This document shows, in pieces, positions 1-64,000 of a stretch of DNA of 64,000 nucleotides (within the stretch, counting starts at the first letter, position 1; each line of letters starts with the position of its first letter). Source of the DNA: Ophelia neglecta (taxonomy: Eukaryota); the NCBI GenBank assembly GCA_965285935.1, contig OZ260667.1, positions 10,850,001-10,914,000 on the forward strand, given 5' to 3'. The notes under the pieces were generated by a model. The model ran no database searches. It had not been told where the DNA came from and worked only from the letters and a program-made list of their open reading frames with translations. The position numbers and the translations under genes are program-made.

Positions 1-611
1 TATTTACATGGGGATAAAAGTAGGAAGTAAGCGGTTATTGAACTCTATTTTATAAAAATCTTCTAGGAGGATGGGTCAGATGTGTTTTTCTGTTTAAAGA
101 GTGTTTACTCAGTAAAGGAAGAAGAACAAAAACAATGGTACAAAGGAGAAAACCCTGCAATCCAGCATAATCCAGCATCAGGAATCATTCCGCACACCGT
201 ACCAATTTTCTCTTTTTAATTTCCTATCCATGCCCATAAGGACATGGCAATTTCATTTCGAATTTCAAAAAATTAACACAAGTGCGATGTTTGGACACAT
301 TTCATCTGTATTTGCTGTAATTTTCATGACAATTGCACCGCCACTCCTGGGGCCAACAATGACGTGGGGGTTTTCACAAAGGGCTATTAGTAACTCTTAC
401 GAATAGCAACATGACGATCTGCAAGAATTAATGTCTTGCTCTGGGCCTATAAGAATTATCATTGGGTGTGTCCGCCACCGCGCCACATAACACCGTACTA
501 GTCTGCTATTAGACTTAGTATTAGCAGGTAAAAATCTCCAATTAACTTACTCTCCGAAGGCATATCGTCAAACCCGGACGCTATAAGTTCGTGTTTCTTG
601 CTCTAAACGTT

Positions 612-789
612 CAGTGAAACCTGCCTTAAAGACCACCTCTATAATCAGACCCCCTGCCAATTCAGACCACTAATATGAGGTCCACGCTGTATGCTTTTAA
701 TGTTAAATAACCTGTCTAAACAGACCACCTCCGAAATCAGACCAGTATTTTCCAGTCCTTTTGCTGATCTTGATTCACAGGTTTCACAG
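612..789. mobile_element. Tc1/mariner-superfamily MITE, family 1
   Basis: Termini CAGTGAAACCTG / CAGGTTTCACAG followed by TA; internal AGACCAC repeats. Copies at 8487, 32636, 53117 and a fragment at ~57900. Confidence 0.75.
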
Positions 790-1989
790 TATATTAAGGG
801 CCCACATATGTTCGTGTTGGTAAAGGTGCCTGCCTATTGTGTATAGGCAAAAGGCGCCGTGCCATTTTTCATTGCTTTTTGAGACGTGGCAGTGTCGCAT
901 GTTTATATATAGGCCTATTATGTGTGCTTCGTAAAACCTATCAGTCGATTGTCTCGTGAAAAGGCAATTCATTATTTAAATCCAATTGCCCCCCTCCTCC
1001 TCCCATGAGAAGTAGGGAGATGTGCGACCTGCTTCCCAAACACCCACTCTAGAGGGTGGGTGGGGCATATTGCGTCTCGTCGACACGCCATTCGGGGCAA
1101 AAATAAGAAATATAGGTTTACCCCTTCCCCCCGTCCCCACCCACCTATTTACCCCGCCCCCCGTGATTAACCTGAATAATATCAAGTTTGCCGCTTTTTG
1201 AATTTCCACCCGGTCAATCTGCTTTCTTACTGCTCGGAGTCCCTCTCCTTATGTGAAACTCCCGTGACACAAGTGACTGTCCGGACACATGTCGCCTCAA
1301 GCTGGTGACGACCACTGATGTCCAGTGCCTTCAGATAATAGCTATTAGTGTACATTGATAATGCTAGAAAACTGCCGATCTGTTTTTGACAGGATTCTGC
1401 CAGGTGTGAACTGATGATTACAACTCATGACGCTGGAACCTTTGTCACCCGGACATTGGAGTCTGGTTATATACTTGTCCATAGGACAAACACACCTACA
1501 GAATGAAATGTCTCCACGGAAATATTGTCCCCCTCTAGTGCAGATTCATTACTTATAGTCTGTGTTATTAAGTCCCACAGACAATACAAACTGACACTAA
1601 CCTTGACATTTATATAAATTGGCAATGTTGTCCCAGTAACCAATCTCCCTAAATCTCGTGTCTAGGCCTACTACCAGTAAAAGATAAATGTATCAACGTT
1701 CAGTTTTGTGTAGTAATCATAGTCCTGGGGACTATATGTAAACAGCAGTAATGCCGGTGTAACAGGATTAATTGACCCAGTACGCATAGTCCCCCGGACT
1801 GTGCAGATTAGCCATAGAAGTCCTCGGTGACACTCAATACTAGTAGATAAAGCCCAAGGGGACATTTGTTAGCAGGACGAAATACCTTCTTGATATAAAT
1901 GTGAGAATAGTAGTTTGGCGACTGCGTATATCATGTGATGGAGACACTAAAAGTGACCAGGTCTCTTGCTTACCGATAAAGTAGGAGTA

Positions 1990-2167
1990 CAGTGAAATCT
2001 GGTCTAAAGGGCACCTGGAAATTAGGGGCACCTGATAATTAGGGACAGCTACATTAGGACCCAACATATCGTTTTATATGTAAAATAACCTGGAAATTAG
2101 GGGCACCTTAGAAAACAGGGCACTTTAACCCAGTCCCTTGCCTGTCCCTAATTTCCAGGTTTCACTG
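1990..2167. mobile_element. Tc1/mariner MITE family 2
   Basis: TA|CAGTGAAATCTGG...CCAGGTTTCACTG|TA; internal AGGGGCAC/AGGGACA repeats. Confidence 0.8.
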
Positions 2168-3780
2168 TACTTCAATCGAAAAGTAGCCTGGATTAATAAG
2201 AACTAACCTCCAAAGTGTTCTACTAAAACGAGGCTATTTTCTTCGCGCCTTAAATCGTGCGCAAAATTAGCTCACCTGACCGTCAGAGGCCTACTTTAGT
2301 ATAGTTGTTCACTGAAACCGTTTTTAATAAGACACCACGGATGGGGTCATGGCGGGGAAAATCAATGAAGTATGCTAATTTCTCGCTGTAAGCTTCTTCC
2401 GCGCTCAGTAAGAATGCATGCGGTAAACCCATCATTGAATACTGCGCAGTAGGGAGCCAAACGACAGCATGCGGCCACTTTGTGACGATCTGTATACGCG
2501 TGTCCGCTGTCGGCTGCAGATAGCAAGCATGCAATCTAGTTATTGTAATAGTTGATGTTTTGTTCGCTTGGCAACAACAGGATGATAATTTGTGTCCACT
2601 TTCTGCTGAAATGTTTTGCATTTTGACAATATTTATTATAAATTCTTCCTGTGAGACAGTCATCTAATTTGCTCTCATTATTTTCATTTCCTATAACGAC
2701 CAATTAATTTGTCATTCGTGAATTCTTGTGAAATAGAAAAATTATAAATGACTGTTAGTTGGGTAAAGTCGAGTGTTTTCCTCATATATTAGTTCAGCGT
2801 CAATAGTCGCCTTATTTCGCTCACCTTGTGCTTGTTTGTGGCTGAAGACCAGGATGGAGGGGAGGCAGGAAAGGTAGTGATGGGGCATTTTCCACGCATG
2901 TTGTACCTTAAATGATGCTAGGCCTAATTACTGTAAAAATTTAAGCGAAAGCTAAACTGCTCGCTTTCACACCGCTCCCGGAATAAGCCTGCTTCCTGCC
3001 CGGAATAGACCTATTGTTGCGCCTGCGCGGAATAAGCCCACTTCCTGTGCGGAATAAGCCTACTTTCTTAGCGGAACAATCCTTCTTCCGGCGCGGAATA
3101 AATCTATTTCCGGCTCGGGATCAAGATCAACTGCGTAATAGGCTGAGTTTAGTTAATAGAGTTACAACTCACCATCCGCCCTGAGATGTGCAGGAGACTT
3201 CTCCTGGAATGTCCGGTTTGGTAAAGGGATGTTTGGTAAATGTCTTGACAATCCGGAGGAGGCGTCTCCCATTAATCGGCTGCTATCACAGACATCTCCC
3301 AGTAGGCTTACACACACCGGAGATCCGCAGACGACATTCAACGTATTGCAAAGAAATCATGGCAAACGAATTTAAACATAACATCTTCAGGATTCCAGTC
3401 TTCTGAGACGGCGGCTAGCTGACCGTACACGCCACACCTGACAGCCGAGGACGAACAACCTGTTAAATCTAGCTGTTTAATAATCTCAATAAGAGTTATA
3501 GGCAGATACACCGACTGTGCTGGCGAAGATGCTTAGACGGATTTTACTCTGCCCGCACGACGAGGATGAACCGTCTCCCGAAGATGTGCTTAATTAATAC
3601 GCTAGTTATCGCATTCTTAGTGAGAGAGTTGCCATGGAAACAATAATCTCACCCGCGGCTGTGTGCGCTGCGGACAAGATGAAGCTGTGTAATGGAATTG
3701 TCCTCGAAGACAATAGAAGGACGCCTCAAAAGACGTGTTCTCGTCCTCGGCGTTTTGATCCCGAGGGAACGCGAGGGCAG

Positions 3781-4550
3781 CGGGAGGGGGGGGGGCTGTC
3801 AAGAGGTAGACAGGGGGGGGGGGGAGGGGCTGTCAAGAGGGAGACAGGGGCGAGAGAGGGGCTGTCAAGAGGTAGACAGGGGGGGAGGGGCTGTCAAGAG
3901 GTAGACGGGGGGGGGGGGGGCTGTCAAGAGGTAGACCGGGGGGGGGGGGCTGTCAAGAGGGAGACAGGGGGGGGGGGGAGGGGCTGTCAAGAGGGAGACA
4001 GGGGCGAGAGAGGGGCTGTCAAGAGGGAGACAGGGGCGAGAGAAAGAGGGGGGGGGGGGCTGTCAAGAAGTAGGCAGGGAGAGGGGGGCTGTCAAGAGGT
4101 AAACAGGGGGGGAGGGGCTGTCAAGAGGGAGACAGGGGCGAGAGAGGGGCTGTCAAGAGGGAGACAGGGGCGAGAGAGAGAGAGGGGGGGGGGGGCTGTC
4201 AAGAAGTAGGCAGGGAGAGGGGGGCTGTCAAGAGGTAGACGGGGGGGGGGAGGGGGCTATCGAGAGGTAGACGGTGAGGGGGAGTTGACTTCAATGGGTA
4301 GACAGGGGTTNNNNNNNNNNNNNNNNNNNNNNNNNNNNNNNNNNNNNNNNNNNNNNNNNNNNNNNNNNNNNNNNNNNNNNNNNNNNNNNNNNNNNNNNNN
4401 NNNNNNNNNNTCAAGGGGTAGACAGGGGTAAAGGGGAAGTCAAGAGGTAGACGGGGGGAGGGGCTGTCAAGAGGTAGATGGAGATGGGGCTATCGAGAGG
4501 TAGACGGTAGGGGGTTGGCTGTCAAGGGGTAGACAAGGGGGGGGGGGCTG
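3781..4550. repeat. G-rich minisatellite (~27-30 bp, GGGCTGTCAAGAGGTAGACAGGGG), spans N gap 4311-4410
   Basis: More than 20 directly visible tandem units with variable G runs. Confidence 0.95.
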
Positions 4551-5196
4551 GACAATTATCCAATTTTGTTGGGGCGGAGTTGGGGAGGGTTGGTTGCTTG
4601 GTTGCGATGAGGTAATTTGATTGGTAAAAAAAGCCCAAAGTGATGATGGACTCTGATTAATTTTGAGGGGAAGTAGCCATGCACGTGGAGAGGACGAAAC
4701 TAGATCGTGGTATAAATGTGTCGTCCTCCAAATGGGTTCAGAGCCAAAGACCCCCCCCCCCCCCCACCACCACCATGGACACACTATATATATGTCAGTT
4801 TACCATAGAACTACCATATCATAATCTATTCACGCAATCACCATATAGTAATTATAACAATATGATGTCATATTATTATTTTTGTAATTTAGTTTTCATG
4901 CCTTTGATTCATAAATCTAAGTACGAAGCCGAGGAACCCACCCAAATATCACATGCTACTGCGTTTATTTAGTTCATATTCACTAGCCATGACGAGATAT
5001 ACATCCACTAGGATAGACCAAACAGGCATGTCACATGCAAATCTGAGCATTGTAACCGAAATGTCGTTGTAAATTGCTATAAATATTAGTTCATCACATT
5101 CATGTGATAGACACGATAGTATTTTGTCAAATAGCCAGTGTATGGTTTTGTTTCCAACATCGTTTATTTACCAGAATTTTTCAGTTATTTACACTA

Positions 5197-5489
5197 TATG
5201 CGGTGATCGGGCTTTTTCAGTCGCTGCTCCACGGCTCTGGAATAGCCTGCCTCGTAACATCAGAGTTATTGACAGTATTTTCAAATTTAAAAAAGCCATG
5301 AAAACGTATCTGTTTAAAGCAGCCTTTCAACACTAATTTTCCTTCTGATTTATTTGTTGATTTGTAAATAGGTGTTTCTTGTAACCGTTTTTATCTAATG
5401 CTTTGTTTTAACTCATTGTAAAGTGCTATAGAGCAGTGTAAATTGAATGTAGTGCTATATAAATAAAACTTATTATTATTTATTATTAT
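5197..5489 (+). mobile_element. 3' end of an L2/CR1-group LINE (5'-truncated)
   Basis: Encodes GDRAFSVAAPRLWNSLPRNIR...FKKAMKTYLFKAAF*, the typical C-terminus of L2-clade ORF2, followed by a 3' UTR, AATAAA and an (ATT)n tail. Confidence 0.85.
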
Positions 5490-5830
5490 GCAGGTACAAG
5501 CCACCCTCCTGCGCGACAGGAGTCCATATTCTGTACATATCATAAGATCATTTGGGCCCCGAGCCGCTGTGAAGTACCCGGTCTCAGAACCCTCTGGTAA
5601 TAGGACCTCGGAGGTATAACAGTATTTTTGAACCGCTGGACGTATAAGAACCAGGATGTCGAGACCGGATCTCGATACCAGAATATCTATACCGACGTCG
5701 ACGGACTTATAATACTAGTATATAAACACCAGACGCTTAGTACATAAAGTCCGGGGAGTCCGGGGACTCCTAAACCTGTTACACCGGTATTATAATAACA
5801 ACATAACAGCTCTTTACCGTTTATATGCGG

Positions 5831-6162
5831 AACCACCAAAGCGTGGCTGAGATTTTACGGTGTCTGCCTCGCAAGTGGGAGATCGTGGTTCGAAGCTCGA
5901 TCGCGTCAAACCTAAGAAGTAAAAATAGGTACTGATAGCTCCCCTGCCAGGCGCCTGGCATTTCGGGAGTAGTATCAAGACTGGTCAACCCGGTGTCAGT
6001 ATAATGTGACTGGGTGGGGTTCCCTGTCTGATGTCTATGACAGGTACTCCAGTGAGGCATCACTCTAAAGAGGGCATTGAGCCCACTGACACAAGTAGCA
6101 CTGTGGCGATATGACCGATAAGTGTTGAAAGCCACGTAAAACCCCAAACAACAACAACAACA
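5831..6162 (+). mobile_element. Full-length tRNA-derived SINE (central domain resembles Meta/MESC SINEs)
   Basis: A-box-like TGGCTGAG, B box GGTTCGAAGC, core aaaaataggtactgatagctcccctgccaggcgcctggcattt, (CAA)n tail; ~15-bp TSD ACCGTTTATATGCGG (5816-5830) / ACCGTATATATGCGG (6163-6177). Other copies at 40049 and 62982. Confidence 0.85.
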
Positions 6163-7332
6163 ACCGTATATATGCGGTGAGTAGTATCCACCTAATTAGC
6201 AAACCGAAAAACAGCTTATCAAGGCGTCGTTGATTTTTAATTATTAGTAAGTTTTACACGAGATTATCACAGGTCGCCGCACAAGCGCGCACACGCGCGC
6301 AAACCGCGCACGCACATGCGCGCGCGCACACACACACGCACCTACTCAACTAAAATACGAGTCCCCTCTTATTGAGACCCAGCGTTTGACCCCAGTGACC
6401 TGAAGATAGAGCCAATCACCACACGACTCAGCCGCTTTCATTGACATATTGATTGATATTCATGTAATTATAATCTGGGCTGTAAGGAAATTTGTATTTA
6501 GCTCAAGTTGGCTATTATATGGAACCAGCAACTATAATATAATCAAGACATAAAAAAGAACAAATAATTAATCCCCAAAACTGACATTATCGCTTTATTT
6601 TGTATTGACATACTGGTCATTGGCGAATGCAGACGTTTGAATACCGGTGTCCTTTACCATGAAGAGTGTGTGTTGGTCTCCCCCCACCCCCCAACCCTGC
6701 CCCGAGAGTGGTCTACGTTAACGCCTTTAATCCTTTGCTGGGAGGGGACACCCATACTACCCACGTTCCCCTCTCTTCTGAAAAGTAGCTGGGGGTTTCT
6801 CTTTCACACACCCTCCGCGGGAAGGAAGAACCGATCACCCTCCCTCCAAATAAAGGCTGGTCTCTCCCCCCCCCCCTCTCTCTCTCTCTCTCGTAGATGA
6901 AGGAGGAGGAGACGCCCCCTTCCCCATTCCCAAATAAAAATCGACGCCTTCCCCTTTCCCAATGCAGGGCCAGGAGCCTGTGCTAAACCTCCAACACCCC
7001 CACTGGGGGGAGCCACCCTCCCCTTCTCCCAGGTAAAAGTTGACCCCTTCCATCTCTCATACTGCAGCCTGGGTTCCAAACCCCCTTTGAAGGACACACG
7101 CCCATTGCCCCCATGTTTCTGTAAACCTAGATCGGCCCTTTCATTGAAATATATCAAGTTACTTTTATATAAGTGTTCGATTCCTTCAGTATTATAAACA
7201 CTAATTTCAATATGAAAATTAGCTGGCATAGTATTGAAGTTTTTTTAGGTATTGACTCAGTATAGTTTTATGTTCGTCACGGGGACACAAGCCATTCATG
7301 GTCACAAGACATCCTCCCTGCGAACGCATCCT

Positions 7333-7346
7333 GCCAATGTATATAA
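7333..7346 (+). promoter_or_regulatory. Candidate CCAAT/TATA element for gene A
   Basis: gCCAATgTATATAA ~245 bp upstream of the ATG; motif match only. Confidence 0.3.
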
Positions 7347-7587
7347 CCGGGTGGCGGTGTTAGCGTCAAACGGCTATATGCCGAGAGACCTACAACATCG
7401 AGGCGCTGCACCATGATCACAGATCGTACTACACGTACTTCTACAAACGGGTCGACAGGATCGGCTGTGTTCACCATTAGTGTGTACTTCACTGTATAGT
7501 AGCAATTTGCTTGTAAGTCAAAGGTATTCAGACAATTTTTAGGCTCAAACCTGAACGGATACGACTTAACGTAGGTCTGATTCTACC

Positions 7588-10500
7588 ATGTTCCACTGGG
7601 CGATATTACTGACACTGGCACTAGGTGTCACTAGCGCATTTGAACAGGAAGTGCGGCCCCACTGCGGCCAAGACGAGACTGTCTGTGAATTTGAATGGGA
7701 GGTGACCAAACGAGAGACCATGATACAATACGACACCGTGACCGGTAGAACGCGACCCGTTTACCGGGACCTCTCGACAGGAAATGACGTGTTTGTCGCC
7801 AGGGATGCTGGAGATGGCTGCAATCAGACCTCCCCTCTCAGTGACGAAGGTCTGTTCCCTTACATACTACTGTCAGTAAACAACGAGACCTCCCCTCTCA
7901 GACAGCCAGGGTATATCCTTTCGGTTGTCTTTAATTTATATTAATATCCCAAAAGGTTTTATATTATTTTATTTTATCTTTTAGCTCAAATCCATTGTAA
8001 TGAGCTAGTGATATATAGGATACGAAGAAAACACGCCCCCTGCCCTACGCCCCTCCAAACATAAATATTATATTGCAATTTTGGGAAAATATAAGCCCTC
8101 GAAAGTTGCACATATTGGATGAATGGGTCTGTTTTAAACCTTTGGGGGGCGCACAGCCGTTCAGGTTAGGGGTAACTGTCTCCCTGGGATGGCTAAACAC
8201 ATTGATGGCGCCATCTGTGTATTCTATTACTGAATACACAGATATATTATAGTTATTTCTTACAGCTTACGAATTTTATGTGTTTGTTTCTTTATATATA
8301 GTTCGATACTCCCGTTTCAGTTTTTGTAGGACAGGTTCTGATATAGCCCTACCAATAATATTCTGCAGAAGACAGCATTTCCCGAAACATCGCAAAATGT
8401 GCAAATGTGCGCGAAAACCGTTTTTTTTTTTGTGACAGGTGTAATGGAAGCGACACCTCTATGTTCTCAATAGCTTCATGTATATACAGTAGAACCTGCC
8501 TTAAAGACTACCTCTATAATCAGACCACTGTTATGAAGATAATGCTGTACGCTTTCAATCATAAGTAACCTGTCTAAACAGACCACCTCTGAAATCAGAC
8601 CAGTATTTTCCAGTTCCTTTGGTAGTTTTAATTCACAGGTTTCACTTTACGGTCTTATCATAATACAAAACTTCTCGTGTTTTACTTATAACATTACACT
8701 CACGCTTTGCGTCGTTCCCACGGTAGCGTTCTTCTACAGTATCTCCTGGTCAAGTAAAATTTACTTGTTTGTATATTGTTTGATTAAGAGCTCTTGCTGG
8801 GCTCACTTTTTTAACACCAAAATTAACACTTGTATTCATCATGTAATGTTCATTAATGTTTTATTGTGCTAAATAAAAATGTCTGAAACTGAATCATTTA
8901 TTTAAATTTCTATTCATAGAGTTAGAGAAGATTGCCACGGCTGACGGACGGTATAAGACCACGTACTTCATCAACGGCCAGTTCCCGGGGCCCAACCTGG
9001 TCGTCTTTGAGGGGCAACAGGTAAGAAGCTTCTTCTCGTCATCATATAAATCGAAACTTAAGCTGGAGTATGGCAAGTAAGGGATTGGCGGAGAGAGTGA
9101 GAGTGAGAGGGGCGGTGCTGGAGAGGAGTGTGGGATTGGGAGGGGGGGGGGTGTAGGGGGCCGGTTTACCCAAATATATTTTGAGCTGGTGCCCAACAGC
9201 ATTGCACATCGTACTTCGGGGGGTGGGGGGGGGGGGTGTCGGGGGTTCGGAAAGCTTTACCAAGTAAATGGGGGGGGGGGGGACAAAGCTGCACACAATT
9301 AGATTTTGGAGGGGCCCACAGCTGTTCACAGTTTAATAGGTGGGACACTCAGCTTAGACAACGTAACTGTGTCATTGTCCATCGCGCAGTCAAACTAGAT
9401 TTCATCCCGATGGATAGAAAAGGTAACACAGCAGAGAGAAAATCTACCTATAAAATATCATCAGACAGTCCTCGATATTCGGCCAGTGTTTTGACGTACG
9501 GTTTATCTATTTACTTGGTGGTTATATTTACATATTATTGACACATACATTGTCACAGGACAGTCTTTACAGTATTTTTTTGAAAATTAATCGGCGCAGT
9601 CACATGATACCGTAATAGGAATAGTTGTCTGCCAAGACCTACAACCAGGGTAACTCGGCGGATTAAGCGCATAGTCTAATTCCGCGCAGTAAGTAGCCTT
9701 ATTCCGCGAAGTAAGTAGCCTTATTCCGCGCAGTAAGAAGCCTTATTCCGCGCACTACGTAGCCTTATTCCGCGCAGTAAGTAGCCTTATTCCGCGCACT
9801 AAGTAGCCTTATTCCGCGCAGTAAGTAGCCTTATTCCGCGCAGTAAGTAGCCTTATTCCGCGAAGTAGGAAGCCTTATTCCGCGCAGTAAGTAGCCTTAT
9901 TTCGCGCACTAAGTAGCCTTATTCCGCACAGTAAGTAGCCTTATTCCGCGCAGTAAGTAGCCTTATTCCGCGAAGTAGGAAGCCTAATTCCGCGCAGTAA
10001 GTAGCCTTATGCCGCGCACGACCTGCATGCATTACACTGTACACGGGAAAAGCCTACGGTACTACTGGCGCAGAATTAACAGGCTTTCTGCGGGGAGTTT
10101 AACTATGCGCCAAATTACCCGGCTTTCTCCTCCTCAATGCCCGATACTTTCAATATAGTGTCTGTTTGTTTGATAACTGGGTTGTTGGCCGGCCACATCA
10201 ACTCGTGATGGCATTCACGGATGTGTATAAATAACGAATGTCCTCAACTCCAGTACAGTAATGTAAATAGGGCCCTGTACCACCGGTCATGTGCTGATGT
10301 ATATTAATAGTTAGCTCATAATACGTCTATGATTATCAAATTTCTTATTACGCAAGCATCACCGTGAGATTTGGAAGTCTGGGGGGCGGGGGGGGGGGGG
10401 ATGATGGGTGGGTGAGTAGGGGTAGTAGGCTTACTTACGGATCCTTTTTGGAGTTGGGGAGGAGGGGGGGGGGTAGTAGGGCTAAGCTATATATTATTTT

Positions 10501-13500
10501 TGGAGGTGGGGGTGGGGGGGGGAGAAGGGCCTATGTGTAATAAACTTTTTTGGAGGGGGTGGGAGTGGTTGGTGGTAGTAGGACTTAGCTATATAGACAC
10601 TTTTCGGAGGTGGCGAGGTGGTTATTCTTGGGCCTAGCTATAGACCTATTTTGGAGGTGAGGAGAGGGGGTGGGGCAGTAGGGCTTAGCTTTATATAATT
10701 TTTGGAGGTGAGGGGGGGGGGGGGGGAGTAGAAAGAGAGAGGTGGGAGATGGTGGTGGTGGTGGGGGGGGGGGGCTACTGCTAGATTCCTATTATTTTCC
10801 TTCCACGTGTATAATTTACTACAATTTCACCTAATTGTTTATTGCACTCGCCAATATCTGTGAAAAGCCGCCACAGTTTACAGGATGTATCAAGTTCTTT
10901 ACTATATAGGCCTCATCAGCGTTAATAATATACATTAGTGTACAAGGTCACTGATTGCCTCATGGTGACCTTGTATAGCTGGTAGTCTTTCATTTATTCT
11001 TGCTGATTTCCCGCTAGGTGGCGGTACGGTTGACCAATGGCCTACTGGAGGAGGGTGTGAGTATTCACTGGCACGGAATGCACCAGGTACGGACGCCGTG
11101 GATGGACGGGGTGGCGGGCATCACCCAGTGTCCCATCAACCCCAGTGAAACCTTCACATACAGGTACTATACTACTAGTACAGCTACTTACAAATACTAT
11201 ACTACTAGTACAAGCAGATACAGTAACTATACTGCTAGTACATCTACTTACAAATACTATAATACTTATATGTACTACAGACTCGTTGAAAAGACTCATC
11301 GCACTGTAAGTACAACGGAATACCAACGTATGATATATAATTCAAATATATACACATAGACATGAGTATTTAAAAGTAATACATGCCTATAGATATTGAA
11401 TCAGCAGGTATTAGATTTTAACCCCTAACTTTCTATAAGTAGACATGTAGAGCTACTGATGGAGACACAAATTAATACTTCTATTGATCACTTAAATAAT
11501 AAATCACCTTAACTTAGCAGCTATTTCAAACTATTATTCATAGCATTTTCATATTATTTCCAGGTTTCTTGCCAAACCAGCCGGTACTTTTTGGTATCAT
11601 TCTCACCTCGGCGTACAGAGAACAGACGGGTTATTTGGGGCTATGGTCGTCTTGCCGCTGCCTGGGGGTGCTGGCCAAAGTCGGCTCGCTCCCCAGGCAT
11701 ACCACTGTCCCACTCGCAGCACGACCCAGACCACCGAGACCCTGTCTTCCTCCCGCCTCTCCACCAGGACCGCCACGCCCACCTCCCAAAGCACCTCCAC
11801 TACGCCAGCAACCGCCTCCTCCAACACACCTTCTACTCCCTCCTCCTCTACCGCTCAGACACCCTCCACTGACTCATCACCTTCAACCACAGATAGACCC
11901 TCTACTGGTAGTGCTAGTACGACTGGGCCCTCCTCTACAGGCCCTACCCATACTGGGTCGTCTCCTACCGCAGCGACCTCTACGGGGTCCTCCTCGTCTG
12001 ACATCACCAGTGGAGGCGCTCTTACGTCCTCCAGGACCACCCCTAGCACAGAGGAGCCCCTTTCTACAGGCCAAACCTCCCCTCGGCCCACAGCGCCGCC
12101 TGCCTTCGACAAGGAGTATCTGTTTGTGGTGCAGGACTGGTACGGCAGAGAGTCCTCGAAGGTCAATGACATGAACTACCGTCAACTCCTCAGGTAACGG
12201 ACACAGCCAACAAAAGGACAAGTTATATATAATACATAGCATACTATACTTCAATATATAACCTACTCACAATGGGATTCGCTCCGCAAGGTTACCACTG
12301 AAATTGTCAAGTATTTTGGGCTGATAGCAGGTTAAACTGTAGATAACCAGTTGTTTTCAGGTACTGGGCGGGCTATGATGACCTCGACTCCTGTTATAAC
12401 GCCACACTGGGTTTAGATCAGACCCTGGTAGGACCCGTACCCTTCGAGACCGCTCTCATCAACGGCAAGGGAACCACTCGCTCGCCGGAAGATCGTGAGT
12501 TATTGTCTTCTTACAAACGACGCAATTCAATTCCGCGCATAGGTAGGCTTATTTTGCGAATAAGCTATTTGCTGCGCAGACAAAACAACCGTTTTTCCAT
12601 TTAGCGAAGAATATGTCAATGTTTTCTGCGCAAAATTATACAATGCGCAAAATTACCCGACGTTACATTACTGTTTTGGTAATTTGTATATTGCTGGTAT
12701 TAGGCGACGCGCTGTTTACAAGCAGAGCATGTCAAGGTGTAAAGGACAGGGCCCGGTTTTTGTAAGCGGTCTTATGGCTTAAGTAGGGTTCCAATCAGGA
12801 TTAAAGTGCTTAATCGGTTGTAACTTGCAAAGAACGTTTCCTTGGAGCTTGATTTGGTCTTAAACCTAGCTATTTTGGTCTTAAATATGAATCCTTGTCA
12901 ATGGAAACACCCTTCAATGTGGTCTCAGATGATCAGTTGTATGCTATTCTAATCCATCAACTTTAGACTGCTCCCAGAAACCGGGCCCAGGATATCTTAG
13001 GCTGCATTCAATGTTATATTTGGGTGATTACTGCAGGAAAGTCAGACAGTGATTTCATATGATAAAAATGCCTTAATATGTTATTCTCACACAGAACACT
13101 ACCTCTTCTCCAGAGAAGTTTCTCCATTAGTACCAAGGACATGATGAGGGTGGTGGGGGATATGGGTGTGTGGGGGTAAGGGGGTGGGGGAGGAGTCCGT
13201 ATGATACTCGCCGAAACGCTGAAATACAGTTGATATATACAGTAAAACTGACAATAAAGGGACAGCCAAGGGACTGGGAAATATGTCCTCTCTTTTTAGT
13301 TGTCCTTATTTCACAGGTTACTTTATATGTAAAGTATTACAACTGTACTTAAAACAATGTCCTTAATAGTCAGTGTGTCCCTAATTGAGAGGTGTCCTTT
13401 AGGCCAAGTTTTACTGTAGAGAAATCGAAATATAGATAGTGTAACCCGTCGGGTATACATGGCGGAACAAGGCTACTTACTGGGCAGCATTACACGTGTA

Positions 13501-16500
13501 AAGGATTCATGGAGCTGCCGATAACTGGTACTTTATTTGAATGTTGCAGTTTTGGCAAATGCCGACGGGACGACACCTAATATGGAAAGATTCCGGGTGC
13601 GACGGGGTGGAACATACAGATTTCGAGTCATCAACCCTTCCCTCAATTACGCTTTCCTAATCAACTTTGGCGGGGTGAGCATGACTTCCTGCCTCCCTCT
13701 AGTGGAGGCAGGTGCAATTGCTATATTTCCTATTATTAGATATATCTGGCCTATAAGTATTAATGAATATATCAGGTCTATCATTATTAAATGCTATAAT
13801 TTTTCCAAATCCTTACCACTTCAATGAGATTCTTCTTATGTTTATAGTGAGTTTAACCTCCATAAGGCCAACCTGGCAAAACCTCCTTTAGGCCAATACT
13901 AGACCCTGTAAAACCTCCATAAGGCTACTACTAGACCATGTAAAACCTCCATCGGGCCACTATTTTACCATGTAAAACCTCCATTGGGCCTACACTTGAC
14001 AATGTAAAACCTCCATTGGGCAAATACTTGACCATGCATAACCTCCATTGGGCCAATACTCGTCCATGTAAAACGTCCACTAGGCTAATACTTGACCATG
14101 TAAAACCTCCACAAGGCCACTATTTTAAAATATAGAACCACCATTGGGCCCCTCTTTTACCCTGTAAAGCCTCCATTAAGCCAATACTTGACAACATTGA
14201 ACCTCCATTGGGCCAATACTTAACAACGTTGAACCTCCATTGGGCCAATACTTGACAACGTTGAACCTCCATTGGGCCATTACTTGACAAAGTTGAACCT
14301 CCATTGGGCCAATATTTAACCATGTAAAACCTCCATTGGGTCACAACTTGACCATGTGAAACCTCCATTGGGCCAATACTTGACCATGTAAAACCTCCAT
14401 TGGGCCAATACTTGACCATGCAAAAACCTCCACTGGGCTACCACATGACCATGTAAAACCTCTATTGGGCCAATGTAAAGCGTCCAATACTTGACCATGT
14501 AGAATCTCAATTGGGCCACAGCTTGCCCATATCAACCTGAGTTATGACCTGCCCATGTACGATATGTTGTCTCTCCAGCACCAGCTGCACGTGATATCTT
14601 TAGACGGTATGGACATCGAGGAGATCGAGGCTGACGCCGTCATTGCCTACCCGGCGGAGAGACTGGACTTCTACCTGGTGGCAGATCAGATCCCGGCCGC
14701 TTATGTCATCTCGGCTGTCACCTTAGAGCAGCCACCTTCGGTACGTATTAGTGATACGGGGGCCCAGGGGTACATACGTACCGGACCCGTTCTCAAGAAT
14801 GATACGTACTTACTGTACGGTGGCCCAGCGGGTACATATCGACAGGATCCGGTCCCTAGCGTTTTACGTGCTTACCGTATACTGTTACAGAGCTGGTACA
14901 CACTGATCTAGTCCGAAAATCTCTGACTATATTGGTATATGTAGAGCCAACATAGTCAGAGACCACTGGTTTAAAAAACACGTAGAAATTTGCCGGTCGA
15001 TCCTACCGGCATTTTGACTGGTGTTGTTTTCAGTTTTATGTTGCTTGTACTCGTATTCTGCCCCTGGCCTTTATTCTTTAATATATATGCTTCTGAACTT
15101 TACAATTTTCTAAGAACATCCGTCTTCATATAATTTGAACTTTCTATCAGCATTCTTGACTTCTAGTCTCTTATAGACGTATTGCACATAACCATTTGAT
15201 ATGCTACTTTCTGAGAAGCAACATTTTGTTTTTCAGCCTGGGGCGTTTAGTGAGGTTGTAGCGGCTCTGTGGTACGAGGAAGACACGGAATTCAACCTTA
15301 CCAGGGTGAACGAGGCATGTTTTGAGGAGCCGCCATGTGTTTTTGTAAACTGTCCTTTCGAGTAAGTATAATTATAGCAAATAAAAAAATATAGAATATG
15401 GTAAAGCCTAGTGCCAACTCTATATGGTCAATCATATCGTCATATTGGCATTTTCTTACAACGTGTTTTTCGTTTAAAAATCTCGCCATTGTTATGTAAA
15501 ATACGTGTATATAGTCTTCAGGCGGAGTCTTCGCCATATAAACCGCCTGTTTCTAATCTTATATGGCCAAGCCACACCGTAATTCGGCCAGAGAAGGCCG
15601 CTGCTTCTTACAAACGATTCCCTCGCCCTTCACCTAACATGACATAAAGTGCTTAAAAATGAACAGCAACATTATGAGTTTTTCTTAAACACTCGTATAA
15701 TGGAATGTCTTTCATATATTATTCCCTTCATAGACAGTATCCGTTTCTTGACCCTGTGGTTGAGTGTCGTAACATCGCCAATGTCAATGGCTCCGACCCG
15801 TACAAGCTTGGGCCGGAGTCAGCCAATACTGTGGAGGAACACTTTCTCAACTTTCATTTCTCAGGTAGGTCAATGATGAAATATATTTCTCTTTTAAATA
15901 TTTCTGTGTCGTCACGCATTGGTTCGAACAGTAGATTCGTAAACACGAAAGTATCGCTATAGAAATAGTTTAAGTTTGGCCATAGATTCCCTTCAATAGA
16001 TTCGTGCATAGCGCATCTCTTCGGTGCTATGTCGCATCTTAATACAATAAGTTTGTAAATGAATCCAATCATCCTTTTCTCCAAACAGAAGGCCGCTCCA
16101 GCATTAACGGTATACAGTTCACGCTGCCCGACAAACCGCCACAGGTGAGTACCGACACTCTATATAATATCTCATTTTTGTGAGCTGTTCTTATATTCAT
16201 ACTCAGGAATTGTCTGTCGGAGCAATCTAGGGTAGGAAATATCAGAGGATGCTACCCACGAGGCCGGAGGGTTATGTCAGGTTATTTCGCGCATTGTTTA
16301 ATGTCGCGCAAAAGTGGGATTATTTCGCGCGGGAAGTATATAAATCGGCCAGGAAGTAAGAGTATTCCGCGCAGAAAGTAGATAAATTGGCCAGGAAGTA
16401 AGATTATTCCGCGCAGAAAGAAGATAAATTGGCCAGGAAGTGGGATTATTCCGCGCAGAAAGTAGATAAATTGGCCAGGAAGTGGGATTATTCCGCGCAG

Positions 16501-19500
16501 AAAGTGGAAATCTTGCCCATGAAGTGCACTTTATCTGCGACAATCTAAGGACTAGATGCTCTGCGCATCGTTAAATTCCGCCCAACGTGTAGCCTAATTC
16601 CGCACAAAAATAACGCGAAATAAGGCTATTTGACTGCGCGGAATAATGAGTTGCGTGCAATAACCCTACTCGACATTAAATATTAACGTTGTTTGAAAGC
16701 TTTTGGTCCGCCGCGATATTATATTTCGCAAATAAGCTTATATACGGACATATAAATTGTCAAATTTTGGTAACTGCAGAATCTGGTATTTACCTTTAAT
16801 AACCCTCTACTGTTTTGATTCATTTGACAGCTCTTTGGAGAGGTGGATACCCCGTTTCGATGCGATCCTAGGGAGTGCTCTGAGAACCACTGCAAATGTA
16901 CTCACCAAATCGACCTCAAATTGAACAATCTGGTTCAAATGGTATTCGTCAATACTGGTAAGCCAGATCTTCAAGCAATGTCACCAATAAAACCAGCTTT
17001 TTTAAAGTCAATGTAGGCCTATGGCGATATTTACCTTTGTTCAGGCGACCAAAGATTATGTTTTTAGTCATTTCTGTGTCTGTGTATCTGTATGGGTGTC
17101 TATGGACAGATAACTCTGTAGGTCATTGCACAATTTTGAAAGTTTGCATATAAGCTAACTTCTCCACAGCAGAGGTGTCGCCACCTGTGCTCTACTATCA
17201 ATAAGTAGTAATGTAGTGGTTGGTATGCCAGCTTGTCACGCCAGGGTTTGGGTTCAAATTCCGATGGTGACAGAAACTTTCGGTAAAATTCAACAGCCTA
17301 TATATCAGTGATTCATAGGCCGATTGCAAAAAGAAAGAACTCTGATAATAGCGAGTCACATTAGTCATTTAATAAAGAAAGAGGGTGCATGCTTCATTTC
17401 TATGGCAAATTTTCTATTGCAAATCCATATGTGTTTTGATTTGTTTGCTAATGTGTGTACATATACATAATTGAGCTTTTAAGGTAGAAGCTGTTTAGAA
17501 TAATCCAATGTTTTATTTCAGGTAGAATGGTACACCCAATACATCTCCATGGTCACCATTTCTACGTCACCAAAGTCGGCTACCCGAATGTAGACCCCCT
17601 TACAAGGTATGTGATGCAAGTCTCAGGCCCAATAAATACGTGACAAAAGAAGAGTTTAATGTCAAGCAGCTAGCAAAGTAAACACAAAGCTGTTTAAAGA
17701 CCTTTATCTAAGGCAGGCCAGGATAAAGACTTTATTCTTTATTTGGAAGCAATTGGAATTTGTTGCATTATTATCATCATTTTAATTGAAAATGAAAGCG
17801 TTTAGATAATTATATAGTTTGAGGATTATTCCACAGGGTAAAAGTGTCCCTAAACTCCAACGTGACGTGCAACGGGCCTCGTTGTGAGTGGACCAATCCG
17901 GAGTGGTCTGGCGGAAACGTGCCAGGTATGAACTTGGAGAATCCTCCCCTGAAGGACACGGTCATAGTGCCAGTCGGCGGATATGTCGTCATCAGATTCA
18001 AGGCGGACAACCCAGGTTCGGACAAGTAGCACAAAATATGTTTAATTTGAAATCGAGCGATGGGAATAACATGTTTTATCGCGTAGTAAGCCAAAACGCA
18101 TTGGGTGAAATTACTAAGAAGTAAATGGAAAAATAACCCCACACATTATTGCCTACAGTGCATTACCAGTTTCTTTAGGTTTGTGTCCGTACAGGGTACA
18201 CTCCCATACTGAGAGTTCTTTCTAGTGGAAACTGACCCTTTAATTGTAATAAAATAGTAGGCCCATCAGTAGATCATTTGCTGACTTTGTTTTTTCTCTA
18301 GGCTGGTGGGCACTGCACTGCCACCTGGAGCTCCATCAGGCCGAGGGGATGATGTTAGTAATGAGAGAAGGGCTTCCTCGGGACCAGAACCCTCCTCCCC
18401 GTGACTTCCCGACCTGCGGCTCCTTCGACTGGAGTGAACAACAATTCTGGGAGAAGATCCATGGTTCCGGGGGTGAGTGTATTATAACATTAACTGGCGT
18501 ACTCTCAGCCAAATAAACACATTTACACGACTTATTCAATATTCGTCTTCAAACGGTACAAACTTCTGTACAGGTGTTCTTCAGGGACGCGTATGACTGT
18601 TATTAGTTGGTGGTATCATCTGGGAAAGAATGGGAAGATATTTAAATAATCGTTCTATATAAATGTGGATTAAGAATTTCTGTCAAACTTTTTTAAGGTC
18701 TGTTTTAAGGGGAAGGTAAAATTAATGGACTTGAGTTCTAAATAGCTTACGTTTAATGATGTTAGGCTGTTTTACTTATATCTAAGTACGATTGTTGTTT
18801 TAAAGTATTAATTATTACCTGACGTTAAATGCCAGTATCCCTTTATCAATCTAGTCCTCGTTGTAGATTACAGTATATTGTTATTTCTCAATCTTTGCTC
18901 AGGCGAGCAAAGATTATGTTTCTATTCATGTCTGAATGTGTGGATCTGTCTATCTGTGTGTCCGTGGGCAAGGTAACTAAAAAGTTCTGATCTGATTTTG
19001 AGAATTTACATGTTTTCCATCGCGGTATACTCAGGGCCTAGCGGTAAGATGCCAGAAGTCAAGGCTTCAAATCCCGTCAGCGGTAGAACTTTTATGTAAT
19101 AAATCTCAAACCTCGGGATGTTTATGGTCCGATAGCAAAGAGACGAAAAACAGATTATAGGCAATGACTTTACTCACTTAGTAAAATGAAGAGGGTGCTT
19201 GAGAAAGATTAACGTATCCGACTGTATACACACTTCATTTCTTTTGGTTTGTGTCACCATATGATATGACTGGATTATAAACTATTAAATACTAGGTTTA
19301 AAAAAAACTTTGAAAGAAAATTGAAATGTTTCTTTAATGTTTTGCCCAGGTTTGGGTGGGGGGTGGGTGGTTAGAGGGTTTTAAAGGAATTTTGAAGATG
19401 ATATTCTTAACATAGAAGAACCCAACATTTATATATTTACATTATCATAACGGGCTTAAAGCAACACCGTAGCAATTTCTACCAGATTTCTTGAAATGAT

Positions 19501-19817
19501 GAGACAAACTCTCATGTTGTCTATATGCCTGAACCGTAAAATGTACCATATTGATGATAGCAGTATGTTTCCCAGGTAATGACACTACTTCTCAAAGCCC
19601 AGATCTGAGTAGTACGGCTTCTGAGCTTACTAGCGGGAGTAGCTCGCCGGGAGGTGGCACCACTCCTGGGCAGGATGTCCACGCCATCTGGGAGGAGTAC
19701 AAGACACTAATCATTGTGGGCTCAGTCATCACGTTCTTGTTGTTGGTCATCATCGTAATTATGTGTATTTACTGTTGTAAACTTAGAAGTGCCCACCATG
19801 GTTATGAACGCATATAA
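7588..19817 (+). CDS. Multicopper oxidase (laccase-like) gene A, 15 exons, type I membrane protein, 891 aa
   Basis: join(7588..7849,8920..9020,11018..11163,11564..12193,12361..12494,13550..13674,14579..14740,15237..15361,15734..15864,16089..16144,16831..16957,17522..17606,17837..18015,18302..18472,19576..19817) = 2676 nt, all introns GT-AG, phases consistent. Signal peptide [17 protein letters not shown]; INGQFPGP; SIHWHG; GTFWYHSH; HPIHLHGH; [21 protein letters not shown]; TM helix [22 protein letters not shown]; tail [14 protein letters not shown]. Confidence 0.93.
8487..8647. mobile_element. Tc1/mariner MITE family 1 copy (gene A intron 1)
   Basis: TA|CAGTAGAACCTGCCTTAAAGAC...CACAGGTTTCACTT|TA; matches 612-789. 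Confidence 0.75.
9645..10123. mobile_element. TIR-bounded element carrying a 22-bp tandem array (gene A intron 2)
   Basis: About 15 copies of AGCCTTATTCCGCGCAGTAAGT (9678-10020). Left end ccagggtaac...gcgcatagtctaattccgcgcag is an imperfect inverted repeat of the right end ctgcggggagtttaactatgcgccaaattacccgg. Confidence 0.6.
10385..10715. repeat. Degenerate G-rich tandem repeat (ttttggaggtgggg...gtagtagggctagctatat)
   Basis: About 6 imperfect units of roughly 50 bp. Confidence 0.75.
12750..12987. mobile_element. PIF/Harbinger-like MITE with CWG TSD (gene A intron 5)
   Basis: CAG|GGCCCGGTTT...AAACCGGGCC|CAG. Confidence 0.65.
13240..13416. mobile_element. Tc1/mariner MITE related to family 2, inverted (gene A intron 5)
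   Basis: TA|CAGTAAAACT...AGTTTTACTG|TA; internal TGTCC repeats. Confidence 0.72.
13870..14525. repeat. 32-bp minisatellite TGTAAAACCTCCATTGGGCCAATACTTGACCA (gene A intron 6)
   Basis: About 20 units, period 32. Confidence 0.95.
16300..16510. repeat. 42-bp tandem repeat containing TTATTCCGCGCAG
   Basis: About 5 units, period 42; shares its core with the 22-bp array at 9678. Confidence 0.85.
17031..17390 (+). mobile_element. Helentron/HINE-like fragment followed by a tRNA-derived SINE-like segment (gene A intron 11)
   Basis: ttaccttt...gattatgttttt...(TGTC)-like microsatellite...gataact is a HINE-like layout; B-box-like GGTTCAAATTCC at 17251. Colinear second copy at 18890-19200. Confidence 0.5.
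18890..19200 (+). mobile_element. Second copy of the HINE-like + SINE-like composite (gene A intron 14)
   Basis: ctttgctcaggcgagcaaagattatgttt...; GGCTTCAAATCCC at 19063; ends aagagggtgc like 17379-17388. Confidence 0.5.
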
Positions 19818-21440
19818 CACATTGAACTACTAGACGACCGTGGCGCCACGACGGGGGTAGTACGGGAATTATCTAATACACTGTAATATAGTAACTTGGT
19901 GTCATTTCAACGCATGTGCACTTTGATATGTGAAAATGGCGTAATACCCGAAGACAATGAGGACGATGCCGTGGCTGAAATGTTTTGATGTAATGTGTCC
20001 TCTAAAAATAGCCACAAATAAATTGTCAATGCAAGTTAATGAAAAATATATTTTCGATTAACAAATGAAATATTAACGAACAATAAACTTTATAACGTAT
20101 AAATGATATATTCAAGGAACAGACCAGCGTTTGCAGTAGGCCAATACATTACCGGCCGATAGAGAATTTAACACTTTCCGTCGCTGAATAAACAGTAAAC
20201 TGTATAAATATTTAATACTCTATGAGCTGCGGACCAGGGCTAAAGGCACAAGCTGCTGGCACCAGCAAAAACTAGATTTTGAAGGAAGAAAAAATGCGCA
20301 ACATTTTTTGCATACATAAAAAGTTTTCAATGGACGCTGTATTCTCTTCTTATTAATGCTTATTAATAATAGTATTATTATTATTTTGTTGCCCCCGGTA
20401 AATATATATAACTCTTTATTATATATTAACCAAGTTAAGAGCCGTTAAACAAGAATTTTTGTAAATTTAACTTATTTTATTCCTGCAGAATTTGCTTGTT
20501 ATTTAAATAAATATATATACATATTTATTTCATATGCATGGTGAGTTTACTTCCAAATAAAGTCTGTTTTTGTTGTCCTTGTGTCATACAAAGAGTTTCT
20601 TCAGTCTAAATATTTCAATAGTACGAATGTTTTTAGTCTGTTCTTGCCCTTAATACGAATATAAAATTTATTGGTTCTTGTCTTTAAAACGAGTGTAGAA
20701 TTTTATGGGTACGAGTATTTTCCCAACACTTTCGTACCTCATTGACGCCGTACGAAGCAGAGAGCGGGGGGGGGGGGGGGGGTCGGTGTACATGCAAAGG
20801 GAATTCTGTTATAATTTGCATGTAGTTATAGATTTCACTGTTTAAAACAAAGCTTCCAAATGAAGTAGAAGATGAAAATTGATCAGACGTTGTTGATGAT
20901 ATACCGATAGGCATACCAATGAAATTTTAAGTGGGACCATAATATTTCGGCAAAATTAATGATATAGACAAATATTACTAAACTATTTAAAAATAATTTA
21001 ATTAAAAATCAATAAAAAATCTGAGTCTATTTGTTTCTAGCCAAATTCTTTAAGATGGGCTATGAAACTAAAGATAATCTTTAACATTAAAATCTGGACA
21101 AGGCACTTCTGCGCACCAGTTGAGAGCATTCCTAATCGATTTTCTATGCCGTTTGAGAGGCACAGAGTCGGAAGATGCTATCAGATTTTATTACCTCAGC
21201 ATTGTGATGAATTAACATTAAAAATGTCCAAATTAAGTAGAAGGCAGGCTGATAGGGAGAATTTATTAACAACAGCGTCTGCTTTACACAACCACTACTT
21301 CTCCTGTTCACCGTACAAGTCACAGTGTAGAGGAAGACTACCGTTATCGGTAACAAAGAACTGACCTGACCTGACCTTTATATACTAGTCATAATTAGTG
21401 GAGAGGGGGAGGCTGCTGTCCTCCGTCAGTGTCATCTGTC

Positions 21441-21701
21441 ATGTTTCACTGGCAAGTATAACTGACAATGGCGCTAGGTGTCGCTAACGCATTAAAGCAG
21501 GAAGTGCTGGCCCAATGCGGCCCGGATCAGACTGTCTGTGAATATGAATGAAAGGTGACCAAAGGAGAGACCACGATACAATTCGACCCCATGCCCGGAA
21601 AGGGGTCCCCGTTTACCGGGACACGTCGGCAGGAAATGACGTGTTTGTCGCCAGGGATGCCAATCACGCCGGCAACGAGACTTCCCGTCTCACTGACGAA
21701 G
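21441..21701 (+). pseudogene. Pseudogenised MCO exon 1
   Basis: ATG TTT CAC TGG aligns with exon 1 of A/B/C. In-frame TAA (21459) and TGA (21549, Trp->stop), 1-nt deletion near 21600 (261 vs 262 nt), conserved Cys lost; GT donor retained at 21702. Confidence 0.92.
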
Positions 21702-23777
21702 GTCAGTTTCCCTAACTAATGAAAGTTAGTCTTTAGAAAAATATTGTTGTTAAAGAAAGAAAGAACGTTTTTGTGTGTGATGACATCGGTGTTAATAAGC
21801 GCCTCCAAGGTGTTTTACACAGCTGTCATCGCTCGCAAAACATCCTTTCTTTACAACCAACAAGTTTGTTTAGACCGCCTGCACTAATGAGGCAAGATCG
21901 GCAGAGCAAATGTATTAATCGCTAGTACTCGTTTACAAGGAAAGTAATTATGGAATTGAGTTCAAGATTATTCTCTTTTTCAACGTGACATTAAGACAAA
22001 ATAATTAACTTTTTAATGCTTTCTTAACTTCAAAGTACACTGATCAATTGATCGAGCGAGCAGGCGATTATCAGAATAGGAAGATAGAATGTTAGTGATA
22101 AGTTTAGTAAGTTCAAACATAGAAGGCATGTCTAATCAAACTATATAGCAACTCCCACCACGCAGGGAAATGAGCCAGTTCTTTCTTTTGCAAAACGTCA
22201 ATAGTTCGAGGCAAAACCTTTGACATTATTAAATCACACAATGAAACCTGATATATATTTTAGTTTTTGGCCATTTCAAACCTCACTTTAGAGCCTGTGT
22301 ACTAACAATTTTTTTTGAGTACATTTCACGGAAGTTTAGAGCTGGTCCTAAATACAATTAACACAAATGCAAAAGGCTGATTTTTGGAAAAAGTAAATAT
22401 AAACAGCAGAGCTATATTTTTCGGCTTAAAGCTATTGTTCTCATGCCAAAAGTTTGTCTATTAAAAAAAGTTCAATATTTTCCCAAAAACTAACAACTGG
22501 AATTAACATCACAATAAATACAAATATCTAGACCCAAAATAAACATAATTTTTAATATGCCGTAAGCGGAATCTAAGAAAATACCTTTTCTATGAAAGAG
22601 CAGCCCAACCTAAACAAGGTGCCAAGTAGGTAAACGAGGTACTATAAAACCACTCATTTTTTCGACTATTACTGTTCATGTTTACTACATCTTGTCAGTT
22701 TCGCCAGACATGTATAAACCCAGAGATAGGAATCGAGGCACTCGGCCGCAAGGAGATAACCGCGTTATTCATATGCTAATGAGCTGCGAATCAGGTCGCA
22801 CATGCGCAGAAGTGTACGGGCAAGCCAATTTGTAAACAAACTACGAGAAAGCCCCAGCAATGTGGAATAGCCGCAAAAAAACGTGTTTATTGTATATTTC
22901 ATTCAAGGATAACGATTGAAAATTGAAAATTACTCATCTTTAATGCACCGGGAAACACTTTTGACAGGAGTCTTGTTGATTAATGCCGACAAGCCACGAT
23001 ATAAAGAGGTTTCATCGTTACAAATGTCCACTGGCAGCAACCTGGCAAGCACGTGGTGTTAATGTCAGACCGATACCGATACATTAAGGGTCAAAATGGG
23101 ACACTATGAGGAGCATTTTGGTCTATTTGTACAGTATTAATCAATACTAGCTGTTCAAAGTAGTCATAAAACACATATTCATTACACAAAATTAAATTTT
23201 GACCGAACATTTAACAGAAGAATTATAATTTTCCAAAAGCCCGCGTAATGCCTGGATCTGCGAGGCTATCGCTGAAGATATATTTGGGAAAATAACGTCA
23301 TCAACGCATGCCACTCAACTAATAATCCTACGTACCGATTCTCTGTACTAAAATATTTAAAATAATGCTACATTTACCGTCTCATGTGGTATAAAACGCC
23401 GACTAAGCCAATCTATTTCTGTTTGTGTTTGGTGACCGCTGTTCATTCGGCTTCTTCTTTGTGAACACAATGGCGGCCCTCGAAAAATTCGCGCACAAAA
23501 TCCCACGTACAGCGTGAGCTCGTGTACGGGTAACCTATTACCATTTGCGTTATATAAACTATATTAACTATGTAACTATGTACCTTAGGACTTGTGGATA
23601 GCCTTTGGTTATGGTTCGTGACGACAGCATGACAGATATTCCCTACTACAGTGACATCCTTACCTATGATTCTGTTGCGCTCCCATTGTGCTGCCTATAG
23701 ACAGTCTTATATAGAGAGCAGGGTCATCTGTGTCCTCAGGAGGTGGGCTAGCTAGGGATGGGTTGTCATCTGCGGAT

Positions 23778-24084
23778 CTAAATGTTATAAGAGTATTGAC
23801 ATCTAAACGTTATAAGAGTATTGACATCTAAACGTTATAAGAGTATTGACATCTAAATGTTATAAGAGTATTGACATCTAAATGTTATAAGAGTATTGAC
23901 ATCTAAACGTTATAAGAGTATTGACATCTAAACGTTATAAGTTATAAGAGTATTGACATCTAAATGTTATAAGAGTATTGACATCTAAATGTTATAAGAG
24001 TATTGACATCTAAATGTTATAAGAGTATTGACATCTTAATGTTATAAGAGTATTGACATCTAAATGTTATAAGAGTATTGACAT
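23778..24084. repeat. 25-bp minisatellite CTAAATGTTATAAGAGTATTGACAT
   Basis: About 12 nearly perfect units. Confidence 0.95.
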
Positions 24085-24253
24085 TTTACATACAGCCTGA
24101 TTTATCCTTCAAATAGATAAAAACAATTTAATAAACTTACCTCCAGCTGATCACCGATACATGGTAAACGGCAGCTGGTCCGAAACAAAGACCTAACATG
24201 GTGATGCTCTGTGGTTTCACTTGTGATTGCGACTAGTTACTGTTAAGTACAGT

Positions 24254-24405
24254 TAAATATTGACGTCCGACACCGCTATAGGCCTATAACCGTTAATATC
24301 GACGTCCGACACCGCTATATGACCGTAAATATCGACATCCGTCACCGCTATATGACCGTAAATATCGACATCCGTCACCGCTACATGACCGTAAATATCG
24401 ACGTT
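24254..24405. repeat. 33-bp tandem repeat TAAATATCGACATCCGTCACCGCTATATGACCG
   Basis: About 4.5 units. Confidence 0.9.
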
Positions 24406-24523
24406 CGATCCTCTTATAAATTGTTAAAAATCGGCTAACGGCGCTACAATTTAACGGTAAACATCGAAAAGTTCGGACCGGTGCTGATATAATACTGGTA
24501 AACATCGAAAAGACGTCAAATTA

Positions 24524-24908
24524 GGGAGCGTTCATTATTTATGACCGGGGGGGGTGGTAAATTTTTGAAATGAGTACGTCAAAAAAAAATTGCCCCCCCC
24601 CCTGGAAATAGGTAGGAAAAAAATTGCCCCCCCCCCCTCAGAAATAGGTGGAAAAAAATTGCCCCCCCCCCCCCCCATCAAAGACAGAATTTGGCTAGGT
24701 TTTATCAGTTTCACTACACACTTTTGTACAATATATATTTCTAAATATAATTGCGCACCCTGTGAATAGACTAAAAAAAAACTGTCCCCCCCATGGAAAT
24801 GGGTTGAAAAAAAACTGTCCCCCCCATGGAAATGGGTTGAAAAAAAAACTGTCCCCCCCCCAAATTTACCACCCCCCCCCCCCCCGGCCATAAATAATGA
24901 ACGCTCCC
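24524..24908. mobile_element. PIF/Harbinger-type MITE
   Basis: TIR GGGAGCGTTCATTATTTATG at both ends, TTA target-site duplication on both sides; internal poly-A/poly-C subrepeats. Related terminus at ~27551. Confidence 0.85.
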
Positions 24909-26885
24909 TTAGCTGTTAGAACATTTGCCTTTACTACGATATCAACAGGGAGGAGGGGAAAGGCTGGGACCTAACTGGGATCACGGGGAGAAGCTAAGCT
25001 GGCATATTAAAACTTATCTAACATAAAAGCATTTCCATGGCCTTAATTAACACACATTCAAGAAGCATCATGCGGTTTCTCATTGGCCGGCCACTAGCTG
25101 CCATGGTGCCTGTAACAGTAACATTGGCCTTAAATTGAGACTATGAAATGTTATAAGGAAAAAAGTAAGAATCAATATTTTGCTTGTTAATATTTAATTA
25201 ATTTCAGGTGGGCTAATTATTACAGCTGTCAAAGTACCTATCTATAAAGTGTCAGAGACAATTCATGCTCATAAATTAAAACTACTTAACTGACGTTCCA
25301 GGGTTTGGTCCTTAGCCTCCTGGCCATTGGAGAAGGGTACAATCCAGAGATTTTAGAAAGTCTTGTTATCACTTGCCAGATAACATGGAGGAATCACTTA
25401 TATTCCCATGGTGAATGTTACTCCAGAAAAGTCTGTTATCACTTGCTAGATAACATAGGTGTTGAAGAGATGTTTATCATGCACACCGGTTTTCCAAGTA
25501 CAGAGGCAGAAGCCAGTGGGGCCAGGGTAGGAGAGATCTCTGTAATCTCTCCAGAGAGTCTTTGTCTTGCTAGCGGATTTATTCTTTTCTTATTTGATTA
25601 TTTCATTCCTGAATATTTCTCGTGTAATAGCCCCCGTTTTCCTTTTGGTTTCATGGTTTCATCTGTCCCTTATTTGCCTGGTTCATGGCAACGACTTCTC
25701 TTCTTTTGCCGGGTTTAATGGCTAAATCTGCCACTTATTTGCCTGGTTCCACGGCTTCATCCTTTCCTTATTTGCCTGGTTTAATGGCTACATATGCCCC
25801 TTATTTGCATGGTTTCTAGGCAGAATATGCTCCAAGTTTCACTTACAACTTAGATTCAATTCTCTCCATTTCAATTTATTTTTCTGACATTGAAGTTCTC
25901 GAAATTTCATACATAACAATCATATATATCAAACAAAATCGAAGGAAGGAGAAGAAAGCTTCTATCTATGTTAATAACTTATGTTCTTACGAATCCTCCT
26001 GTTAATTGTACTCTGAAACATAGTATGGTTCAGTAGACAGGCGGGATGAGGAGGGGGGGGGGACATGCTGTAGCCACAGCAACCAAAATATGTATAAAAA
26101 TCATGATGCATCACGAGATATAAAGCCAAGTGCATTATAATCACTGTGATAACATCGTCATCCGGTAACACCAGATAGTCATACAATCAACCTACAGACT
26201 CCTGACTCACTTTTAAACCTTATAAAACGATGACATGTTGTGCCTTTGCATGGCAAATCTAATACGGTTCCTCGCAGCTTACAGGTTTTTAATATGGTTA
26301 CTTTTCAAATCAGCTGTTCTTTTATTTCATTTTGAAAAATATGCAAAATATCGGCAAAATGTGTTGTGTTATCCTTTTCCTTAGTTTATTTAAGTTTTTG
26401 AGCCATGCGGAGGCACGTGTTAGTAGGCTTAATTCTTAACAGATCTAAATACAATTATCTAAAACGAATGTCATCGTTTTTTTTTAGAAATAATAATCTG
26501 ATCTTAGGTTTCCCCCATCTAACATGACGACTACCTAGCCGCAGGGGCCCCAATGGCCTGCTAAAGGAAACCGTTACAATCCTACCGTCACAGACAGGGC
26601 CGCTTGCCACAATGAGGGAGATATTCAAACCGTTACAATCCGGCCGTCACAAACAGGGCCGCTTGATACAATGTGGTAGAATTTCCCTATTTGGTCACGT
26701 CAACATGGCGGCCTGCATTTGTTTGTTTGCAGCATTTCGATCTTGATGGTTCCGCCAGCTAACCACTGCAACGCCGAGCATGATTTCTTCAATTTTTTAA
26801 TGTTCTCAACTTTAAAGTAATACGGCTATCACAGTTTTAGAGTATAGCGGTGTCGGACACTGTAAGTCCGAAACAGTGAGTAATA

Positions 26886-26945
26886 ATGTGACACATGTAT
26901 TCTTCATGTGACACATGTATTCTTCATGTGACACATGTATTCTTC
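26886..26945. repeat. 20-bp x3 tandem repeat ATGTGACACATGTATTCTTC
   Basis: Perfect triplication. Confidence 0.9.
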
Positions 26946-27982
26946 TCCTCACATTTTCCCTCGTTTAACTTTTCGTTCTTTCCTAATGTTAACTTTCCTT
27001 GAGGGACTAGAATCCTAGCTCAAACTGTCGAAAAAATAGTCCAAAAGGTAGTTTTCTGTCTGGCAGAGGTTACTGTAACATAGATGCCTATGCATAAATC
27101 AGTGTGGCGGAGCCAGGATCTTTCCAGGGGACAGAGAAGTTATACGTTCTTCGGGTAGCTTCATGGAGCGCCTGAAAAACCAGTTCAGGCAGAACGCCGT
27201 AGCCCCAAAATGGAGCTTTGGAGAGCAACATTACGTTTTGCCGAGCACGCCTACGTGGAGGGGGCGGGGAGTGCCTTTCACTGAGGGGTTATCAGGGTCT
27301 CTCGGAGGGACTCCCAGCACCTTTCGTCGAGTGAACCGTGGAACTCCCTGGGCCCCCAGGTGATACGGACCTGCTATCGTACCTTCGGTCCGCCCCTCAA
27401 AAGTAGCGGGAAGCTCTGCCACACAATCGTAAGATACGCTTCACTGGACACTGACATTTCCCGATCTGCTCAGCTCGCGTCCCTCTGCCATGCCTTAAAT
27501 GGGGCGAGTCGTTCGATATGCTTCACTTCCACATTACTTTCTTCTCACTGAAGGAGCGTTCATTATTAATCCCCCGTGGGAGGGGGGGGGGGGGGGGGCG
27601 GCGGAATATGTCAAGCGACTATATTCGAACCAACTATATATTTGAAAATGAGGCATACTGATGATTGTAAGGGGAATGAACCGTCAAGCAAGTACACGTG
27701 TATGGAGAACTAAGGTCATCTCTGTTTGTGGATGGAGTGATTATACATCTACCCAAAAGTGCTCTTGTCACAGGGAAAAAAGAATAATGCTATAAATACA
27801 CTAATTCAGTACATTTATACTGAAAAGTAAGTTAGTAAGTCAGTTTATTCATAGATATGTATAATCCATAGATTCGCAACCACCATTAGCGCCATGATAA
27901 GGCCTTAGCCTCACTCTAGCAGTTTGGAAAATTTCCGCTAGATGTCGCCTCTTGTATCCAAAATACACAAACCAAATAGTCA

Positions 27983-28580
27983 TGGCTGAACTAAATGTGG
28001 AAGGAAAATGGCCAAATTAGACTGACTATAGACAAAAGTTTATATCTTAATAGCCTATTCTATTCTTATTATTATGATTCTCTAATAATTGAGGAAAATG
28101 ATTCAAAAGACTACATGAGGCTAGCTATTATATATTCTTTTCTGTAACATATAATGTAGAACATATATTTGAGGATTCGCTCGGCCAGATAGGCTTGGCT
28201 GAACTAAAAGTGTTAGAAATACTGCCAAACTAGAATGACTATAGACAAAGGTTAATATGTTAATAGCATATTCTATTCTTATTATTATGATTCTCTAATA
28301 ATGGAGGCAAATGATTCAAAAGACTACATGAGGCTGGCTATTATATATTCTTTTCTGTAATATGTAATGTAGAACATACATTCGAGGATTTGCTCGGCCA
28401 GATAGGCTTGGCTGAACTAAAGGTGGGAGAAAAATGGCCAAACTAGAATGACTATAGACAAAACTTAACATCTTAATAGCATATTCTATTCTTATTATTA
28501 TGATTCTCTAATAATTGAGGCAAATGATTTAAAAGACTACATGAGGCTGGCTATTTTATATTCTTTTCTGTAACATATAT
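27983..28580. repeat. 213-bp satellite-like tandem repeat, ~2.8 copies
   Basis: TGGCTGAACTAAA recurs at 27983, 28196 and 28409 with colinear near-identical bodies. Confidence 0.92.
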
Positions 28581-29129
28581 TGTGTAGTTTATATCTACAT
28601 GTACATGTATGTGCAGTTGAAGCCATTGACATCGCATCGTAGCGAAATTGCCCTTTGACTGCTGTTAAATTGGAGTAAAATCTTGGATTTTATTTTGTCT
28701 GTAAGCTGTTTTATATGCTGATGTGAATAACATCACTTTTAACTGCGATCATCCGTCATATCAATCGGAAATGTTGATGAAAATGATGAATTATTGGCTA
28801 GAACAGACGCTGTTATGATTCAATCAATGGCCCTTAAATCTCGCAGCCGAATATCGCGAAACCCCGTTCAAATCTCGCAGGGCCATGGCCAGCCAGAAAT
28901 ACTACTTGCTGCGAATCTATGTATTCTCTATATCTATGGTTTATTCAACTCTTAGAAAGATACGTTCGCTTCGCCCACTTTATGCGAACCCCTTGGTCCC
29001 CTACAAGCAATTTCTCGCCTCATCAACCCCTCCCATATTACCCCCCCCCCCCCCACGAATAATAAAAGGCAGGTTATTTGGGAATAATGAACAATGTATT
29101 AAATTATTAAATTATAATATTTCTTTCAG

Positions 29130-29433
29130 GTGGTTGTCCGTTTGACTAATGCGTTGCTGTCGGATGGTGTGACTATTCACTGGCACGGTATTCACCAGAG
29201 AGGGACCCCCTGGATGGACGGTGTGGCCGGCATCACGCAATGTCCCATCAACCCCAGTGAGACCTTCACATACAGGTACTATACTACTAGTACAACTACT
29301 AACAAATACTATACTACTAGTACACCTACTTACTAATACTATACTACTAGTACAAGGTACGGATGCCGTGGATGGACGGTGTGGCGGGTGTCACACAATG
29401 TCCCATTAACCCCATTGTAACAGTTACCTACAG
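29130..29433 (+). pseudogene. Orphan MCO exon 3 (29130-29275, intact) followed by a second partial exon 3 copy (~29356-29433)
   Basis: [49 protein letters not shown] with AG/GT sites. After TACTA repeats comes a half copy, [26 protein letters not shown]. No exon 2 or exons 4-15 seen nearby. Confidence 0.88.
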
Positions 29434-30823
29434 GTACTTTACTACTAGTATATTTTCATACATGCCATATACTACTATTAAATTAACACGCACATGCTAT
29501 ACATACGGTTATTATATTACTACTAGCAATTTATATTTTTAAAAATCGATACCCCCCCCCCCCCCCCCCTCCTCCTCCCACCACCCTTGAAAGCTGTACG
29601 GTGTTGAAATCGATGGATTAGAATTAAAAGGGGTTAACAGTGGGTCGCCTTATAGTTAAAAGGGGATATAGCAAAAATTCTTTATTTTTTCTTGAACCTT
29701 TGTCTGTGTGTAATACGCGTTTTATTAAGTGCCATGAGAAGTTTTCCGTAACTGTGAATGAGCTTCTGCCATCGAAGTTAATTTTACGCACATTTTAGAC
29801 AATTTTTCAAATAATAAGATGTAGGATTCGACTCGTAGGCATTCGGTGGTCACATGGGAAGTCACATGATACCATCTGCGCAATATTAAATCTGGGGATA
29901 AATACATGTACTTGTAAAGCTGTCCAAAAACATATCCAGAAAGCCTCTTTTAAAAAGCATTATTATGCATATTTGGTGCACGCTATAAAACCGAATGAAA
30001 AATTGTTTTTTGAACACAAAAGATAAGCTTATTTGTATTAACACAGAAGTGTGTGAAGGTAAAGGCTTGTACCTCAATTTTGTATCCAGGCACTTGCGTA
30101 AGTTACGTGCGGCTCGATACGTCTTTGATATAAACGTATACGGCTCGTTTATCTTAGACTTATGACACCGAGTCCTCTGATTTTTTCAGCATTCCAATAT
30201 TTACAATGCATTCTGACAAAGAACTTATGGTAATATTGCCCGTTTGATTTACATGGCGGGTTTCGGCCCAGCTGTGACTTGTACGTATGCAACAAATGTG
30301 GATGTATGTTATATGATTATGTGCATTAATGCAGGCAATACAACACACACACACACACGTGCCTGTACGGGAGTGTGAGCGTGCGTGATGTCTCCTTTTT
30401 TTGATGAATAGGCCTACGTTGCCTCCAGTTATCTACATTCCATCTCGCCAATCATTTCATCTAATGCATGAGATGCTTTTTTAATTATAAATATTCTGTG
30501 TACTATTATGTTGGATCTAACGCTGTTTTAAGATTCAATATTGAAACAAAACCGTTCAATACAAAGTCCTGCATTATGTCAATTCAACGCGCGTCTAGGG
30601 CCATTGTGCACGGTACAAAGTCGGCTTGTCTTGTCAGAGATAAACACTTCACCATTGTCATGCGTTTTTAAACATTGTCCATAAAGGTAGAAGGAAGGCT
30701 GAAAGGAAGACGTTATTAACAATATATAGGGTCGTATTCACTGGCACATCTAAGTGGCCCGAAAGGGAAACCCGATTAATGTTAACGGTGCGTGTGGAGG
30801 AAGGTAAATGAAATCCGTCTGCC

Positions 30824-33800
30824 ATGTTTCACTGGGTTTTACTACTGACAATGGCGCTAGTTGTCGCTAGCGCATTTGAACAGGAGGTGCTGCCCCACTG
30901 CGGCCCTGAGGAGAGGGTATGCGAGTTTAAATGGGAGGTGAGCCAACGAGAGACCATGGTACAATACAACACAGTGACTGGTACAGCACGACCCGTTTAC
31001 CGGGACACATCGACAGGAAATGACGTGTTTGTCGCAAGGGATGCTATAATTGGCTGTAATGACACCTCCACCCTTAATGACGAAGGTGAGTTGTCCTCAC
31101 AAATGAGGCGAGATCGGCATATCAAATGTGTTTATCACTAGTATTAGGACAGAATTGAATTAGAGATCGTACTTTCTAAAGAAGTGATATTCAGATATTA
31201 GATCTGGTTCGTATGTACTTAGCACTCCAAACCACACACGTCAAGTGTAATGCTAAAGTGGCGAGCATCTGGTTTGAATTAACCATTATTTAGCAGTATG
31301 TGAATTAAAAGGTTAATGGATATTTAAGTAAAGTAATATGAATATAGGTAACACCTAGATTGGCGGGCTTAGCCTTCATTAAGGACTGCATGGGTGCAGT
31401 CTTTATGAAATGCTTACAATTCTGCCCTAATAACTCAAAATAATCTAAAACGTTAGAACCGGACGCACACTTTCAAACCTATAGAAATCTGTTTCATAAT
31501 TGAAAATAGCAAGCGGTTTAAGTTCATATTTGACATTGGCAATTTCTTTATTACGTGATGATGAGTTATTATTACACGTCTAACAAATATCGGCTTCATT
31601 ATCGCCGATTCTGGCCAGTTATTACCACCTGGCCGGCCGAACATAATGGACCGCTCATAACGGACTGCTATAATTGACTGCTATAATGGACCTCAAAGTT
31701 CGTCTCACTGCCGCCAGGTGGACATTGTCAGAGCCGGCTGGCTTGAGAGATCATCGAACTACTTGACACTCGCATACTACTTACGCCACCCTCGTAAAAG
31801 TTCTCATGCTTTGCAATGGCCCGAGCTTTAAAACAAAGCATAGTGGACTGTTGGCTTTAAACTTGTGAACTTTTGGCTTTAAAAAAGTGGACTAACGGCT
31901 GTCAAATAGTGGACTATTGGCCTTAAAGTAGTGGACGAGCGGCTATTAATAAAACCAGGAGATTCTGAAGAAGAATGAATGGTAAGAACTTTTACAAGGG
32001 TTGCGTAAGTAGTAAGTAAAGACTCGTGCCATTACAAAGCATTCAAACTTTTATGTCGGGCTTAACTTTTTACACCATGTATTAAGATCCACTTATTTTA
32101 GTGGCTCTCAATACATTACATACATCATATGTATGTGATTTATAACTGAATGTAATTCTAGTTGCTGAAATACTTCAAATCTGCTGTGCATCCTTATCGC
32201 ACCTATATAACTTTGTACCTTATAAAACCCGACCAAATCTAGCTCACGTAATACCGACAAGCTTCAGCAATTGTATAGGGCCTCTATGTCAGAGATTTTT
32301 GTTAATTATAAATAATTTTAAAGTGTAGTGATATAGCTTAAGTCGTGGAATAAAATATATTGGGCTTGAGCTGATAGGTCGACACATTACTTCCATCAGA
32401 AGATAGGACCAGAAAAAAATAAGAGCCCAGTTTATATAATTGTGGATAAAACATGCTTTTACAAATATATTGTGAGGACGAAATGGTTTGAGACGACATC
32501 AGAATGGGATCCGAATAGGAGAATTTCATCGAGATAGAATGACGCAATATCCTATGGCCGAAATGTGGTTGTTATTACAAACACACGATGCTGACCAGTA
32601 ATAACTGGAAATATTGTAGAAGTGTAATGAATATACAATAACATCTGTAAATCAAGACCACCAAAGGGCCTGGAAAATACTGGTCTTATTTTGGAGGTGG
32701 TCTGTTTAAACAGGTTATTTCCCTTTGAAATTATACAGCAACAGCTTCATATTGGTGGTTTGAATTAACAGGTGGTCTGATTATAGAGGTGGTCTTTCAG
32801 GCAGGTTTCACTGTAATGACATATAAAGTGCGGTATTACATGACAAAAGTAGTTCTCCAAAACACATAAACCTGGGGTAGAGTTGTGGAAAGTTGGAGAC
32901 TTTAAGTTTCGAGTCAAATCAGTAAATAGCAATGGGGTTTTCACACGTCCTTTCCCTCGAGTTGTTTCCGAGAAACGTACCTGTGAAATCTAAGTAATGA
33001 TCGTCCAATTAACATAATTCAATATTTTCTCAAGTCATGTAAACAAACCATATCATACTCGGTAATATTTTTTTATTATTTCGTTTTGTATTATTATTAA
33101 CTTTTATATCGAAAAAATTGTTAACACGTTAATATATGTCAATTAAGTTTCTATTATATCGAGCAGTATACATGTAATATGAAAGTCGTGCATATTAATT
33201 GACTTTGTCCACCATGTTAATGAGTATATTGATTGTTAGTCGGTTCCCTATTCTCTTGAGTTTGTTGAGATGTATTTCATGTTGTACTTTGATCCACCAT
33301 AAAACAAAAGTAAAGTCCGCAGTTGCTATTCAAGCCTGGCTATTCCACATATGAAGTTACAAAATCACCTCAAGAGGGCGTATGTTTTCTGTGGCACTGA
33401 CCTATTTTTTAACATTTTTATGTGTGTATAGATTTGGAGGAGATTGCCACGGCTGACGGACGGTATAAGGTTGTTTACACCATCAACGGCCAGTTCCCGG
33501 GGCCCAACATGGTCGTCTATGAGGGGCAACAGGTTAGAATCTTTGTAAAGTTTAAACTTCGCACAGAATTATGGGAACATTTTTATATCTTGGTCCATGC
33601 AAGTTGGAAATAGCGCTTGTGATTGGTAGATCATGGTTAGATGTGCTTTCGGTTTCAACATTGAAAAGATTTTCAATTTCGTATTTGCTATGTTGAAATT
33701 AGCAAATTTACCAACGATGACACAAGTATCAAATTATTAAATTTCTTTCAGGTGGTTGTCCGTTTGACTAATGCGTTGCTCTCGGAGGGTGTGACTATTC

Positions 33801-34647
33801 ACTGGCACGGTATTCACCAGAGAGGGACGCCCTGGATGGACGGGGTGGCGGGCATCACGCAGTGTCCCATCAACCCCAGTGAAACCTTCACATACAGGTA
33901 CTATACTACTAGTACAGCTACTTACAAATACTATACTACTAGTACAAGCAGATACAGTAACTATACTACTAGTACTACACTTACTTACAATTTATTTTCA
34001 AGTAGTACGTCTACATACACATCCTACACTATTAGCACCTCAACTAGATAACTAACATACATGTATAGTACGATTAGTGTATTAACATGCAAGTACCACA
34101 ATGCCAGAAGGTTGTAACTGTGCTACACCACAATAAATATGCCTCATGACAAAGACGGTTGAACGGAAAAAATTAGCCCCGTGGACCGAACTTAAGATAT
34201 AGAACATGACACGGAATATTAACCAAACCCATGCAATGGTATTTAAATCAAAAAGAACACATTCGCCCCAGAAAATTGACCTCAAGATAAAAGGTCAGAC
34301 CATCGTCAGGCGTCGACATTCATTTGTCGCTCGGTCAAAGGGAAACGCTTGCAGTTTTCTTATTATTTTTTATGAATAGTATAAATATGTCAAAATCTTG
34401 TCTTGATTTTGTTTTGAGTTTCATTCGAAATACAATATGGCCGCCAGGACGACAAAACCATTGTTTCGTTTATGTCGCACAATAAAAAAAATGGTAGCAG
34501 TTGTTATCATTTTGATATTTTTGGCACTAGAATATAACATCTCATCTGGGATTGTTTTTGAGAAACTTCGAAACGTATTTTGTTGTCATGGCCACAGATA
34601 TAGAAAGTAAATCATGTGATCCGAATTTTCAAAGCCCCTGTATTATT

Positions 34648-34729
<82 letters not shown>

Positions 34730-37700
34730 GTGCAAGATAGGCATGAGGATTGTACAGTACACTAATAGGAGATTAATTGTGATAGACATAACAAAAATAT
34801 TGCATACTGATATGAAATCAAAAAAGGGAATCCTTTGATGACTTCAAACTTGTTTTTGGCCTCTGCCTGAAGGGCAAATCATATATGTTAAACATTACTA
34901 GTAAGTAGTATTCGGGGAAAGAGGAGCCCAAAATTAGTATATTTTTTGTATCCATAAGTACAGGTAGCAAGTAGTATATACAGTTATATATGAAGTAGTT
35001 TATGTAAGCAGTATGTGGAAGTAGTTTATGGAAGTAGTTTATGGAAGTAGTATGCGTAAGTGGTATAACAAAGTATTATTGGTTGGATCAATTGGATCCA
35101 GAGCAGAAGGCTTTAGAGAGGTATATTTTTAAGCATTAACACAATTCTCAAATTTGACCTTGGAGTCCATTTCAAGCACAAATACAAAAAATCGTGATGT
35201 ATGCCTATTTCTTATTAGCTAAAAGTACCCTGGAATCTATAGGTAACTATATTATTGCATCTTTAATCGGATGTCTTATATTTTCCGTAGTCCTCTCGAT
35301 GTATCATATTTCCCTTGCTTTTCGTCTGCGCTTTCCAGTATGCTAGCTCATACTCTCGACGCTATTGCGAGTCAGTTTTTTCTACATTCTTAACTTTCAG
35401 GTTTCTTGTCACTAGCCCCGGAACGTTTTGGTATCATTCTCACCTAGGCCTGCAGAGAACTGATGGTTTATTTGGAGCTCTGGTAGTGTTGCCGCGGACC
35501 GACCCTCCCTCCGAGCCTATCTTCCCCCGCCCGGCCGCCCCACGACCAAGTCGGCCCGTCTTTGACAAGGATTTTCTGTTTGTGGTACAAGACTGGTTCG
35601 TCAGGGCGTCAACTGAGGACTTTCTTAGAGATAGTGCAGGTCTCGCAAAGTGAGCAGAGCTATACTTCTTGCCACAAATAACATAATAAACATACTGCTC
35701 GCCACAAATTACACACTAAGCGTACAATTTCGATTTGCAGGTTACTTATATCAAACTGGATAACAAGTTAATTGATATATACTATACTCTTGAATAGCTA
35801 TGAAGACTAAGATACTCCGATAGCGTATGAATTGTTTACACATCTGAAGAAATCCATGATCCCGTATATAGGATAATGCATGGTTTTCGGGTCTTCGGTA
35901 CATATATACTATAAACTATATTTTGACAACCAATCCCCTTGGTGTTTTCAAACTGCTGTTTGTATAAATACGCTGGACAAAATCGAAAACCACAGCTGCT
36001 CTATAGAGATTAGTAAATGAATGTATTTTAATTCCGAATGTTGATGATCAAACAGTGATTTTCGTCTTCGAACGATTTAGGCGTAGGCATTTTTTTCATC
36101 ATTTCAGTTTTAAACTTAATACTTAGGCGTATATTGTCAGTACGAGGATATTTTAGGTATTCGGCAGGCTATGATAACTTATCCACTTGTTACGAGGCCA
36201 CACTGGGATTTGATCAGACTCTAGTTGGAGTTGAACCTTTCGAGACCGCTCTCATTAACGGCAAGGGAACCACCCGCTCCTTCCCAGAACGTGAGTTTAT
36301 CTCCCCTCTCTGTGCGGACTTTATCTTACTGTATTCGTTTGATATCGTGAGTATTTCAAGTTAAACTGGCCCGCTTTATATGTCTGTGTTTTACCTGCAT
36401 CTGACTATCCATGCCGACTTTATGGAAATGTGTCGACTTTGATATAATTTAGAACTCTACGTATATATGTGAATAATAATTTAGAACTCTACGTATATAT
36501 GTGAATAATAATTTAGAACTCTACGTATATATGTGAATAAGAAATATACAACATTTTGAAATGCAAGTTTATTGTTTTCATCACCTAAATTCCATGTTTG
36601 GTTCCAGTCTTCAAATTGCAGAATGGCATATGAGCATATGCGAAGAAACCGACAGATAGTCCATAAATAACTTGAAATAGGTCTGTAGTCGAATCATCAC
36701 GTTTTATGAATTATGTTCCAGTGCTGACTATTGCCGACCAGAAAACACCAAATATGGAAAGATTCCGAGTTCACAAGGGAGGAATATACAGATTCCGGGT
36801 CATCAATCCTTCGCTTAGCTTAGCATTTCAAATTAAAATTGGCGGGGTAAGAAGGGTTAAGTTGCGCCCTCTTGTGGTTGAAATACCTGCTTGAATTTTA
36901 TATCCCCGTCAACTAGTGTGTTATGATACATTCTGTCATACGGTGATCCGAAAGTTTTAAAATGAATTTTTCGATTTACAACAATTGGTCTCCAAGGTTC
37001 TGTTCGTTGAGACCACTAGGTTCATATTTTATGGCTATATTTTTTATAAACCTTTTACCATGGTTCTCCCCAGCACAAGCTGAACGTGATATCATTGGAC
37101 GGGATGAATATCGAGAAGATAGAAGCAGACTCCGTCATTGTCCAGCCGGGGGAGAGAGTGGACTTCTACTTGGTGGCTGATCAGGATCCGGCCGCTTATA
37201 TCATAGAGGCAGCCACCTTGGAGCTCCCCGAGCAGGGACAAGTAAGGCAGATAGTCTTGTACCATTTAGGCATCCACAATAGACCTAACCCAGCAGGGAC
37301 AAGTAAGCTCCGATAGTCTTGTACCATTGACGCATTCATACTAGACCTACTCCAGCAGGGACAAGTAAGCCAGATAGTCTTGTATCATTGAGGCAGTCAC
37401 ACTATACCTAACCCAGCAGGGACAAGTAAGCCCAGATAGTCTTGTATCATTGAGGCAGTCACACTAGACCTACCCCAGCAGAGGCCAGTGAGCTCCGATA
37501 GTCTGTATCTTGGAGGCAGTCACACTAGACCTAACCCAGCAGGGACAAGTAAGCCAGATAGTCTTGTACCATTGAGGCAGTCACACCAGACCCACCCCAG
37601 CAGGGACAATTAAGCTCCGAATGTCTGTATCATTCGGGCAGTCACACTAGACCTACCCCAGCAGGAGAAAACACGCTTTTAAAGGACAAACTTAACACCA

Positions 37701-40700
37701 TATAAAGTGGGTCTGCTGGATTTAAAATTGCGTGGACTCAACGTACTAAGGCAATAACACAAAGAGATTTTTAGGTTCAATACCGGCGTTTTTCGACCGG
37801 ACCCCTTATAGTCAAGAATTTCTTAACTGCTTGGAGAGTATCGATGCTATCAGTCAGCCCGGGTGACCATAAACCCAGGGTAAGGGTGTGCTTTTTGCAC
37901 GAAAAAGCGGTCTGCGCGGAGCGTGAAATAGCGTTTTTTTTGTTGTTTTTTTGCAAGAACTCTCCGCGTTTTGGATGGTGATAGGAACTACCAATTTTCT
38001 CGCTTTGTACCCTAAATGCGTATAGATAGCTAACAGAAGAAGAATAGGCATAATTTCAGTGAAATGACAGTGTATTTTGCTCGTAATTGACAAAATGAAT
38101 CTTTGTAATTGGTGAAAATATTAAGTCCAGGACTCCTAGTTATAGGGCAGTGTCCATTTTCGCACATGATTATTCGATGTGAGCACGGAGTCTGTAAGAC
38201 CCATTTGTATTTGCAGGCTCCACACGCAGTGTACGGAGCGTTTTGGTACGAAGAAGACCTGACCTTCAACTATATTAGAGGGAACCCGTGTCAACCACCA
38301 TGTGTGGTGTTTAACTGTCCATTTGAGTAAGTGAATTTCATACATGTACAGTGCCGGATTAAGGGGGGGGGGGGCAGGGAAGTGTGCCTGGAACAGGGCC
38401 TATTTCTGAAGCCACGCAAGGTGGTTTCAGAGGGTTGGTAACGGGGACAATCCATGTAGACATTGGCCTTGTCAACCTTGGAAAATTTGCCCCCCCCCCC
38501 TCCCAGAAATCCTGGACCCGCCACTGATGTAAATTCTACATGAAAAGTTCCCATGAATCATTGGTTCGTTTCATTAATACAGGTAAGTCTCGAAGAGACC
38601 CATCATTTATGATTTATTACTTTGATATACAACGAAGGTATAGATAGAAACCTCGTTAACCGTGATAATGGTTTCTCCATTTGTATATTACATACTAGTA
38701 GTATAAAATAATGAGTACATAGAGTACAAAGTATCAAAATAACGAGTGATGGTTTTGGAAATTAAAATATAAATGTCAACATTTGAGAGCCAGTGATAAC
38801 ATATACTAAGCGCCTATCATTCATGATGCCACACTACATCGACATTAGGCCAGAAACCTCCGCTACGTTCGAGAAACTCGCCTTAAAACATGAACGTATG
38901 TCCAGCATGTCTTAAAACATGTATGTATGTCCAGCATGTCTTATAACATGTACGTATGTCCAGCATGTCTTAAAACATGTACGTGTGTCAAGCATGTCTT
39001 TAAACATGTACGTATGGCCAACATGTCTTTAAACATGTACGTATGGCCAGCATGTCTTAAAAGATGTACGTATGGCCAGCATGTCTTAAAACGTGTACGT
39101 ATGTCCAACATGTCTTAAAACATGTACGTATGTCCATCATGTCTAAAAACATGTACGTATGTCCAGCATGTCTTATAACATGCACGTATGCTCAGCAAAT
39201 CTTACACATGTACGTATGTCCCGCATGTCTTAAAACATGTACGTATGGCCAGCATGTCTGAAACATGTACGTATGTCCAGCATGTCTTAAAACATGTACG
39301 TATGGCCATCATGTCTTAAAAATGTACGTTTGGCCAGCGTGTCTTATCACATGTACGTATGTCCAGCATGTCTTTTAACATGTACGTATGTCCTGCATAC
39401 TTTAGAGTTGCTTCTAAGCGACCATTTATCGAGATGACTTTCATATTTAATTTCTTTCAGAGAGTTTCCACGTACTGGCCCTTCCGTTGAATGTCGTAAC
39501 ATTGACAGTGTGCGCGGCTCAGTTCCTTACGAGCTAGGGCCAGATTCCGGCGGCGATGTGGAGGAACACTTTCTAAATTTTTATTTCCCAAACGGTGTGT
39601 AATCCCAACATAATACATCTTAGTGATTTTTAGATTTTTGTCATATTAATGCCACTTTGGAGCATTGTATTTCAAAACTCTCTCATCGAAAAGTTTTATA
39701 TTTCTGGCTGTTCCTTATTATTTTGTTTGTCAATTCTATTTTCGCTACTTTCGTAGGCATTTTCCGACGAAATGAATGGTTTGTTCGGGATTCGTAAGAA
39801 AATAACCGTGAATAATAAACAAGTTAATGGAATTTCATTTGCTTTTCAGAATTTATTCTAATTCTTCTGCTGTTTAACATACTTTTAATTCCAAACAGAG
39901 CAGTATGCTGCCATCAACGGTATACAGTTTGTCCTGCCGGACAGACCTCCCCAGGTTAGAACTCGTGTGTGTTTATCTCTAACTCCAAGACAGACGATAC
40001 ATTTACAATTTTTACTTAGATTCTGGAATACACTGTGATGAAAGTATAGTTGGTTGGTTGGTTGTTTGGGGTTTTACGTGGCTTTCAACACTTATATGGT
40101 CATATCGCCATGGTGCCTACTTGTGACAGTGGGCCCAATGCCCTCTTTATAGAGGCAGGTACTCACTGGAGTACCTGCCGTAGACACCAGACAGGGTACC
40201 CCACCCAGTCACTTTATACTGACATCGGGTTGACCAGTCCTGATACAACTCCCGGAATACCGGGCGCCTGGCAGGGGAGCTATCAGTACCTATTTTTACG
40301 TCTTGGGTTTGACGCGATCGGGATTTGAACCCCGATCTACCACTTGCGAAGCGGACACCCTAACCACTCGGCCAGGAAAAAAAGTTTGAGAAGGAATATG
40401 GTAGTTATGGAGTATATATGTGATTTAATTTGCAAGGGTGTATGGGTTCCATGAGTGTATATTTCACCATAAATCATTTTCATGGGTGCCGAGTTCATGC
40501 GGCATCACATATGGTATGGGCCCCTTACCCCCCCTTGCAAGGTGCAAACCACACTTGTTGAATCTTATAAAGTAGACCTCCTATGTCAGTAGAAAACAGG
40601 AAACATTCCAACAGAAGGCGGCTTTATATCATTATATACCAAATAGTCTACAGTGTCTAGGGATAAGACGTGCACTGAGTGGTGGTTAATGCATTAGCCC

Positions 40701-43700
40701 TTAATTTTGTATAGGCGTATATTCGTTTAAAGTCTTGTTTGTAATTTTTTGCAAGGCATACCTTTACCTTAACCCGCATCTTTCACACATTACAGTTATT
40801 TGGGGAGTTGTTTCCGCCGTTCAGATGCGACGAGTGTTTAGAAAACCACTGTAAATGTACTCATCACATCGAGCTCACGCTTAACAAAGTGATTCAACTG
40901 GTTTTCGTGAACACTGGTAAGTCACATTCTTATTTTACCGATATGTGATGGGATAAAGAGACGTGCTCCACACTAATTTGACATGAAAACCAGCTATTGC
41001 AGGACTGATACTCTAGTTTTCACGATCGTATTATTTCATTAGGATCTGCATCGAAATGTACGGCTCAGATTTTGTTTTAACCTCACAATATATTAATAGA
41101 TTCAAGAAAATCACTACATCCAATACATCTCCATGGACACCATTTCTACGTCACAAAGGTCGGCTACCCCAATGTAGACCCCCTTACAAGGTATGTGATA
41201 AATATGGTGAAATTTAGGCCTCATTTTGTTTAATTTTAGTAGCCTATGGATTAAACACTATTTTCGTGTTTTTTAATGTCATGTTAGGCGACTTAGAATG
41301 AATGAATGACTGTATTTGTTGCATTATTAACAGTTGTAATCACATACAACAGGGCGGTCCTGTCGCTGAATAGAAACGTAACATGTAACGGGCCTCGTTG
41401 TGAGTGGACCAATCCGGACTGGTCTGACGGACGTGTGCCGGATATGAACCTGGAGAATCCTCCTCTCAAGGACACAGTGATGGTCCCGGGAAACGGATAT
41501 GTCGTCGTCAGATTCAAGGCGGACAATCCAGGTTGGTGGCGAGGGCGCGAAATATTTGCCCTTTTTTAAAAATTCAATTTTCAGAAAGAAATTGATAGGG
41601 GATTCTGGACGTAGTGAGACAGAATAAAGCAAAATGGGATGTTAAGCTGGTTGTAAAACGTACAAATATACCGTCATTTAAATGATAGGATTTATATGTT
41701 AACTTTTACAAAGACTCTAAACGTATTAAAAAATAAAAATAAAATCACAGTCAAACAATGTTATTACAAGAAACCTGATGTATAATAATAAGCAAATGTT
41801 TGATACTCTTTCGTGGTCCTGCCGAAATATGTGACAAATTTAGCGTATCATTCGAATTGACCAATTCTATAAATATTTAGTAGAGACCACTGACGTTAGG
41901 TGGCGGTGATATTGGTCTTAGCATCCAACCGCTATGGATCATCTTTTTGGATAGAGGAGATCACTAGCACTGCGTGTGTACACTAAATTTAATATTAGAG
42001 AGACGTCCCCAGGTATTGTGCGGAGGCAGGGATGAGTGTCGGTTTTTCGCGGATAAATAATCGGTTATTTTTTCCAGGTTGGTGGGTGCTGCACTGTCAC
42101 ATGGAGTTCCATCAGGCCCTCGGGATGATGTTAGTAATGAGAGAAGGAGGTGCCCAGCACCAGAACCCTCCTCCCCGTGACTTCCCTACCTGCGGCTCCT
42201 TCGACTGGAGTGAACAGCAGTTCTGGGAGACGATTAGTCCCGGGGGTGAGTTTCTGGATTATGGAAACAATGTTCTACATACATTCATATATCATTGAAA
42301 TTGACAGCCATAATTAATAAATGCATATTTTACAGCTTTCGGCGGTGGAGGGGGGGGGGGCTTTATATTTTTTTTCCTTGTCGAAGGTTTCTATTTATAA
42401 ATAACTTATGTCAATAGAAGGGAAAGCTAGGAATCCTTTACAGCACGGTAACTTTTGAGTGTGCCATACTTAAATTTTCCTGGAATACAGTTAAACCCCG
42501 GCTACACCTCGTGGACAGGCCAGACTACTTTCCTTGAAAACCCGCTACACTTGGAACCTGATAAAACCGTATTTGCTAAATTATAATTTCCTGATGGGTC
42601 CGAAAATCGCTGACGTAAAATGTCTTTTTAATGTATTTTCTAGTAGATATGCTTGATTGATGTGATCCATTAAACGTCAGAGCCTATGTGCGTCATAAAC
42701 ACGTAGACATTTGATTGTGAGATGGTGCCTTATGTTAGGGACTGTTTGCCCTTTATTTCCTATTCTGACAACTATAAATATCTACCTCAATCAAATGATG
42801 GATTGTTCATGAATCGTATTCAATAATCTGTATTGACATTTGCTCTCCGGTCTTCTGAGACTACAGCAATATAGCTCATATTCATAGATAGGGGAACACT
42901 AGGCATGAAAGGTGCTGACAATATTTAAGATCAGTGAAACTGGAAACCAGATGAGTTAGACATGAAATTAATAAAAGTCTTGCACAGTAAGATAAAAATT
43001 ATGTTGAGGAAACACCCATTTTTCATTTTTGTTGTTTTCCTAGTACAGTATAGTGTTAGAACGCTCGTTGGCTGATGGTTTTGTAATAAGGCTGCTTTTG
43101 AGTAATCTACTATTTCATGCATTTGTCAAAACATATTTTCATATTGTTACAAAGACCAATATGACAAGTTAAACCAAACAAACTATTAGAAGTTGAAGGC
43201 TAAAGCTTTCGGAATTACGGTAATGTCAGGTGGGGTCTTGGGACATCAACAAGGTTGGCAGCCATGTTTACAGACGACATTGGAGTGAAATTCACACTGC
43301 AGTTGGAAATTTACGGAATACAAATTATATGAAGACTGATGTTCTTAGAAAATTGTAAATTTCAGAAGCATATATATTAAAGAATAAAGGCCAGGTGCAG
43401 AATACTTGGTACAAGCAACTTTTATATAAAAACAACACCAGTCAAAGTACCGGTAGGATCGCCCGCAAATTTCTACGTGTTTTTGAAGCCAGTGTTCTCT
43501 GACTATAACAATATGTTCAGAGATTTCGGGCTACTTTTTTTGCCCGACCCATCGTTGTCTTCAGAGCGGTTACAATGGAACAGCTCTTATTTGCAGGTAC
43601 AAGCTGTTATTCACTACTGCTATTCACAATACACCGCTTCTCGCTGGGGTGGTTTCCAAACACAGCATCAATTGCTCTAGGATACTGCTAGAGCAATTGA

Positions 43701-44266
43701 TACTCTAGCAGAAGCTCTAGAGCTAGTGGTTTCCTACTAGCTCTAGGATACTACTCATGCTGGGGCATGGAATGTTTGTACTCTATGTTTTTTTAAATCT
43801 GTTTCCTCACGCATACTGTGTAAATAAATGACGCCAACCTTAAAGGTTTTACAGCACCTACATATCTCAACCTGCCCTGTTCCGGTCAAATTCACTCAGA
43901 GAGCCAATGTTACGAAGCTCCTGTTAGGGGTTAACTGCACTATCCAATTGCTCCTAAACCACCTCAGATAGTGGCAAGAGTTCTCCCTCATCCATATCCA
44001 TACATAATGTGCTTGGGCCATGTCATCTGCAAGTCTATAATATGACTTTACAACCCTCAGGTGGAAGCAGCACCTCCCCTAGCGGGAATAAGAAGTCGGG
44101 AGGTGGCAGCACCTCCAGGCAAGGCATCCAAGCCACATGGGACGAGCATAAAGTACTGATCATTGTGGGATCCGTCATCACCTTCTTGTTGTTGGTCATC
44201 GTCGTAATTCTCGTTGTTTTATGTTGTAAACTTACAAATAGTCGTCATGGCTACCAACGTTTATAG
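30824..44266 (+). CDS. Multicopper oxidase (laccase-like) gene B, 15 exons, type I membrane protein, 749 aa
   Basis: join(30824..31085,33432..33532,33752..33897,35401..35649,36157..36290,36722..36846,37074..37241,38217..38326,39461..39594,39899..39954,40796..40916,41100..41190,41353..41531,42078..42245,44061..44266) = 2250 nt, GT-AG, same phases as gene A. Motifs [34 protein letters not shown]; TM helix and tail [14 protein letters not shown]. Confidence 0.93.
32636..32813. mobile_element. Tc1/mariner MITE family 1 copy, inverted (gene B intron 1)
   Basis: Reverse complement of 612-789; ends GCAGGTTTCACTG|TA. Confidence 0.72.
34641..34726. repeat. (ATT)n microsatellite
   Basis: Visible directly in the sequence. 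Confidence 0.97.
36444..36540. repeat. 32-bp x3 tandem repeat
   Basis: ATAATTTAGAACTCTACGTATATATGTGAATA, period 32. Confidence 0.92.
37200..37666 (+). repeat. 61-62-bp minisatellite derived from the gene B exon 7 / intron 7 junction
   Basis: Unit atcattgaggcagtcacactagacctaccccagcagggacaa|gtaagc...; GT donors at 37242, 37303, 37365, 37426, 37488 and 37549. Confidence 0.92.
38349..38526. mobile_element. hAT-like MITE (gene B intron 8)
   Basis: Termini CAGTGCCGGATT / CCTGGACCCGCCACTG with subterminal G and C runs; TSD not clean. Confidence 0.55.
38882..39398. repeat. 29-bp minisatellite CTTAAAACATGTACGTATGTCCAGCATGT (gene B intron 8)
   Basis: About 18 units. Confidence 0.95.
40049..40374 (-). 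mobile_element. Same tRNA-derived SINE family, antisense in gene B intron 10
   Basis: Reverse strand reads TGGCCGAGTGG (A box)...GGTTCAAATCC (B box); body matches 5831-6162; (CAAC)n tail. Confidence 0.85.
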
Positions 44267-45078
44267 TACGGCAAATTGTCAGTGAAATAAAGAATATTTA
44301 AGAATTAATATTTAGGGTCCTGACAACTCAAGGTCACCTTTTGTATTTGACGAATGCCCGATACCAGAATACTGTACGGCCTAAGCCATGTTCAAAATAT
44401 TGTGCTGCATGTAATTGGTTTATTTATACTATCTGATATTAGTGAATTTTGAAAATAAAATGGGTAGTTATATTAAACAAAAGAGAGATTTATTTCGGAT
44501 TAATGAGCTAAGTAATAATTTTCTCATGGTTTATTAAACAAAGCATAATCTTTATTTGGTAAAATCGGGCCCATCACTGAGAAAGGCACGCCTACAATTC
44601 TGGCATCGACGGTGTTGTGCTTTCCATCGTTTGTGATAGGTGAATCCAATCAGGCATGTTAACAATGAGGTTTTGCAAATTCAAGTAGTTTGCACTTGTG
44701 TGATCAACTTTTAGCTTATTTGGGTGAGTATGACAGATTCGTATGTGCCTTGACACGAGATAAGAAATGGTGTGGCAATACCGGTGCATTAATAATAATA
44801 AATTTCAGCGTGGGAAATACGATATGTACGTGTAGTTCCTATATTATGAAATATATGGCATGACACTCGTTGCTAACTGAAGACTAACATTTTAATCCCA
44901 CCATATTTCTGTTCGATATCTATAATGTAAAGCCTACATATTTAAGTTTATATAATGCGCACGCCCTTGCGCTTTTGGTAAACTTATGGTTGAACAATGC
45001 GTGGTGGTAGTGGCTGGGACAGGACAGGCTATTTGACATAGTGCAATTGAATCTATAGAGTAGATAGCAGAATAAAAC

Positions 45079-45282
45079 CAGAGGCACTCGATTATACTAT
45101 TTCCTTTTCATGGTATATTAACCTATCCCCCTCACCCCCCCCCCCCCCCGCTCCACCGGCGCATACTACTGCCTAGAGTAGTACTAACCTACACGTATGA
45201 TTGCATACTACAGTATTACATATATGTAGGTTACGCCAGGGAGGATAACGTGAAAAGGTAGTAGTATATTCGAGTGCCTGTG
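45079..45282. mobile_element. TIR-bounded MITE
   Basis: ~30-bp imperfect TIR cagaggcactcgattatactatttccttttca / tgaaaaggtagtagtatattcgagtgcctgtg. Confidence 0.65.
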
Positions 45283-47039
45283 TATTAAACAAAAAAACCC
45301 CGGAGGATTAGTGATGATTAACTGATCCCATATTCATCAAAGCAGAACAATATCCTGCATTATGAACTGGGCCTTCCATGTTCACAATATTTTAGATCTC
45401 TTTCTAGCAGACGCCGGTACCACGCTCTAATTACGTCATCGGACATGCGCACTCGCGTAAGACAACGTTTTTTAGCCGCATATTCGTTTATATCTCTAAC
45501 CTAGGCTTAGATCTCGTTGTAAGTCAGGCTTTAGTTAGCTAGCTAACTTTTTTAGTGAGCGAGCTTTATGCAACTAACTAACCCAGGGAAAATAAAAGGC
45601 TTATTTAAGCTTGGCTTATGTATGTAGGCCTGGATTTGTTTAAACCAGCTTTATGGAACAGGCCCCTGGTATAAACAGTCAAATCTACTTGTACTCACTA
45701 ATTGGAGGTAGATAGGTAGGCTCCGCTGGAATGACCCCCCTTTTTTCATGTCACGCATGCAACATAGAACTTTGACCCCCTGTTTCACTCAACATAGAAT
45801 TAAGTTCCTCATTTTTAATGATACAACACTTTGATATTGTATTTCGTTGTTTCGGCACTCCCTGGTCACATCTTATTTCCGAAATACATAGAATTTAGAC
45901 CCAGACAAAGACTTTTGACCCCCCAATTTGAAACTTCCGGGGAGCCTACCTACCTGTATTGGGCCCGACCCCCCCCCCCCCCCCCCCTAGGCCTGATGCC
46001 CATTGAGGATTATTGTTCTACACGGGGTGGGTCTGCCTTAAACACTCCTCCTTCATAATTATTGTACCATTTGCTATCAAATATCATGAACGAGCGTTGT
46101 GTCGACAGACACTACTTGTCACCACTGTATATAGTATAGATACCTCTCTTAAACATCGGGGATGCCTCTCATAAAAAGTTATGTTTGCCCAAAAGCGCAT
46201 GCATGTGTTTGTATAAATACACATATGCACATATGTAGTGAATATATATGTGCTTATTAATACTGAACTTGAGCCAGGAATGTCTTTTCTTTTACTCGTA
46301 GTGTGGCGTCTAATGGATTCTATAGTAACACTATAATGACACTTATACCATCAGGGTAAATGTATATAAACAAATGAACCGAAGTCTACTACCACTGGCT
46401 CGTTACAGGGGACACTATATTATATACATGTTTATATAACTTGCTTGTTATGTAATGCAATATAGCTGTGCAATGTGCATATTAATATTGAAGTTGATCC
46501 ACGAACGTGTTTTTCTTTTACTCTGGTTGGTTGTTTTTTTACTGTTTATTTCTATTTACTTGTGAGACACACCTCAAATTTGTTAAACATCCCCGAGACC
46601 TCTCATAATAATACGATGTGTTATAGTTTGGTCCAAGCTTCTATATCGCTTGCACATGTGTATATAAATGGCCCAATGAACAACTATTTTACGCAATGTT
46701 TAAGCTACTAAGTAGGCCTAAAGGAGTGTACCTAAATTTAAAACAGGACACACCGATTTAATTTAAGGATCTTCTACTGAACTGAGTACATGGACCCGGA
46801 GTGTGGCCATGATATATGCCAATATTTCGGCTAGCCAAGGTTCAAGGATACGAGTAGGTCACGGATGTGAGGATTTGTTTTCATAGATTTGTCTAAGTAT
46901 GATGACGTTCACAGCGAAAGAGTGTGCAAAACTGCACGCAACTCGCTTGATGATAAACATCTGGGTATATTCACCGAATAGGTAGGTGAAACATCAAAGT
47001 ATAGTCGGTGAAATAAGCCATTGATTGTGAGCCTTTATC

Positions 47040-50000
47040 ATGATCCGTTCGGCGGTGTTGGTGACACTGGTGCTTGGTGGCACCTTCGCATTTGAGCAGG
47101 AAGTGCTGCCCCATTGCGGCCCAGACGAGACTGTCTGTGAGTTCAAATGGAAGGTGACCAAAGGAGAGACCATGATACAATACGACACCATGACCGGTAG
47201 AGCGCGACCCGTTTACCGGGACACATCGACCGGAAATGACGTGTATGTCGCCAGGAATGCCAAAGGTAGCTGCAACGAGACCTCCCCTCTCAGTGACGAA
47301 GGTGAGTTGTCCCCAGTAGTCTGAAATAACGAGACCTCCCCTCTCAGTGGCGAATTTGAGTTGTCCTCACTAGCCTTAAATATTGAGACCTCCCCTCTCA
47401 GTGGCGAAGGTGAGTTATCATCAATAGTCTTAAATAACGAGACCTCCCCTCTCGGTGGCGAAGGTGAGTTTTCCTCATTCGTCCCTACGAGGGATCGGTT
47501 TTTATTGCACTTTTTACTTTGAATCCCTACCCTCAATCGGAATAAAAAGGGCCCCTTCCGTGCGAGGGACTTTGTATTCTTTATACCATTAATCGACTTC
47601 ATTTATTATTTTTATAGAGTTAGAGAAGATTGCCACGGCTGACGGACGGTATAGAACCGCCTACTTTATCAACGGTCAGTTCCCGGGGCCCAACCTGGTC
47701 GTTTTCCAGGGGCAACAGGTAAGAAGTTAGAGAGTGTGTGTGTGTGAAGAGAGAGAGGGAGGGACGGGGGGGGGGGGGGTGAGGGAGGGAGGGAGAGGAG
47801 AGATGGGGGGTAGGGTTACAGGTCTTACCTTGTTGTGTTATTAATCCTCCCTTGTGCTGGCAAAGCATTTTCACACCAGAATCAATACCGGCAGCTCAAA
47901 CATCCTTGATATTCAGTTGTATATAGAATATTGGCAAAAGTTTTATCGATTAATTGGTTGCCAAATAGATCGAAGAAGCTCTGACGTCAGCTGCGCGTCA
48001 GAGCGTGGCAACGACCTGACAACGGGCTTCTGTGGGTATACACAGTTTTTTCAAGATGGCGGTGATAAGCGTTTCGTGTATAGCGGCGTTCTTTGCCGGC
48101 GAAGAAAAACTGATTAAGAAAAGGAAAAATGCGTACAAGTCTAAGCGATTAGAAAGATTTACCTATGATGGTTCGCGTGCATCACATTTCAGCTCGGGTC
48201 AAAGCCAGCTTCGTACGAAAGAACGGCAAGTTTGTCCTACCGTGTGCGTAAGATCTTAAATCCCCCATATTTACGCCTGTTCGCTAAACGGCTTATTTTT
48301 TATTGGGACCAGTACTAGTGGTGTATAAGGACTTTACAAGTCATGTTATGTATAAGTAATAATATTGGGGCCTTATTATTTCAGAAAATTGGGTGTCAAA
48401 TTGTTTATGTAAGTGTATTAATGAATTGCAATGTCACAATGGTAATGTGTGAATTTCTGACCAGGGTTCTTGTAATTAATTGCACAAGCGTAGTCATGCA
48501 AATGTGACATGAGGAGGATGCACTAAATCTAAATTGCCTACCCAATTGCAATTTCATAAAACCTATTTTCTCATAGACTTACATGTATTAAGCTTTTAAT
48601 ATTAAATAATGTCTCGCAGCTTGTCCTCACAGGTAGGAAACCGAATAAATCGGCAGATCTCTCGCTGGCTTCGGTGGTTGCAGAAGGGCGGAAAACACTG
48701 CACAAATGCTATAATCACCTTAATCAGAGCTTTCGGTTTCCACAAATGTAGAAATCAGTCAGAATCACGCATAAATACTGGACTAAAACACAAAATCATC
48801 GGAGCTGATATTACGACCGTGTACTTTAACATGTACCCAACATGGCGGCAATGATTGTTTGTCTCCAGCGGGAGCAGTAACTAACAATATCACGTGATAA
48901 ATGACGTCATCCTTCTTCAATCTATTGTTTCAGGTGGTTGTCCGTTTGACTAATGCGTTGCTGTCGGAGGGTGTGTCTGTTCACTGGCACGGTATTCACC
49001 AGAGAGGAACCCCCTGGATGGACGGGGTGGCGGGTGTCACGCAGTGTCCCATCAACCCCAGTGAAACCTTCACATACAGGTCATTTTTACTACAACATTA
49101 ACATACAGTCGCTATCTTNNNNNNNNNNNNNNNNNNNNNNNNNNNNNNNNNNNNNNNNNNNNNNNNNNNNNNNNNNNNNNNNNNNNNNNNNNNNNNNNNN
49201 NNNNNNNNNNNNNNNNNNNNNNNNNNNNNNNNNNNNNNNNNNNNNNNNNNNNNNNNNNNNNNNNNAAGATCAGAGACAGAGACAGAGAGACAGAGAGACA
49301 GAGAGAAAGATAGAGAGAGCCGTTTATGATAAATAATCATTCACGATAAAGATGACAATAAGAAAAAACTGCGGGACCCAATAATAAAGCATTCCACAGA
49401 GACAGATACCTACAAGGACAATCTTATTTCAAAATAGTTGTTTTTTTTTGTTTTTTTTTATTACTTCCAGGTTCCTTGTCAATGAAGCCGGTACTTTTTG
49501 GTATCATTCCCACCTAGGCCTGCAGAGAACAGACGGGTTGTTTGGGTTCTTAGTCGTTTTACCGCGCACGTCCCCGCACCCTGAACCAAACCTCTCCGGC
49601 ACGCGCTCCCCTCAGCTCCCACCAAGGCCGGCCTTTGACAAGGATTATCTCCTTATGGTGCACGACTGGTTCGGCAGGGAGTCGTCTGTGGTAAACGACA
49701 TGTCTTATCAAGGCCTAGTCAGGTAAGCAGGACTTAATAATTCTACGTAAAACATTCTATATGTACGATTTGATTATTTACCCCTTTCCAGCAAAGCCAA
49801 TAGCAAGCAGCGAGACGCTCGTATATGTTGTTACAATATCAATGCGTTTTCCTCCCGTCTCCCTGTGATTGGTTTAATTTAATCTCACCTTGTTTGTATG
49901 TTTTTAGGTATTGGTCTAGCTATGGTAACCCCTCCTCCCGCCTCCCTGTGATTGGTTTGATTTAAACCCACCTTGTTTGTGTTGTTTTCAGGTATTGGTC

Positions 50001-53000
50001 TAGCTATGGTAACCCCTCCTCCCGCCTCCCTGTGATTGGTTTGATTTAAACCCACCTTGTTTGTGTTGTTTTCAGGTATTGGTCTGGCTATGATAACCTC
50101 TTCTCCTGTTATAGCCCCACTCTCGGCGTTTATCACTCAGAATTAGGCTCTGTACCGTTCGAGACCGCTCTCATCAACGGCAAGGGATCCACCCGCTCGC
50201 TCAAAGATCGTGAGTAAATGTTACGTGCCTCGGATATCATAGGACCCATGTGTTAAGCAAACTGTAAGGCACCTTTAATAGATAAGTTGCTAATTTGTCT
50301 TATTGTAGTTTCTTAACAAGTCAACCTAAATCCTTGCTATGATAGCCTCACCTCCGGTCACCCTATGATTGGTTTGATTTAAACACACCTTGTCATAGCC
50401 CCTTCTGTCTCTTATTCGTTGACACTATAGGGATTTACCCCCCTTCCATTGGGATAGCGTCCGGGGTGGGGGAGGGGGGGGGGTCCATCTTTGGGAGGTT
50501 TAGAAACAAACTTATTGCTATGGCTGGGAATTTCTTGATCCGCCATTTCGTCTATGTTTATGGTTTCTAACTGTTTGCACTATTAGATTCGATACATTCT
50601 CCAGAAGCCTTTCGTTTAGAGCCACTTCTTTCTACGCCACCTTTGTCGGTGTATCCATACCTAGAACTCCATTCTGAATCAAATTACTGAGTTATTACGA
50701 ACATGTTCAACACAGAATGCATGATATCCCATAAGGCTTTAGCCGAAAGCTTGAAATCTAATTCATTTTGCCTAATTTAAGACAGAACTCAATAAATGGA
50801 TTGGGTTTGAATGATTAAATGGGTAATACTTTTGAACGTAGCCGAGTTGTCACACTTTTCTGATTTATGTTCCAGTGATAGCTGTTGCCGATACGAAAAC
50901 ACCAAATATGGAAAGATTCCGAGTTCGCAGGGGTGGAATATACAGGTTCCGGGTCATCAACCCCTCGCTTAACTTCGCCTTCCAAATCAACTTTGGCGGG
51001 GTGAGAATGGCTTGATATCTCCATCTGGCGGAAGATGATGGCATTATTATCTTCCCTCTAACCAGTCTGTTACGCATCTTATAGTTATTTATACTTTCAA
51101 GCAGTTTAACACAGTGTTTAAATTGCAGTTTTGAAACTTTTTTGAAATGAAAATGGCAATTCAAGGGATTCTTTTTGTAACAAAAATGTTTTTATTGTTC
51201 TATATATACCCAGCTGTGTTTTCTTGCTAAACGTTATGGTTCATGTTTCACGGATTTTCCGATATTATAGCTCTTTTATGAGGCATTTGTTCTGTTTCTC
51301 GCCAGCACAAGCTGCACGTGATATCGTTAGACAGTGTAGACATCGAGGAGATAGAGGCCGACTTCGTTATAGTCAACCCGGGAGAGAGACTTGACTTGTA
51401 CCTGGTGGCCGACCAGGACCCAGCCGCCTACATCATACAGGCTGCCACCCTAGAACTCCCCCAGCAGGGACATGTAAACCGCCCTAGTCTCTTGATTACT
51501 GGCTAACTTAATGATAAAATATTAACATCATTAAACTGCCTAATGTAATTTTGTTGTTTAAACTGCAGAATATCGTATATTTTCGCGCCAGATGGAGGCA
51601 TATTCCGCGGACATTGTAACAGTACGTTGTGCGTGGAAGATGGCTACTTGCTGGACCTTATTAAACGACGAACGAATGTACCCAATTATACCTTATAGCA
51701 GAGTTAATTGCGTTATTGCACCACACCACAAATTGATTGGCTTAAAATTCCAGTAAAATGGGGACTGGATACGAAACCGTTTTTTTTTCTGAGGGTTACT
51801 AAGTCGCCGCGGCGAGATACTAACTCGCCGCGGCGAGACAAATAACTCGCCGCGTAACTCGTTGCGGCGAAATACTATCTCCCGCGGCGAAATACTAACT
51901 CGCCGCGGGGAGATACTAACTCCCAGCGTAACTCAACGCGGCGAGATACTATCCGCCGCGGCGAGTTTATCTCCGTTCTGAATGTCCTTAAAACGCTCTT
52001 GTACCAAAACCCATCAATATTTACTGACTCCAGTCAAAAACGTTAGTCTCCAACCTTCCAGAACTGCACCCCTGGTATATTTACAAGCCTAAGTAACGCT
52101 ACCTTTTTACCACTCAGTCTGTTTATAGGCTATAGACTATAGTAGAATTGTGTTCCAGTGCTATATTTTGCAACAAACCTCGCAGTATTTTAAAAGTATT
52201 TTAAAAGTCTTAGTCTTTATATTTAGGATAATGTTCCTATTACATATTCTAACGTCAACCGGAATGAAGAATTTGAGGAAGATACTACAATATTCCAATC
52301 GTCGATCACAAATTAAGAGGCTGCTCCCATTTTATTGAGATCAGCCTCCTACTATTTCACTCATCAATCTTGATATTTGAAAATGTTCTCATTGTATATA
52401 ATTATAGTTTTACCATATATAGGCCTATTCCTGAATTAATGCGGCGATCTATTGTAACCCTATCTATTGTAATTACAGGGAAAAATCCTTTGTGATAACT
52501 GGAATTTTCTAGAAATCCATGTTACAATTGTTCCCTGCATAACACCGACCTTTTAGGATTTCAGAAGTCGATAACTTAATGTTGACACCGACAACTGAAT
52601 AATTTTTACATTTCCGATTGGTAACCGAAATAGATCAAGGTCTGAATTATTGTGAAACAGGTCTCTCATTTCTAACGGCCAAACCTTCCCACTGCCTACC
52701 GTCCCCACTCCCACTTCAACCTTCAGACCGCCCATACAGTCCCACTTTTCCTCTTGCAGCCCCCAAACGCGGTGTACGGAGCTTTGTGGTACGAAGAAGA
52801 TCGATCCTTCAACTATATACCCGGGGACCCGTGTCAGCCACCATGCGTTGTTGTTAACTGTCCTTTTGAGTAAGTATGATGACTACATTGTATAAATGAA
52901 AACACCAAACATACAACAAACACGTATTGGTGTGTTCTTCTTTCAGACAGTTTCCTAGTACTGGCCCCGCCTTTGTATGTCGTAACCTTGAGAGTATGCA

Positions 53001-56000
53001 GGGGTCAGGATCCCATCACCAAGGACCAGATTCCGGCGGCAATGTTTATGAACACTTCCTTAACTTCCACCACAATGTTGGTATGTCAGTTCACAATGTC
53101 CAAAAGTTCTAATATACAGTTAAACCTGGGAATCTAGACCACCAAATGGGACTGGAAAATACTAGTCTGATTTTGAAGGTGATCTGTTTAGAAAGATTAT
53201 TTAACATTGATAGTTTACAAAATGGGTCTTCACATAAGTTGTCTGTATTGACAGTAGATTTGACTATGGAGGTGTTCTTTAAGCCAGGTTCTACCGTGTC
53301 ACTCCTTCATTTTGATAATCTAATCAGTCCCTAACATAAATAGCCATTTTCGGATGCCATAACTATCACCACGCAGCCTTGCAGAAATCAAAACTATATA
53401 GAGAAAGCGTATGATTTTGGAAAGGGGGGTGGGGGTGCTCTCTCTTGTTGGCAGTTGGATGTACATGTATATCTCCTCCCAGAGGTGGATTTAACCGATG
53501 TTAGGGTAACACAGATCCCTTATTCTCAATGCTAAACGCTGTCGGCAGTACTCTTATTGAAAGATAATACTAAATTGTTTCCTCCTCCAAATAGATGGCC
53601 GTCAAGTCATCAACGGTATACAGTTTGTGTTGCCGGACAAGCCTCCTCAGGTTAGTACATTTTTTTACTTGGGTGATAGGTAAGTTGTCCTCTGGTTAGT
53701 ACACTCTTTTACAGGGGTAGTAGGTCAGTTGTCCTCAAGTTAGTATAATCTTTTACAGGGGTGGTTGGTAAGTAGTCATCGGGTTAATGATAGCTTTTAC
53801 AGTGGTGGTAGATTAGTTGTCCTCAAGTTAGTGATATCTTTTACAGGCTTGGTAGGTTAGTTGTCCTCGGGTTAGTGATAGCTTTAACATGGGTGGTAGG
53901 AAAAAATTGGTGATAGGCCAAAATCTTTAAAATCATTGAGTTTTATATAAATAAACAAGCTCGAAAGCAGCCTTAATTTCATAATTGTAACTTGCTGTGA
54001 TAAACATAGTGACTTTTGTTATTTCAAGGGTTTACATTCCTGTATAGTTGTCTGTAGTTAGCTGCCCAATCCTGCGTGTACGATTCCGAAGCAAGCTTAC
54101 TGGTGGTTTTTCAAAACACCGCTTTGCTTCTCAGTGTAATTATTTCTTTGCCAAATTTCTTTCTAAATAAAATTCCAAGAGTATCTATTTACCAATAGAC
54201 AATAAAGTCTTAGGAGGTAAAGGGTATGACTCGTAACATGTGCTTTTAACAGTTTTAACCCTACTGTTTATTTGCCCTCGTACAGTTATCAGGAGAGAAT
54301 CACGTGGTTTCGCCGTTTAAGTGCGCCTCTAACGTGTGTCTAGAAAACAACTGTAAATGTACCCACCAAATAGACCTCCCGCTTAACAAAATGATTCAAT
54401 TGGTTCTCGTCAATACCGGTAAGTCACGTGGTTAATTAACTGAATTGTTATAGGATGAGCGATGTCACGTGCTCTACACTGATGTGAGAAATAATAAAGA
54501 AATGTCATTATCTGTTAATTCTCGACAAGAAGTCATTCAAATGCTGCTTTAAGTGGGTATGATACCTAATTTTATGATTTAAATTGATACTCCTTATAAT
54601 CATATGATAATTATACATAGATGCAGGAAAAATGTTACATCCGATACATGTGCATGGACACCATTTCTACGTCACAAAGATCGGCTACCCGTCTGTAGAC
54701 CCCACGACAAGGTTAGTCATAGTTATGGTCAAAATGTGAAGCGCAATGATATGGAACAGACAACTGTAAAATATTTGAAACATCATGTTTTGGCTACTGT
54801 ATTTGGACGCCCTTTTAGCTTTGGGGGCAGTGTTATCTTGGTACTATCCGAAATGACACAATGGATAGCAAATTTTAGAAGAAATACTTCTAAATGGTGT
54901 TTCTTCTTCCGGAGAAATAACACATGATTCCTTTTGACAAACTTGGTCCTACGAGTCGGAGAAACATCCAACTCCTGCGTGTGTGTAATTTATATGTTAG
55001 TATTTGGCACATTATCAATGGTCGTAATCACATAGGGTGTGTCATGTTGAAACACAAATTAATACATGCCCTCGAGCTTCTATCAAATTGCCAACTCAGG
55101 CTGGGAAAATCACATTTTCATCAATATTCAAAACAAGTAAGGTCGGGCTATGCAATCTAACGATATAAGCAGACGCCTTTATCGCTTCGAGACCGCCTGA
55201 ATAAGATTGGTGTGTTTCGGGTACCTTTTAAAGATGCAGCGACATATTTGATTTGGGCCTAAGGTTAAATTCCTTTGTCTGTGACCACCTTGTACACAGA
55301 CTGGACTTGTTTCACTTGTTTCAAAGTTGTGTGAACTATACCAGTTTTTTACTACAATGTCATTTACCCGCCCTTTTCAACAGAGAGGTTCTGAATGATA
55401 ACGTGACGTGTAACGGGCCTCGTTGTGAGTGGACCAATCCGGAGTGGTCTGACGGACGCATCCCTGAAATGAACCTGGTGAACTCTCCACTCAAGGACAC
55501 CGTACTAGTGCCAGCCAATGGCTATGTCGTCATCAGGTTCATGGCGGACAATCCAGGTTCGTGGAAATTACGGATATGGCAAACTTACGATTAAACACTT
55601 GGGAATTATACACTTCATCACACATCAACCACTGGGTAGAAATAAGCCCATCACACCAATGAACATAAATATAATGTCGTATCCAAGGATTCATTGATGA
55701 CCTTAAAAGTGTCCTTGTACAGTACCTATACACGCTACAATTTGTTCAGTGGCTTGCGGTGCAGTGCCACATTGCCAAGACAATAATTTGTTTTTCGCTA
55801 ATAGGAAATCGTATATGAGGAACTTAATGGTTACCTTTAACTTGACCCAAATGTTCATGGTCACGTGAGGTCTGTCGTGGCTCAATTAACGGTGGTTAAT
55901 ATAGGTGAAACGACTGACCAGCTCATTCAAGTCATGTGAATGCTAACCTTGACTTGGTCTTTGACTTAATCTTCTATGTTGTACTGGCCAAATTGAGTTG

Positions 56001-57292
56001 TCAGTTATAATTGCATAGGCGTTAAACTGTCTCAAAGAGAATGGTCGACATTTAAATGTATCCCCTAACACATGTTTTTATCATGTGGAAGACATTTATT
56101 TTTTACTGAATTCAGCTTGACAGGGCTTTTTTTTAACAATAAGGGCTGAGCTTTCATGTTTGCCACATTATATTTTTGATGTCAGCTGTTTATTTCAATT
56201 CAGCCAAGTAATGATTCAAATATTGCGGGTATGGTATGGCCTGGGCGTTTTATAACATTTTTATTTTTCATTTAGGTTGGTGGGCACTGCACTGCCACCT
56301 GGAGCTGCATCAGGCCGAGGGGATGATGTTAGTAATGAGAGAAGGACTTCCCCAGGACCAGAACCCTCCTCCCCGTGACTTCCCGACCTGCGGCTCCTTC
56401 GACTGGAGTGAACTACAGTTCTGGGAGAAGATACAACATTCTAGGAGTGAGTGCCTATATGATGTTACAATTATTCCCGCACATGCCTTACAATCTCAGG
56501 TACAATCCCAGCCATACTAACTGCAAGCCTGTCACAGGACGTCACTGCAGCGGCCGTTGGCGCCACCGTCTGGCACTGACTGTAATCCGCCATGGAGACG
56601 ATTGCCCCCCCCCCCCCCCAACATCACCTGCCCAGACCCAGGCCAGCACTTCTACTGTCTGCTTTACTCCTACAGAGTAGCGTCAGAGGGCAGACAGTTG
56701 GTCCACCTCCTGCCTCACCCCCCTCTCCGCAATTACCCCCCCCCCCCCTCCGCGAGTCGACCGCGACATCCGAGGAGCGTCCGAAGCATTCGGCAGGGAC
56801 CCCAATGAGTTGCGGTTATGAAAAAACACATTTAATAAAAGTACAAGCTTAATAAAGCTTGATTGAATATATTCTTTATATTTCCATAAGAACCATGACC
56901 CAGGTCAAAATGAGCTTAGAATGGTGACCGAGATACATTACGTTTATTTGTCCTCTCAATTGGTCATCACACATACATAATTTGGATTCGATTGATGATA
57001 AGGGCTGTCCTTGTCTGTTGTTTGTATTCTCAAAAGTAGATTCACCTAATTTATGATATATTTTTGTTACCTGTAATGCCCAGGTCGACAGAGAGCGCCA
57101 GTTATCGGACTTAACGTGTTGGGAGGTGTCACCACTGCGACGCCGGATATCAGCGCCCTCTGGGAGGACTATAAAGTACTGATCATCGTGGTCTCCGCCG
57201 TCACGCTCGTGTTGTTGGTTATCGTCGTCATACTTGGTGTTTATTGTTGTAAACTTACAAAGGCGCGTTCGGGCTATAAGCCTCTACGGTAA
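47040..57292 (+). CDS. Multicopper oxidase (laccase-like) gene C, 15 exons, type I membrane protein, 754 aa
   Basis: join(47040..47301,47618..47718,48934..49079,49471..49722,50076..50209,50876..51000,51306..51473,52760..52869,52947..53080,53595..53650,54286..54418,54621..54711,55384..55556,56276..56446,57084..57292) = 2265 nt, GT-AG. Motifs [34 protein letters not shown]. The last exon (absent from the ORF track) gives ...[45 protein letters not shown] gap in intron 3. Confidence 0.92.
47274..47478 (+). repeat. 54-bp x4 repeat derived from the gene C exon 1 donor junction
   Basis: aacgagacctcccctctcagtgRcgaag|gtgagtt; donor positions 47302, 47356 (mutated), 47410 and 47464. Confidence 0.92.
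49850..50100 (+). repeat. 84-bp x3 repeat derived from the gene C exon 5 acceptor junction
   Basis: ccttgtttgtgttgttttcag|gtattggtctRgctatg; exon starts at 49908, 49992 and 50076. Further partial copy at ~50335-50395. Confidence 0.92.
51796..51968. repeat. 21-bp tandem repeat with palindromic core CTCGCCGCGGCGAG
   Basis: About 8 units, ATACTAACTCGCCGCGGCGAG. Confidence 0.88.
53117..53296. mobile_element. Tc1/mariner MITE family 1 copy, inverted (gene C intron 9)
   Basis: TA|CAGTTAAACCTG...gactggaaaatactagtctga...CAGGTTCTACCG; same orientation as 32636. Confidence 0.7.
53644..53900 (+). repeat. 44-bp x6 repeat starting at the gene C exon 10 donor
   Basis: tcctcag|gttagtac...ttttacaggggtggtaggttagttg repeated. 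Confidence 0.85.
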
Positions 57293-58807
57293 ACTGTGAC
57301 CCACGCTTGGTCTGAACACGTAATAATTACGGATGATTATTAAATGTGTTCTGTGGATGAACATTTAATTTGGGATCTATTCCATGTACAAGTATATTCT
57401 TGAATAAACTCAAGGTTGCTTATTTCTGCACGTTTTTGATTTATTTTATGTTTCTATATATTATTCTTTATATATTACATTTTATTATTTCGTTTCTTTT
57501 AATTTAAATTGACTTCTTAGTATCAAACACTACTAACGCCCGGCTAAGAGTATCTCCTCATGTTCTTATTGGACACTACTAACCTTTCCGCTAAATTTGC
57601 GTCTTGTGTTCTTTTTCGATAGTGCAATGTTGATCGAATGATCGATTGATCAATATATAGAGTTTTATTATCCCGCTATACTACGCAAAACGTAAAAATA
57701 AAATAAAATACAGGGAACAGCCCCGATGTGTTGTGCCAAAAACTAGCATACTTGACAAACTAACACTTGGACTAAAAAAGACTTGACTAATATTTACTTT
57801 AAATACCGAAATTACCAAGCAGTATCCAAGTTCTAAAAGGTTAAGAATAGGGACAAAAGACAATAATGTACACTTACAATGTAGCATAAGCTGTGTAAAG
57901 AAACCCCCTCTAAAATCAGACCAGTGTTGTCCAGTCTCTTGAGTGGTTTTAAGTTAAAGGTTTCTTAGTACTGTTACTTCCGTGCATTCCTTTCGGACTA
58001 ATGTGATGTTAAGATTTACTCGTGTATTGTTTATAAACTAAAAATTCAGCACATTTATTATGTACGTCTGGTCCTTGAAGTGACCCTGAAGTTTGACTTA
58101 AGCGTATTTTGCATATTTCTGTTTATTTATTTTTTAGTTTATTTTTTTTATTATTCTTTTAAATTTACAATGACTTCTGAAATCTCTTGTACTGTTAGGA
58201 CACTCACATGTCTTGCGTTAAATTGTTATAATGCCCGAGTGAAGATGATCATTTTGGGAAGCATTAAGTCTGCAAAATAGAACCGGCTTTATGGACAATT
58301 TAGAAGTACTATACATGATTTTAAAGTCTTGAGTGGTGTTCTGTGGAGTTAGCGTTACTACTATGGACAGCTCTTTCACCGGAGTAAGCGTTACTACTAT
58401 GGGCAGCTCTTCCACCGGAGTTGCTGTTACCACGTTTCTGGTGTTGTTGTTCCTGTCTGCCATGGCGGCTTTTTTCTCGAAACCTGCGCTTGAATTATCG
58501 AAAAATGTATTGTTCCGTGTGCGGTAGAGAGAGGAAGGGCCGTCCTTAGGCTTTCGAGAAGCGGTGTCACCTTGAGCCACTCGGTGAATCGGATTTTGGA
58601 TTTCAGCCGCCTGGGCAGCAGAGGCAGGTATCCAAACATGGATTGGCGGACATTTATGGAGACGCTGAGAGACATTCAGTTCAGAATCGGGTCACTGGAA
58701 CGGAAGTCCCCAGAGCTGTCGTGCGTGCGATGGCGAAGATCCGCCGGAGAGAGAGGTAAGAGACTTGAACAGCTCTTAAAGGGCGATGATATAGACGGTG
58801 AAGCCCT

Positions 58808-58890
58808 GAACTACTGTATTTATGGTGTGAAACTACTGTATTTATGGTGTGAAACTACTGTATTTATGAAGTGAAACTACTGTATTTATG
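58808..58890. repeat. 22-bp x4 repeat GAAACTACTGTATTTATGGTGT
   Basis: Period 22; lies immediately upstream of the orphan terminal-exon acceptor. Confidence 0.9.
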
Positions 58891-58907
58891 ATGCTCTTCT
58901 TTTTTAG

Positions 58908-59126
58908 CTAATGAACCAATTTCACAAGCCGCAGATCAAAGCAGCACGCCATTTAGCGGGAGTAGTACGGCGGGAGGTAGTTCCTCTCCTGGGCACGATG
59001 TCGGTTACATCTGGGAGTTACTGGTCAATGTTTGATCCATCAACGCCTTCTTGCTGCTAATCATCATCATACTACTTATCTTTACTGTCGTAAGCTCGCA
59101 AGAGGGCGCAGGGCTACGAACGTATA
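58908..59126 (+). pseudogene. Degenerate copy of the MCO terminal (TM) exon, gene-A-like
   Basis: Polypyrimidine-AG acceptor at 58907. agcgggagtagtacggcgggaggt...cctgggcacgatgtc...atctgggag aligns with gene A exon 15. In-frame TGA at 59033-59035 before the TM segment, frameshift after it, and ggctacgaacgtata (GYERI) still recognisable at 59112-59126. Confidence 0.8.
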
Positions 59127-60989
59127 TTATATTGTAAATTATCAGTCGTCAAGCCTAAATGTTGCAGGGAACTAAATGAATCTGTCTCTCAGATGTTATA
59201 GGAAAGCTGTTCGACGTCATTTTTCACATAGTTACAACAATAATCTGCATATAGCGACTAGTTCTGCCTAGAGACCTATGTATTAGGGTATTAACCCGTA
59301 AAATTTCACTCCTTTTATCCAAGAAATATTAAAAAGAAACATGTAAAAAGCCGGTTAAACTATCCCATCAATCAAACGCCTTGGTGTACATACGGAAACA
59401 ATCCTGTGGCCCGCAAGAAATATGCTGTCAGAATGAAACCATGTTTAAGAAGTATTCGGGAAGTTGCATATTGCAAACTGATAAAAAGTTATGACTGTTT
59501 TTCTCACGTGGAAAACATCGTTGCTATAAATCTGTTATTTGTCGATAGATTCCGACTACAGGTGTCACGGGAGGGTTACTTGGAGCATTCGGAGAAATTA
59601 TTAACGGTGTATTTTGTTTCCAAGTAGTTGGACAAACTTTAAGTTTTTGTGGCTAAGGATTCTGGGGTTCTCTTGACATGTAAAGATGAATGATCAGTAT
59701 AAACACTGGCAGAACTACAAGTCTGGTCGATAATACAGCAAACTCTAACGTAGATGGACGGAAATGTCGTACAGTGTAAAAATAAAATATTGATTTATAA
59801 TTTAGTCATGCGAAGGTTTGATAAGCCTATTGGTAAAATATATTTACTAGAAATGTTCAGAAAAGAATACTTAACGTTTTATACTTACCTTTTTTTAAGA
59901 ATATTTTCCGAAATAATAATGCAAAGTTCCCAGCCTTAATCATGTCAGTTTTTTTTTTCTTTTAGATGTGAAATGATGTTCCCTGGCAATACCACAATCG
60001 ACACTACGACTTAAACCCGGACCCTCGTTTATACACGTATGTATACAACACATTTGTGTTAATGATGATTAAATATGAAAATGAGTTATAACTAATGACT
60101 TTTCCCCAGACAGAGGCTCTGGCAATGTGTAGGCGCGCACTCACCCATGACACTATACCCCTGATAGGGTCTGGTCATGATTGTTAAGTAGAAGAAAAAG
60201 AGATTATGTTTATAACGGATGTAAACGTGAGGTATATAGTTGGCTTATTCCGCGCATGGGTTTAATCCGCGCAGTAAGAAGCATTATTCAGAGCACTTTC
60301 TGCGCGGAGTTAAAACTGCCCCCCTTGCCTCTGTGCGCGGAATAAAGATACTACTGGCCAGCATTATACTACTTTAAATGATGCGCATAATTGAAGGATG
60401 CCCGAGTTTTTCCTATGACTATGTGAAATGATAATCACTGCATGACTTCGAGCTCTAGCTGGGGCGGAGAGGGAATGGGGGGGAGGCTCCATGCGGGGGG
60501 TGTGGCGTAACCCCCCCTCACAGGGAGGGGTTAAGGAGCCTATCACCCAGGATACCTCAATCCCACGCCCTTTAAACTTCTTAACTGTGGGGCCGCGGTC
60601 CCGTTTCTCTAGATCCACTAATACCAGGCGTTCTATTTATAGCTGAGTGGAAAGCTCGGAGCCGAGCGGCTGAGTGCTGACAGATGGCTGTCACTACTGA
60701 GTGTTGGGTTAAGTCGCGGTGGGGGGGGGGGGGGGCTAGAACAAGGGGGTGTTCCTGTGTGGCCACCGGTTGGAGAGGACACTGGCCCCTCTTACACCCT
60801 CCTTGTGAGCTGACCGCCAGTTCAAATTTCCCCTTCTCACTCCCCGTGTAATATGGCACGCAGGCTAAACCTTGAACACCGAGGATTGATACTGAAATAA
60901 CATTTGTATCAAAATACATTTGAAAAGGCTAAAGTAATTTCTGTGGACACAAGGTATCTATGTCAGGGGCTGTAACTGAGGGTGTAGGA

Positions 60990-61775
60990 CAGCCCGTCCC
61001 AGGGTACTGTAGTGCTATCTACCCAGCCCGTCCCAGGGTACTCTAGTGCTCTCTACCTAGCCCGTCCTAGGGTACTGTAGTGCTATCTACCCAGCCCGTC
61101 CCAGGGTACTGTAGTGCTATCTACCCAGCCCGTCCCAGGGTATTGTAGTGCTATCTACCAGCCCGTCCCAGGGTACTGTAGTGCTATCTACCATGCCCGT
61201 CCCAGGGTACTGTAGTGCTCTCTACCTAGCCCGTCCCGGGGTACTGTAGTGCTATCTACCAGCCCGTCCCAGGGTACTGTAGTGCTATCTACCATGCCCG
61301 TCCCAGGGTACTGTAGTGCTCTCTACCTAGCCCGTCCCGGGGTACTGTAGTGCTATCTACCAGCCCGTCCCAGGGTACTGTAGTGCTATCTACCATGCCC
61401 GTCCCAGGATACTGTAGTGCTATCTACCCAGCCCGTCCCAGGGTACTGTAGTGCTATCTACCCAGCCCGTCCCAGGGTACTGTAGTGCTATCTACCCAGC
61501 CCGTCCCAGGGTACTGTAGTGCTATCTACCCAGCCCGTCCTAGGGTACTGTAGTGCTATCTACCCAGCCCGTCCCAGGGTATTGTAGTGCTATCTACCCA
61601 GCCCGTCTCAGGGTACTGTAGTGCTATCTCCCCAGCCCGTCCTAGGGTACTGTAGTGCTATCTACCCAGCCCGTCTCAGGGTACTGTAGTGCTTTCTACC
61701 CGGCTCGTCCCAGGGTACTGTAGTGCTGTTTACCCAGGCTGAACCAGGGTACTGTTTAGTGTTCTACACCCAGTC
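60990..61775. repeat. 34-bp minisatellite CCCAGCCCGTCCCAGGGTACTGTAGTGCTATCTA
   Basis: About 23 highly similar units, ending ~130 bp before the ATG at 61901. Confidence 0.96.
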
Positions 61776-61900
61776 CCTACTGGTAGTGTATTTTCCGGCA
61801 CTTCCCTCTCGTCTGCTGCGCCTGCGGATCGGAATCTAGCCTCAGTTGAGTCGGAGTCAGAGTAAGTTTAAGCGGCGGAGCAGGGCAGGCTTATTACAAC

Positions 61901-62162
61901 ATGGAGGCAGTGGCCGAGCCCAGACCGGCTTGTCCGACAAATACCCTGGAATATAACGGCGGCCCTTACCCCGAGGGGCCCGGGGACTTTCAAGACAGAG
62001 ATCCCCGGGCCAATGACGAGGCCTCCGGGGCCAGCCCCACCATCAACGGGGAGAACCACCCGGATGAGGGGGAAGCCGACGGGGAGGGGAGCCCGGACAG
62101 GAACCCCGAGATGTACGAGCCAGTCAGACGGCGGCCACGACTCAGCCTGCCCATGTTCGAAG
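61901..62162 (+). CDS. Probable first coding exon of an unrelated downstream gene (acidic/Pro-Gly-rich disordered N-terminus, product unknown)
   Basis: GC-rich ORF with a good start context (acaacATGG), MEAVAEPRPACPTNTLEYNGG...RRRPRLSLPMFE, ending at a consensus donor AG|GTACGT (62163). Family not recognised. Confidence 0.6.
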
Positions 62163-62981
62163 GTACGTTACCCTTCAAATAATCACTAATCATGACTAAT
62201 GCCATAGAACCATTGTATCAAAAGGTTTCATAAGATTATTTTTTTGTGTACGTGTGTATCTCATAAAACGATGTTGATGCAAACCCATGCACCATTAACT
62301 GTTTCATTTTTTTCTGATGTAATATTTTATTCATTGGCTAAGAGTTTATTCACTTAATATTGCGGGTATCGCCCTGAATAGCACAGGCGGCCTTGTCGTG
62401 TACAAGGCAGTCCAAGGCACTCCAAGGCTGACATTTCATATCAAGCGTCTGTTTATATTTAACATTTTACACGGCTGGTAATTCTATGTCTGTTGGTGAA
62501 CCGCCACCGAGCTCGGGCCTACATGCATACCAGTGTATTCCTACGCCTGACCCCTGCACTTTTCACTCAGCCGCCCACTTCCTAGAAGCCTGAGCCAAAC
62601 CGGTGCGATATCAGCCGGTTGTCATGGTAACCAGCACATCTGTTGTCATGGAATGTTTACAGCTCCCAAACCAAGGGACGCGTCACAACAGCCTAACTAC
62701 CTCGCTGAGCATCTGGAGAGGTAGTCCCAAATAGAGCTCTCTCTGCCTGAACAAACAAACTGTTTTTTCTCTAAAACATCAGCTGGGGAGTTTGGGAAAA
62801 CGCTTGAGTGTTTTATCTTCACGTTTGATGAATATTGCACTCCAGAAGAGTGGCTTTAAAATACTGGCGGAGCTAAGGCTATGGAGGGGAGGGGGCACCA
62901 AGGATCGGGTGGGGGTAGGCGGGGTGACCACGGGGTGGTGGAAGCACGGGGTTAGGACCAATAAGTTCCAATAGCTTAAAT

Positions 62982-63056
62982 ATAGGCACCGTGGCGATAA
63001 GTGCCAGATAAGTGTTGAAAGCCATGTAAAACCCCAATCAACCAACAGACCAACCA
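62982..63056 (+). mobile_element. 3' fragment of the same SINE
   Basis: gataagtgttgaaagccatgtaaaacccca + CAAC tail matches 6116-6162. Confidence 0.75.
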
Positions 63057-64000
63057 AAAGATCGCCAATCCCTTAGTCTTATTCTTGACAATGGAATGAA
63101 AAGTATCTAGAATTACGAGCCCTGGCAAATTCAAAGGTCTCAGCCAAAAGATTTCTATTCAGGTTTTAACACGTTTTCCCGACCTTGTTATCAAAGATCT
63201 GCGGGAAAGTCTGCCAAACCCCAGCTCGGTGTTGACTTCTGATATGGCAGGCTCACGTGGACGGGCCGTGAAGATTTGGGTGAGGTATCAGAAAGGCGCT
63301 GCCTGAGATACGTTTGTTTACACTCTAGTTATGTTATATTTGACTGTTGTTAAGGTGAAGGCTGACACGAGTGAATAACTAACACAGGGAGAGCTCGAAG
63401 GTATTAAGGCACGCGTCATTGGGGGAGGGGGAGGGGGGGGGGGCTAGAAATTTTTTATCAAACAAAACTTTTTCCGAAGTTATCGTAAGCGTAATTGTTA
63501 AACAAGTTTCCCGCAACAATTTTTTTTATTGTAAATATTTCTTTTCATTGACTTTGGACAAAACAAACATTTATCTCTCTTCAAAAGCCTCCCCCCATCC
63601 CCCAAAGTAACCTTACGATGCATCCCTAACAATGAACAGGTTAGTCTACGCACACGACCTTCAAGGAAGATGAATTTAGACACCGGCCTAATGCGAGAAA
63701 GGTCAGCGTGGTTATGATATCTGACCTACGGTGTGTCTAAAACACTGACCTATCCCGGGGGAGTGGGGGGGGGGGGGAACTCCAAAGCGGCACTCTAACA
63801 TAGGGGCTTTGCCAGTAAAGAATCAGTCGACAAAGAGGAAGTAAATATAATATAAATAAAGTAAGGAAATATAATACCAATAAAATAAAATGACTTTACA
63901 CAAGGGGAAGTTTAAACATGGCACAGGAATTTGCCAATTTGGGAGAAAATTTGTTTTAAAACTCCACAGAAAAACCGGTTAAAGGATCGCTGGTCTGTGC

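Follow-up and report, generated by a model that had tools for sequence, protein, structure and literature searches.

The tail of LAMP-1 carries RSHA upstream of its GYQTI end, and a trimmed, C-terminal Gly-Tyr tail near the membrane is the lysosomal form of tyrosine signal familiar from LAMP-1 and CD63. Signals of the YxxPhi type also drive plain endocytosis and basolateral sorting. The C-terminal GYQTI of LAMP1 and the YEQF of LAMP2 are well supported (PMC5297682), and the YxxPhi signals of LAMP1, LAMP2 and CD63 work with AP-1, AP-2 and AP-3 (PMC5297682; PMC6627992). YxxPhi has been tabulated as a general AP signal, the YQRL peptide of TGN38 has been crystallised with mu3A and tyrosinase is listed with AP-3 (PMC6627992).

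A search of the literature found no paper linking a multicopper oxidase (MCO) to a YxxPhi or lysosomal signal. Fet5p acts at the vacuole, the yeast lysosome. Each of Fet3p, Fet5p and hephaestin has an iron permease or exporter as its partner and a defined set of Fe(II)-binding acidic residues, and we know of no LAMP-type GYxxPhi in their sorting. Animal laccase-type oxidases outside the insects are, to our knowledge, almost unstudied; their annotation calls them 'laccase' or 'ascorbate oxidase' and treats them as secreted. Membrane-anchored MCOs are already known in Fet3/Fet5, hephaestin and insect MCO1 (PMC4593997; PMC12112694; PMC11817551). Fet3p/Fet5p and hephaestin each hold the oxidase on one C-terminal transmembrane (TM) helix with the enzyme facing the outside or the lumen (PMC11817551), while insect MCO1 and Caenorhabditis elegans F21D5.3 are three-domain proteins that have a signal peptide and are anchored by a hydrophobic C-terminus (PMC4593997; PMC12112694).

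The window analysed here, a 64,000-nucleotide stretch of the Ophelia neglecta genome (contig OZ260667.1, positions 10,850,001 to 10,914,000), contains three tandem MCO genes of 15 exons apiece, together with decayed exon relics. All coding features lie on the forward strand. Gene A runs from ATG to TAA at 7588–19817 and was delimited by paralog tblastx blocks, exon open reading frames, exon-wise Pfam matches and tblastn with the homologs P0011, P0047 and P0008. Its paralogs, gene B (30824–44266) and gene C (47040–57292), have 15 matching exons and were delimited by tblastx blocks, exon open reading frames and homolog tblastn. That these are three-domain laccase-type MCOs, as the original prediction stated, was confirmed by an exon-by-exon Pfam scan, in which the cupredoxin domains followed the order Cu-oxidase_3, Cu-oxidase, Cu-oxidase_2 (exons 2–4, PF07732; exons 6–7, PF00394; exons 12–14, PF07731). 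All four copper-ligand motifs, HWHG, WYHSH, HPIH(L/V)HG and HCHxExHQAxGM, are present in each gene. In gene A, HWHG lies in exon 3 (11018–11163; Cu-oxidase_3 match, E 1.6e-20), and exon 14 (18302–18472) carries the HCHxxxHxxxGM motif and the family-specific FPTCG before it ends in a phase-1 donor. Among solved structures, ascorbate oxidase 1AOZ, which is also the best match for exon 3 of gene A, and laccase 8R7I come closest in sequence. The three proteins are read as catalytically competent three-domain oxidases, a prediction from their domains and copper ligands. A 17-residue signal peptide is predicted for gene A (7588–7638; TSA end followed by FEQ; hydropathy of the h-region 1.84), and equivalent signal-peptide-like N-termini begin at 30824 in gene B and at 47040 in gene C; these calls, like the TM and glycosylphosphatidylinositol (GPI) calls below, come from simple hydropathy and not from dedicated predictors.

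In all three genes exon 15, the last, supplies a TM helix 25 residues long that ends in CC and, behind it, a basic tail of 12–13 residues that contains G-Y-x-x-(I/L). Exon 15 of gene A (19576–19817; acceptor cccag/GT) encodes a Ser/Thr-rich stalk, the helix (19704–19778) and the tail (19779–19814), with GYERI at 19800–19814 directly before the stop. Exon 15 of gene B (44061–44266, placed by sequence and splice site) has its helix at 44153–44227, its tail at 44228–44263 and GYQRL, which contains the YQRL of the TGN38 peptide, at 44249–44263; in gene C (57084–57292, placed likewise) the helix lies at 57176–57250, the tail at 57251–57289 and GYKPL at 57272–57286. Mean Kyte–Doolittle hydropathy of the helix is 2.87, 3.39 and 3.14 in genes A, B and C respectively. 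The tail has 12 residues in genes A and B, where the signal is the end of the protein, and 13 in gene C, where one Arg follows it; the gene C signal also has Pro at +2. In all three the Tyr is the ninth residue past the CC pair, within the 6–9 spacing of LAMP-type signals, the membrane-to-Tyr distance being counted from a helix boundary set by hydropathy only. The three tails that the original prediction had described were found where it had placed them. It had also held that Gly, Tyr and the hydrophobic residue are conserved while their neighbours vary, and this agrees with the three tails: identity or conservation extends over K, L, G, Y and the hydrophobic residue at +3, and the five spacer residues differ. 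A Pfam scan of the tail exons returned no domain, only sub-threshold matches to TM segments of unrelated families.

The likeness to LAMP-1, LAMP-2 and CD63 (GYQTI, YEQF, GYEVM) extends to a short basic tail past one TM helix and to Gly-Tyr-x-x-hydrophobic at or next to the C-terminus with the Tyr 8–9 residues from the membrane, so that the formal LAMP-1/CD63-type features claimed earlier hold. It is a likeness of signal and not of family membership: the luminal part is a copper oxidase in the window genes and a LAMP or tetraspanin fold in the others. A search of the same genome with the Pfam Lamp luminal domain (PF01299) gave no match, although the controls gave none either. The single C-terminal TM anchor is that of Fet3/Fet5/hephaestin-type MCOs, hephaestin having six domains against three here. 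Insect MCO1 and F21D5.3 differ in being predicted GPI-anchored, without a cytosolic tail. A GPI-type end, that is, a hydrophobic C-terminus without a hydrophilic tail, is ruled out for the window proteins by the 12–13 residues with K, R and H beyond the helix; this basic extension means that they keep a cytosolic signal that would be impossible for a GPI protein.

Among the closest counterparts of the window genes are proteins of the same MCO clade from molluscs, annelids, hemichordates and amphioxus that carry 'laccase-like / L-ascorbate oxidase-like' names (e.g. P0199, P0163, P0211, P0225 and P0238), and the closest relative is P0216. They share with the window genes an N-terminal Cys motif, FPTCG beyond the final copper site and a [G/N/A]YxxPhi tail after a TM helix, but are only ~45–50% identical to them, vary in tail length and are uncharacterised database models. 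The amphioxus relatives carry automatic 'ferroxidase' names, which are untested labels. Of 295 non-redundant relatives, 98 have a TM helix plus tail and 31 a GPI-like end by a crude hydropathy test. Membrane anchoring is therefore common in this animal MCO family and is not new in MCOs, and the earlier statement that most three-domain laccases are secreted fails for this family.

When MCOs were surveyed for a TM helix plus GYxxPhi tail, the motif occurred at tail positions 4–17 in 11 of 83 non-redundant TM-anchored metazoan tails against 0.39 expected (~28-fold); none of 2000 shuffles reached the observed count, although this test cannot fully remove shared ancestry. In an alignment of 11 tails the Tyr and the hydrophobic +3 residue are present in all 11 and Gly at -1 in eight. 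A tree built without the tails placed all 10 [G/N]YxxPhi rows in one 60-row clade (support 99) and none among the other 84 rows (Fisher p 1e-4). The clade is represented in annelids, molluscs, hemichordates, amphioxus and Ophelia neglecta, and it did not appear among the insect or vertebrate MCOs encountered. Chance occurrence of the motif is rejected on the enrichment test together with the confinement to one clade.

Within the same genome, a diverged paralog 8 Mb away, in a second cluster (C12:2.82–2.89 Mb), ends in RNKRPAGYDRI. At exon 14 it shares only 57% identity with gene A, and its KRPAGYDRI, like the gene A tail, resembles the RSHAGYQTI of LAMP-1. A tail-exon search of the genome matched only genes A, B and C and one relic, and this paralog, which the search had missed, came to light only when the sequence downstream of its exon 14 was read. 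Its two neighbours have long tails without the motif, which indicates that some members of the family can do without the signal. Farther afield, the homolog P0199 of the hemichordate Glandiceps ends in CCYCCLQYKHRSAYTRI directly before its stop, a pattern of YCC, eight residues and YTRI that equals the end of gene A in length and spacing, and the motif is also found in amphioxus, annelid and bivalve homologs. Loss of the motif in orthologs had been named beforehand as grounds for rejecting the idea; the motif is instead kept across the deep paralog split and in these phyla. Because related oxidases in worms, molluscs, acorn worms and amphioxus have it too, the GYxxPhi tag is probably a real sorting signal.

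The best explanation, to which a probability of roughly 45% is given, is that genes A, B and C encode type-I membrane oxidases whose AP-bound GYxxPhi tail takes them to late endosomes, lysosomes or a lysosome-related organelle, where they sit in the limiting membrane. After cleavage of the signal peptide, the oxidase would face the lumen or the outside on a short Ser/Thr/Gly-rich stalk, carried by one TM helix that has a Cys pair next to the membrane and a cytosolic tail of 12–13 residues. The Cys pair may be palmitoylated, and G-Y-x-x-(I/L), the one element conserved in the tail and placed at the C-terminus or one residue before it, would be recognised by AP mu subunits as a tyrosine-based signal, so that at steady state the enzyme would be active on its putative substrate in the lumen of the organelle. 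This location is favoured because Gly at -1, a Tyr about nine residues from the membrane and the C-terminal position match LAMP-1, LAMP-2 and CD63. Against it stand the Pro at +2 and the extra C-terminal Arg of gene C. Tyrosinase and TYRP1 offer an analogy only: like the proposed window proteins they are type-I membrane copper oxidases that reach a lysosome-related organelle through a short cytosolic signal recognised by AP complexes, but they belong to the unrelated type-3 copper enzymes and use a dileucine as signal instead of YxxPhi.

A somewhat less likely reading makes the proteins cell-surface (ecto) oxidases, with the YxxPhi tail used for basolateral delivery and/or AP-2 endocytic recycling and not for lysosomal residence, which would imply a membrane-bound ascorbate, iron or phenol oxidase on an epithelial or blood-cell surface, like hephaestin, Fet3p or insect MCO1. 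Plasma-membrane anchored MCOs are a known precedent (PMC11817551; PMC4593997; PMC12112694), and a general AP signal such as YxxPhi is compatible with such a location (PMC6627992). The 'ferroxidase' names of the amphioxus relatives, automatic as they are, fit it as well. Moreover, in many relatives the motif lies at a distance of 13–16 residues from the membrane, with an acidic stretch behind it; it is not C-terminal and has the geometry of an endocytic signal, not that of LAMP. Genes A, B and C, the GYDRI paralog and P0199 depart from that pattern: their tails are trimmed to 11–13 residues, with a C-terminal Gly/Ala-Tyr signal at 8–9 residues from the membrane, which is the lysosomal form, and the animal surface MCOs cited above end in the GPI manner without such tails. 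It is these trimmed ends that favour lysosomal or related residence for the window proteins.

As originally predicted, exons 14 and 15 belong together at the level of sequence: they fit through a conserved phase-1 GTGAGT/CAG intron at the identical place and phase in A, B and C, with the donor G/gtgagt (42245/42246 in gene B, 56446/56447 in gene C) and a polypyrimidine-cag/GT acceptor, the junction codon of gene A being GGT. The second cluster has the identical phase-1 junction. The sequencing runs that contain the locus are three DNA-type runs from one study, with no RNA run among them, and for that reason exon 14–15 splicing in Ophelia neglecta is what we infer from these sites. An improbable alternative has secreted laccases that end soon past exon 14 as the main products, with exon 15 unused or optional and the tail confined to a minor isoform. 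Read-through of the exon 14 donor in gene A would meet a stop within ~13 codons, and close relatives do alternate among secreted, GPI-like and TM ends. Consensus donors and acceptors that share one phase in genes A, B and C as well as the distant cluster speak against an optional exon, as do transcript-sized Logan contigs of relatives, in which oxidase, TM helix and GY tail share one open reading frame (e.g. 807 amino acids on 2616 nt).

Selection on the exon points the same way. Between the paralogs the TM-plus-tail segment has dS of 0.5–0.9 and dN/dS of 0.30–0.44; judged by these rates the tail exon is under purifying selection, and, taken with the ~28-fold enrichment in the homologous tails of other animals, they place the motif beyond chance. 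An unused copy, in contrast, decayed quickly. This relic (58900–59130), recovered by the tail-exon search (E 3.9e-6), has one internal TGA, a 9-nt deletion and two 1-nt deletions and has lost its stop codon, but it retains GYERI at 59112–59126, as had been noted before. That G-Y-x-x-hydrophobic has no sorting role, reflecting descent among recent paralogs and chance elsewhere, is very improbable even for so short a motif in few paralogs (n=3) and with relatedness left in the shuffle control, since it survives a deep paralog split and phyla across which the surrounding tail residues are unalignable, has Gly before the Tyr in 10 of 23 motifs when Gly makes up only 4.9% of tail residues, and is limited to one clade.

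If the tail binds adaptors, a four-electron oxygen-reducing oxidase would be placed inside an acidic organelle, which would bear on pigment/quinone chemistry, metal handling and phagocyte killing in marine invertebrates; a pigment, immune or metal role may be envisaged for the window proteins. The wider proposal, that an old bilaterian clade of laccase-type enzymes resides in lysosomes or lysosome-related organelles by means of LAMP-type GYxxPhi signals, as a multicopper counterpart of melanosomal tyrosinase, is regarded as somewhat doubtful. With so short and portable a tail, the sorting idea lends itself to a direct test. In addition, the survey provides a comparative set in one clade, with secreted, GPI-like, TM-only and TM plus GYxxPhi ends, that can be used to study how a last exon re-addresses an enzyme.

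The window also contains an assembly gap (N) at 49119–49265, within intron 3 of gene C (49080–49470). The gap neither breaks nor shifts the coding sequence, since splice sites flank it (donor cag/gt at 49079/49080; acceptor ccag/g at 49470/49471) and an oyster homolog spans it contiguously (residues 118–167, then 167–224). An exon hidden by the gap is ruled out by the same contiguous alignment of homologs. Two further relics on the forward strand were delimited by paralog tblastx blocks: an exon 1 relic with two in-frame stops (21399–21716) and, between genes A and B, a relic copy of exon 3 with HWHG (29118–29417), which was also recognised by its motif and by homolog tblastn.

Motif scans in six frames and paralog tblastx placed three collinear copies of one multicopper oxidase (MCO) gene on the plus strand of the window, with 15 conserved coding blocks apiece: gene A (ATG at 7588, stop at 19817), gene B (30824-44266) and gene C (47040-57292). 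In Pfam searches run exon by exon, exons 2-4 matched Cu-oxidase_3, exons 6-7 matched Cu-oxidase and exons 12-14 matched Cu-oxidase_2. A, B and C each keep the complete set of four copper-ligand motifs, and the type-1 site has an axial Met. Exon 1 encodes a hydrophobic, signal-peptide-like N-terminus ending in TSA, ASA or TFA, followed by FEQEV. Sequence comparison, done like the rest of the analysis of A, B and C with single exons, gave plant ascorbate oxidase (1AOZ) and the laccase 8R7I as the nearest solved structures. In exon 4 of gene A (11660-12060), the linker that follows the WYHSH copper motif is lengthened in frame by a Ser/Thr/Pro-rich, mucin-like insertion (about 135 residues), which may be wholly coding or partly spliced out; the same linker in B and C is short and Pro-rich only.

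In the part of each protein encoded by exon 15, a Ser/Thr/Gly-rich stalk is followed by a conserved W-(E/D)-(E/D)-(Y/H)-K, a transmembrane (TM) helix and a tail. The helix is 25 residues long, with a mean hydropathy of 2.9-3.4, and ends in CC. The tail after it is [24 protein letters not shown] or [13 protein letters not shown], with the Tyr of the GYxxPhi motif as the ninth residue after CC in all three. A GPI signal at these C-termini was ruled out by the basic tail. The exon 14 donor is in phase 1 (G/gtgagt in A and B, A/gtgagt in C), as is the exon 15 acceptor, a pyrimidine-rich stretch plus cag, and the junction codons are GGT, GGT and AGT. Between paralogs, the TM and tail segment has a dS of 0.5-0.9 and a dN/dS of 0.30-0.44. 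An unused copy of the tail exon (58900-59130) has decayed, with a 9-nt deletion, two frameshifts and loss of the stop. The predicted splicing of exon 14 to exon 15 is well supported by the kept phase-1 junctions, the dN/dS values and the decay of this unused relic; a search of sequencing runs found no RNA run that contains the locus.

Used as a query against the genome of Ophelia neglecta itself, the tail exon matched only the window cluster, and at least 21 MCO C-terminal exons were found genome-wide. The nearest MCO cluster outside the window consists of three genes at 2.82-2.89 Mb of the same chromosome (G000:C12:2816000-2886000, loci L031-L033, minus strand), whose exon 14 is 57-59% identical to that of the window genes. 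In all three, the same phase-1 intron (ccag/gtgaga, tcag/AT) leads to a TM tail exon. In one of them the helix is followed by an 11-residue tail, RNKRPAGYDRI and stop, with the Tyr at position 8; the remaining two lack YxxPhi in their tails, which are about 30 residues long and end in ISNPGFI and ISNPSAI.

The window proteins are absent from the protein libraries searched. Their closest entries, about 45-50% identical, come from a transcript of the Logan contig collection (P0216), hemichordates, amphioxus and bivalves, and the family extends to cnidarians, a brachiopod, annelids and molluscs. Automatic names in the databases call its members laccase-like, L-ascorbate oxidase-like or ferroxidase. 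Hydropathy, used as a simple test on 295 non-redundant C-termini, showed a TM helix plus tail in 98, a GPI-like end in 31 and neither in 166. Membrane anchoring is thus common in the family, at odds with the premise of the original prediction that most three-domain laccases are secreted. Near relatives differ mainly in the last exon, as seen in P0003, a 172-residue fragment from an ENA contig and the best database match to exon 14 (64% identical), which shares the KISGSG boundary with exon 14 and continues into a GPI-like hydrophobic end.

Many TM-anchored relatives, most of them predicted models, carry [G/N/A]YxxPhi shortly past the helix. Examples are SAYTRI (before the stop) and SNYQQM in Glandiceps, GYQDM, NYQQL and NYKEV in Branchiostoma, GYHRI in Owenia, GYSKL in Paralvinella, GYVYL in Arenicola, and GYQEI, GYHDI and GYQDI in Crassostrea and relatives. 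The Glandiceps protein P0199 has the 17-residue layout of gene A (C-x-Y-C-C, seven variable residues, (G/A)-Y-x-R-I, stop), and in its genome the TM helix and tail occupy their own last exon, at an intron position different from that of the window genes. When 11 tails were aligned, the Tyr was the sole invariant column; the +3 position was hydrophobic in 11 of 11 and Gly stood at -1 in eight. Logan contigs of 2.6-3.0 kb hold oxidase, helix and GY tail together in open reading frames of 788-807 residues, and must be transcripts. The predicted GYxxPhi tails are present in all three window genes, and recurrence of the motif in a distant paralog and in other animals makes the observation stronger than the window sequence alone could.

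For counting, tails sharing at least 50% of their first 20 residues were collapsed, leaving 83, and each was shuffled as its own control. GYxxPhi at tail positions 4-17 was observed in 11 of the 83 vs 0.39 expected, a count matched by none of 2000 shuffles, although relatedness inflates such tests. Any YxxPhi occurred in 23 tails vs 8.3 expected, and Gly, which makes up 4.9% of tail residues, preceded the Tyr in 10 of these 23. A FastTree phylogeny was built from 144 non-redundant full-length relatives of A, B and C, with the sequence past the last copper motif removed. In this quick tree, which has some long branches, one clade (60 rows, support 99) held all 10 [G/N]YxxPhi rows and six of the eight other juxtamembrane YxxPhi rows, together with P0216; the remaining 84 rows held none and two (Fisher p of 1e-4 and 1.5e-5). 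At least six state changes of the signal are required, which implies repeated losses if the signal is old, or else repeated gains; both fit the tree equally.

A signal peptide, one helix and a positive-inside tail indicate a type-I topology, in which the oxidase would lie on the luminal or outer side and 12-13 residues would lie in the cytosol. Of the cytosolic part, GYxxPhi alone is constrained, and it fits the consensus that AP mu subunits recognise. Lysosomal signals, as against purely endocytic ones, have a Gly at -1, lie 6-9 residues from the membrane and are C-terminal, three features that reportedly tell the two apart. All three are found in gene A, gene B, the GYDRI paralog of the second cluster and Glandiceps P0199. 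For this reason, residence of the A, B and C proteins in late endosomes, lysosomes or a lysosome-related organelle is preferred, at a probability of roughly 45%, over the possible but more doubtful reading of a surface oxidase that undergoes only endocytosis or basolateral sorting. Of the lysosomal-sorting claim in the original prediction, the proven part is a conserved signal of adaptor type on an MCO anchored in the membrane; lysosomal residence beyond that is plausible. The same motif is used with AP-1, AP-2 and AP-3 by LAMP1 (C-terminal GYQTI), LAMP2 (YEQF) and CD63 (PMC5297682, PMC6627992), and YQRL of gene B is the same peptide as that of TGN38, solved with mu3A (PMC6627992). The juxtamembrane CC pair is a plausible, putative palmitoylation site and recurs in relatives: 43 of 69 TM-tailed rows have one Cys or more at the cytosolic boundary, and 20 of the 69 have two or more.

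Anchored MCOs are already established in Fet3p/Fet5p and hephaestin (PMC11817551). Insect MCO1 is a predicted GPI-anchored MCO (PMC4593997), and C. elegans F21D5.3 is a GPI-anchored MCO of the plasma-membrane fraction (PMC12112694). An oyster laccase marks a haemocyte subcluster, and a role in melanisation has been discussed (PMC12064177). Among the papers listed by a full-text search of incomplete coverage, none joined MCO or laccase with YXXPhi, tyrosine-based, lysosomal-targeting or AP-3 terms.

Decayed copies of exon 1, with stops (21399-21716), and of exon 3 (29118-29417) also occur in the window. In gene C, a run of N (49119-49265) lies between the exon 3 donor (exon end 49079, acatacag/gtcatt) and the exon 4 acceptor (exon start 49471, ttacttccag/G). 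In genes A and B, exon 3 is followed directly by exon 4, and an oyster homolog aligns on both sides of the gap (residues 118-167 and 167-224) with no stretch missing; the gap has no bearing on the tail finding. A 30-nt tandem repeat of 3.4 copies (11165-11266) directly follows the exon 3 donor of gene A, where in-frame read-through gives YYTTST-like repeats; a 30-nt repeat is also present in this intron of gene B and of the exon 3 relic. Since this is the intron that holds the gap in gene C, the repeat is the probable cause of the assembly break. Downstream of the cluster, a G+C-rich stretch is due to a 34-nt minisatellite (60990-61755, 22.6 copies, 91% match). Three segment pairs of about 200 nt (597-798/32627-32828, 5814-6056/40162-40404 and 14952-15147/43311-43506), located in introns of genes A and B or in flanking sequence, are 60-88% alike in opposite orientation; since the match extends to every frame, they are likely short interspersed repeats. 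At 3634-4209, adjoining an N gap (4311-4410), an open frame of 191 residues, repetitive and rich in Gly and Arg, had no Pfam match and is probably a simple repeat, not a gene.
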